Assembly (NCBI RefSeq): GCF_963676685.1
Contig: NC_092344.1
Span: 31,558,001-31,622,000 of the forward strand
DNA: 64,000 nucleotides
Direction of reading: 5' to 3'
Source: Mytilus edulis
Taxonomy: Eukaryota
Below are positions 1 to 64,000 of this stretch, piece after piece. Made by a program: the position numbers and the translations under genes. Position 1 is the first letter of the stretch. Each line of letters starts with the position of its first letter. A model generated the notes under the pieces. That model saw only the letters and a program-made list of their open reading frames with translations, was not told the DNA's origin and ran no database searches.

Positions 1-37
1 TTGGTTGTAACTGTTCAAGTGGTTTCAGATGATTACA

Positions 38-43
38 TTTATT
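38..43 (-). promoter_or_regulatory. candidate polyadenylation signal (AATAAA) of WASH1
   Basis: TTTATT on the plus strand, about 115 nt beyond the WASH1 stop codon. Confidence 0.45.
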
Positions 44-158
44 TTTATCAGTGGATACCAATTGATAGTATTAACTCACACATGTCTTTTTTGGCAATGT
101 GGGCTAAAATAAATTCATTAATAAAAGTGTAATTGTGTGTTGTAAGTACAATAGTTCC

Positions 159-3100
159 TTAATCCCAATCTTCCTCTTCATCATGACCCCCTGGTGGTGC
201 AGGAGGAGCAGGTATTTTGGATGATATTTTGTCCATGACTGATCCACCACCTGTTGAGGGTGTATTGTCTGTTTTTTCACTTTTACCACTACCTGCGCCA
301 GATATACCTTTTCTCCTGCCAGTTAATCGATCTTTCAATGCATCCATTAAACTGACTTCTCCACCTCCAGAAGATTTGACCTTTTCTTTTTCTTTCTTTT
401 TGTCTGCTTTTCGTTCAGTAACAGCTTTAAGTTTAACTTTTCCTGATCCTCCTGCATTTCTAATGGCATCCATTAAACTTGATCTACCGTCCCCTCCTGT
501 CACTTCAGCAGGCACATCTTTAGGAGCAGGAGGAACAGGACCATCCCCACCTGGAGGAGGCGGTGGTGGTGGGGGTGGATGCATATCTGCAGGGGGAGGA
601 GGAGGAGGAGGTGGAGGGGGTGGAGCTCCAGCTGGTGGAGGAGGTGGTGGTGCTCCAGCTGGAGGAGGAGGTGGAGGAGCAGAATTAGCAGGTCCTGGTG
701 ATGGTACAATGTCAGGAACGGATGGAATAATGTCAGGTTCAGGAACTACTGATGGTAAATCAGGAATATTAGATCCAAACACTGAAGGTGCTATAGAAGG
801 TCCTTGGTCAGCACTGTATGATAAATCATCAGCAACACCTGAAAAATGAAACAAAAAATGAAAGAATTGATAGCATAAAAATAATTGCCAAAATGTGATA
901 TATGCTAACATCATTGTTCTTTAACTGATCAATCACATTAAAAAGTTTTGTGGATTACTGTGGATTCATTTATTTTCTTGGATATCAATTTTCGCGCATT
1001 AGGAAAAACTTGCATGTTCATCGATATTTAATTTTGTGGTTTTGCCTAAGTCTCCATACAAGGCTATAGAGTATTTGTCATTCGTTGAACATTTAATTTT
1101 GTGGTTCACCTGTACACACGTAATCCTCGAAAAATTGCTTCCCAACGAATAGTTATGAATCCACAGTATTCCTAAATTATAACCTGAATGACAGAAAAAA
1201 ATGTGAAATTTGCAGAAATTTGAAGTTTTATAGCTTTCTATACTGTACAAGTTTAGCTCATTGTTGAAAGCCACACATGTACAGTGACCATTTATTGCTT
1301 AATTCTTTGTATTTTGGAGAGAGTCTCATTTGCAATCATACCACATCTTTATGCTTCATATAACAGAACAAGAATGTGTCCATAGTACACGGATGCCCCA
1401 CTCGCACTATCATTTTCTATGTTTAGTGGACCATGAAATTGGGGTCAAAACTCTAATTTGGCATTAAAATTAGAAAGATCATATCATGGGGAACATGTGT
1501 AGTAAGTTTCAAGTTGATTTGACTTCAACTTCATCCCAAACTACCTTGACCAAAAACTTTAACCTGAAACTTGCACTATCATTTTCTACGTTCAGTGGAC
1601 CATGACATTGGGGTAAAAACTCTAATTTGGCATTAAAATTAGAAAGATCATATCATGGGGAACATGTGTAGTAAGTTTCAAGTTGATTGGACTTCAACTT
1701 CATCAAAAACTACCTTGACCAAAAACTTTAACCTGAAGCGGGATGAATGGACGGACGAACAGACGGACGAACAGCTAGAGGGACGCACAGACCAGAAAAC
1801 ATAATGCCCCTCTACTATCCTAGGTGGGGCATAATAAAAATACTGTCAAATAAATTAAGGTATTAATGTAGCTTCTCTTAAGTTTAATTTTATGAGTTTT
1901 GTTTAACATGTTTAATACACATACTTTAGATATTAACACTTTCACTTTTATTACAAACGTAGAAATACTTAACTTTTACAAATTTTTTTAAACAACAAGC
2001 GACAGGTTTTGATATCTTTATTACGAACTAGTTATCAACCCCAACATTGTGTAAAAATATTCTGAGTAGTTTGCCAAAATAGATGTATTCTTTTGTCTCA
2101 TAGTTCTATGCAGTAAAAGCATAATATTATGCAGTAAAAGATAATTTTGTTTGATAACATAAATACAAAATTATGTGAAAGCCCTTTGAATTTGTTTGCC
2201 CTTTCACTCTAACTCTTTGGGGTGGGGAGAAAATATGGCTCTGATCATGCTTCCTCCTTTGTAGACAATTTCAGAGCAGAATAAAAAAAGAAATATTTCG
2301 GCCTTGTTTCAAATCATAAATTGATTGAATTTTGATAGGAATATCAGATACAATGTGAATGATTAAACCACAACAGTCCAATCCTTCGATCAGTTTAATT
2401 GAGGTCTTTGAGCTGGCTTGTTTGTAACACTAGTAGTCCTTTGATAATATACAAAATGTATGTCATTCATTGTCATTTGACTTATTTCTTCTGTCGTTTT
2501 GCTAAGTTTCTTCTGTTACCTATCTTACATACGACTTCTTTTAAACTGTGCTTTATTGTTCGTATAATATTTCTGTGGTTTTTTTTCAATTGGCTAGAGG
2601 TATAGGGTAGAGTTGAGATTGCACCGAACATGATTAACCCTGCTGCATTTACCCGGTAGTGCCTGTAGTCTAGTGCAAAGTCCATTTTTATTGACCTAGT
2701 ACATTTTTGTTGAGGGGAGAGCTGAAGCCTGCCTCTTGGTGTAGGATTCACTGTTTGTGTTGAAGACACATAAGAGGTCTTTGGCAATTTGACTGCTCTT
2801 TGGTCAGTATGATGTCTCTTTGACACATTCCTTGTTTCCATTCTCAATTTTAATCATTACCTAAATTTAAAAATATGCTATACCAAAAATAAAGATTTGA
2901 AGGACAACTAAAATTGAGAATGGAAATGGGGAATGTGTCAAAGAGACAACAACCCGACCAAATAATTGGGTATAACTGCATGTTACATGTACAAATGTAC
3001 TAACACGACTAATAGATTAACATGTATAACATGTACCTAATAAGTTAGGAAGAAAATCTGGTACTGCAATCTCTGGAACAATTCCAATATCTGGCATATA

Positions 3101-4489
3101 AAAGTAATTCTCTGCTTGAAGCCTTTGCATCTCCTCTCGATGAGCAATAGTACTTGGAGCATCAGCTAACTCATCTTCCTCCTCTATGGCTGCTCGTGTC
3201 TTAGTCACTACACCAAGTGGATCTAACATCACATACTTTTTATATCTGTAAAAATAATTTAAAAAGAATTCAAACAGAACTTTTTTCTTGGCTAATACTG
3301 CTAAATCAATGCTTGATACTGATTTGGGTTAATGGTGCAAATATATCTATCTGATGAAAGGTTTATCAATAAAAGTACTTGATAACATTTAATAACTTAC
3401 TGTTGATAGATATGGAAATTCTTCTTTTCATGAGAACAACCATTTAGTTGTTTTTCTTCTTCAATGAATGTCATGAATTTGGAACAATGAATTATACATA
3501 TCATGCATATTAAGCTTAATTGAAAAAAAAAGTCTGAGCTGAGAATCACATGAAATTAGTTGATAAATGTTTGGGCTCCTTTAAAATAGTTTAATTTCAA
3601 AATAAAGTGATCATGGGTAGGAGTTATAAACCATGCCCATCACTATAGGTCGTGCATGTAGCATGTATAAGTGTTCTGTTCCCTTTCAATACAAAATTTG
3701 AGCTCTCATTTTTTACAGTGGATTGTAAACATTTTTTTGAGAAATCATATAACATAAGGTAATCATAAAATCAGCTACAGACCATCATGACTATTAACTA
3801 GTTGATCAAACTTCCAATGTTTAAAATTGATGCTCAAAATTTAAAATAAAGAACAGTGTTAACAGCAATGCAATAAATTCACATGTTATACAGGGTACAT
3901 TCTCATGATTCTAGTTTCTAATTTTGTTATTTTCTAGCATTACTTACAAATTTTCTGGAGTATTAAACAATAGAAGGGAACTAGTAGAAGTTACTGATTT
4001 TGGCAGTCGACCAAGACCTTCATGTACATTTTCACCTTCCTTTTTATTTTTCTTTGTATTGAACTGAACACTATAAAACTGCAATTTTTCCTTCAAAGTT
4101 TTATCATCTGCAGTTTTGTGCTTGGACTGAACTTTATAATGGGATCTCTGCACCTCCGTGAGACCATTAGTATTATGACTAGGAAAAAGAATTTTGTACT
4201 CTTCAAAGTTTTCTTTTCCAGGATATTTAGACAATGCAAATACTTTTGTTGCTTTATTACTTCCTCCTCTTATTTTATCCACTCTGGCTTGAGCTAGATT
4301 AACACGATCATTTATTTTTTGAAGTCTTGTTCGATTTTCTGTCACTCTTGAGCTTATCCTTTGAAAGACATCATTAGCCATCTTATTCAAGTATTCTAAG
4401 GAATCTGCTATCTGATGAATTGTTTCTTCCTTCCTAAGATCTGGGGGTACTCCCGGAACATTAAATGTTTGTTCAGACATTATAACCAT
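159..4489 (-). CDS. WASHC1: WASH complex subunit 1 (WASH1), three coding exons: complement(join(159..838, 3037..3245, 3948..4480 or 4489)), 473-476 aa
   Basis: Exon 1 is WAHD/WHD1-like ([18 protein letters not shown]...[11 protein letters not shown]). Splicing at GT 3947/AG 3246 restores [13 protein letters not shown], and at GT 3036/AG 839 restores [13 protein letters not shown]. The last exon has polyproline, a WH2 ([17 protein letters not shown]), a central helix ([18 protein letters not shown]) and an acidic end EEEDWD. The total length is divisible by 3. An acceptor at 4499-4500 implies an upstream non-coding exon. Confidence 0.95.
958..1166. mobile_element. TA-flanked MITE (Tc1/mariner-pogo-type ends) in a WASH1 intron
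   Basis: TA|CTGTGGATTCAT ... ATGAATCCACAG|TA terminal inverted repeats. Confidence 0.7.
1367..1834 (-). mobile_element. non-autonomous Helentron/HINE (Pearl/DINE-1-like) element H1
   Basis: Subterminal IR ATGCCCCAC/GTGGGGCAT, two ~167-bp central tandem repeats (about 1404-1737), a GGAC/GAAC microsatellite, a terminal hairpin and A-run (TT) junctions. Confidence 0.75.
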
Positions 4490-4740
4490 TTAAAAATGCT
4501 GAAAAACATAAATAAAATATACATTGTATGTAGCCATTTCTGGTACTGTTGATCCAGATCTGAGGATTAATTGTATTTTCTTTTGACATATTTCGATTTG
4601 GGTTTTGGTAATCATACAATATAAATTTGAAGATGTGCATGGTATGATTGCAAATAACTAAATGAGACAACTTTTCCCTAGAAACCAAATAATATAGAAT
4701 AACACTTATAGGTCACCATAAGACCTTTTACAATGAGAAA

Positions 4741-7700
4741 GTACAGGCTCTCAAGAGCCTGTGTCGCTCACCTGTTACTGTATTTACTGATGTCGGCCAT
4801 CTTGGTTGGTAGGCGGGGTCATTAGACACTTTTTTAAAAAAGATACCCTAGTAATGATTGTGGCCAAGTTTGGTTAAATTTGGCCAATAGTTTTAGAATA
4901 GAAGATTTTTGTAAAAGTAACAAAAATGACGAAAAGTTGTTCAATATTGACTATAAAGGGCAATAACTCCTTAAGGGGGCCTCTAACAATTTCACCATGT
5001 TGACTCATTTGTAGATCTAACTTTGATGAACATTATTGCTGTTTACAGTTTATCTCTATCTATAATAGTATTCACGATAATAACCAAAATCTGCAAAATT
5101 TCCTTAAAATTACCAATTTTAGGGCAGCAACCCAACAATGGATTGTCGGATTCATCTGAAAATTTGTGAGGGGATAGATCATATTCTGATGGACATTTAA
5201 ATCTGTGAAAGATTTGCCCTAAATGTCTTAGGTTCAAAGATATAAAGTAAAAACTGCATTTTACAACTATGTTCTAATATTAACTATGTCGGCCATTTTG
5301 TTTGGTAGGTGGGGTCATCTAACACATTTTTAAAACTATATACCACAATGATAATTGTGGCCAAGTTTGGTTAAATTTGGCCAAGTAGTTTCAGAGAAGA
5401 AGATTTTTGTACAAGTTACAAAAAATGACGAAAAAGTTGTTAAAAATTGACTATAAAGGGCAATAACTCCTTAAGGGGTTGACTGACAATTTTGGTCATG
5501 TTTGACTTATTTGTAGGTCTTACTTTGTTAAACATTATTGCTGTTTGCAGTTTATCTCTATCTATAATAGTATTCAAGATTATGAAGATAATAACCAACC
5601 AGATGCTACGCAGGGCGTAGCTTTATACGACCGCAGAGGTTGAACCCTGAACGGTTAGGGCAAGTATGGACACAACATTCAAGCTGGATTCAGCTCTAAA
5701 TTTAGATTGTGATTAAATAGTTGACACAGCATAGGTTTCTGACACAGAATGAATGTGTTCTAATGAACTTAAAATTTTTGTTTCTCTTAGAGCAATTCAC
5801 TATGCTGTTGAATATTAATCCTCTCAAAAAAATGTTTGAAGAAATTTTCTTTTTCATTTATGAAATTTCAAATGAGAAAAATTGAACCCAATTTTTTTAA
5901 TCACATCCCCCTTTCCCTTATTCCAAAACTAATCTCAATTAAAATTTCTAATGGAGTTTGCAACAATAACTACTCATTTAAATACATCATAAAATATTAA
6001 GATGTAAAAAAACAGCTTGTTATCACTGAATGGTAAAGATTATTTTAATTTATCAGTTGGTAGTAAAAAGTGAATATACATTGTATATTGTATATAACAA
6101 AGATTTAAGTTGATTCTGGACAAAGAAAGATAACTCCAATTAAAAAAAAATCTTGCTATTGCACAATATTTTGCAATTAGATATTTCTTGCTTACTATTC
6201 TGGACAAAGAAAGATAACTCTAATTAATTTTTTTTTTGATATTTCACAATATTGTGCAATTAGATATTTCTTGCCATTGCGCAATACTGTGCAATTGAAA
6301 AGACTTGCTATTGCACAATACTTAATATAATAATTTTAGATCCTGATTTGGACCAACTTGAAAACTGGGCCCATAATAAAAAATCTAAGTACATTTTTGA
6401 ATTCAGCATATCAAAGAACTTCAAGATTTCAATTTTTGTTAAAATCAGACTAAGTTTAATTTTGGACCCTTTGGACTTTAGTGTAGACCAATTTGAAAAC
6501 AGGACCAAAAATGAAGAATCTACATACACAGTTAGATTTGGTATATCAAAGAACCCCATTTATTCAATTTTTGATGAAATCAAACAAAGTTTAATTTTGG
6601 ACCCCGATTTGGACCAACTTGAAAACTGGGCCAATAATCAAGAATCTAAGTACATTTTTAGATTCAGCATATCAAAGAACCTAACTGATTCATTTTTTGT
6701 CAAAATCAAACTAAGTTTAATTTTGGACCCTTTGGACCTTAATGTAGACCAATTTGAAAACGGGACCAAAAGTTAAAAATCTACATACACAGTCATGACA
6801 GTTAGATTCAGCATATCAAAGAACCCCAATTATTCAATTTTGATGAAATCAAACAAAAGTTTAATTTTGGACCCTTTGGGCCCCTTATTATGTTGGGACC
6901 AAAACTCCCAAAATCAAACCCAACCTTTCTTTTATGGTCATAAACCTTGTGTTTAAATTTCATAGATTTCTATTTACTTATACTAACGTTATGGTGCGAA
7001 AACCAAGAAAAATGCTTATTTGGGTCCCTTTTTGGCCCCTAATTCCTAAACTGTTGGGACCTAAACTCCCAAAATCAATACCAACCTTCCTTTTGTAGTC
7101 ATTAACATTGTGTTTAAATTTCATTGATTTCTATTTACTTAAACTAATGTTATTGTGCGAAAACCAAGAATAATGCTTATTTGGGCCCTTTTTTGGCCCC
7201 TAATTCCTAAACTGTTGAGACCAAAACTCCCAAAATCAATCCCAACCGTTCTTTTGTGGTCATAAACCTTGTGTCAAAATTTCATAGATTTCTATTAACT
7301 TAAACTAAAGTTATAGTGCGAAAACCAAGAAAATGCTTATTTGGGCCCTTTTTGGCCCCTAATTCCTAAAATGTTGGGACCAAAACTCCCAAAATCAATA
7401 CCAACCTTCCTTTTGTGGTCATAAACCTTGTGTTAAAATTTCATAGATTTTCATTCACTTTTACTAAAGTTAGAGTGCGAAAACTAAAAGTATTCGGACG
7501 CCGGACGACGACGACGACGACGACGCCGACGCCAATGTGATAGCAATATACGACGAAAATTTTTTCAAAATTTGCGGTCGTATAAAAACTGCAAAATTTC
7601 CTTAAAATTACCAATTTTAGGGCAGCAACCCAACAACGGATTGTCGGATTCATCTGAAAATTTGTGAGGATATAGATCTTATTCTGATGGACATTTAAAT

Positions 7701-8131
7701 CTTGAAAAATTTGCCCTAAATGTCTTAGGTCCAAAGATATAAAGCAAAAACTGCATTTTACAACTATGTTCTAATTTTAGCCATGTCGGCCATTTTGTTT
7801 GGTAGGTGGGGTCATCGGACACATTTTTTAAACTATATACCACAATGATAATTGTGGCTAAGTTTGGTTAAATTTGGCCAAGTAGTTTCAGAGAAAAAGA
7901 TTTTTGTACAAGTTACAAAAAATGACGAAAAGTTGTTAAAAATTGACTATAAAGGGCAATAACTCCTTAAAGGGGTTGACTGACAATTTTGGTCTTGCTG
8001 ACTTATTTGTAGGTCTTACTTTGCTGAACATTATTGCTGTTAACAGTTTATCTCTATCTATAATAGTATTCAAGATAACAACCAAAAACTGCAAAATTGA
8101 CTTAAAATTGACCTTTCCAGTCAGGTGAGCT
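4741..8131 (-). mobile_element. HINE-like element H2 with ~540-bp internal repeats, interrupted by H3
   Basis: Begins with hairpin AGGCTCTCAAGAGCCT + GCTCACCTG and ends CAGGTGAGCT. The repeat text resumes (AACC-AAAAACTGCAAAATTTCC) on either side of H3. Confidence 0.75.
5597..7584 (-). mobile_element. HINE-like element H3 nested in H2
   Basis: Subterminal IR TATACGACCGCA/TGCGGTCGTATA, a (GAC)n microsatellite near 7500-7530, and ~250-bp and ~160-bp central tandem repeats. Confidence 0.8.
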
Positions 8132-8191
8132 AAAAATGTACAATGTAGCCAGCTATAAAAGGCCCTGACATGAAAATGGAAAACAATTCAC

Positions 8192-9863
8192 AACCAGGTG
8201 CTCCGCAGGGTGCAGCTTTATACGACCGCAGAGGTCGAACCCTGAACAGTTGGGGCAAGTATGGACAAAACATTCAAGCGTGATACAGCTCTGAATTTGG
8301 ATTGTGATCAAATTTTTGACATTACATGGTTTTTTTTACACAAAACAAATGTCAAGATTATACAAATCAATTAAAGATTTCTTCTTCAAACTTATTTAAA
8401 TCTAAAATTAAATAGTTGACACAGCATAGGTTTCTGACACAGAATGAATGTGCCTTTATTATGTGGTCTAATGAACTTAAAAAATTTGTTTTGCCTAAAG
8501 TTGAGCAATTCACTATGCTGTTTTGAATATTAATCCTCTCAAAAAAATGTTTGAAATTTTCTTTTTATTTATGAAATCTGAAATGAGAAAAATTTAACCC
8601 CCCCCCCCCCCCCCCCCCCCCCATGTTTTTTTTCACATCCCCGTTACCCTTTTTCCAAAACTGATATCAATTCAAATTTCTAATGGAGTTTGCAACAATA
8701 ACTACTCTTTTAAATACATCATAAAATATTAAAATGTAAAATAAAGTGCTTGTTATCACTGAATGGTAAAGATTGGTTGGTAGTAAAAGTGAATATACAT
8801 TGTTTATTGTATAAAACAATAAAAAAAACTTCATCAGCAACATTTTATATTGGCAAATTTCCAATGAAGTTATTTACATAAAGTTATTGGCAAATAAAAA
8901 TAGAAAATGACATCATAGTCATGTCTGGCAAATGTCCAACATACATTATCTAAAAACATTTTAGATAAGATAAGGAAAAAAAGCTTCTTCAGCAACATTT
9001 TATATTGGCAAATTTCCAATGAAGTTATTTACATAAAGTTATTGGCAAATAAAAATAGAAAATGACATCATAGTCATGTCTGGCAAATTTCCAACATATA
9101 TTATCAACTAATATTCTATACAAAGAAAGATAACTCCAATTGAAAATTAATTGCTATTGCACAATATTGTGCAATTAGATATTTCTTGCTATTGTGCAAT
9201 ACTGTGCAATTGAAAATTTCTTGCTATTGCACAATACTTGATATGGAATCCTGATTTGGACCAACTTGAAAACTGGGCCCATAATCAAAAATCAAAGTAC
9301 ATGTTTAGATAAAGCATATCAAATAAGCCCAAGAATTTAATTTTTGTTAAAATCAAACTAAGTTTAATTTTGGACCCTTTGGACCTTAATGTAGACCAAT
9401 TTGAAAACGGGACCAAAAATTAAGAACCTACATACATAGTTAGATTCGGCATATCAAAGAACCCCAATTATTCAATTTTTTATGAAATCACACAAAGTTC
9501 AATTTTGGACCTTATTCCTAAACTGTTGGGACCAAACCCAACCTTCCTTTTATGATCATAAACCTTGTGTTTAAATTTCATAGATTTCTATTTACTTATA
9601 CTAAAGTTATGGTGCGAAAACCAAGAAAATGCTTATTTGGGCCCTTTTTGGTCCCTAATTCCTAAAATGTTGGGACCAAAACTCCCAAAATCAATCCCAA
9701 CCTTCCTTTTGTGGTCATAAACCTTGTGTTAAAATTTCATTGATTTCTATTCACTTTTACTAAAGTTAGAGTATGAAAACTAAAAGTATTCGGACGACGA
9801 CGACGACGACGCCAACGTGATAGCAATATACAACCAAAAAATTAAAATTTTTGCGGTCGTATA
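8192..9863 (-). mobile_element. HINE-like element H4 (same family as H3)
   Basis: Same ends as H3 (AACCAGGTGCTCCGCAGG...TATACGACCGCA / TGCGGTCGTATA) and a (GAC)n tract, with different repeat copy numbers. Confidence 0.8.
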
Positions 9864-9868
9864 ATAAA

Positions 9869-11127
9869 AAACTAGAGGCTCTAAAGAGACTGTGTCGCTA
9901 ACCTTGGTATGTGAATATTAAACAAAGGAAGCAGATGGATTCATGACAAAATTGTGTTTTGGTGATGGTGATGTGTTTCACTCACAGTACATCTTACTTT
10001 ACTGAACATTCTTGCTGCTTACAATTATCTCTATCTTTAATGATCTTGGCCCAGTAGTTTCAGTGGAAAATGTTAGTAAAAATTTACAAATTTTATGAAA
10101 ATTGTTAAAAATTAACTATAAAGGACAATAACTCTTTAGGGGGTCAACTGACCATTTTGGTCATGTTGACTTATTTTTAAGGTCTTACTTTGCTGTACAT
10201 TATTGCTGTTTACAGTTTATCTCTATCTATAATAATATTCAAGATAATAACAAAAAACGTCAAAATTTCCTTAAAATTATCAATTTAGGGGCAGCAACCC
10301 AACAACAGGTTGTCCGATTCATCTGAAAATTTCAGGACAGATAAATTTTGACCTGATAAACACTTTTATCACATGTCAGATTTGCTCTAAATGCTTTGGT
10401 TTTGGATTTATAAGCCAAAAACTGCATTTTACCCCTATGTTCTATTTTTAGCCATGGCGGCCATTTTGGTTGGTTGGCGGGTCACACCACACATTTTTAA
10501 ACTAGATAACCCAAAGATGATTGTGGCCAAGTTTGGATTAATTTGGCCCAGTAGTTTCAGAGGAGAAGATTTTTGTAAAAGATTACTAAGATTTACGAAA
10601 AATGGTTAAAAATTGACTATAAAGGTCAATAACTCCTAAAGGGGTCAACTGACCATTTTGGTCATGCTGACTTATTTGTAAATCTTACTTTGCTGAACAT
10701 TATTGCTGTTTACAGTTTATCTCTATCTATAATAATATTCAAGATAATAGCCAAAAACAGCAAAAATTACCTAAAATTACCAGTTCAGGAGCAGCAACCC
10801 AATAACGGGTTGTCGGATTCATCTGAAAATTTGAGTGCAGATAGATCTTGACCTGATAAACAATTTTACCCTGTGTCAGATTTGCTCTAAATGCTTTGGT
10901 ATTTGAGTTATAAGCCAAAAACTGCATTTTATCCCTATGTTCTATTTTTAGCCATGGCGGCCATCTTTTTAAACTAGATACCCCAATGATGATTGTGGCC
11001 AAGTTTAGTTTAATTTGGCCCAGTAGTTTCAGAGAAGAAGATTTTTGTAAAAGTTAATGACGACGGACGACGACGGACGTCAAGTGATGGGAAAAGCTCA
11101 CTTGGCCCTTCGGGCCAGGTGAGCTAA
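9869..11127 (-). mobile_element. HINE-like element H5 (related to H2)
   Basis: ACTAGAGGCTCTAAAGAG start, ~480-bp internal repeats, GACGACG microsatellite and terminal hairpin GCTCACTTGGCCCTTCGGGCCAGGTGAGC. Confidence 0.75.
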
Positions 11128-11601
11128 TGATCACCCTAATTTATGTGCAAAACAATACTCAGAAGACAAATATATATATAGCAACATGAAATTTAAATAC
11201 TAAATTTATGTCTTCATTGCCTGTCCATGACATAAAAATACTAAATCCGTGGGATGTCAGATGTGTTTAAGCTTATTTTAGTCTCTTTATGCATGATTTG
11301 TTATTTTTGACTTTCTGAAATTATTTAACATATCACCCTTATTTTTATAGATCCAATTTATTCCTGCAGTGTACATTGTATGTTCACTTTTGTTAACATG
11401 GTTAATATGTCTTTTGATTGAATTAAGCTATTTCAAATGATATTTGTTGTGCATCTTTCTATGTTGTGATGTTACACTATTACTTCAAGTAAGGGTGACA
11501 GTTGGTACCTAAGAATCACTTAAAATTTAAACCAATTAGACGCTAACAATAGAAGAAAATGTCCCTTTTCACTAACAGTAATGGGCATTCATACCCTCAT
11601 A

Positions 11602-11719
11602 TAGTCCTACAAATAATTATGACGTCTTGAACGGCTATTATATTTTTTTCTTTGACGCCTTACATTAATGCAGGAAGGCGTCAAAGCAAAAATTTAAAAC
11701 AGCATAATTATTTGGACTA
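11602..11719. mobile_element. 118-bp hairpin micro-MITE with an 8-9 bp target duplication
   Basis: TAGTCC..AAATAATTATG / CATAATTATTTGGACTA, flanked by ACCCTCATA (11593-11601) and ACCCTCATG (11720-11728). Confidence 0.6.
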
Positions 11720-11996
11720 ACCCTCATGCATCATATATAAATTAACAATTACAGGACATTAAATATCCTCGTGTATTGTATTTTCGACCTACTAACATAT
11801 TTTTCCGAATTTCCCTGTTAGGTATGTTTGAACATAGACATACCTAATATTTTAAGAGTCGCTAGTATACTTGTGCATAAAATAATTGTATCGGAAATAT
11901 ATTTCGATCTTTAATTTATTTTTTCATTTGAGTTCATTAGATCGATGGCAACTTTGTTGACAAAAACAAGCGTCTTGTGTTTTCGACCTATCTAAA

Positions 11997-12921
11997 AACA
12001 AGAGGCTGTCACAACGACAGCAAACCGGATTTATTAACATTTATTTGTGTCCTGGCAATATCACAAGAACCATTACTGATGAATGGTGAAAGTGAAAATC
12101 GTCAATATCAAATTTGACCTCCATTTTGTCATCAGTATCAACATATTAAAATTTGAAAAGCTTAGATTGAATGGTTCATGAGTAAATGCAACAACGTGAA
12201 TGGAAACACCATTTTACGATCTTTCAAGAACCATAACTCCTGAACGGTAAAAGTCAAAATCGTCATTATTGAAATTGACCTCTATTTTGTCATCAGTAAC
12301 AACATATTAAAATTTCAAAAGCTTTGGTTGAATGGTTCATGAGAAAATGCACGGACACGACGGGAAACACCATTTTTCAATCTTTCAAGAACCATAACTC
12401 CTGAACGGTAAAAGTCAAAATCGTCATTATTGAACTTGACCTCCATTTTGTCATCAGTAACAGCATATTAAAATTTCGGAAGCTTTGGTAGAACAGTTCA
12501 TGCATAAATGCACGGACATGACTGGAAACTCCATTTTTCAATCTTTCAAGAACCATAACTCCTGAACGGTAAAAGTCAAATTCGTCATTATTGAACTTGA
12601 CCTCCATTCTGTCATTAGTAACAACATATTAAAATTTGGGAAGCTTTGGTAGAACAGCTCATGCGTAAATGCACGAACAACTCCATTTTTCAATCTTTCA
12701 AGAACCATTACTCATGAACGGTAAAAGTCAAAATCGCCATTATTGAACTTGACCTTCGTATAGTTGTCAGTAATAACATATTAAAATTTTAAAAGCTTTG
12801 GTTGAACGGTTCATGAGTTAATGCACGGACAACATTTGATTGCCGCCCGCCCGACCGCCCGCCCGCCCGCCGTACATCCCCAAATCAATAACCGACATTT
12901 TTGTCACAAAAATCCGGTTAA
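11997..12921 (-). mobile_element. HINE-like element H6 with about five ~160-bp tandem repeats
   Basis: AACAAGAGGCTGTC start, IR AACCGGATTT/AAATCCGGTT, AACCATAACTCCTGAACGG recurring near 12230/12390/12551/12703, and a (CGCC)n microsatellite. Confidence 0.75.
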
Positions 12922-13038
12922 AAACGGGTCAAAAGTCGGAAACGACATCTGGTACATATCTGGAATTGGTTATAAATTTGATACCAAAGTTTATATTAAA
13001 GTGTTAGAGGCGATCAAACTTATGACTTAAAGAATTAA

Positions 13039-13752
13039 GGTAGCACAATACAAAGATTTTTCATCCCCAATGAGACATCTTTAAACTGATGTAATTCCAC
13101 TCATCTTTCTTTAAATTTTATAAATGAGATACCAAAAGAAAGAAGAAGGATTAATCTTTCAAATTGTGATAATTTCATTATGACATAATTATTACATAAT
13201 TAATTATTATGTAATAAGTCGCTATATTGTGATGTCCACACTTAAATGAATTTAGCTTCTTTGTTCTTCATAGCATCCTAATTTTTTTTATAGATTCTTG
13301 CACAACACAGTTTGACCTCCAAAACTGTGTCTCAGATTTTTCCTATTGTATTTCATTCTCTCATAAATCTTCAATGAAGTTTACAAAATCAATTCATTAG
13401 AGACCACTAAATTCAATTGGGTATAAAATTTGTTCTATTGATGTTTTTGGAAATCTGAGACACAGTTTTGGAGGTCAAGCTGTGTTGTACAAGAATCTAT
13501 AAAATATTTTGGGATGCTATGAAGAACAAAGACGCTAAATTCATTTAAGTGTGGACATCACAATATAGCGACTAATTACATAATAATTAATTATGTAATA
13601 ATTATGTCATAATGAAATTATCACAATTTGAAAGATTAATCTTTCTTCTTTCTTTTGGTACCTCATTTATAAAATATAAAGAAGGATGAAATGAATTACA
13701 TCAGTTTAAAGTTGTCTGATTAGGAGTGAACAAATCTTTGTACTGTGCTACC
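13039..13752. mobile_element. foldback MITE with TTAA target duplication and GG..CC ends (Kolobok-type)
   Basis: TTAA|GGTAGCACA ... TGTGCTACC|TTAA, with ~300-bp inverted arms (13039-13339 vs 13451-13752). Confidence 0.8.
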
Positions 13753-14053
13753 TTAAATGGTTAAATATACAACTATAAGAGATAAAATATTATTTGATGT
13801 CTTTTTTGGACAAGTTGTACACCTTTCAGAATGAGGCACTTTGGAAGCCTTGTATATATGGTCTTGTATACATTCATGTTTTTGTTAAATACTTTGCTTA
13901 ATCCATTGTGAAAGTGAGGTTGGTGAGTATTGTCTGTAAATTCCAGACACTGTTTTTTCTGTAAATAAAATTTAACTGATATTTTATTTTTTCAGTAAAA
14001 AGCTGTAAGGAGCATGCGTATTTCCGTATTCAAATTAACTTTTAAGTATTACA

Positions 14054-14254
14054 GAGGGTGGTAAAGTGTTATTTCGTGCAACGTGTTTGGCCATTTTTAT
14101 TTCACGTGAAGCCGTGAAAAAGGTTCTTTATTCACCGTGTTTCGTGAAATCGATAAAAAGATCACCGTGCAAGGCATTTTTAATTGTTCGTTCATCGTGA
14201 AATGGCAGTTTTATTTCGCGTTCTTCCATGCAGATACCTCCCTTTACGCCCCTC
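14054..14254. mobile_element. ~200-bp MITE with GAGG..CCTC ends and a 6-bp TSD
   Basis: ATTACA|GAGGGTGGTAAAG ... CTTTACGCCCCTC|ATTAAA, with internal repeated CGTGAA motifs. Confidence 0.6.
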
Positions 14255-14607
14255 ATTAAAACTAACCACCTGACAGTCATGTGACTTAATGACCTTGAAG
14301 TTAACTTTGCATGCAAAAAGACCTCTGCCATGAGTTTAGAAAATTCGTTTATTTTAGACCGATTCTTTTGGAAGGTAAAACTAGTATTAGCAAATGATTA
14401 GTGAAAAGGGTACAAAAATGTGATATCAAATAAAAAAAACGTAAATACTTAATATAATAACTTTATTTGAAAAATCTTCACACCACGTGGTATCATTTGC
14501 TATTGTTACTAAGTATAGCAGCGGAATATGACGTCATGCGGCAAGTGAAAGTAGAATTAGGTCGAAAAAGTCAGACGGTCGAAAACACAATACGAGACGA
14601 TATAACA

Positions 14608-14809
14608 GAGGGGGGATAGGACCTTTATCGGGACTCCAGGATCGGGTGTTTTTAAGCTCGGGATTTCGAGATTGACCCTTTCGGGATCCGGGAATCCTTT
14701 TTTTCGGATTTTGGGATGTCGGGATTTGCTTTAATTAAATTCAGGACCTCGGGATTTCGTTTTTTCAAGTCCGGGATTTCGGGATCAAGACCCCTCCTAT
14801 CCCCCCCTC
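14608..14809. mobile_element. ~200-bp MITE with GAGG..CCTC ends and a 6-bp TSD
   Basis: ATAACA|GAGGGGGGATAGGA ... TCCTATCCCCCCCTC|ATAACA, with internal repeated TCGGGA motifs. Confidence 0.75.
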
Positions 14810-14943
14810 ATAACATGTATTATAATTTCATGAAACCTAAGAATCAATGAATGTTATGTCAAGTATTTATAGTACACTATTTCTTCAACCTAGAATACTA
14901 TATTTGCATAGACAATAGTAAACACAACAGTTGAACTATTCTT

Positions 14944-17900
14944 CTTCTTTAAGTTTTCCAGTTTTCCATCTGAATAAAGATGATTAATAACTGGTGCATA
15001 CGTGGCCTATTTATTAAAATTAAGTTATATTTACAAACAGTGCAAAGAACAGATGTAGTGATTAAAACTATGTACATGAGATGAAGTTTTTTAAATAATA
15101 GTGGAGAGAACAGCATATGTTAGCTGATCTCTGAAAGAGTCGACTGTCTGTGTATTTACTACTGTGGTTGGTAAAAGATTCCATTGAGTTATTGTGTATG
15201 GGAAGAATGAAAATCTGTACGAGTCTTTTGATGTATAAATATGTCTGAAGGTGTGAGAATGATGTTTTCTGGTTCTTGAGTCTGATGGAATGAGAATTGT
15301 GCTAGATGGTATAGCAACAAGTTGATGTGTGATCTTGTACATCATAACCAGTCGTGCACGCAGTCTGCGTTGTGTCAAAATAGGCCAGTTTAGTGTGTTC
15401 AGCATGTTTGATACACTACTAGTATTATGATACCTGTTGCAGGCATACCTAGCAGCTCGCCTTTGGACCATCTCTATCTTTGAAATAGATTCTGAAGTGT
15501 GGGGGTCCCAAACTGAGCAAGAGTATTCGAGTTTGGGACGGACAAGTGCTTGGTATGCCTGGCTCTTGATGTTTTGGTTTGATGTTTTTAGATTTCTTCG
15601 AAGGAAGCCGAGAGTTTTGTTGGCCTTTGATATATTGTCATCTATGTGTTTGTCCCATTTAAGGTTTGATTGTAATGTGATGCCTAAGTACTTAGCAGAT
15701 GTAACAGATTCTAGTATATGATTGTGGAGAGTGTAATTATGTTTTAAAGGTTGACGTTTAGTTGTTACAGAGAGAACATTACACTTGTCTGGGTGGAAGG
15801 CCATCAGCCAGTCCTCTTCCCATTTTGTAGCTGCGTCAAGGTCAGCTTGCAGTTTTAGGCAGTCACTCTGGGATTTAACTGGCATGTATAAGATACTGTC
15901 ATCAGCAAATAGTCTTAGTTTGCTATGTGTAAGGTAGTCTGGAAGGTCGTTGATATACGCCAAGAATAAGACAGGACCTAAGACAGTACCTTGAGGAACC
16001 CCAGAGGTGACTGGGACTGTGCTTGATGATCTTCCATCCAGAACAACTGTCTGGGTTCGATCAGAGAGAAATGCAGAGATCCAATTTAAAGTGTTTCCAT
16101 TAATGCCAAAATAGTGTAATTTGTATAGTAAGTGACGATGCGGAACTTTATCAAAGGCTTTCGCAAAGTCCATTATTACAAGGTCTGTTTGTGTATTTGA
16201 ATTGTTTGTGGATTGAAGTTCTTGAATGAAGGAGAGAAGTTGTGTCTCACAAGAACGAGAGTGCCGAAAGCCATGTTGAAGGTCGTACAAGATGTTATTT
16301 GATTCGAGATGTTTCATAATGTGTGATGTTACTATGTGTTCCATTAACTTGCAGCAAATACAAGTTAATGAAATAGGTCTATAATTGACCGGTTTATGCT
16401 TATCCCCTTTTTTATATGCTGGTGCGACTCTAGCGTGTTTCCAGTCGTTAGGTGTAATACCAGTGTTGTATGATTTGTTAAAAATTAAGCATAGTATTGG
16501 TGCAATTTCTGTCTTCATTTCTTTCAGTAAGCGGCCACTGATGTTATCTGGGCCGGTGGCTTTATGTGGGTTGATCTTATTTAAGAGTTTTTCGATCCCA
16601 TTTGGTGTTATATGTAATTCGCTGATATTAGGATGTGAACTGATGCCTTTGTTTGGTATTGGGTCATCTGTAACTGGGGTAAATACAGATTGAAATTGTT
16701 CGTTTAAGAGATTTGCTTTCTCTGTGGCGTCTGTAATGATGTTGCCGTCTTTCTTTAGTGCAGAGATACCAGATTTGTCAGTTCTTATTGACTTGATGTA
16801 TTGAAAGAGTTTCTTAGGTTTGCTCTGATTTTGTATTTGAATGTCTGGTTCATTAATTGGAAGATCACATATAAGTTTTTCAATATATTCCCAGTAGGCT
16901 TTCCTTTGATCTTTTTGTACCTGAGCTTTCATCTTTTTATATTTCTCCGTGTATTCGCTGTTTTTTCGCTTTTTGTAAAGTTTGTTTTTCTTGTTAATTT
17001 GTCGTCTTAATTTATCAGATATCCACGGTAATCGATGTTTGTTTCGTAGGATTTTTGATGGAATGTGTTTTTCGACAGAGCTGATGAGTTTGGTTTTAAA
17101 TAGTTCCCATAGCTCATTGGTGTTAAGAGAATCATAGTTGTCAATGATTGATTTGTAGATGGTACTTATGTCAAGTTTAATTTCGTCCCAGTTGGCTTTG
17201 TTATACTTGTATACTTTTTGTGGGGTTTCTCTTATTCTCTTAAGCCAGATGTCTGCTTCGACATAGACAATATCATGGTCGCTTGAACCTATTGGTGGTA
17301 GTGTGGTTACTTTGTTGATGTATGTTGGGTTATTAATCATTATTAGATCTAGTATGCGATCATTTCTTGTTGGTGTATTGACAACTTGATGTAGGTTTGT
17401 GTCATTCATTATATCTAAGAGATTTTGGTGAAGTTGTATGTCAGGTTTGCCTGGTATTGTGCTTGATGTTGACCAATCAATATGTCCCAAGTTAAAATCA
17501 CCCCCCACAATAATAGTTGCATTTGATTGACTATTGATACGATTTAGAGATTGATGGAGTTGCTCTAGTGACAAACCTGTATCAGATGGTGGTCTGTAAT
17601 AGGATGATATTAAGATGTTTTTTGAGCCAGCAATATTGATTTCTGCCCAGACTACTTCACATTCAGTTTCTAGTTCTTTTACCTCTGAACTTATGAATTC
17701 TTTTGTGATTGCTATAAGTACACCCCCATAGCTTTGGTTGTTGGTACTTGGTGCCCTGTCATTGCGATACACATTATATAAATCTGATGGAAAGTACTCA
17801 TAAGAAGAGGTGTTTGGTTCTAACCATGTTTCGGTACCTAGTATGATATCTGGTTTGACAGTATCAATGATTTCTAGTAGGTCCTGTTTTTTGTTTTTAA
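14944..17900 (-). mobile_element. 5'-truncated CR1-group non-LTR retrotransposon
   Basis: Encodes APE endonuclease and RT, followed by a short 3' UTR ending in (GAA)n. Candidate TSD TATTCTT lies at 14937-14943 and 17901-17907. No ORF1. Confidence 0.9.
15091..17900 (-). CDS. LINE ORF2 (APE endonuclease + reverse transcriptase), uninterrupted but lacking its start
   Basis: Endonuclease motifs GTETWL, YYRPP, GGDFN and SDH. RT motifs DFAKAFDKVPH, GVPQGTVLGP, LFADD and KYLG. CR1-like C-terminus (VRPKLEY, VQRRAAR, FSFFP..WN.LP). The annotated start at 17943 is a TTG in flanking DNA. Confidence 0.9.
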
Positions 17901-19663
17901 TATTCTTTATAGATAATCTCAAACAACGCAGTTCAAAACACAATTTTAAAAAATCATGGTGCTCAGTGAAAAGGGGCGTGTAAAGTGTGCTTATGAATAA
18001 TGGTTTTTTATTTACCTTTTCCAGATACTATGGTTTGAATATTTTCAACATGAATTACATAATTAGAATGTGAAAATGCATTAACAGTATCATATTGTCA
18101 AATCACATAATTTGGGCTAAAGCTTCAAAATGTTTTCGGCTTGTCTACTTGATCACGAGAAAAAGTTATCGATGAGAACTTCGTCAGTTCCGCCTCTATA
18201 TTCGTGACGTAGAACACATAATAAGATGTATCAATATTTCAAACACTAGCTTTTCCAAAAGCTTGTCCAAGTATAACATTTATTGAGAAGAATTTTATTA
18301 GTTTAAAATCCATGCAATAGGATTATTGTTATATTATCGTTTATTAGACTCCACCTGGTAAAATGTCTCATGATTTGAAAATTAATTTAACGATGTTACA
18401 AATTGTAGTACTGAAAATACTGAACATCGGATGACCACAAGTTCTTGTGAATGGTCACAAGCACTTGTCCATCAGAAAAAAATCACATCTCTATAGATGA
18501 AAGCAGAGACATACAATACAATTGTATTATGTGTCTCTGCTGAAAATGAGGTTAATGTACAAAGATGTATTTTTTTCTGAGACAAGACAGTCGTGCGTTG
18601 ATGATGAATAAATGGCAGAGAATTCAACCTCACCATTATTCTATTATATTGTAGTGATACAGATCAGTATACTGGTTTGTTCTTATTTACAGTAATGTAG
18701 TACTAGTTTATTTATATTTGTACATGTATATACCAGTTACATCAAGGATTTGTATAGGTCTTAATTACTAGGCTATACAAATCCTTGGTTATGATGTATA
18801 TATAATGTTCATCCATGATATCATCCTATTATACTATTCTAATAATCGCAGTGCAAGTATTTCAGTGAATGTTGGATACTCTCCTGTTATAATGCGATTC
18901 TTATAATAAATTTGATTTGATTAGGAACGTTCATATTTTCACGCAAACTTTCTTATATTCTAATATTCGAGTCGTCTCGAAATATACGTATGTTGACACT
19001 ATATTGCTTGTAGGTACACAGATGTTCCGTTTGTACGCATTAAAATGTTTTGGCACAGATTAATTAAAAAAAAAAACAACAGTAAATTGAATAGGTAACT
19101 ATTTATGGTCAATTGCATGATTTTTATTCAAGAATCGAGAGAAATGACGAACAATATATATTAATAGTTCTTCAACAAAAGGAAATAAGAATGCCACGTA
19201 AAATATAAATGTGCTGCAACCTAAAAAAAAAAAAAGAAGAAGAAGAAAGAGCGCTTGTTTATACATTCAACGTTTTTAAATGGCTTCTACTCCCGGCTTC
19301 TACTTAGTAAGTCTTTTGAATGGACTTAAAATTATCAACAAGTCAATATCTCAATAACATCAGATCAATCGATTCTGTTCTGGACAAACCAATTAATGTC
19401 TATTCTGTTTCAAATTCATCTTGCATGTAGTCTGTAGACATATGTAACTGTAAATAGGAATCTAAATTTGTTCGTGAAGACACTGGATAAAAAGCATGAA
19501 AAACATAAACAATTCCGTAACTTGACAGTTCACGTCATGGATCTATTTTTTAATTGATTGAAGAAAAGTTAACCTGGCCTTTAAATTGATAGTTGATGTT
19601 TTAAACTTCCTGGCCGTTTAACATGAATAATTTGGAATGTATTATTAGTTATAATCAAAAGTA

Positions 19664-22600
19664 ATGGTTTTTGATTCAATATGGATTTTGTTTATTCAGG
19701 GTAAGAGTTAAATTTTCCAATTTCAAGTTTAGAACAGACATGCATGTCCAAACGTTTTTATCTCAACAGTTTGATTCATTCATATTTTCGAAATTCAAAA
19801 GAAACCAACGGAACACCATATCTTAATAATGTTTCTTAAAATGCCGACAAAATAAATTCGGAGAACTTTTTGAAATTCTAGAGTGTTCTACAAGTCAAGT
19901 CTAACATGTATGATGAGTTAGGAATAATTTATTATAATAGTTATTGACCCTTAAGCGTTACTTTATTTTTTTTTAATATTTTGAAATGCTTTATATGTTT
20001 ATTGCAACGATCTGTTAAAAAGATATATGAGAAATTACCATAATTATATCATGAATACATTATATATCTTTAAACATGTATCTATAATTATTCTCGTTGT
20101 TGTGCATGTAACCATAGCGCAGTAATTGCGTACCTTTAAAGTAAATATTTTGATAAAAGGTTAAACAAATCTTTTAATATTCATTCATCTGAAACATTTT
20201 TATAATGCAACTTCATATCTTTTAAAACAAATCTACAGTGTGTTTAAAGTAAACATTTTAAAAGCACAATAATATGGCATACTTAATCAGTATATATTTA
20301 ATATCATTGTATAGGAAAGATTTTTAACCGAGTGCTTCGGTACTGACATACATTACGAAATACCTTTAATGAATTACTCATTGATTAATTGGGAAATAAG
20401 TAAGAAACTTAGCTTCAAATTGACTCAGGAAAATTTGATTTCAGGTAGACTTGGCAATTCTCTATAGGTCTTAAATGAGGGCCCTCATGGGGTTTTTGAT
20501 TATGTGATTACTTGGCCGTTTTTTTAATGATTATTTGATTATTAAGCCAAATATTTCATGATTATTTGATTACCTAGGACTGTATTTTTAGTTTATGATT
20601 ATTTGACTACTAAAGATAAGCAAATATTTAATGATTATGTGATTATATTGGCAAAAAAAAAGGTGATTATGTGATTACTAGGACCCCTCATGAGGGGCCT
20701 CTTAAATCAAGTAATCGGACGAATATATTTATAAAGTGTTATTCAATAATTCGTAGCTTCTGTAGGTTTAGGGATGTTTAGAACTTGGCATAATTATTGA
20801 ACGAAGTCGATGCAGACCCTCTCAACTCTAAACATCTGCTTATTCAATACTTTGTCCTTAAATGCTTGAGAATGAGTAGGATGTCATTTTCGGCATGATT
20901 AATTACATATGACTCTAAAAACAATATGGGACGGATATAGTCATCTCTGCGGTTACTGTTTTGATTGTAAGAATCATTTTTTTTTGCAAAAAATGAAACT
21001 GGCAATACTCAATAAAATATGAGTTCGAAGCGCTTCTATAGATTTACATTCGACAGGAACACTCAATGCAAAATATTTGAAAGCCAAAAGGATGTATAAT
21101 ACCGAAACAGTCGAAGAGACATCTGACCAAAAAAGGATATAAAATATTAGCAAAAATAAATCTAAAGTTAACTTTGCTTAAGGTGTCGAAACCTTACTAG
21201 ATTCTTAATAATTTTTGCTTAATTTAATCACCTTTTCAAATATATCAAGGTTTGTTTTAATGGCGAAAACCATGCGGCCCTCCATCCTCCTTAGATCTTT
21301 TAGGGAAATATGATAAGGTTTATCTGATACTGTTTTGTCTGCCAATCTATACATGTCAAAACAAAAAAAATGAAAGTAAAATTGAAAGTAATCTCTGTAT
21401 ATGTTTCAGTACTTCCGGTGTTTGGTGGTTGTTACTACCACTACCAATACGAATACCATGAATGTAATACTGATGTGTAAGTATTCATTAACATACACAA
21501 GAATTATCACAGATAATACATATGCATAAGGAATACAAATGAAAAGAATATTTTTTATATATTTTACTTTTCATGTTAATAAAATTGAGAATGGAAATGG
21601 GGAATGTGTCAAAGGGACAACAACCCGACCAAAGAGTAGACAACAGCCGAAGGTCACCAATGCAGCGTGAACCTATTAGAAAACATTTATGAAACCTATT
21701 TTTCATTTTTTTTTATGAAAACATAGAGGTTATCTCTTGAATTATAATTATATTCAAAGACACAATATTTTCACACACGATTTAAATGCAAATGTATATG
21801 AAAAAAACAAGAACATATGTGTTGCTCAGAAAACCGAAACATGAACCTAAGAGTCGCCCTCAATGAAACCAAGGACTTATTCTTTTGAACTGACATTTCT
21901 TTTTTTCTATAAATAATGCTTTATCCCACAACTTACACGGATTCTTTTAAGAAAAGTTATCGCTTCGACACACACATCAGACATAAAAAAAATGTCTATA
22001 GACTGCTCATTCGATATTCTCTATTTAATATATCTGAATTTTGAAATCGAAAATTGAAATCCACGATCTTAAGTCGAACTTCAGAATAACATATTTCAAT
22101 AGCAAAAGTGCCCAATCAGGATAAGCCCTTTATTTCCGAGGTTGTAATGTCCGTTTCCAATTTAGTCTTACCCAATACATTGTGCAGATAAATTTAATAT
22201 TTAAATCAGATCTATAGCCTTTACTAATACAACAAACATGATTTCATTTACTTTTTATTTCATTATGTTTAGAGGAACTATCATTGGTGCAATTATTGGT
22301 GCTTTGTTTGGAGTAGCCGTTATAGGGGCTATTATCACCACAATATGTTGTTGTGTTAAAACCAGTGGTATTCGTGGTCACGTGATACAACCAGACACTT
22401 TATCAAAACTAAATCAACATCAACATCAACACACGCTACAACAGCAGCGTAAGTAAAAACAAATGATATAATAAGAATCATCATTTTCATGGTTTTACAT
22501 AGTCTCAACATAATAACGTTACAACCATATTTTTTTTATCAAACAAACTGCATGTTAGGTAAATGTCAAAGAGAGGCGAAAGATTCAAACTCATTGGCAG

Positions 22601-24048
22601 AAAATAAACGCAATGTTATAATTTCTCATTGTTGAAGACCAAACGGTTGCCTTTAATTGCTTACAACAACTTCATTTGAACATTGGTGTCTACAATAGTT
22701 AGTCATGTACTTCAAATTGACTTCGGCATGGCTAAATAAGAAAAATGACAAACAGACAAACAGACAAGCAACAGAACATACACCACAACATAGACAACTT
22801 AAAAGAAGCAATACGAACTACCCCGAAAACTTAGGATGATCTCAGGGTGACCAGGTCCTGGTCCACATGTGACAACCGTAGTGTAATTATTGATATATCA
22901 TAACCATTACATTTAATCCACTTTGCCTTTGGTGATAAACGTTTCATTTTCCTTTCGTGATACGTCTTTAAAGGTTTAAGTTTGCATTTGTATTAAGGCC
23001 CTTCTGGCATGTTGTGATGGACATTTAGTTTATCTTGTCAATGGCTAAATAACACAAACAAATGCTATTAGGAAACACATGAACATGATACTGATTGAAC
23101 CAAACTTATTACAACAAGTCAAACATATTACACAACGTTAGTTCATCAATAAAAATAGGATCGAAAAGAAAAAAAGTCAACACATGCATTCATCAATTTT
23201 AAAAATAATATCTGATATTTATTGATCAGATAATCAAATTGTCCTTCAAATATACCTTATGTAAAGTAATGTAAGGGGACCCATCTAGTAAAATATAGAA
23301 AAATCATGATTTATGTGAGTCAGTATTTATTTTGAGATGATGAAATATAAACATAATAGATAATGATCTTGTTTATTCGTTTATAACTTCAGAATTACCT
23401 TCAAAACAGAAGAAAAGCAATAAAAAACGCTCACGTCACAAAAAAAGCTCCAAGAGTAAGCATCCGCTACCACAACCACAACAGATTGTGGCATATTCTC
23501 CTCCGCCAATATATGAACCCGGCCACCTTCCACCTCTACTGGAACATAGTACATCATATTCTTCAATACCATCACAGGAAGCCAGTCATCGGACACCGAT
23601 ACCACACCACAGTACGTCCTCTTCTCCAACACTATTACAGGAACCCAGTCATCAGACACCTGTACCACACCACAGTACGTCATATTCTCCAACACTATTA
23701 CAGGAACCCAGTCATCAGACACCTATACCACACCACAGTTCGTCATATTCTCCAACACTACTACAGGAACCCAGTCATCAGACATCTCTACCACAAGAGA
23801 GTGCGACATTTTCTCCAACACCAACATACGAACCCGGTCATCGGACACCTCCACCACAACAAAGTTCGGCATATTTTTTACTACAATCACAGAAACCTGA
23901 CCATCAGTCAACTCTATCACAACAGAGTTCGGCACTGTCTTCAGCACCTAAACACGAAACAGGCCATATGTCACCTCTACAACACACGAGTGATGCTAAT
24001 TATCCACTCCCTACACAGGAGCTCTACAATCCTCCTTCTCCATCATAA
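19664..24048 (+). CDS. CYYR1/Shisa-like single-pass membrane protein, paralog A (divergent, repeat-extended tail); join(19664..19700, 21410..21476, 22273..22448, 23393..24048), 311 aa
   Basis: All introns are GT-AG with phases 1/2/1, as in paralogs B-D. Protein: MVFDSIWILFIQVLPVFG-GCYYHYQYEYHECNTDV-GTIIGAIIGALFGVAVIGAIITTICCC-...QQQ-KQKKSNKKRSRHKK...PPPIY plus 21-aa repeats. AATAAA at 24140. Exon 1 is the least certain assignment. Confidence 0.75.
20477..20701. mobile_element. 225-bp MITE with GAGG..CCTC ends and a 6-bp TSD
   Basis: TTAAAT|GAGGGCCCTCATG ... CATGAGGGGCCTC|TTAAAT, with internal repeated TGATTA motifs. Confidence 0.75.
23512..24015 (+). repeat. coding minisatellite, 8 x 63 bp (21-aa QEPSHQTPxPHHSTSYSPTLL-type units)
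   Basis: CAGGAA recurs at 23575, 23638, 23701 and 23764, and the outer units are diverged. Confidence 0.9.
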
Positions 24049-25455
24049 CTGAGTTTGTGTGTATTCTTCATCAACTACACATGTACCCGTGACCATCGGC
24101 CATAGCTACCTCTAGCATATCGTGGGTGACATATAATGCAATAAATTCATATTTCTTAATAAAATGAACAGATGACATGAGGGTCAGAATATCAACGATA
24201 CTGAAGAAATATCCAAAGATATACATGAGAACATAACTAAAAAAGATTACAGGCTGTTATTGCCTGTGCACAGTCACCCCAGCATAAAATTTATGATGTG
24301 ACATGCTAGGTTTGTTCAATCTACACACGCACTGTAAAGTCGACATTGATAACAATCCGCATTGCCGGCACATAATTGATCTTTACTATTTATTTGGATG
24401 GACAATTTCATGCTCGAATGGTTCAAGTAATTTTCCAGGAATGGAAAATTATAAAATGTGAAAAGTCTGAAATTTCGGAAAAATAAATACTTTAAAAAAT
24501 GTAAAATCCACCAAACAAAATTCTCTTAAGATTACTAGGTCATAAATTGACGAGTAGAGAAAATTAGAAATATGTAATAACCCAGTACTTGAGATCAATT
24601 TTTTTAAGTATTCTTTTAAATAACTTTGGAAACTACACATTTTTAAAGCATCCATTCGCGTATACTCATATAGTCTTATTGGAAAAAAAGAATTTTATCC
24701 TTGTAAGAATTATTACTAGTAGTAGAAAAATAAGTATGGCTCATATATTTCGTTTTGGTAGTTTCAGGAGCCAGGACATTTGATAATCAACGACCCAATA
24801 ATGAGAATTATTCGACAAAACAGTAATTAAAAATAATGTAGAAATCTTTAAAAAAATTCTTTATCTTATATTCATTATGTTTTGTTCGCCGTGATGTATA
24901 CGTAGCCTTTTTTGTTCTCATGTGGCGTTAAGCAGTCAACAATCAATCAAATATGCTTTGGTTCATATTCGATGAAAACGTTAAAGGAAAATAAAACCAT
25001 TTGTTTACTCATGGAATAACAAAAAAGAGTTTAAAATAAACAACTGGTATATTTGAGAATATTCACACGTGTTTCTTCAATACACAGGTTCTCTCTATAT
25101 ATATCTTTAAACAGGTATCTGTGAGCGAGGATTTTTCTTCTTTTCTTAAGTAAAATTTCAACATTAAACTAGCTTTAGCGACGGAGAATGAATTATTATA
25201 TTTAGTTCTAGTGATAAGTATTGTAGCTCATGAACAAAGGTAATTTGTTTGCTTTCATCCCTTACCGTCCTCGAAAACGCATCTTCAAATAGTGGACGTC
25301 ATTGTTTATTGCACGACTCAATTTTACTCGGATACAATCTTTCTGAGCATGAAACGCAAAGCAATCAAAGAAAACAAAACGGTATATGTTACTGTTATGT
25401 ACACCGTGTTAATTGATTATAATAGTTATCAAAGGTACCAGGATTATAATTTAGT

Positions 25456-25499
25456 ACGCCAGACGCGCGTTTCGTCTACGTAAGACTCATCAGTGACGC
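25456..25499 (-). ncRNA. minimal type I hammerhead ribozyme (intact core) in a partial retrozyme copy (about 25423-25630)
   Basis: The reverse complement reads GCGUCA CUGAUGA GUCU-UACGU-AGAC GAAA CGCGCG UC UGGCGU. Confidence 0.85.
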
Positions 25500-27122
25500 T
25501 CATATCAAATTATTTATAAAGCCAAACAAGTACAAAGTTGAAGAGAATAAAGGATCCAAAATTCCAAAAAATTGTGCCAAATACGGCTAAGGTAATCTAT
25601 GCCTGGGATAAGAAAATCCTTAGTTTTTAAACAAATAGTGTTAAAATTTAATTTACCATCAGGTTTTGTTATTGTTTTTATATGTTATAATTTTTTATTA
25701 TTATTAAAATGGTTATCGGTTTATAAGATCATGACTTTGTGTTATCTTTGTATGTAAAATAAAGAACAAGGATGAAAACCCGACCTAAATGAAAAGGTAC
25801 AAGTACAGGATAACAAAATGATAAACAATAATAATAATAAGAAAAAAAAAAACACAAATCCGGCCTGATATCAGTTATCGACTTTAAAAGGTCAACAATT
25901 ATGGCATAGGACAACCAACGACAACCAATAGACTACATAATACTGTATTCGAACAAGCAGAGAATGTAGAATGTAGCTGTGTACACTAAACGCTTCATTT
26001 TAACTATGAAAACAATTTTGTAGATATCAATTGAAAATTAAGGGTTTGACCCATGTTCTCCAAGATTAAAACCGTATCTAGGTCGTCTACAACATAATTA
26101 GCAAAAGGACACCGTCAGCAGTTAGTAAAAAGTACTCTCTTATGCAATACTAAAATATAAGTAGAGTAAATCTGAAAATAGTTTGTTTCAACCCTATAAT
26201 CGGTTGCGAGGAAATTATATCTGTATCAGTATATTGAGGTAAATAAATGCAACAGTTGAATTCTGCTGTTAAAAAGTCATAAATCGATTGAGAGACGGGT
26301 TAAAAACTTAAACCGAGGGAAACATAACAACTATAAGAGGAAAACAACGAAACAGCAGAACATTGAAGTGCAACCAAAAAACACGACAATGCAACATATA
26401 TAGAAATGAACTTTAATTGAACAACCATCCTATTCTTGACTTGGGTTTTGGTTTTATGGCTAGCCAAACCTCGCGCTTTATGGTAATGTTAAATATGTCA
26501 CTAAAAAGACTTTACATGACGGGAATGCAGTACAAGTAAATACAAGAACACCCAAAACAGAGAAATAAATAGAAAAATAATATAATGGTACATTTCGACA
26601 TGTTAGCCACAGAATAACTACGAATAACTAAAATTAATTTAGAACAGTTACTGTACACAAAAACAGCTAAATAGAATTACGAACTGTGTCACAGGAATAT
26701 AAACGCCATAAAAAGTAACCCAGTTTAGGTTTTTACTAACTGAGACATAATGCTCAATTGGAGCACTTGTGTCGGTTTTGAAGGATTCGACAAACATTTG
26801 CACTTTCCAATTTTCTTCCTAGTACCGGCATTGTCCTCTCTTCACATGCAGATTGTACCTTTGTATATCAGCACTAGCCCATTTTTAAATGATTCAATTA
26901 AGGAAGTCCATCACTGCATGTTATACTTATATTTATTTCATATTATCAAATTGTTAAGCACATAACAAAACAAAAAATAATCAACCATTGTTATACATGA
27001 TCTTATCTGAATCAATGTCTATCAAACGACAATATTCAAATTGCAAAGTATATTATTTAAACGCAGTAATTTGGTACAATAACAATTTGTATCCTTTTAA
27101 AGTCAACACTGAGAAAATAATC

Positions 27123-30100
27123 ATGGATCTTATGCATCGTTTTTTGTACTCAGCTTTTCTGAATTTGATAATAAGCGGTAAGTTTTGATAAGCACTTAAA
27201 TACTACAAATATTCTACCAAATACCCTGTAGTGAAATTTTCTGATACCGGGTATATATTAAAAAAAATTATGTATTTTTAGGTAAACCTTAATTCTTATT
27301 CGGTTTGATATATACGATTGTTTTTGTCTGTTGGATGAATCTAATTCACTTTACCAACAGTGCCACATGTACGATGTTAAGATAAGTATTGATTTACAAT
27401 TTTTCATGTGAAGAACTTATACTAAAAATTGAAATTAACTTTGTAAATTCCATGCATTCGAAGCGCTTTTCTGACCTACATCAGGAACGCTCAAGCCGAA
27501 TATTTGAAAGCCAATGATGAAGGACCAAAATATGATAGCCAACTCCATCTCAGCTCAACGAATCATGAGGGATTTCTTAATAACTTCTGAATTTATAAAT
27601 AGACATTTTAAGAAAAGTTTGTTATAAATTGTGTCAGTAACGAAATACTGACTTCTGAGCTGATCTTACCCTCGAGTTCTGATAGTACAGCAGCAGCGGT
27701 ATCGACCCAGTGCTGTAGAAAATGTTATTAATTTCATGCGTCCGAAGCGCTTTTCTTGATTTACCTTCATCAATAACACTCAAAATATAGTCAATCTTGC
27801 GTAGTTGAAATTTGGCTTCGTAATAATTTCTGAATTTATAAACTCACTATTTAAGAAGCGTTTGTTATAAGTCATATCAGAACTGACAAATAAGCTGATA
27901 ATAACCACCAATAGGTTACCGCCAGTGTCACCCACATTGCATACAACGTCAAAAGTAATATTATTGTGTTATTATGAATAGCAAGGAAAAACTAATTCAA
28001 CACAAACTTTTTCAAAAAATATTTATAACATTTCATAATCAATGAAATGTGAAACATAATTAGACCATACACCACCCAACTTCTACTAGCAATACAGTAC
28101 TGATGATTGTCCCCATTTAGCGTGGTAAATATATGTCTTTTTGATATTAACAAAACCTAAATATGTTATACAGAAACACCACATTACTGTGAATATAAAA
28201 CACATAGATGTGGTATGACTGCCAATGAGTTAACTCTCCACAGGAGACCAAATGACACAGTTAATAACAGCCATAGGTCATCATACGGCCTTTAACAATG
28301 AGCATTGCCCATACCGCATAGTCAGCTATAAAAGGACCTGAAATCACAAATGTAAAAAATCAAAAGAGAAAACTAACGGCCTAATTAATGTACAAAAATG
28401 AACGAATAATTCATTTGTAGTTAAATCGAATAAGCCATTGAAACTGCTTTTCTATGCCAAGTGTTTTATGATTGAAAATATTCATGTAAGAAAATAACCT
28501 AAATTTTTTCATAGATATAAAGCTTTAGTGTGAATCGGGTGGTTTTACATATACACATCTTAATATAGTAATTAGGAAATCGCTACCGAATGTCAACAGT
28601 GATGTAGTTTGTATGGTTTGTTTATCTTGTTAATTAGCTACAGTCCATATACATTAAAATATTCTTTTAAATAAAGTCTTTGTTAAAGGTTATCAATTCA
28701 ACACTGCAGTAAGATCATGGAATATTGTTTCCATCGGATATAACATTGATTGTATTGTTAATAGTTTAACGCATAACTAATCATGCATTGTTAATTATAT
28801 CCAATTATTAATTGTATGAACGTTATATTTTTACATTGCATATTGTCATGTTTTTTCAGTCTGTGTATGATGAATGTACTGATTTAACACCCCGTCGGAG
28901 ATGAACTGATAAAATTCAAGTTTGACAGAACGTTGTTTATTTATAAGTTGAGTTTTGGGTTTGAAATAGCAATCGATAGCTGCGAGTACTCTACGATCGA
29001 TTTTTGGTGTTTTTTTTGTGCCGATCTAATGTGTCAATTCGGTTCTGACTGATTTTCGTTTTACAACTTTGAATACTCGATTTTACGTGCCCTTTAACTT
29101 CGTACTTGATTTGGCTTTCCATACTTTATTTGTTTGACCGCCACTGATGAGTCTTATGTAGGTAACTGCCTCTCAGATTTATAATCTTATATTTTGTTGT
29201 TGTAATATAAACCAGGCAGTTGATTTTGATTTGTGAATATTATTGTTTTACATGTTGTCAAGCTGGTTTCTATTATAGTCTATGATTTGTCCTTGAACCT
29301 ACGAGACCCGCGTTTCCTTTTTCATTGAGAGGCCTTCTTACAAAATCGTGATGAGAGAATTCATTTGCATACATAATTGACTTTTGTGACAAAAAAATGA
29401 CTTTTGTGACACAAAAAGTAATTCAATATTTTTTTGTACCTTTAATATTAATAAGAAATTGACATTTTCCAGTTTGGGAAGCTAATAGTGAATACTGTTA
29501 CTATGTCTACTCCTACTACTATCGTTATTATTACTACGAATGTGAAACAAGTGGGTAAGTAACATTTTCATTTGTGTGCTTATTTTCTATTTCTTTTCTA
29601 TTTATTATAAAAAAAAGTTTAATCTTACACTCATTAATAAAATTGCTAACATTAACTTATGACCGAGCTGCAAAAATGTTATGCAAGTGGACAGGAGAAC
29701 AAAGGGAATTTTTCTTATAATTTGCCTAAATGAAGATTTTACTCTTTCAAACATATTATAAAAAGTATGAGTCACCGTGATATTTTTGAAGCTACAAGTA
29801 GGTGCAAATTTGCACACATTTCCATAGTTTGTTCATAAAAAAAATACATTTTTGTGAATAAAAAGAAATCTTTGAAATTGAATTTTGAAATAAAATTTGA
29901 GAAGATAGGTATTATAATATGCGTGAAGAAAAAAAAATACAAAATGGTGTCACTTGTTTTCTTGCTACAAGTTTAAAATCAAAATTTAACTATTACTCTA
30001 GTAAAACACTTTAATATGAAAAGTATCTCCCCTTAAATGGTTTAGTTGAAAAATTGACTAAAGAACACAAATACATAAATTGCAAATATGTCATAAAATT

Positions 30101-33100
30101 TGCAGATTAAGGCAAAGAACAAGACCGATTATGTACTAATAAACATAATTGCATTAACTTTGACAAACTATACACTCGATGAAAATGCGTCTACAGGTTG
30201 TCGTTTGTCGTTTATTAGTACAAACGATGCATTTATTTTTTCGCAGTAAAATAGAGGTATGTTCTTGCTTCGCATAACTGAAAACAATGTCTAAAATTAC
30301 TCGAGCTTCGGTATTACGCTCCTTTATTTCATTGCTGTTATTTTCAATAAAAAGGCTTTATCGTTACTATCTTCATACATTCATCTGATGAAGACGAAGA
30401 CCTGCCAATGGAATTTAATATGCATAGAGGAGCGATGTCCTCTGTGTTGATAACATCTTCTACGGAGGCTAATTTCCCCGCGTAACAAGTTCAAATACCA
30501 ACAGCATGTGCATGCATTTTTTGACAGTTCAAACAGGGTCAGTAAACACTGATTAAACGATGCAATTGTTTCTTCTTTTGTCACTTTTAACAAACTTTAA
30601 CAAACGGCACACAACGTTTAGCAAACTTTGATAAGAAAGAAATGCACTCTATAGTCAGTAAAAAGGTATATTAATAGGTTGCCACACAAATGATAAAAAA
30701 ACATTCGTTTGTGGACAAGGTCTTTCGGTATATTTAGAATAATTACAAATGATTCACGCTCATCGTTCTTATATTTTTTGAGTAACTCTTTTATTTTCTA
30801 GTGGTACGATAGCTGGTGCTGTAATCGGAGCTATTATCTTTGTAATATTTATTGCTGTCTTTATTGCCGTGTGTAAGAACAAGAATAGAACGAGGGTGAC
30901 AACTATTCATACAGCACCTCATCATGGTGGACCAACTATTATCACACAGCAGCAACAACAGCACGGTAATCTTAGCTAATATAATGTTTAGGTGGATTTC
31001 ATTGTTACTGTTATGATAGTATTGAGACTACTTCGGATCAGTTGCACACATTTTACAGCCATGTGTCTTCCTTTGGAGCCTGCATGTTGTCATTTCTGGC
31101 AACTGTTTTTGTCTTTGGTTTGTTTTATTGTTTTGTTTTGCTTGCTTTGGCAAAATATTTTTCTTGTAGTTTAAATTTTAAAATGACTGTTTTTAAGTAG
31201 CAGCGAGAGAGAGTATAAACTACCTTGAAGAATTCGTTTTTAAGAATTGAGATTGTCCCTTTAGTTTTTTCTGCCTGCTTATTGAACCTTTTATATAAAA
31301 AACTGCTTTCTGTCGTTCTTTAATTTTCAAAATAGCTAGAGGCACTCAAGGGTCTGTGTCGCTCACTTGTATATACTGTTTTTTTTTTAAACAATGTTAA
31401 ATAAGGTTAATTTTAAAATAGTATAAGATACCATAATAATGATTGAGGCCAAGTTTGGTTTACTAGTAATTTGGCCCAGTAGTTAAATTAAAAGCAGGTC
31501 ATCCCATTGTAGTCTAACAATAGTTACTGAAGACCCCTTATCATTATTTAAATTAGTTTTCAAGTTGTGACCATTTGAAAATGTTTTTTTTACAATATTC
31601 CCTTAGACTTTTATAGTAAACCCATATGTTCTATATTAAACCATGGCGGCCACATTAGTTGGATGTTCATCGGATACATTTTTCAATCAAGATACTCTAT
31701 TGAAAATTGTTGCTAAGTTTATTTCTTAATACATGTAGCCCAGTATATTTAGGATATATTCTTCTAACTTTTCAGTCTCGTTGAAATCTCGTACTGGAAT
31801 TAACGATACAAGTGGAAAATATCAATAAATTTAAAAAATGTTATAATCAAACGTAACTCTGTGAAAAAATTGAGTGTTTACAATAAGTAGTTTTGAGTAA
31901 CCAATTTTTCAAATTTTCTAACCAATTAGTCAGTCTTTTTAGTCATTTTTTTTTTAGGAAATAACTGAAGAGTACACGGAATGATTCACACCTACCTGTA
32001 GGTTTTTTTTTAAAGTTAAATTTATTCAGATTGGTCCAAACCATCTTTATTGAAAGTATGATAAAAAGTTTAATTGTGGAACAGTACTATGATTTTTTTT
32101 TCGATAATAGCCCCAACATTGGTAAAACTTGATGCAAATGGGAAAATCATCAAAATTAGGTACTTTCAAATGGCCGTAGCAAAAAAGGAGTGTACTACCA
32201 TATGATTTTTTCTTCGGCAATTATTTTTTTTACACTGATATAAACCCCAAAATCAGGTTAAGAAAAACAGTTCAATTCTAGAAATTTTGGCTCCTCAGAG
32301 GTGTACATGCTTAAGTGGAGAAGATTTTATGTAAAAGATTACAAAATATAAGAAAAATTTACTATGGAGGGCAATAAATTCTAAAGGGGCCAATTGACAA
32401 TTTTGGTATTTTGACTGATTAGTAGATCGTACTTTGTTGATCATAATTGCTGTTTACAGTTTATTTTTTATCTATAATAATATTTAAGATAAAAACCAAA
32501 AACTGCAAAATTTTCCTCAAATTACCAATTCAGGGGTAGCAACCCAACAACGGATTGTCTGATTCGTCAGGGCCGATAGATCTCAACCTTATTATAATTT
32601 TTATCAATGTCAGATTTGCTCTAAATGCTTCAGTTTCAGAGATAAAAGCCGAAACTACATTTAAACCATATCTTCTATTTTAATCCTTGTTGGTTGGCAG
32701 GCAGGATCATCGGGCACATTTTTCAACTAGATACATTGTACCCTAATGATGATTGTAGTTAAGTTAGGTTACAGTAGTAGTTTCAGAGGAAATTATTTTT
32801 GGAAATTACAAAAATGTGCAAAAAATTGTTAAAAATTGGCTATAAAGGGCAATAACTCGAAATTTTTTAGTATGTTGACTAATTTGTAGATCTTACTTTT
32901 CTGAACATTATTGCTGTTCACAGTTTATTTCTATCTATAATAATATTCAAGATTATTGCCAAAAACTGTAAAATGTCCTTAAAATAAACAATTCAAGAGA
33001 AGCAACCCATCAACGTGTTTTCAGATTTGTCTGAAAATTTCAGGGCCGATATATTTCATCCTGATAAACATTTTACAAAACAAAAACACAAAACAACAAG

Positions 33101-33268
33101 TTTTCAATAGATATGTTTCGATATGTCTTTGTTTTTGCAGGTCACCAACCAATGATGTATGGTCAGTATCCACAACCAGGCGGCGTAATGTATAACCAAC
33201 CACCAGCGTATCCTCCACCTCAGGCAAACTATCCACCTCCACAAGGAAATTATCCACCGAAATACTAA
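27123..33268 (+). CDS. CYYR1/Shisa-like single-pass membrane protein, paralog B; join(27123..27177, 29473..29554, 30802..30965, 33141..33268), 142 aa
   Basis: Protein: MDLMHRFLYSAFLNLIISVWEANS-EYCYYVYSYYYRYYYYECETSG-GTIAGAVIGAIIFVIFIAVFIAVC-KNKNRTRV...QQQQQH...QPPAYPPPQANYPPPQGNYPPKY. Canonical splice sites, frame preserved, AATAAA at 33348. Confidence 0.9.
27445..27940 (-). mobile_element. degenerate tandem (~285 bp) copies of a second hammerhead-bearing retrozyme/PLE-type repeat
   Basis: CGAAGCGCTTTTC near 27459 and 27744. The inferred consensus on the minus strand is GCGUUC CUGAUGA..GAAA AGCGCU UC GGACGC, and each copy has core mutations. Confidence 0.55.
31335..33075 (-). mobile_element. 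decayed H2/H5-family HINE in intron 3 of paralog B, interrupted by an unrelated insert at about 31760-32312
   Basis: CTAGAGGCACTCAAGGGTCTGTGTCGCTCAC start and the same internal repeat text as 4741-8131 and 9869-11127. Confidence 0.65.
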
Positions 33269-34381
33269 CAGTTTATCTCCTTCAACAAACTATCAATATA
33301 GATATAAACAGTGTTTAATATATATACACTACTAGTTTTGTATTGTGAATAAACTTATTTTTTCCATATTTGTATTGATATTAAATTCTTACTTTTACCT
33401 ATCTGAGTAACACATATAAAATTTAATAATATTGTTCAATCGGCATCCATTTCTTTAACGAAAAATAAAATCCTGATGATTTGATAAATGTAAAACAAAA
33501 TATAAAAATCTTTGGATTGTAACGACAACTTTAATGATATTTTTACATTTTGTTACCGAAATAATGGCCTTTGGAATGCAATTTTGATATATATTTTGAC
33601 ATACATAGCTTTCGACGAGTAGTTATATATTTCATATTTATCAGATGATATCGGTATGAACACTGGAACATCGCAAAAGGAAACAAAAGAAATTGAAATT
33701 GACGAAAGCACCGCAAACTGTGATAATCGTGTTGAAAATAACTGGTTTCTTTTCGATGGTACCAATTTTCCTGGATACTAGACAATACGTATTATGTGGA
33801 TATTTAATTTCGTTTTTGTGCCAAAGTGTTTATACAAGTATATTTGTACTTTGTTGAGCATTTAAACTTTTGTTTTATCTTAGCCAATGCAATCAACGAA
33901 AATTGGTATTCAACGAATAATAATGAATCCACGGTATATGGTGAACATCTTGTGAAAATATAACTGCATACAGAAAAGTTTGAAAGAGAACGCCTTAATT
34001 ATATTGATAAATCCTTCACTCTTCCATCTAATACCTATTCATTTACGTCCAAATACCAAATATTTCAATGTTTTTTACTTCAGAATATTCAATTAAGAAT
34101 GTATACATGTTAGTCACGAGGTGTACACTCAACGCTCCATTTAAACTATGACAACAATCTTGTAAATATCAGTTGAAAATTGAGGGTTTGACCCATGTTC
34201 TCCAAGATTCAAACCGTATTTAGTTAGTTTACAACATATCTAGTAAAGGACACCGTCAGCAGTAAGTAAATAGTACTTTCTTGTGCAATGATGAAATAGA
34301 AGTATCAGCAGGTACAGTAAATCTGATTTTTTAAATTTCAAGTCTGTATAGTTATCAAAGAAACCAGGGCTATAATTTGGT

Positions 34382-34425
34382 ACGCCAGACGCGCGTTTCG
34401 TCTACACAAGACTCACCAGTGACGC
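34382..34425 (-). ncRNA. hammerhead ribozyme copy with a core substitution (CUGGUGA), probably inactive
   Basis: Same stems as the 25456 copy, but CUGAUGA is changed to CUGGUGA. Confidence 0.7.
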
Positions 34426-35091
34426 TCAGATCGAAATAGTCTAAAGTTGAAGAGCATTATTTGTTTGCGAGGAAATTTAATCTGTATCAGTACATTAATA
34501 TAACCAGATCCTGACTTTTAACTAATTGCGACAGAGTGCTTAATCGGAATACTTGTGCAGACCACTGATGATATTCAACGGAAATTTGCGCTAACCAATT
34601 TTCTTCCATGTATTTCCATTTAGGATGGTCTTCACAAAGAATGTATGATTGACTTGCTTCAAGTATTTCCTCTTATCACAGTCTTTTGAAATAATGCACT
34701 CTTGACTATTCATGATGTCTTTTAATTGTTAAAGGCTTAACAGTATTTGTTTAAGTGTTTCTTGCAGGTTTTGTTTTACCTATTTCTGCTAGTGACGACA
34801 CTGCCCTCTCCTTAAATGCAGAGTGTGCCTTTGTATAATACCAGAACTAGTCAATTTATAAATGGTCCAATTAAGGAAGTTCATCACTGCATGGTATATT
34901 TATATTATGCTTTTTATCCAAATTGTAAAGGACATAACAAAACAAAGAATAATCAACCTTTGTATCATCTGATAGTATCTGACGCAATCTGTATTGAATG
35001 ACAATTTTTAAATTGCAAAGTATATTGTTCAAACACAGTATTCTTGTACAATAAGAATTTGGATCTTTTAAAAGACACTTTAAAAGTAATA

Positions 35092-38000
35092 ATGGATCTG
35101 ATACATCGTTTGTTGTGCTCGGCTTTTCTGAACTTAGTAATAAGCGGTAAGTTTTTATAAACACTGACTCCAAATAATTTATCAATTATCTGAACCAGAA
35201 TACAGACCGGTCGATATTGATTAAAAAAGATTGATTTTAAGGTTTACCTTTTTTTTTAATCCGGTTTTATATATATGATTTGTTTTTGTCTGCTGCTTGA
35301 GTTTTAGTATACATATAATTCACTGAACTAGCAGTGCCATATGCACGATGCTAAGATAATTATTGAGAGATGTGATTTTCACATTTTCTGACGTATATGC
35401 AAAATTTAGTCCTGGTATCTATGATGAGTCTATTTTCAACCACTGGGTCGATGCCACTGCTGGTGGAGATATATTTCCCCGAGGGTATCACAAACCCAGT
35501 AGTCAGCACTTTTTGTGCTGACATGAATTATCATTGATATGGTTACATTTATAAATTAACTGTTTACAAAATTTTGAATTTTTTGAAATAATAAGGCTTT
35601 TCTACCTCAGGCATATATTACCATAGCTGGATTTGGCAAAACGTTTAGAAATTTTGCTCCTCAATGCTCTTCAACTTCATACTTTTTAACTTCTTTGGAT
35701 TCGAGCGTCACTGATGAGTCTTTTGTAGACGAAACGCGCGTCTGGCGTATATACAAAATTTAGTCCTGGTATCTATGATGAGTTTATTTTCATGGTATGA
35801 ATTTATTCTAAAAAATCAAAACAAAACTTCAGAAAATTCCGACAAGCCTTTCTGAATATTATAAGGAATTCCAAAAGTCGAATATTCGAAAGTCAAATTG
35901 AATGATGTTGACGAGCTATATTTGACCAAAAAGGACCTACATATAATAGCAAAATCAACTTCAGCTCAACTTCGCATGAGGCATTTGAAGCTTTAGTTTC
36001 TCAAGTATTGATAGTCTTATGTAGAGGAAACGCGCATCTGGCGTACTAAATTATAATCCTGGTACTTTTAATAACTATTCTGGAGATAAAAATAGACAGT
36101 TCAAGAAAAGTTTGTTATTAATGGTGTCGGTAACAGACTATTAAGCTGATGATACCCTCGGAGACTGATAGTCTACCAGCAGCGGTATCGCCCTAGTGCG
36201 ATGAAAAAGGAGAACAACACTTTATTAATTTCAATTGCCCAAAGCGCTTTTCTGTTTTTTTCTGGTTTTACAACACCAGGAACACTTAAAACCGAATATT
36301 TAATAGTCATGCGTGTACAAGTTGAAACATTAGTTGCGGAAAAAATTCTGAATTTTGTTAAACAATGACTGCTGTATTTTTTCTGTCTATGAAGATAACA
36401 ATAAAAATGTAGTGCACACTGAATAACTCGCGTAGCGGGTTATTTTAAAGTGTGCACCACAATTTTGATGCTATTTCGAATAGACAGAAAAAGGTACAGT
36501 CATTCCTTGTAATTTAATACTAAATTCTAGAAAAACGAAAAAAACGTTGATGACGCCACGGTCACATGCCAAAATTATGTTTATGAGCTGATAGACAAAA
36601 AAGCTGTCAGCCAATAAGAAGACGCGTTACGTCCAAAATTAAATTATAAACGGACAATTGAAGAAAAGTTTGTTATTAATCATGTTAGTACTGACTCCTG
36701 AGCTGATGATACCCCCGAAGACTGATAATCCACTAAGTACTACTGTCAGTGTCATCCACATCGCATACAACGACAAAGTAACATTATTATGTAATTACAA
36801 AAATAATCACATTCGAGTAGTATGTTTATTTATCATTATCTGGCTCTGGTTACTTTTCTGAAGAAACAAAATGACATGTATGCCGCGATAAATGTACGAA
36901 AGAGTCGAAAGATACCAAAGGGACATTCAATCTCATACGTCTTAAATAAACCCAACTGACAACACCAAGGCAAAAATGAAAAAAGACCAAACAGACAACT
37001 GTATTCAAAAAGCAACATAGAAAACTAAAGACTAAGCAAAACGAACCCAACCAAATTCGGGATTGATCTCAAATTCTCTTGAAGAGAAAGTCAATCCGGC
37101 TCCATATCTGGCACCCGTCATGTCGCTTTGCATAATGACAAAATGTAAAAAATGAAATATCTTTTAGTAAAGATAACATGCGTTCTTAATTAGTGTTCCG
37201 ACAAAGTTTTTATTCTATATCAATGTTTGGAAGCGAGGGCTGATGTCATCTTACTTGTGTTACAAAATAGTATTATCTCAAAAAGCTTGGATGGCTTCCG
37301 ATTTTTTTAAAATTTGGTTAGCAACATGCATACAGAAACAGTTATCAAAGGAACCAGGATTATAATTTTAAAAGCCAGACGCGCGTTTCGTCCAAATACG
37401 GCTAAGATAATCTATTCCAGGGATAAGAAAATCCTTAGTTTTTTTTTTTAAATTCAAAGTTTTGTAACAGGAAATTTATAAAAATGACCATATAATTGAT
37501 ATTCATGTCAACACCGAAGTGCTGACTACTGGGCTGGTGATACCCTCTGGGACGAAACGTCCACCAGCAGAGAAAAAAATCGAATTTTGCAATTAATCGT
37601 TATAATTCATACGCAGTTGTGCAAATAAATGATATCGTTAACAATGAGGTTAAAAAGAAGACATCTAACGACGATTTAATATCATATGTCGAAAAGCAAA
37701 CAACAGAAAAATAACAGTCCAAAAACAAATCACAGAAAGGAGTAGGTCCGGTAAGGACCGATTTTGGCCTCAAATTTCAGGTTCATCTGACGAAAGATTT
37801 TGACCACTTGTTAAACACTTAAGTGTCTATTTTATTTGAATTAATTAGTTTATGTGAAAGATTTTAACAGATTTAGTCATTAAAAACGATCCGATTCAAG
37901 CTCAAATATGAAAAATCTACCTAATATGCCGAAAAATGTCACTTTTCAGATGGTTTTTGGTAAAAATGAAAGTGGCCGCATCCGTGTTCATCCTCAACCT

Positions 38001-41000
38001 TTATATATGTTATGTATTATCATGAAATACAACTTACATTTCAATATTAAGGATGAACACGAATGCGGCCACTTTCGTTTTACACGAAAACCTTCTAAAA
38101 TTTAACTAAAATGCTAGAATTATGAGGATTTCAGTAATTTAGCATGACTTAATGGTGCTAGTACTGGATATATGTGCATTGTATTGTCAAAAACAGCCCA
38201 TATTTATGTAGCAGAAGCATTCTACTGTCCAATAAATAACTTAAGGTTTACATTTTAACAATTTTGTAAAACTGCTATATTTTGGGGCCAAAAAGGGGTC
38301 TTACTGAACCTACTCCTTTAAGATGTTACCATTCCCATAAAAAAAACCAGGATGACGTCTGGTGTTTTGGACAGTTACGCAAGATGTAGAACATACGTTT
38401 ATTCATATGAGACACAAATATCATATGAAATTCAACCAAATCATGATGATGTCCCTGAAAGTTTCAAAGGGATGACATCAACCTTACCATAAGGAACCCT
38501 TGAAATTAGTTGGTTTTGCGGTTTGGTTCATTGAACTAAGAGACACATCAAATGCATTTTTTTTCTTTCATTGTACAAAGCAACATGACAGGTGCCAAAT
38601 TTGAAACATGATCTTCTTATCCTTCCAGAACACACGAGGCACCCTCTCCGGTTTTTGGTGGGGTTCTTGTCACTCAGTCTTTATAGTTTTCTATGTTGTG
38701 TTTTTTATATTGTTGTTTGTCTTTATGTCTTTTTCGTTTTTTTGTCACAGTGTTGTCAGTTTATTATAGATTTATAAGTTTGAATGTAAGTTTGGTATCT
38801 TTCGACTCTCTTATACAGTATTCTTTAGGTTATGTTATTGTTCCGTCCCTGAAAACAACTAAATATGAACTGAATATAAATAAATAGATAGAAAAGTCTT
38901 CTTCGAGACAAACTTTTTCAAAAAATTAATAATTAAAAGTTAATGAAATGTAAAACAGCATTCAATCTTAAACCAACCAACTACTGTAAACCAACTTATT
39001 TTCGCGGATACTTTATTTCGCGTTTTACCCTTTGTAAACTATTTCACGGCTATTTAATTTCGCGATTTTCTAATTTCTGTATATAGTTTAATAAGGAAAG
39101 ATCTAAGTTTTACATATTCGCGACGATTAATATTCGCGTTAATTTTCTACTCGCGAAAGTCGCGAAAATTAATCGCTCGCGAAAATAAGTTGGTTTACAG
39201 TACTACTTTTAATACAATACTGACCAGTGTCCCCATTGAACACAGTCAACAGATGCGTTTTTTTTATATTAACAAATCCTAAATATGCTATACAGCTAAC
39301 ACCCTTATACTGTGATAAGTTCATCTATTGTTTTAAAATCGTATAATAAAGAATGAGAAGCTGAAATTTTGGCGCTTACAAACAGGTTAAACCCTGCCAC
39401 ATTCTTTAAGTGTCTTTCCCACGCAAAACACTAGGATTCGTCTTTTCGATGGTTTTTACCTGTAACATTTGTTTTTTTAAGTTCTTTATTGTAGTGTGAA
39501 CCAGGACGTATATGTTTTGTCTCGTGAACACTATTGCTTAACATATTGTAAAACCGGGTTCTGCTATAGCAACAAGCTATGAGTTTGCTCAATGTTAAAT
39601 GCTCTTCGGAAACCTGTTAGGTTTCATATATTAGTCCGCTATAATAATAAAAAAAGAATCTCTCAATCGATTTATGACCTTTGAACAGCGGTATACTACT
39701 ATTGTCTTTATTTTCCATTATTAACACAATATCAGTATATGCATAGCGAAAATTTCAAAAAGCAACAAAAAAGTAACATTGCTTTTATTGCTGTTCTTCA
39801 TCTTAAATTCCCATTGAGGTCTTCAACAAGAAGTATTATGTATCCTCGCTAATTATTTTCAGTTTTTGCCGTATTTTATTCAGCGATTCTACTGATAATT
39901 CACCAAACATTTTGATCAAAACAAAACAACTCTTCGGTTCTTTACTACATTCATTTGAAGAAACTCTGCTATTGTATGAATTTCTCATAATCATAGCTAG
40001 GAGAAAGATATTCGTGCATTCGAAGCGATTTCCAGGAGCTATCTTCAATTTTAACTCTCAAAACCCCAAAAAATTGAAAGCCAAGCATATATGAGACCCG
40101 ACAACTTGATAAAACATATGGCAAAAGGGGACCCATATAAACTAATAAAGTTCATATCAGATCAATTATGCCTGAAGAAATTGAACTGATTGGTTGACTG
40201 GTGTTAAACGCCAATCTCAGTACTATTTGATATTTCTGGAGGTCAGTTTTATTTGTCAGTGGCCAGATTGGCAAATGATAACCACCGATTATAGTGAGGT
40301 AAACTTACAATTCTAGTCAATAAGAATTGGAGTTAAGCTCATGTGGTACATACGAGGTTCGAACTCACAAGTTCAGACAACCTGGTCGCCAAGATAAATA
40401 TTTTATTAGCAATAAATGATATACATTGACCAATCATAGATCAATTTATTTTAATCACTATGTCATGTTCTATTAAAAAGGATTGAAACTAGAAACTAAA
40501 ACAACACGAACTGTATCCTTTCCATACGCTAAATTCTTTTGGTGTAGTTAATAACAGTTACTACAAGTATCGCATTTTATTTATATTTTCATATATAGCT
40601 ATATTGTCATTTATTTTTGACATATTATGCATATGTTTTTGTTTGCATGTATAAAGCCAAAGAAAAAACAAATCTTTTGTAATACCCGAAAATATCTTAT
40701 TCAATAGGAATTTGTTAAAAAACCATTATTGAAATAAAAAATCACAGTCTAGTATTCACAACGTATTTTGTGGTGCTTAATTATTATTATTATTTAATAG
40801 ATGATAGTTTCTTATTCAATATACATTGTTTTGCTGACCTTTAATAATTAACGACCATAATTATGTAAAATGCACAGTCTTTCATTCACATCTAATTTGT
40901 TGTACAATAAAAGTGTTGTATAAAATCACTGTACTAAATACACAATTATGACCCCCCGTACTTTGTATTTCTGATTTCGATAATAAATTATAATAAGCAT

Positions 41001-44000
41001 GAATAAGTTCTTATCTAAAATATTTAACTAGATACTTACCACTGGTATCTTCAAACAAGAATAAAGAAAGGAACACATTTATAATTTTTTGGATTTCAAA
41101 AATGTATATAGAAAGTTTACGAGTTCACGATATAGTTCTTGAAAATGAATTCTACTTTTCCAATTAGAGATGATATAAATCTGTTGTAGAGTTGTCACTG
41201 GTTCGGACGTACTTATAAATATAATTATTTCTGTGACTGTATCTTGCATTAATTTGTAGGATCCTTTACTATAGATAATTCACCTGATCTGTAACAAAAC
41301 CATCTTCATGCCTTATATATAATGTACTGTATTACGATTAAAGCTGACGAGGAAAGGTAACACACGGCTACCGAAAGCTTTGGTTTTGAAGCCAGTGGTC
41401 TAGCCCGCCGGATACATTGCATGCAATTTGGTGTAACGATATCTCAGAAGCATGAGTTCGAATCCCGGCGAGGGAAGAACAAAAATTTGTGAAAGCAATT
41501 TTACAGATCTAACATCGTTTGGCTGATGATTAGACGAGTTAAATATATATATATATATATTCCGTCTCGATCCCTAACATCACTGAAGAGAGATTTATTG
41601 TCGAAATCCGGATCTGGTGTACAAAACAATATTGTCTCTTTATGTTTGTGGCATAACATCTTAGCCACTAGTTAATTGTTTTCTGTTTAGTATTAAAGTT
41701 ATATTAAGATCCATTTTGTTACATCTTGTGATCAATTTTATTTGACAATCGCCAATGGCAGTCAGCAGGGTTAAAGAACATCAGTTGTTCGACCTGTTAG
41801 TCAAATGCGTTTTGTTTTCAATTTAGACGTGTATAAACAAGTCTAAATTGAAAACTACGTTCAAACCTATGATTGCGTTAGGTTGGAACGTAGTTTTCAA
41901 TTAAGACTTGTATATATATATATATATATACATACATATATAAACAAGTTTAAATTGAAAACTACGTTCAAACTTAAGATTGCGTTGGATAAAAATCTCA
42001 ATTTGTATACGTGTGCATGTAAAACAAATTTCGTTGTAGAAGGGTCTAAATATATACAATCGATTTTTTAAACTTTGTGGACAAACTATCAATCTGCATG
42101 TTTCCCAAAGAACCTAAATAAATATCTATCTATGATCAATATTTGTAACTCGGATTTTTATTTGCAGTTAATGAAATAAGTGGCGAATACTGTTACTATG
42201 TCTACTATAACGTCTATGGATATTATTACTATAAATGTGAGACTGAAGTAAATGGGTATGTAACATTTTTGTTTTTCTTATCTAGTTCTCTCTTTTTCAT
42301 TGTTATGTGGCGTGATAAAACATGTTTGTGATATTTATCAATCATCTCACATGAGCTTTTTATTCCTAGATTATAAACAATAATTTTCGGCAGAGCTACA
42401 AAAATGTCATGTCAGGGAACGTGATTACAGGAGGTTAATACACACCTTATTTGTGTTATCAACTCCCCTTTACTATCAAACTAGATCACAGATTCAAACT
42501 TAAGTTTTAAAATTTATCTTTGGTATTATTGATATTTGAGAAACTTACCCCTATCTTCCAAATTTGGGAACTAAGTCGTTTTCAGAAAAATCAAAAGTCC
42601 TGCTACAGTTATCAAACCAGAACCTTGTAACTTTACAGAATGATTGCACATATGTTTCACTTGTTCATCATCAGGAATTGTTTGCGGAATATGTTCTCGA
42701 TTTTTTGAACTTTTATTTTTACCAAAATCGTTGAAACTTTACAGAAAGGTTTTAAAAACGATATTAAGAATCGAATAATATAAAAGCATTATGTTCTCAA
42801 AGCTTTTAGTTGTAACGAAATGAATATACAAATACATTATTAGGAAAATTGTACCTTAATAAGAGAAATGAATACCTTCTGCATTTTACTAGATCAACAA
42901 ACATATAATAAAAAAAAACATTCGTTTTCATTAGTATCTTTAGATATTGTTTGCTATCATTTTACAAAAGAGGGACATTCAAACTCATAAATCTAAAATA
43001 AATTTACAACGCCATGGCTATAAAAGAAATAGACAAACAGACAGACAACACTACAAAAACACAACTTAGAAAACTATAGACTTACCAACACGAACCTCAC
43101 CAAAAAATGAGAGTCTTCTCAGGTGCTCTCGAAGGGTAATCAGATCATGCTCCGCATGTGGTACCCGTCGTGTTGCTCATGTTAGTAAAAACCCGGTAAC
43201 ATGTCTAGTTTTCTAGGTCACATTCAAGAAAAGGTACGGAATTGTATTTAAGATGTTAGGATCAGAGCCGCTATGATAATGAAAAACGGTCAACACAACC
43301 ACGATGGTGTCTGTTAAATTTATGAAGGATTCACACTCGTTGTACTTATATCTCTTGATTTACACTTATTTTTTTCTAGTGGTGCGATAGCTGGTGCTGT
43401 AATCGGAGTTTTCTTCGGTATAGTATTTGTCTCTACCGTTATTGGTATGTGTAAGAAAAAGTGTGGGACAAGAGTTTCAACTATTCATCCAACACCTCAT
43501 CATGGTGGACCAACTGTTATCACACAACAGCAACAACAACACGGTAATCTTAATTCACAGAAAGTATCGGTGAATTTTCATCATTATGAAAAATTTGAAA
43601 ATGCATTACATTGGCAATGCATGCTCAAAGATTTACAAAATATATGTTACAGGTTGCAAACGCACGTTATTTTACTCTATATAACCAACTTCAAAAACAA
43701 AGCAAAAGTACAATATTGTTTACGATTTAACTGTTTTCGTATATAGTTTCTATAACGGCATATAGTTTAATACGTTTTGCATCCCTTGAAACAGGTTTCT
43801 ATTTTCAAAACATGAGCCACGTGTATATTATATCATAAAATATATTCAATAACGCCCAATTTGAATCGTTAAGTAATTGATTACAATGCACTATTGGAAT
43901 GTTTTTAAATGAAAATCAAATCAGATTACGATCTTGAAATAATATATTCAATTAACTGTTTAAAATTTTGAAACAATTGTTTACCGTTTGATATCGCCTA

Positions 44001-44566
44001 TCAAAATGAAATATGAATACGATTAACGAGTTAAAAAAACCAAGCACATAAGATATGTTTTATACTTTTTAATCTTAAATATTATTTATTTGCCTCTGAT
44101 TCTGCACTGACTTTAAATACTGGTTTTAGATTGGGCCCGTTTTGTTTCATTTCCTTAATACAACTGTGACCGATTGTAAAAGTTAAATTGACATATGTTC
44201 TCATCGTTCGAAGATCATTCTGCGTTAAAATGATAGATGATACATAAGTACTTATGAATGTGAAAGCTACGAATGAATGTATAGAACAAAACAAAAATCC
44301 TATTCAAAGAAAATTCCTTCTTTGTGTTCTACAAAACCTTTCAAGTACATACATTTTTTCTATGAAATAAACATTGAAGACAACAATAATGAGTAACAAT
44401 AAATCAGTAAGAAATGGACGTGTTTCGACATTACTTTGTTATTGCAGGTCCGTCACAGATGATGTATGGCCAGTATGGGCAATATCCACAACCAGGCGCT
44501 GTTATGTATGATCAACCACCAGCATATCCACCACCATCGCAACCAAATTATCCACCAAAATACTAA
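35092..44566 (+). CDS. CYYR1/Shisa-like single-pass membrane protein, paralog C; join(35092..35146, 42168..42255, 43380..43543, 44448..44566), 141 aa
   Basis: Protein: MDLIHRLLCSAFLNLVISVNEISG-EYCYYVYYNVYGYYYYKCETEVNG-GAIAGAVIGVFFGIVFVSTVIGMC-KKKCGTRV...QPPAYPPPSQPNYPPKY. Canonical splice sites, AATAAA at 44606. Confidence 0.9.
35389..35791 (+). mobile_element. non-LTR retrozyme: one 354-nt unit plus a ~50-nt terminal direct repeat
   Basis: TGRCGTATATRCAAAATTTAGTCCTGGTATCTATGATGAGT occurs at 35389 and 35743. The unit begins exactly at the hammerhead cleavage site and is absent from the paralogous intron position in gene B (about 27400). Confidence 0.8.
35705..35748 (+). ncRNA. minimal type I hammerhead ribozyme (intact core), predicted cleavage after C35742
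   Basis: GCGUCA CUGAUGA GUCU-UUUGU-AGAC GAAA CGCGCG UC UGGCGU: stem I, conserved core, stem II, palindromic stem III and a GUC triplet. Confidence 0.88.
37340..37570 (-). mobile_element. internally deleted retrozyme copy (half a hammerhead)
   Basis: GCCAGACGCGCGTTTCGTC is joined directly to retrozyme body sequence matching the reverse complement of about 35460-35640. Confidence 0.65.
37738..38317. mobile_element. 580-bp non-autonomous TIR element (Kolobok-type ends)
   Basis: AGGAGTAGGTCCGGTAAG..ACC / GGTCTTACTGAACCTACTCCT|TTAA, with an internal IR at 37969-37995 vs 38050-38076. The left TSD is imperfect. Confidence 0.65.
38984..39200. mobile_element. TA-flanked MITE rich in TTCGCG motifs
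   Basis: TA|CTGTAAACCAACTTATTTTCGCG ... CGCGAAAATAAGTTGGTTTACAG|TA. An empty paralogous site is present near 28080. Confidence 0.85.
41390..41490 (+). repeat. tRNA-derived SINE-like head (Pol III A/B boxes)
   Basis: AGTGGTCTAG (A-box-like) and GAGTTCGAATCCC (B box). No cloverleaf or acceptor stem is visible. Confidence 0.45.
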
Positions 44567-46546
44567 CAGTATTAGATATATATGCACTACAAGTTCTATA
44601 TTATGAATAAATCTTTATGTGATATTGCATTGACACTTATTAAACATATTCATTTATGATATATTCTCAATTTTATAACATGTGTAAGGCGTTGTTTACA
44701 CAAAATATAGCGTATTTAAAACTTGTTTACAATTAGCATGATTAGTTTCGTGTAAAAAAAACCCTGTTTAACATTAAATTTGTTCTCAACTGTATGCAGG
44801 CTTTATGATAGATAATATTATACTGTTTGGTACGTCGCCAATGATGAAAAAGTATCACCCAGGTTTTATCAATGGCACAACAGCACCGATTTTATCAGGT
44901 GTGCCCAGGATCATCTTAAAGGATTTATGACTTTTGAACAGCAATATACTATTGTTGCCTTTATTATCTTTGCATGTGAAGTGTTCTCAAGAGTAGTCTT
45001 GAAGTAACCGTATTTGAATATGCTTCAAGAAGAATTGAATTGAATCTTTCTCCGTAAACCTCTATATCAGGCAGACCAATTCATTTTTTTTGGGGAGGGG
45101 CAAAAAAACAAAACAATAGATGAATATTTGGTCCATTATTAAAACTATTCTGTGGATTTTATAGTAGTTTTAAAATTCTAAAGATGTTAAGATTGTTCAG
45201 GTATGCAAACATTAAAAAAAACAACAAGGAAAATTCAAAACAAAGAGCACTTTATAAAATTCCAAAATCAAAAGATAAAATACATCTAAATTTTCGGGCT
45301 CGATGAACAACATCACATTAAAAATAAGAAGGTGCTCTTCCGTTTGAAATAAGTTTTCAAAGGTTCAGACAAATTTCCAAACCAAATATTTGTAATTTTT
45401 TAAGGTTTTATACAGTATCTAAGTAATTTGTGGCAACGAAATCCGTGAAAACACAAAACGCCAATACAGACAATGGCATGAATAAAAAGTTGGTATATGT
45501 AAACAACGTAAGAAATCCCAAAGGGTAATTAATAACTGTTAAAACAAATTAACAAAAGGGACAGAAAAATCGTCCCTTTTGTCGTAAATACTTGCATAGA
45601 GTTTCTCGTGAAATATTTATTGTGGCTGGTTCTTTCTTAGATTTAGTCATTCAATCACACAATCGTACAAAGACGACAAATTAACATCTTTTAATAAAAT
45701 TTTGGATAATGAACAAAAGGAGACGTTATTAAATGAAAACGTGAGATTTGTATGAAGAAACTAATTCATGTATAAAATTGAGTTTTAAAACTGTTTCTAC
45801 TTTAAAAGCCTGGTTAGAGCGTGTTGCCTTTAGAATAAATAAATTGAGATCAAGCATATCTTGAATATGATAACCAATGACCATACTATACAAAGCAGTG
45901 TAATTAGTTTTAAAAAACGGGGTTTAGTTCGGGATAAATAAATTAGAATATAGCTGAGTGTTTTGAACTATTTTCAAACTGGCTACAAAACAAATATTTA
46001 TAATTGCATTTAATTAATTAATAAACTTCTTCAAAATAAGAGAATATTTTTATAATTTCATCTCTACTTTAGCCATGAAGCTACCTATAATGTTCACTAC
46101 AGCACCGGGGATGACCTAGAAAATTTTACACCCCTACAGCAATTAAGCCTATTTGGATATGGGCAGTGCTAAGATAAGAAACAGATTATTTTTAGTGAAT
46201 TGGCTTGTTGTGTAAATAGAAGCACATGTTCCTGACTGCATGCTGTGATAAGAGAAAATATGAAAAAACTATAAAACTTACACACAGATTTTATCTCATG
46301 AAAATCCAATTTATGTATATATACAAGATAGAATCACATACAATGTCACTGTATCCAATAAGAAATGTTTTATAATTGAGACAAAAATATAAAGTTGCAT
46401 CCCATGAATTGATATTTAGATAAATCAAAATATTTACTTCATAATAAAGATGATGAATGAATATTAATTTCTCTCAATTTTTTCTCTAATAAATGAATTT
46501 ATTTGCCTAACCCAAATACTTTGTCTGTAATTATAAGTTGGAGGTT

Positions 46547-48074
46547 TTAGTTCTTTTTGCCAATGTTACTTCTTGGGGCATTTCTACGGTTTGGGTTCCA
46601 GATCGATGTGAAATCGCGATCAACATTTTCATTCCAATGACAAACTGCCAACTGACTTCTAGCCATTACTAAAAGCAATTTTTTTTTATCTTGGAACATG
46701 TTCATAGTATTGTTAAAGCTCTCAACATAACATGTATCTTTGGCTAACACATAATCCTCAGGGTGGGTGTAAATTGTAGATTTCCGAATAACACCTAGGA
46801 GAAGTTTTTCAGCAATTGGTATTGAAATAATTATCCGCTTAGGTTCGTAATTTGTATCACGTTTACATCGTGAATCAGATGACACTTCTGGTGGTTGTTC
46901 TTATAATGTTCCACAATATTTAGTAATACATCCTTTAATTCCTTTGGATTTTCTTCACAGTTTCTAACAGCCCAATGAAAATGGGTGGCAACTGATTCCA
47001 CCTTGTCCTCTAGTTGAGCAGACCAGGACTTTTCTTTTAAATATTTTGGTCCCGCAGATACTCTTTTCATTGCAACTTTAACCTTTTTGATGGCATGCCA
47101 TGGATCGTTCTGATTTGTAATAATTCCTGTTTCTTTTACCAGCTTGTTAATACTCAAATTTCAAGTCATGAGAATGTACATTAACTTGAATGTCTTGCTC
47201 TTCCAAGTAATGGTAGATTCGTTGTGTTCCCAATTTTTCATGGCGCTGTGATACCGAATCATCAGATTTTGTAATATGTTCACATTTAAGAACTTTGTGG
47301 ATTTTTTTCTTTTATGGCAACAACACTGCTGTCTTTTGCATTTTTACGCCAGCCATGACGAGCATCTGTCATTATGTTAATTCCTGTCAATTCATCGTAC
47401 ATTCCAATTTCTTCTAGTACTGCTGACTCAATACTTTCATTGTATTGCTGTTCAATATGATTTTTATATCTTTGAAACATGTATTGCTGTTTTTGTTTGT
47501 TGATATGTCTTATTTTAGCAGCATTAGCAAATCTGTTGTAGTGCACTGGTAACATTCCGCTACAAATATATCCGTGAAATGTCCTCAAGTTTGCAAGGTA
47601 TTCACCGTTAGGTAAATAAGGAGACGATGACCATAACATGGAATGGTGTTTATCAGTGTCACAATTAAAACGCACTGCAGCTACATGTCCTTTTGGTGTC
47701 AACTTCTTTATACTGAAATGTCCATTGTGAATGGAAGAGTGGTTTTCTACAACTTTGATGATTTTCTGTAGTGATGTTTCAGCCGTTAGGAATAATTTTT
47801 GATCGACATCTTTTTCCTACACCTGGATGTAGGTATTTAAATATAATGTTGTCATATCAGACTTTGAGGACTGTCCATTATGGTCAAGAAGAAAATAGTC
47901 TAAGACCTCCTCTAAGATGTCAGCATTATTTACAGGGTGATTCAGTTGCTGTCCAAGTATAGTCCGAACTTTTTGTAACTTTGAAAGTACTAATTGCTTT
48001 TTACTGTCATCTCCAGGAACAGAAATTTTGAAGCAAGGTGGTCGTTTTGTTTCTTTTTCCATTTTCAATAGCAA
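46547..48074 (-). pseudogene. Kolobok-like DDE transposase, disrupted
   Basis: Four ORF pieces join across an in-frame TAG (47817-47819) and frameshifts near 47305, 47160 and 46880. Motifs TDARHGW, VHSHD, DPWH, TCYVESFNN and RSQLAVCHWNEN resemble Kolobok transposases (recognised from memory). Confidence 0.7.
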
Positions 48075-48834
48075 GTGAATAATACCAGAATACTAAAAGT
48101 AACTGATGCAAAATAATATTATACATCTAGAAGATTATCTACATGATCTAATTGTAAACAGTCGTAAAATTTGACCCAGTCTAGGACATTTTGGACCATT
48201 GCAGGGGTTTGTTTTATTTATATTTTTATCTACAAATCCTAAGTAATAATATTATGGATATAACAATTTAATAATTACATTATAGCAATTGACATTTTTT
48301 AAATATGGAATTATAGGGAGTGGGGACAGTAAGAATTAAATAAATTATGAAACATGCACTGTCCTTATTGATAGCCTCCCTCAATTTGAAAGGGGGTTCT
48401 AAAGGAGTACTGGACTTAATTTTCAAAGCATTAGAGACACAATGTTGTACAAAATTATGTTTGGTATGTTTTAAAAATAATCATTAGGTCAGTTTTTGTC
48501 CCGTATGTAAAATCTTCTCGTGTAAAACATAAAATATGAATGCAATCTCTCCTGTAGGTACCTTATTATAATATGAGGTGTGTAAAACACTGGGAATATG
48601 ATATCCAAGGTATTTGATGCTAAGATTTGGAGGGAAAAATATTGTTGTTTTATTGCTACAGTTTGATAAAAGGAAGTCGTGTAAATTAGATATAAAATAT
48701 AGACTTGACAAAATGGAGAAAATAGCACTTCTTGTCACTGAAGAACAAAAGGAAACTATTTACAGTTAATTGGATATTACAACTGGGATGTAAAGTTAGT
48801 AGATAGTAATAATGAGATTGCACAAGTTGCAACT

Positions 48835-49224
48835 ATGTCCACACAAACTAGTGACAATGTACAGGAGGAGATAGAAGATGGAATTGAAGAAAACCAATTC
48901 CGCATAGAACAAGACCAAGAATGTGAGGAATTCTCCTTTTGTTTTTGCAAACCTTGCATTACTAGTGAAAACACCAGACACATGTGGTGGGAAAGTGAAC
49001 CTCACGGGAGACATCAAAGAAATCATAGTTTGCGAAAAGAAAACTACAAATATTTCTGGACAATGATGTTTCACCGTGAAGCTTGGAAGGATGACAGATA
49101 TTTATTACGAAAACAAGCTGCTCTTGAAAGAGACCCTAAATTTAAAAATTACACATGGCATAAAAGAGATTTAATTTATAAAAGTGGCATTTGTTTGGGA
49201 TATAACATTTTTTTTAAACATTAG
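48835..49224 (+). pseudogene. divergently transcribed second ORF of the transposon (KolX/P2X7 C-terminal-like), apparently 3'-truncated
   Basis: CxxxxxCxCxPC, R..NYKYFW, W..RYL.RK and WHKRDL. The coding-like sequence stops at about 49173, where a P-x-C-V-type motif would be expected. It lies head-to-head with the transposase. Confidence 0.5.
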
Positions 49225-50640
49225 TTGGCACAACAGATTAAAAGACTATCTATATTCTGAAGCTTTGAAAGGATTATATAATTGAATGATTCCCTGCAAT
49301 TAGTAAGTAGATTTTCATTTCACAAATGCATGCATTAGATTATAGATAACAAAGCCACATGTAGCATGCTACTTCAGTTGTAAACATAAACAGAAAGTTG
49401 TTGTCTTGGATATCTCCTCCTACTTGTCAATCACAGGAATTTGAATTTGAAAAATAGCTGTGCTTCAGGATTTTTATTTAAAATATCTTTATTGTGAGTT
49501 ATTTTATTTTCTCACTTTTTGGTCTTAACTGACCATTATTTATGTTCTGACAACTGTACAAGTTTAAAAGTAAAGAAGATAGCAATTTTTGAATTAATTT
49601 TGAAAAATGCTTCTCAATTCTTAACCCTGCCCAATATTTGAATAAAATCATATTTTCATGAATTGTCTCCCTTTTATACCCTAACCCCGATCTAATGTAA
49701 ATTATATGAAGAGAGAGGGATCGGAGAGAGAAATGAATTATTCAACAAGAATATTAAGCCGATATATTATTGAACAGTAGTTTTAATAAGAATCCTTCAT
49801 CTTATATTAAACAATGAGTTAAAATCATATTTATGTAAACAATTATCTAATATCAAAACCAGACATGAAATTTAGGTTCACGAATGAATTTCTTTTTTCA
49901 AAGACGGCAATTTGTCGATAACAAATATTTCTTTTAGTGATTGATGATCGGGAACAGATTAACTGTCTAGAATGTTGCCAACATGAACCGGATCGTGACA
50001 TTTATAAACTATAATTGCTCAGAACGTGGAGTTCGTGAAACAATAAACGATAAAGATAGAGCCATGCTACGTTCCCATTTGTTAACAAAAATTTAACAGC
50101 TGTAAATTGATTTGATTGTTAAGAATCAATTATGTACTTCAGTGCACGATTGTTCAAATTCTTTCCTAAAGGTTTCACCCTTGCTGCGATATGCAGATGC
50201 GGGAGTTCTTACAAGAGGTCTCATAGTTAAGGTTATTGTATTCGGAAAATTACTAGCGAATTAGTTACAGATAGACAATGATTCAATAGCTGTAAATTTA
50301 TGAAAAATTTGATTTATCTGAAAGGTTTTCCTTAACAAGAAAGTTAATGTTCACGTGTTTTGAAGTAAAGCTCAGTAAAACGTATATAAAACATATTTGT
50401 TTCTAAATATGAAGTTTAATATGAATATAAAAGAATCACTTTATTTTATATCTTGACTGTTGTCTTTTCAATTTGTAAAATATACAAAAGAAAGAATAAT
50501 CAACCTTTGTTATACGTGATACTGTCTAAATCAATGTGATTTGAATAATAATATTTAAATTACAAAGTCTATTGTTCATTCCCATAATTATGGTACAATA
50601 ACAGTTTTGTCTCATTTATACGTCACTTGAGAAAATAGCC

Positions 50641-53600
50641 ATGGATCTTGTACGTCGTATTTTGTTCTCTTCACTTCTGAATTTAATAATAAGCGGTAAG
50701 TTTGATAAGCACATAAAGTACTGTACTGAGTTTCCCGCAGTAACTGGTAATTGGCTTTTCTGTCAGCGTCACCAAAATCAAGCACAGCGTAAAAAGAAAA
50801 GTAAACGTGTCATTACAAAAGCAAGGGTAAAAAATCAAATCAGAAGTAATAATTTTATTTATTATCACGTGACTCTTACTTTAAATTTTAATAAAGCATT
50901 ATGTCATACTTAACCCTCCTCTAGAAATAAATTTTAAGATATACTAGAACACATTAGTGGCTGAATTAAAGTACGTACACCTTGTAATATGAAAACGTCA
51001 TGTTGGTTATAAAAGAGGGACGAAAGATACCAAAGGGACAGTCAAACTCATAAATCTAAAACAAACTGAAAACGCCATGGCTAAAAATGAAAAAGACAAA
51101 CAGAAAAACAATAGTACACATGACACAACATAGAAAACTAGAGGAATAAACAACACGAACCCCACCAAAAACTAGGGGTGATCTCAGGTGCTCCGGAAGG
51201 GTAAGCAGATCCTGCTCCACATGTGGCACACGTCGTGTTGCTTATGTGATTACAAATCCGGTAAATAGTCTAATTCGGTAGGTCACATTCATGAAAGGGA
51301 AGGGGATTGTAGTTACGACGTACGGAACATATCCGATTTCCGATATCATTTGTGAAACATATATGGTGCGCACGTTCCTGTTTGAAGCCGTCTTGGTTTT
51401 CTTAATTACTACAACTGGTAACATATGTGACAATTACTATTGGTATCGATATCGTATTCGACCCAGAACTTATATATTGATTTTAATAGTGTGGATAGCA
51501 AAAAGGCCAAATGGTGTAACTTTTAATTAAAGTTGAATCCTCTGATTTATTTATTTCCCGTTTTTTAGGAAAGGGGATATCAAATTAGACTTTTTTATTA
51601 GTAGTAAAGATTCACGTTTGAACTTATGTTTATTTTTAAAGAGTTTGTGACAAGTTATCACAAACTCTTATTTTATATAGATAATGTTTGAAATCGTAAG
51701 GTTTGTAAACAGGTCTAACATGATTATTTCACAAAATTATACCGTATAGCGGGCTATTTTCGCGGTTGTAAAGATTCGCTATTTTCATTAAATAAACTTT
51801 TTAATTGGCGGTTAATATTCTGACGAATTCAAAACTTATATCAATACCTTTGCATGTGTCATTTTGAACTGACATAATTTATTTTTAGGATTTTGTTCTA
51901 TTCGCGAAAATAAGCGAAAACTTACATCCCGCGAAAATAACCCGTTTTACGGTAATAAATTATAGAGATAGGATTGATATTTCGTTTATCTGGTTAAATC
52001 ATAATATTTGCTACAAAATTATGCAAGAGATCATGTCGTACCCCTAATGTAAAAACGAAGACAAATACCGCAGTTAAAAAAGTCGAGAGTACACAAACAA
52101 CAGATGACGAACGACATTGATGGACAAGCCTTAGAAATATTTCAGAAATTTGTCTGTATCATTTTTTCTTATATGTCAAACATAATTTAAATTAACACTT
52201 ATCAGCTACTGCCAAAGGTACAGTAATACTGGTGTTTGTATAGTTTGTCCGTAAGATACCTTCCATCAAATTTGAATGTTCTTTTAAATAAACTCATTAT
52301 TTAATGTCAATAATTAAGTACGCATATAAGATCATGTAACATTATATTTATCTGTAAAATCATTGGGTGTTTTTTTGACAGTTAAATGTATATCTAGTCA
52401 TGCATTTGTATCAATGTATTGACAATTTTTGTCCTTAATTATGTCGAAATTCATACGTTGGCAGTGTACAGTATCGTGATTTTTCAGACTGTTTATGCTG
52501 AATTTAAAATCAGATATGTTCTTTGTAAACTGAAACTTTTGAGAGCGTGGTTTGTTTATCAAATGCATTTAGATTTGAAATAGCTATATCCATGGATATG
52601 ACAAAGAACATCCCGTCTTTTTATAATAAAAAGTTCACCAGAAGAGTACCAAGACCTTGTTAATAAATATTTTGTGTCACTTCACAAATAATACACGATG
52701 GTCACGAAATACAGATTTTAGGTATTACGTTATTTATCATCTTAATGATTTCAATATTAAAATATTTTTTTCTTTTTCTTTGTAGAGTATTACCGTAAAC
52801 GTTTTATTTTATTTTTGACCATATTCATTTGACGTAGCTCAATTCTCCTACATCCCGTCATTTAGTTTTTGTACCATAGTATTTTTTTGTATTCTTGTCG
52901 TTTAATTATCTTTGTTGATATGTTTGATTGTTTTATAGTGATGAGGATAATTACCTTATCATGTCTGTTTTTTTTGTGTTCACTGAACGTTATCAACATA
53001 ATAAATTTTTATGACTCTGTCGAGGATTTTCTACGTAAGAAAATACATATACCAAATTGTTATCCTTTCGTTTGTTTTTTTAGCTTTGAAATACTGTGGA
53101 TTAATTATTATTCGTTGGATACCAATTTTCGTGGATTCCGTGGGTATAAGAGAACCACGAAATTAAAGTTCAACGAATTCCAAATTTTATATAGGCTTGT
53201 ATACAGACCTTGTATGTCCGTTGCATGTCCGTTAAGCGTACGTTTTATCCGTCGGCGTCCGTTCTGTCCGGTGGAAAATTTTGATCATGTTCAAAACTTT
53301 GAACGGACGTCCAACGGATAAAATGTCCGTTGAACGTCCGTTAGGCGTCCGTTTTGTACGGAACTCGTCCATTTCGTTTCCGTTTTATAACCGTTACGAG
53401 TCCGTTAAACATCCGTTGGAGGTCTGGAAGATAAATTCACCAACGGACTTCTACCGGACGTTTAACGGATAAAACGGATGTTGAACGGATGAGAAACGGA
53501 CTTCTACCGGACTTATAACGGATAAAACGGATGATGAACGGATCTGAAACGGATAAATGCAAATTGAAAATTTCGCGTCAGAAATGCCAATTACTGGTAT

Positions 53601-56600
53601 GTCAGATTTCCTAAGGTTCCTGAATTCTTATTATTCATAATAGGTCTTTAGAGTAAGGGCACGTCTTCACAATCAAGCAGCTCTTATTTAGGCCACACAC
53701 TGCCCTTTGGCGGCATTTTGAAGAACAAACCAATTTCAATTACACAGAAACATTTTGAATATGTATGCGATTTACATGTATTATTATTGTCGCCTTTGAT
53801 TTTTCCGTATATCTTGTTCATCCGTTTTATCCGGTACACTTCCGTTAGGTGTCCGTTTTTGTGGTACTCGTCCGTTGAATGTACGTTCGACATCCGTTTT
53901 GTCCGGTACGTGTCTGTTTCTCGTACGTTGTATATCCGGTGTGTGTCCGTTATGCATCCGTTACACGTCCGTTTTATTCGGTCAGTACATCAACGGACTC
54001 CCAACGGATAACAATTTTGTCAACGGACAACTTTTATTTTCATCCGTTATGCGTCCTTCCGTGCTATCCGGTAAGGTGTGACCGAGGGTTTTGAACGGAC
54101 GTCCAACGGATAAAATGTCCGTTGAACGTCCGTTAGGTGTCCGTTTTGTACGGTACTCGTCCGTTTCATTTCCGTTTTGTATCCGTTACGTGTCCGTTAT
54201 ACATCCGTTGGAGGTCTGGAAGATAAATTCACCAACGGACTTCTACCGGACGTTTAACGGATAAAACGGATGTTGAACGGATGAGAAACGGACGTCTACC
54301 GGACGTATAACGGATAAAACAGATGATGAACGGATCTGAAACGGATAAATGCAAATTGAAAATTTCGCGTCAGAAATGCCAATTATTGGTATGTCAGATT
54401 TCTTAAGGTTCATCATTTCTTATTATTCATAATCGATCTTAGAGTATAGGCACGTCTTCACAATCAAGCAGTTCTTATTCAGGCCAGACACTGTCCTTTG
54501 GCGGAATTTTGAAGAATAAACCAAAACCAGTTACACAGAAACATTTTGAATATGTATGCGATTTACATGTATTGTTATTGTCGCCTTTGATTTTTCCGTA
54601 TATCTTGTTCATCCGTTTTATCCGGTACGCTTCCGTTAGGTGTCCGTTTTATGCGGTACTCGTCCGTTGGATGTATGTTCGACATCCGTTCTGTCCGGTT
54701 CGTGTCCGTTTCTCGTACCTTGCATATCCGGTGTGTGTCCGTTATGCATCCGTTACACGTCCGTTTTATTCGGTCAGTACATCAACGGACTCCCAACGGA
54801 TATTAATTTTGTCAGTGGAAAACTTTTATTTTCATCCGTTAGGCGTCTGTTCGTGCTATCCGGTAAGGTGTGACCGAGGCTTAACATTTCTTATCTTTAT
54901 TACCTTTCTATACATTTCTAGGAATATGATTGGTTAAAAGTGTCTGCGTGAAGACTGTGTATATTTCATATTAGGTTAGTACGGAGGCGGGGCTTATTTA
55001 GTACACGGTTAGTAGTGGTGTTACGTCCCTTTATATTCCATATTAGGTAATAAAGGAGGCGGGGCTTATTTCATGTACGGTTAGTAATGGTGTTACTTAC
55101 CTTTATGAAAACAAAACGGTACTGAGAAAAAATCTTAAAGGTTGCAACAGACGAAGAAACTGATGATTAAGGTGGAAATAAATTCATAAAACACATTTAA
55201 ACCTAACAAGTTGTTATTGTTGGCATCTGTTTTTGTAGGTTCAATGGAAGTAGTTTTTTTTAATGCGAACAGTATTGAAGAACCACTCATTTTGATAGGT
55301 CAAGTGCTAGTCTTAATTTCACACGTTAAGATAGTCGGTAAGATAAATTATTTTCACTTGTGCTAGTGACGTAATACGGTATATATGGGGTCATAAAATT
55401 CCATATGGGGATTCCAGCTTCGATCTCATATGGAATTTACTGACCCCATATATACCGTATCAGGTCACTAGCACCATATGTAACTAATAATATTTCTGTC
55501 CGTAGGTTCTTTGTGTTTTCTGGATGAATATTTGTTTTTTACCATATTATATGAATTGATTATATAGAAAATCAACCTTCCCTAACACAAGGAACACTAA
55601 AGGCACATATAATAATATGGCACTGGATGATAGTTAAAAAACTTCGTTTTGTATATTGTGTATCATAAACAATGAAAACGTTTTTGCGCCACTTTCAATA
55701 TCTGTCAATCTAACAAAGATAAAGATTTAATGTTTTTTTTTCTTCAGTTTTGGAAGTTTCTGGTGAATACTGTTACTACTACTATTCATACGACTATGGT
55801 TATTATTACTATGAATGTGACTATTCAGTAAGTGGGTAAGTAACATTTCCTTACTTCTTTGCCTATTTTAACCTTTGTTATATTAGTTAAAATTGTAATT
55901 CTACAGGACTTTACTGAAATGTCCTTTTCATTAATTCATCTGGGATGCCATATTGTTGAGCAGGTTAATTGATGAATAACACATCAGGCGGTTGTGAATA
56001 ATGTGTGTGTTTTTTTACTTTTTCATAAGTAAAACAAGTTAAGCATACAAGAACTTACAAAATTTCCAAATAATCTTTGAATTAGAAGACAAATGCAATG
56101 CTAGTATACCGATTTTTAAAAGTTAAAAAAAAAACAAAAAACTGTGGGAAACATATCAACTATCGGAGGAAAACAATGGAACATCAGGAACACTGACGTA
56201 TATCAAATAAAGGCAACAGTAGTATACCGCTGTTCAAAACTCATAAATCCATGGACAAAAAACAAAATCGGGGTAACAAACTAAAACTGAGGGAAACGCA
56301 TTAAATATAAGAGGAGACCAACAACACAACATCAAAATGTAACACAAACAGAAACGGACTAAGCATTAGACAAAATCCTATGAGAATAACAAATATAACA
56401 TCAAAACTAAATACATGAATTTGGGATAGATAAGTACCGTGACACATCTTATAGTAATGTGAATTCACACTAAAAAAATAAGAGAAAACAAACGCCAACA
56501 CACACAGAAACGAGCTATTTTATTACAACTGCCATATTCCTGACTTTTTAAAGACCATTATAAGAAAAAAAAAATGCTGTGTTAAACCTCCCGTTTTATG

Positions 56601-59600
56601 ACAATTCAATAAAAATATCGCAAAATCACTACGTGACAGCAATGAATCACAAACATACGCAATATTATTCATAACAGAGAAACGAATAAACAAATAATAT
56701 CATAGTCGACCCAACATGCAAACTGCTGAACAACACTTATTTATTCTATCTACGATATAAAAAAACCAGTGATGCGCTTACGGAACTAACATGCACAATA
56801 GAAGCATTAGTCATTATCTTGGTTCCACGATAACTGGGCAGGTGGATGAGCTTTTTATGAATTGTATAATCAATGTACATTGAAATTTTGAACTATATTT
56901 TCTCTACATTTAATTTTTTTTAATGTGAAACCAATGTGAAGAAGTAGTTCTGGTAAAGAGTAACAATTGTTTGCACAAATGTTTTTCAAGACAGTAGTTC
57001 GACCATTTGTACTACATATTTTGATAATTTTACACCAAGAATGGCAATCTGGCTATTATTAGAGTAAATGGTTATCTGATTAACGTCCAGCGGTAAACAA
57101 TATATACATTTATTCATGAAAAATAAATATTACTTTGATTTTAATAGACCGATACAATGGTCATAGAAAATTCTTCACCTGGATGAGAATAACTTGCTGA
57201 TATATTGGATTCACATATTATTTTTACGTGCATATATTAATTGGTACTTACCTTTTCAGTGGTTCCATAGCTGGAGCGGTAATAGGAACTATAATTTTTA
57301 TAGTTGTCCTTGTTGTCATTATTACTATATGTAAAAACCACAATAGAACAAGGGTGACAACTATTCGTACCCCTCACTCTGTCGGAACTTCTGTTATCAC
57401 ACAACAGCAACAACACCAAGGTAATCTTAATGGACAGAGACGGTATCAATTTTTTTTTTGTAAAAAAAAAAATTAGGTTTACTTCTGGTTTCGTTGCATA
57501 ATCTTGTGCTCAAAACAATTTTAAATATTTTTTTGAGGGATCAGCATGTATGTATGGTACGGAAAACATGTTTAGTCACGAACACTTTAAAAAAGGGTAA
57601 ACTAGTTGTTACGAGACGTAAAATTGACGATGTCTGTTTGTTCATCATTCTCCATATCTTTTCATTTTTTTATCATCTTATTGAAGGGGATATAACTGAG
57701 ATTTTATGATTATGAGAAAATGCATCGAGTTAATATATATATGTATCTTACACGATAAGAATTTATTTCTTTATTTATAAAATTGTTTTAGCTACATGCT
57801 TATTTGATACCGAAAATTAAGAATTTTCTTTTCCCAGCATATTTTACTGTAGCCATGTCTATCACACGTTTTGGAATTGTGGGTGCTTGATGCTCTTTTA
57901 CTTTTTTGGCTCTCTAACAATTTCGATCTGAGCGTCACTGATGAGTCTTGTGTAGATTAAACTTACGCCTAGTGTATCAAAATATAAATCTGGTACCTTT
58001 GCAATCTTATTAAAATAAGTTCTCATCACTTGCTCCTCGAATTTTTATATGTCGACACGGCGAAATATAAAACATCGAGGAGCAAGTGACGAGAACTTAT
58101 TTAATAAGATTGGTACCTTTGATAACTATTTGATTTATTTGAAAAGTTTGCTTTGAATTGATCAGCTGACGTTTTCAAAGACACCAGTGTCACCGTTTTG
58201 ATACGTCCATGACTGAGGATTGGAGCATTGAATAAGCAGACAAAGAAATATATAATGCACATGCAGACAGACAAACGTTTGCAGCAGATTTATTTGAAAA
58301 TTTACTTTTTTTGTTAGAAATATGACTTAATTACTATTCTTTCATTCAATTTGGCTATAAACTTGTGAAATAAACCGTTAAATTGAAACGAGAACAATAC
58401 TTTTATTTTGAAACTTCAGCGCAGTCATCCGAATAGATTTTTTTAGTTCCGGCTGAAGTTTCCTGATTGGTCGACACTCTAGCGCGCGGATATGGATAAA
58501 TACTAGCGATAATTTTATTCAAAATCGAGTCGAGTAAGAATGAAATTATCACATAATAGCGATAATTGTTTGTCTCGGCTTTTGCTAATTAATTTTTATC
58601 TCAATTTTTGATTGTGTTGTCTTGCTCTTTGTTTTTATATCTAGTGATTTGTGCTTTTAAAAAAGTATATAAGAATTCATTGAATTAAAAAGAAGAAGTA
58701 AGCAGATCTGATATGAGTGCCAATGAGATTTATCTTCATCCAAGTCATAATGTATAAAAATTAACAGTTATAGGTCAACCTCCGACCTTCAATACAGAGA
58801 CATGGCTTACACTGAACAGCAAGCCATAACCCCCCGCCCCCCCCCAAATAAATGAAATATGTCTATAACAATACTATTAGGGAAACCAACTGTCTCATAT
58901 GCATAAAAAACGAAAACCACTGAACAACAGGTTCACAAGCCCAGTAGTCAGCACTTCGGTGTTGACATAGATATCAATTATATGGTCATTTCTAAAAATT
59001 TCCTGTTCACAAAACGTTGAATTTTTCGATTAATTAAAGGATTTTTTTTTATCCCAGGAATAGATTACTGTAAATTCCGAAATTATTGCGATGTTTTTAT
59101 TATTGCGAAAAAATGCAGGGTAAAATTCGCAATAATTGAAACTCGCATTTTTAAATGATGTATATGAATTAAACAGGATTTTTCTCAATATCGCAAAACT
59201 TAAAATCGCATTTGAGTCTTAAATGACAAAATCGCAATAATAAATGCACGCAATAATTTCTGAATTTATTATAACCTTAGCCGTATATGACACAACGTTT
59301 TAGAAATTATGGTCCTTAATGCTCTTTAACTTTGTACTTGTTTGTCTTTATAACTTTTTTGATCTGAGCGTTATTGATGTATCTTATGTAGACGAAACGT
59401 GCGTCTGGGGTACTAAATTATAATCCTGGTACCTTTGATAAATATTCTACAAAGTGTGAAACAATAAAACTCGCAAGATAAACCAATAGTCATTTTTTAC
59501 TCCTAAACTTAGATTTTAGGTATCTAGCGTGTGTGAAGCATATAAAGAATGGGTCTGACGTATTAACTTATAATTCTGGTTACTTTGATAATTTTTTTAC

Positions 59601-60296
59601 TAAGGACAAGTGCATACAGATAAAGCTTGTCGAAACATTTTAACAGGCACTTAAATTCACACTAACCTTAAACAGAAGTATCACATTACAACATTGAAAG
59701 ACACACTATAAAATATAAATTCAAACGGTTTAACTTGACCAAAAAAGAAAGATTACAAGCTAAAATATCACATCAAACAATAAAATGATTGAATGACGTC
59801 CGATTTACTCTAAGGTGCAAAATCTGAATATGTATTTGGACCATAATCTTATAATGTTATTGAGAACTGATAATTTTCTTTTGACTAGGCTGGTACGCAT
59901 GTCATAAACACTGCTTCATCGGGATGAAGTAAATGAATAACATGTATGCAAAAAAAATGCAACAAAAAAGAAACAGTCCACTTTCAGTTTTTAACTTAAC
60001 AAGAACAATATAAAAACGGTTTAAAAAGTATTCCCTTATGATTTTTCAACATTCCCGGTAAGAGAAAAAAAGGTTTAATAAGCTATAAAACGGCAATCGT
60101 TGTAAGGAACGCTATAAAGTGTGAGTAGTTTACACTGAATAACTTTCTATTGTTTGTCATTTCAGCTCCACAACCAATGATGTATGGCCAGTATCCGCAA
60201 CCAGGCGGCCCAATGTATAATCAACCACCAGCGTATCCGCCGCCTCAACGAAACTATCCACCACCACCACAAGGAAACTATCCACCGAGATACTAA
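50641..60296 (+). CDS. CYYR1/Shisa-like single-pass membrane protein, paralog D; join(50641..50695, 55748..55835, 57260..57420, 60166..60296), 144 aa
   Basis: Protein: MDLVRRILFSSLLNLIISVLEVSG-EYCYYYYSYDYGYYYYECDYSVSG-GSIAGAVIGTIIFIVVLVVIITIC-KNHNRTRV...QPPAYPPPQRNYPPPPQGNYPPRY. Canonical splice sites, frame preserved. Confidence 0.9.
51011..51358. repeat. dispersed high-copy repeat (AAAGATACCAAAGGGACA...CATGTGGCACCCGTCGTG family)
   Basis: Related copies occur near 22570-22880, 36895-37125, 38580-38810 (inverted) and 42965-43320. Confidence 0.7.
51742..51952. mobile_element. TA-flanked MITE
   Basis: TA|CCGTATAGCGGGCTATTTTCGCGG ... CCGCGAAAATAACCCGTTTTACGG|TA. Confidence 0.75.
53211..54881. 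repeat. TCCGTT/AACGGA-rich non-autonomous element with a ~792-bp tandem duplication
   Basis: GAACGGACGTCCAACGG at 53301 and 54093. Both units end in GGTGTGACCGAGG, and the last is followed by CT|TAA (PIF/Harbinger-like end, tentative). Confidence 0.75.
58002..58112. mobile_element. 111-bp hairpin micro-MITE with a perfect 9-bp TSD, inserted in a retrozyme remnant
   Basis: GTACCTTTG|CAATCTTATTAAAATAAGTTCTC ... GAGAACTTATTTAATAAGATTG|GTACCTTTG. Confidence 0.8.
58938..59445 (+). mobile_element. degenerate retrozyme copy interrupted by a CTGTAAATT MITE (about 59069-59270)
   Basis: Body matches about 35495-35770. The hammerhead core is mutated (TTGATGT...GAAACGTGCGTC). Confidence 0.65.
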
Positions 60297-61899
60297 TAAT
60301 ATATCAGTTACAAGCAAACAATCAACCAAAATTCAAAGTGTTTAAAATTCACACATTTCTTATTGTGAATTATGCGTTTAGTTCTCGCTACATTGAAGAC
60401 ATGATGGTGACCTTTTGCTGTTGTTTTTTCTATGGTCGGGTTGTTGTCTCTTTGACACATTCCCCATTTCCATTCTCAATTTTATTATATTCCTCATATT
60501 TAGTTATGTTATATTATAGTTCGTTTCTGTGTGTATTACATTATAACGTTGTGTCGTTTGTTTTCTCTTATTTTTGAGTGTAAATTCACATTGCGATAAG
60601 ACGTGTCACGGTACTTGTCTATCCCAAATTCATGTATTTGGTTTTGATGTTATATATATTATTCTCGTGGGATTTTGTCTATGTGTGTTACATTTTAGTG
60701 TTGTAATCGTTGTTCTCCTCTTATATTTAGTGCGTTTCCCTCGGTTTTAGTTTGTTATCCCGATTTTGTTTTTTGTCCATGGATTTATGAGTTTTGAACA
60801 GCGGTATACTACTGTTGCCTTTATTTATACCCTTAATTTTGATATCTTACAGCGTGAGACTTAAATGACAAGGAAAGAATATGAAGTCAACGTATTTTGT
60901 ACAATCGATAAACTTTTTTAATAAAAAAACTGCTGATTTAATAAATTCCATAATAAACTTAAAGTCTTCTGATTTTGAAGAAAGTTTAAACAATTTGTTT
61001 TGTATCTGTGTATCTGTGATGTATTATTTACATTTCGAAATTTTGTATTAGAACATGAAAAAAAACACTTGTGGTGAACAAACACGAAATTGACAAAGCA
61101 CTAAAAATGTTGATAAACCTCGTACCATTAATTTTCTTAATTGAGGACAAATTGTGTTTGTAGTTTTTGATTTCGTTATAATGCCAAACAAAAACCAACA
61201 AAATTAACACTCAGCAATTAATAATAAATCTTCGGTATATTGTAAAAGTTTTGTCGTACACATACCACTTACAACTGAAAACTGGTTAGAATGAATCGTC
61301 TTCATCATATCAGACAATATGGTAGCCTCTTTGATTAAATACTTTTAAATGATTAACGTCCAATTTCTATTGGTTGTCAACATTTCAATGTTTCTTTACT
61401 TCCGAAAATCCAAAATGAGAATGTTAAGATATTTTAAGTACTTTTTTCATAAAGTCATTGTCTTATATCATAACAGCAGTATCATTTATATCTGGTTGTG
61501 TGCCAGACTATTTTTACAGCTACATGAAGATGTTATTTCAATAATTCTGTCTTTTACAATTTCTAAAAACGCCATTTATATTCTTATTTCTTTTGCTTCA
61601 TTAATTTTAAATTTCATTCTTCTTGTGTGTTTGCAAATTTATTTCAGAATTATAAAAAAAGAACGGATATGGAGTATCTATCCATGACTAAAATCAGTAC
61701 ATGAACAGCAAAACAACCAACAAAGTAACAGTACTTATATTACTGTTCTTTATCTCACAGTAACAGTAATTTGGAAATGCATTCATGTTTGATCTTTGTA
61801 CTGTCTGCCTTTTCTCTTTTGGTGCTTAGTAAGTAGCACAGTATAATTTGTTTTTATTATTAACAGATTAAAACTTTGTAAATATTTATTTACATCTTT

Positions 61900-63290
61900 A
61901 AATCCTAAGAGATACCATTTCAATAATGACAATCGTGTTAATGATGACAAACGTGATGCCTAACATATTCCAAAAAAGGCTTTTTCATTGACTGGTAGAA
62001 ACCTTTAACTATGCACTGAAATTGTCAATGACAACAAATTTATTTGACTTTTGGTTGATATTTTTGTCACTGACGACCAAAATATTATTGGATGTTTGTT
62101 CTTCCTAAGCACCAAGATGTTCGACTAAACAGTTTTCTAAAACGTTGACTTCTATTTTTTATAGTATACAATGGCCTTTAAAAGTATTGTGATACGATAT
62201 AATAACATTCTGGGGTTGATTCAGATGTTGATTCTTAAAAAAATCTACAGATTTATTGCAAAATCTTAGATCGCAATTACTTTTTGCAATTGTGTAGTAA
62301 CATTAAGAGTTTTGATTTTACTACAATTTACATTGCTGTTCCCCATGGTATATTGTAAAATCGCCTCCACCATTTGACCAAACAGAGCTTTTCCTATAAA
62401 AATGGGAATTGTAGATATATATTTCTTATTTTGGTTTGGAATAAATGTTATTTTGTGAAGGACAATAATGATTCTATCAGAATAATACATTGAAGATGAT
62501 ATTATCAAAATTTTTGATAATTTTGATGTTTGTTCTGCTTAAGCACCAATATGTTCGACTAAACAGCTTTCTAAAACGCTGACTTCTATTATTTTTATAG
62601 TATATAATGGCCTTTAAAAATATTGTGATGCGATATATTAACATTCTGGGGTTGATTCAGATGTTGATTCTTAAAAAATTCTATAGATCTATTGCAAAAT
62701 CTTAGATCGCAAATACTTTCTGCAATTGTGTAGTAACATTAAGAGTTTTGATTTTACTACAGTTTACACTGCTGTTCCCCATGATATAGTGTAAGATCGA
62801 CTCCACCATTTAACCAAACAGAGCTTTTCCTATAAAAATGGGAATTGTTGATATAAATTTCTTGTTTTGGTTTACAATAAATATTATTTTGTGAAGGACA
62901 ATAATGATTCTATCAGAATAATACATTGAAGATGATATTATCAAACTTTTTGATAATTTTGATCGACAATTATATTATTGAGTTTGGAGGATTGGTATTT
63001 CAACATAGAGTCGGTATCCAAATGCATACTAATTGTGCATCTCACTGGCTGAATTGTTTTTGAACTTGCTTGAAGCAGAATTTTGTCAGAACATTTTAAT
63101 GGACAAAAGGAAAGCATTTTGCAAATTCTTGAATTTTACATTCAGATGTATAATTGATGATGTCCTACCACTGAATAACCCATATTTCAATCAGGACTTA
63201 TATTTCATGTATTCCAGATAATTTGAAATTAAGGATACTACTGATAGTGACAGCTTCATACCTTGATATTCTAATCAATATTGCCACAGC
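61900..63290 (+). pseudogene. decayed Penelope-like element RT with an internal 435-bp tandem duplication
   Basis: Broken frames read ILKNS.DLL, IKSFDFTT.YTAVPH, YFVK, LIDN..EFGG.VFQ..VGI.M.TNCA, FNFTFR.IDDVL.LNN and ASYLDI. The duplicated units start near 62092 and 62527. Confidence 0.7.
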
Positions 63291-64000
63291 GTTTTTTTTC
63301 GTTGTGATAAAATTGCTTTACTTTTTGAAGTAATTGAATAGGAACTATACGTATGGTTCCAGCTAAAAAATATCAGAAACCAGGAGAAAAGTATATAAAC
63401 TTTCAAAATAGCATAAAAAAAATCCTCTCAGCTATTCCATTTTCACGGTATCAATGCGCAAACCCAATATATGCTTACCTTGCGTATGCTTGGGCATTAT
63501 ATAAACCGTTTTCAAAAATAACATTTTCCGGACTACGGTTTCAGTGATTTGAATTTGCTTCAACACAACTATAACAATAGCAAAACTCTTGTGAAGTTTT
63601 ACGATAATCGAAAAAAAAAATACACAGAACTCTGATCTTTTGCACATAAAATGTGACATTGGACACTACTTTTTTGCATAAAAATGGGATAATCAAGTTT
63701 TATAATTCTTGGTATTCTAAATTGCGGGTTCTTTTGTTCTTTATTACCTAGTCTCATGTAATAAATTCAATCAGATATCTACTATATTTTTATCGAACTG
63801 AGCAGTCTACGTATTTATGTATATGCTAATATATAGCATAATATAATTCGTACCAACATAGTGCACACCGTTATGGTGTCTACATATTTCAGTTGATACG
63901 TTATGCTCGTGCATTTTCACACTATATGGACTTCATATACAGAAGTGTGCACTTTACACAGAAACTGATCCAACAAAGTTATGAGGAGGAAAGATTTAAA

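Follow-up and report, generated by a model that had tools for sequence, protein, structure and literature searches.

The window, i.e. the whole 64,000-nucleotide stretch of Mytilus edulis contig NC_092344.1 that was analyzed, contains on its forward strand four genes (A-D) of a tandem array of 11 copies that extends past it. Each gene comprises four exons that encode successively a putative signal peptide, a tyrosine-rich loop, a glycine-zipper transmembrane helix, and a tail harboring PPxY motifs. Every one of the 11 copies has exons with GT/AG ends, in phases 1/2/1. The complete model of gene B is identical to a database protein, P0001, named Mytilus edulis, and its splicing is established by RNA contigs: the exon 2-3 joint is present in three of four runs and the exon 3-4 joint in two of four. 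The raw-read run X24 exhibits no exon joint and near-zero depth over the exons. The model of gene A is without match in a database protein search, its exon 1 being devoid of RNA or database support. Gene G bears a stop in its loop, and gene K has a broken tail. Contig C1335, considered as a second allele, was rejected, as it displays no mismatch and 23 gaps in 32.6 kb.

Table 1. Exons of the four array genes located in the window.
Feature	Positions	Strand	Content	Basis
Gene A exon 1 (probable)	19664..19700	+	Start of putative signal peptide	Hydrophobic stretch between ATG and a phase 1 GT donor; best candidate only
Gene A exon 2	21410..21476	+	C-x10-C loop at 21430-21465	AG/GT ends
Gene A exon 3	22273..22448	+	Transmembrane helix, juxtamembrane Cys, Gln-rich end	Pfam CYYR1 E=0.015, below cut-off
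Gene A exon 4	23393..24049	+	Long Ser/Pro/His tail, 63-bp repeat, one PPxY	Gene model, repeat and motif listing
Gene B exon 1	27123..27177	+	Putative signal peptide, phase 1	Joined to exon 2 in run X19 RNA contig, loose end at 29472
Gene B exon 2	29473..29554	+	End of putative signal peptide, C-x14-C loop at 29496-29543, then a brief stalk (phases 1/2)	Spliced to exon 3 (GT..AG) in X15, X17, X19
Gene B exon 3	30802..30965	+	GxxxGxxxG transmembrane helix, Cys, basic juxtamembrane stretch, poly-Gln	Model helix at 47-74; hydropathy of 3.24 across 19 residues
Gene B exon 4	33141..33268	+	Pro/Tyr tail with PPAY, PPKY at its end, and stop	Spliced to exon 3 in X17, X19
Gene C exon 1	35092..35146	+		Gene model
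Gene C exon 2	42168..42255	+	C-x14-C loop at 42191-42238	AG/GT ends
Gene C exon 3	43380..43543	+	Transmembrane helix	Gene model
Gene C exon 4	44448..44566	+	PPAY, PPKY, stop	Gene model, motif listing
Gene D exon 1	50641..50695	+		Gene model
Gene D exon 2	55748..55835	+	C-x14-C loop at 55771-55818	AG/GT ends
Gene D exon 3	57260..57420	+	Transmembrane helix	D-specific letters in X15, X19 contigs
Gene D exon 4	60166..60296	+	PPAY, PPRY, stop	Gene model, motif listing

An earlier note on this DNA had read the loops of genes A-D correctly, each on a small exon of its own, with 9-10 Tyr out of 14 residues in B-D and Tyr at positions 1, 2, 4, 8, and 10-13 of all three. These loops are not chance motifs: three C-x10..16-C stretches with at least 9 Tyr occur in the window, versus none in 60 fifth-order Markov simulations, where the highest Tyr count was 6. 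The constant Tyr flanks hold for B-D but not for the 11 loops of 14 residues (five array copies and six further Mytilus records, including two isoforms of a single gene), in which only positions 1, 8, and 13 are always Tyr. The fixed length proposed for the loop is contradicted by the array itself, whose 11 copies measure 10, 14, 14, 14, 14, 13, 14 (with the stop), 10, 13, 10, and 12 residues, the last, in gene K, becoming 14 when counted to its next Cys. Among 28 two-Cys relatives retrieved by a deep search, lengths range from 5 to 15 bar one adjacent pair, with a mode of 10 (12/28) and 14 in only 3/28; the 10-residue loop is the commonest in other molluscs. Nor is the assumed proneness of the DNA to slippage borne out: the longest TAY run is four codons, TAT and TAC are mixed, and the loop exons are free of arrays according to Tandem Repeats Finder. 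The two loop Cys are kept in 11/11 copies, the outer part harboring two Cys in A-J and four closely spaced ones in K.

What the earlier description omitted is the transmembrane helix, the PPxY tail, and the CYYR1/Shisa-like descent. The loop does not belong to a secreted peptide, since the helix and tail continue in frame downstream and are joined to it by splicing. Hydropathy reaches 2.5-3.2 over 19 residues in genes A-D, defining a single helix downstream of the Cys domain, which the predicted model places at residues 47-74. The N-terminus forms a hydrophobic helix with small residues ahead of an EYC motif, as read from sequence and model. Cleavage is predicted immediately N-terminal to EYC, and the mature product would be a type I single-pass protein with an outer domain of roughly 20-24 residues. 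PPxY motifs are present in 10 of the 11 copies: eight have two, genes A and J have a single one, and only K is without. No part of the protein is more constrained than the tail, with an omega of 0.24. Of the β-hairpin with its putative disulfide put forward for the loop, the hairpin is supported by prediction: AlphaFold places strands at residues 27-32 and 37-42 that end at the two Cys, with a block pLDDT of 86 at residues 31-40. The model of a six-Cys relative exhibits four strands, of which the two-Cys model has the first two only. Foldseek returned no match at E 0.001 for the two-Cys model, and VIA-align gave a best Z of 4.3 for the six-Cys one, the aligned rows being mostly helix. A self-pair prediction of residues 25-78 gave 'no answer' (score 0.03, mark 0.32) and is counted neither way.

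The array proteins are homologous to the CYYR1/Shisa-like family. As many such proteins carry the database labels 'CYYR1-like' or 'shisa-5-like', this link is not new. The first ESM Atlas hits are mollusc clusters labeled 'shisa-5-like' (0.94) and 'CYYR1-like' (0.92). With the Pfam CYYR1 model (PF10873, cut-off 31 bits), P0001 scores 18.7 bits, below cut-off, and P0003, the M. galloprovincialis match to gene E, one residue apart, scores 35.6 bits; one of 30 relatives scanned is above cut-off. Single exons yield nothing over cut-off with Pfam, and in genes B, C, and D exon 2 is without family match; the CYYR1 model applied to the genome gives two weak matches, one a real relative. A profile built from 32 relatives with six or four Cys, array proteins excluded, retrieves B-J at E 8e-23 to 1e-14, K weakly (1e-6), and does not reach A (E=6.3). 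The profile-profile probability between the array and this set is 99.8%; the six-Cys set had been retrieved with a profile of array proteins, which introduces some circularity into the reverse score. In the present genome, three six-Cys genes possess no intron between the Cys domain and the helix, and an unlinked four-Cys gene has four exons with phases 1/2/1. Alignments equate the second loop Cys with either the old second or the old fifth Cys. In a tree of the helix and juxtamembrane region, the Mytilus array forms its own branch (SH-aLRT 97), and the Cys classes are mixed, although this tree (4/67 branches starred, incomplete search) is too poorly resolved to count the Cys losses.

Pei and Grishin (2012) are said to have defined the STMC6/Shisa-like superfamily, which comprises Shisa-like proteins, WBP1, WBP1L, VOPP1, and TMEM92. 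The mussel proteins share with it a single helix after the Cys domain with a Cys at its inner end and a Pro-rich tail with PY motifs of the form [LP]PxY; their hydrophobic N-terminus may correspond to its signal peptide, and their hairpin matches the first one of the six-Cys domain, i.e. its initial half. Conversely, the second hairpin is gone, and the outer domain of the array copies lacks the STMC6 pattern C*C*CC*CC, as quoted in PMC5578492. Human CYYR1 possesses four exons, a signal peptide, a transmembrane domain, and PPPY motifs, the family being named for its Cys/Tyr richness in vertebrates; a CCSYYAY box is also described (PMC1863428). The mussel proteins resemble it in their size of about 140-155 residues, their four small exons (11/11 copies), putative signal peptide, Cys/Tyr-rich outer part, single helix, and Pro-rich tail with several PPxY. 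They differ by an outer part with two Cys, in which no copy of the 11 has a CC or the CCSYYAY box, by two PPxY (PPAY/PP[KR]Y) instead of three PPPY, and by an 11-copy array instead of one gene. The same layout is observed in molluscan CYYR1-like/shisa-5-like proteins with two or no Cys from oysters (Saccostrea, Crassostrea/Magallana, Ostrea), scallop (Mizuhopecten), limpet (Patella), and chiton (Liolophura), which exhibit, ahead of the helix, either a C-xn-C loop rich in Tyr or simply a Tyr-rich stretch. Their loops are mostly 9-10 residues long and followed by a Tyr-rich stalk, whereas a loop of 13-14 residues with a short stalk is the hallmark of the Mytilus array.

The loop had been compared to an antibody CDR-H3, whose Tyr/Ser/Gly-rich hairpin chemistry it shares. 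On that reading, diversifying selection would have shaped a surface that binds microbes, viruses, or self cells, and the loop would belong to a membrane receptor taking its ligand to the lysosome. The expected faster divergence of the loop was borne out: the loop omega is 0.59 versus 0.37 elsewhere (p=0.048), and that of loop plus stalk 0.69 versus 0.34 (p=0.0004). Nevertheless, the loop value is below 1 (p=0.018), and comparison of M1a with M2a on the eight intact paralogs finds no positively selected class (p=1.0), about 34% of sites fitting the neutral class. These codon models cover eight paralogs and 14 loop codons, leaving out gene G for its stop, gene K for its broken tail, and gene A for its excessive divergence, and hence have limited power to detect positive selection. 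In four best-match pairs with other Mytilus, the loop differs at 12/54 residues versus 33/486 elsewhere (Fisher p=0.0007) and versus 11/108 in the signal region alone (p=0.055), though the pairs represent four of nine proteins, selected because their best match was unambiguous, and the sequence of one of them, P0006, is partly a misprediction. Birth and death of tandem copies, one of which carries a stop, would also suit such a receptor, as would the over-representation of Shisa-domain transcripts in the gill of another mussel, reported in PMC5549309. Against it, the loop has the same amino-acid identity among paralogs (0.68) as the signal and the helix, and gene B has an exon 2 that is invariant in runs X1, X3, and X19 (one gene, with contigs that drop rare variants and X1 possibly being the assembled sample) while exon 3 shows two differences in X17. 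The array also has no immunoglobulin scaffold, and its 11 copies are germline, with no somatic diversification seen. The loop shows relaxed rather than positive selection; the antibody-like surface is not supported and seems decidedly unlikely, the faster change of the loop leaving some room for a receptor.

Alternatively, the hairpin may be a sticky and largely degenerate remnant, function residing in the helix and PPxY tail and the outer part needing only shortness and aromatics. Richness in Tyr characterizes the family, and a single transition converts a Cys codon into a Tyr codon or back; gene K has Cys at places where its neighbors have Tyr or Ser. Among 91 relatives classified out of 150 listed (27 dropped for length, 32 for unclear signal), 12 have no outer Cys and six a single one, yet they are Tyr-rich; loop lengths span 5-15. 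The neutral site class and the mixing of Cys classes over the tree, poorly resolved as it is, go in the same direction. However, the loop omega below 1, the retention of both Cys throughout the array, and the predicted hairpin argue against this reading, which appears unlikely. A further proposal makes the tyrosines targets of DOPA formation, sulfation, or cross-linking, by which cells would be tethered to shell, byssus, or matrix. Mussels do use Tyr-to-DOPA chemistry, and 9-10 of 14 loop residues are Tyr. Sulfation sites usually need acidic neighbors, of which the B and C loops have almost none. Moreover, the Tyr-rich outer part extends to oysters, scallop, limpet, and chiton, vertebrate members owe their name to the same richness, and the protein, predicted to span the membrane, carries a PPxY tail that is conserved and cytoplasmic, making this role very improbable.

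The Tyr loop is best seen as the outer domain of predicted single-pass membrane proteins that descend from the CYYR1/Shisa-like family with two of the six cysteines kept and probably act as adaptors for NEDD4-type ubiquitin ligases. Human CYYR1 binds WWP1, WWP2, and ITCH via PPxY, according to PMC11399591, and the mussel tails may do likewise by analogy. HECT domains give 97 matches in the genome, a count of HECT matches alone. By analogy with human CYYR1 and WBP1L, the proteins would enter the secretory path and reside at the cell surface or endosome. Their cytoplasmic PPxY pair would bind WW domains, and the ligase or an adjacent client membrane protein would be ubiquitinated and sent to the lysosome. 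The least certain steps are that a client may be contacted jointly by the Tyr hairpin and the glycine-zipper helix, and that paralogs may differ in client or tissue. A bolder version, which we consider a long shot, is that in molluscs the CYYR1/Shisa-like adaptor gave rise to numerous minimal membrane receptors of a 'Tyr-hairpin' type. The 10-15-residue hairpin of each paralog would select a target of its own, either a foreign ligand or a surface protein, which the common PPxY tail would pass to NEDD4 ligases for lysosomal removal; together the paralogs would form a germline-encoded panel of natural membrane-protein degraders.

No paper on the reduced molluscan form was found in the literature searched, and Pei and Grishin (2012), outside its scope, may discuss Cys loss; the literature consulted states no role for the outer domain of CYYR1/Shisa-like adaptors. 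These genes indicate that this domain can shrink from six Cys to two in mussels, and to none in other molluscs, while Tyr richness, glycine-zipper helix, and PPxY tail are retained. The 11 scaffolds are nearly identical and vary chiefly over 20 outer residues, which makes the array a ready swap series for the question of whether these residues choose the client.

The tyrosine-rich loops of genes A-D were all recovered by a six-frame scan where the earlier note had placed them, and the positional pattern it described for the B, C and D loops is correct. The loop motif occurs three times in the window as compared to none in 60 simulations, far above chance. Every one of the four loops sits in a small exon bounded by AG and GT, the second of four in each gene. 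An N-terminal hydrophobic stretch, which ends directly before an EYC motif, is encoded by exon 1 (55 bases long in B-D) together with the beginning of exon 2; the outer part past the predicted cleavage is 18-24 residues long. Exon 3 encodes a helix with GxxxGxxxG, with Cys and basic residues at its inner side, and exon 4 a Pro/Tyr tail that contains PPAY and closes with PPKY or PPRY. The gene B model is 100% identical to P0001, a database protein labelled Mytilus edulis by its source. Its exon 2-3 joint is present in contigs of three of the four putative RNA runs examined, its exon 3-4 joint in two of the four, and its exon 1-2 joint in a contig of one putative RNA run; letters specific to gene D also appear in contigs of such runs. 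With helix and PPxY tail encoded alongside the loop in a spliced four-exon gene, the loop is therefore read as membrane-tethered and not as a free peptide.

A genome search with gene B exon 3, together with 150 kb of downstream sequence, yielded seven further copies (E-K) on the same strand as A-D, hence 11 copies in all, each with GT/AG ends and intron phases 1, 2 and 1. Gene G has a stop codon inside the loop and gene K a broken tail. From A to K the loops measure 10, 14, 14, 14, 14, 13, 14, 10, 13, 10 and 12 residues: the fixed length proposed earlier does not survive; it came from only three neighbouring copies. The constant tyrosines hold for B-D, but in a set of 11 loops with 14 residues each (five array copies and six other Mytilus records, two of these being isoforms of one gene), Tyr is invariant at positions 1, 8 and 13 only. 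Contig C1335 (1-32640) duplicates the contig carrying the window, C1, from window position 58418 on, with 0 mismatches and 23 gaps, and is probably a redundant assembly piece. Two annotated isoforms, P0005 (exon 1 like E, remainder like I) and P0009 (exon 1 in another frame, exon 2 skipped), may represent either a mapping artefact or read-through.

The family link is already known, being present in database names. The best Pfam match of P0001 is CYYR1 (E 0.0024, 18.7 bits, below the cut-off of 31); P0003, one residue from gene E, is the only one of 30 scanned proteins above it. ESM Atlas returned mollusc shisa-5-like (0.94) and CYYR1-like (0.92) clusters, its search by parts giving scores below 0.9, a lead only. 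A profile search over 1.84 billion representatives (E 0.001) gave 199 matches, 150 of them listed. By a rough automatic count, the 91 classifiable relatives among the matches listed comprise 34 with six or seven outer Cys, three with four or five, 36 with two or three, and 18 with none or one; among the forms with two or zero Cys, named examples belong to oysters, one scallop, one limpet and one chiton. In a partly circular test, a profile of six-/four-Cys relatives reached B-J at E 1e-14 or better and K at 1e-6, and did not reach gene A. An unlinked four-Cys gene of the same genome has the identical four-exon layout and phases, whereas three six-Cys genes encode Cys domain and helix within one open frame; a loop on its own exon is thus common to part of the family. 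Because they lack the six-Cys pattern defining STMC6, as quoted in PMC5578492 and PMC6125347, the array genes are filed as a putative reduced derivative of the family and not as STMC6 members proper. Other family genes in the genome (L016, L017, L018, L038, L044, L048, L049, L050) have two, four or six outer Cys. Four-Cys forms lack both Cys 4 and Cys 6 of the six-Cys pattern, and this joint absence hints that the two pair with each other. A literature search of listings, which did not cover Pei and Grishin 2012 or supplements, turned up no publication on this reduced form in molluscs; Shisa-domain transcripts are noted in mussel gill (PMC5549309).

AlphaFold2, run on a 36-sequence alignment whose invariant columns are Cys27, Gly51 and Gly55, predicts strands 27-32 and 37-42 followed by a helix at 47-74 (mean pLDDT 61.7, pTM 0.29; 86 for block 31-40). 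The disulfide-closed hairpin suggested earlier is thus predicted as to its strands, the Cys27-Cys42 bond being suggested by the position of both residues at the strand ends. The model of a six-Cys relative, from an alignment that included three two-Cys rows, has four strands preceding the helix, as compared to two here; on these models the array proteins thus retain one hairpin, the first, of the pair.

Human CYYR1 shares the layout of the mussel proteins and also has four exons (PMC1863428). According to PMC11399591, its paired PPxY motifs bind WWP1, WWP2 and ITCH; it is located on late endosomes and directs WWP1 to lysosomal delivery, and WBP1L is an adaptor in CXCR4 ubiquitination. A second route, via TRIM21, is reported (PMC13654864), and Shisa-family features are given in PMC10531659. 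The tail is the most conserved part of the mussel proteins and retains two PPxY. These human roles and the conserved tail make it fairly probable, by analogy, that the array proteins would be PPxY adaptors, with hairpin and helix contacting client membrane proteins.

The alternatives concern the loop, which does change faster than the rest. Among eight intact paralogs (B-F and H-J), a counting method gives a loop dN of 0.30 against 0.10-0.20 for signal, helix, juxtamembrane part and tail, and a loop omega of 0.68 (interval 0.32-1.22). A codon model with shared branch lengths gives omega 0.59 for the loop vs 0.37 for the rest (p=0.048), as well as 0.89 for the six-codon stalk and 0.24 for the tail. 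That the hairpin is a largely dispensable remnant seems unlikely: a loop omega fixed at 1 is rejected (p=0.018). A diversified receptor is slightly less likely again. In its favour, in four best-match pairs with other Mytilus species, 12 of 54 loop residues differ vs 33 of 486 elsewhere (p=0.0007). This excess counts against the reading favoured here and is compatible either with relaxed constraint or with mild diversification; the pairs are four of nine proteins compared, since P0002, P0008 and P0010 had tied matches, P0005 combines two copies and P0007 is from the same species. Against it, omega stays below 1 and a site mixture over the eight paralogs contains no class above 1 (p=1.0). At the allele level, sequencing runs X1, X3 and X19 show no difference within exon 2 of gene B; run X17 has two differences in exon 3 and covers exon 2 only partly. 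The nearest paralog changes from exon to exon, which hints at gene conversion among copies and weakens the tree-based tests. A role in tyrosine chemistry is very improbable beside the PPxY adaptor reading.

The surroundings of the array are listed below. WASH1 is an endosomal actin regulator.

Features in and around the array (window positions, or positions on contig C1 where marked)
Feature	Position	Strand	Remarks
WASH1 gene exons	159-4489	-	Pfam WASH_WAHD, E 1.5e-54; upstream of array, opposite strand
LINE-type open frame	15091-18027	-	978 residues; endonuclease and reverse transcriptase domains
About five 63-bp repeats	23475-23990		21-residue Ser/Pro/His/Thr units, gene A tail
Region of ~590 bases around exon 1	26819-27392, 34789-35366		B vs C 75% alike, D partly
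Repeat-rich element, 790 bp	53298-54882		Head-to-tail duplicate, 93% alike, gene D intron 1
Two spare exon-1 copies	C1:31637487, 31664902		ATG and donor intact; upstream of F and G
Decayed exon-2-like pieces	C1 near 31628600, 31644560, 31739715		Adjoin E, F and K

The region around exon 1 of B, C and partly D constitutes a conserved upstream region. Through its 63-bp repeats, the tail of gene A is tripled as compared to B-K.
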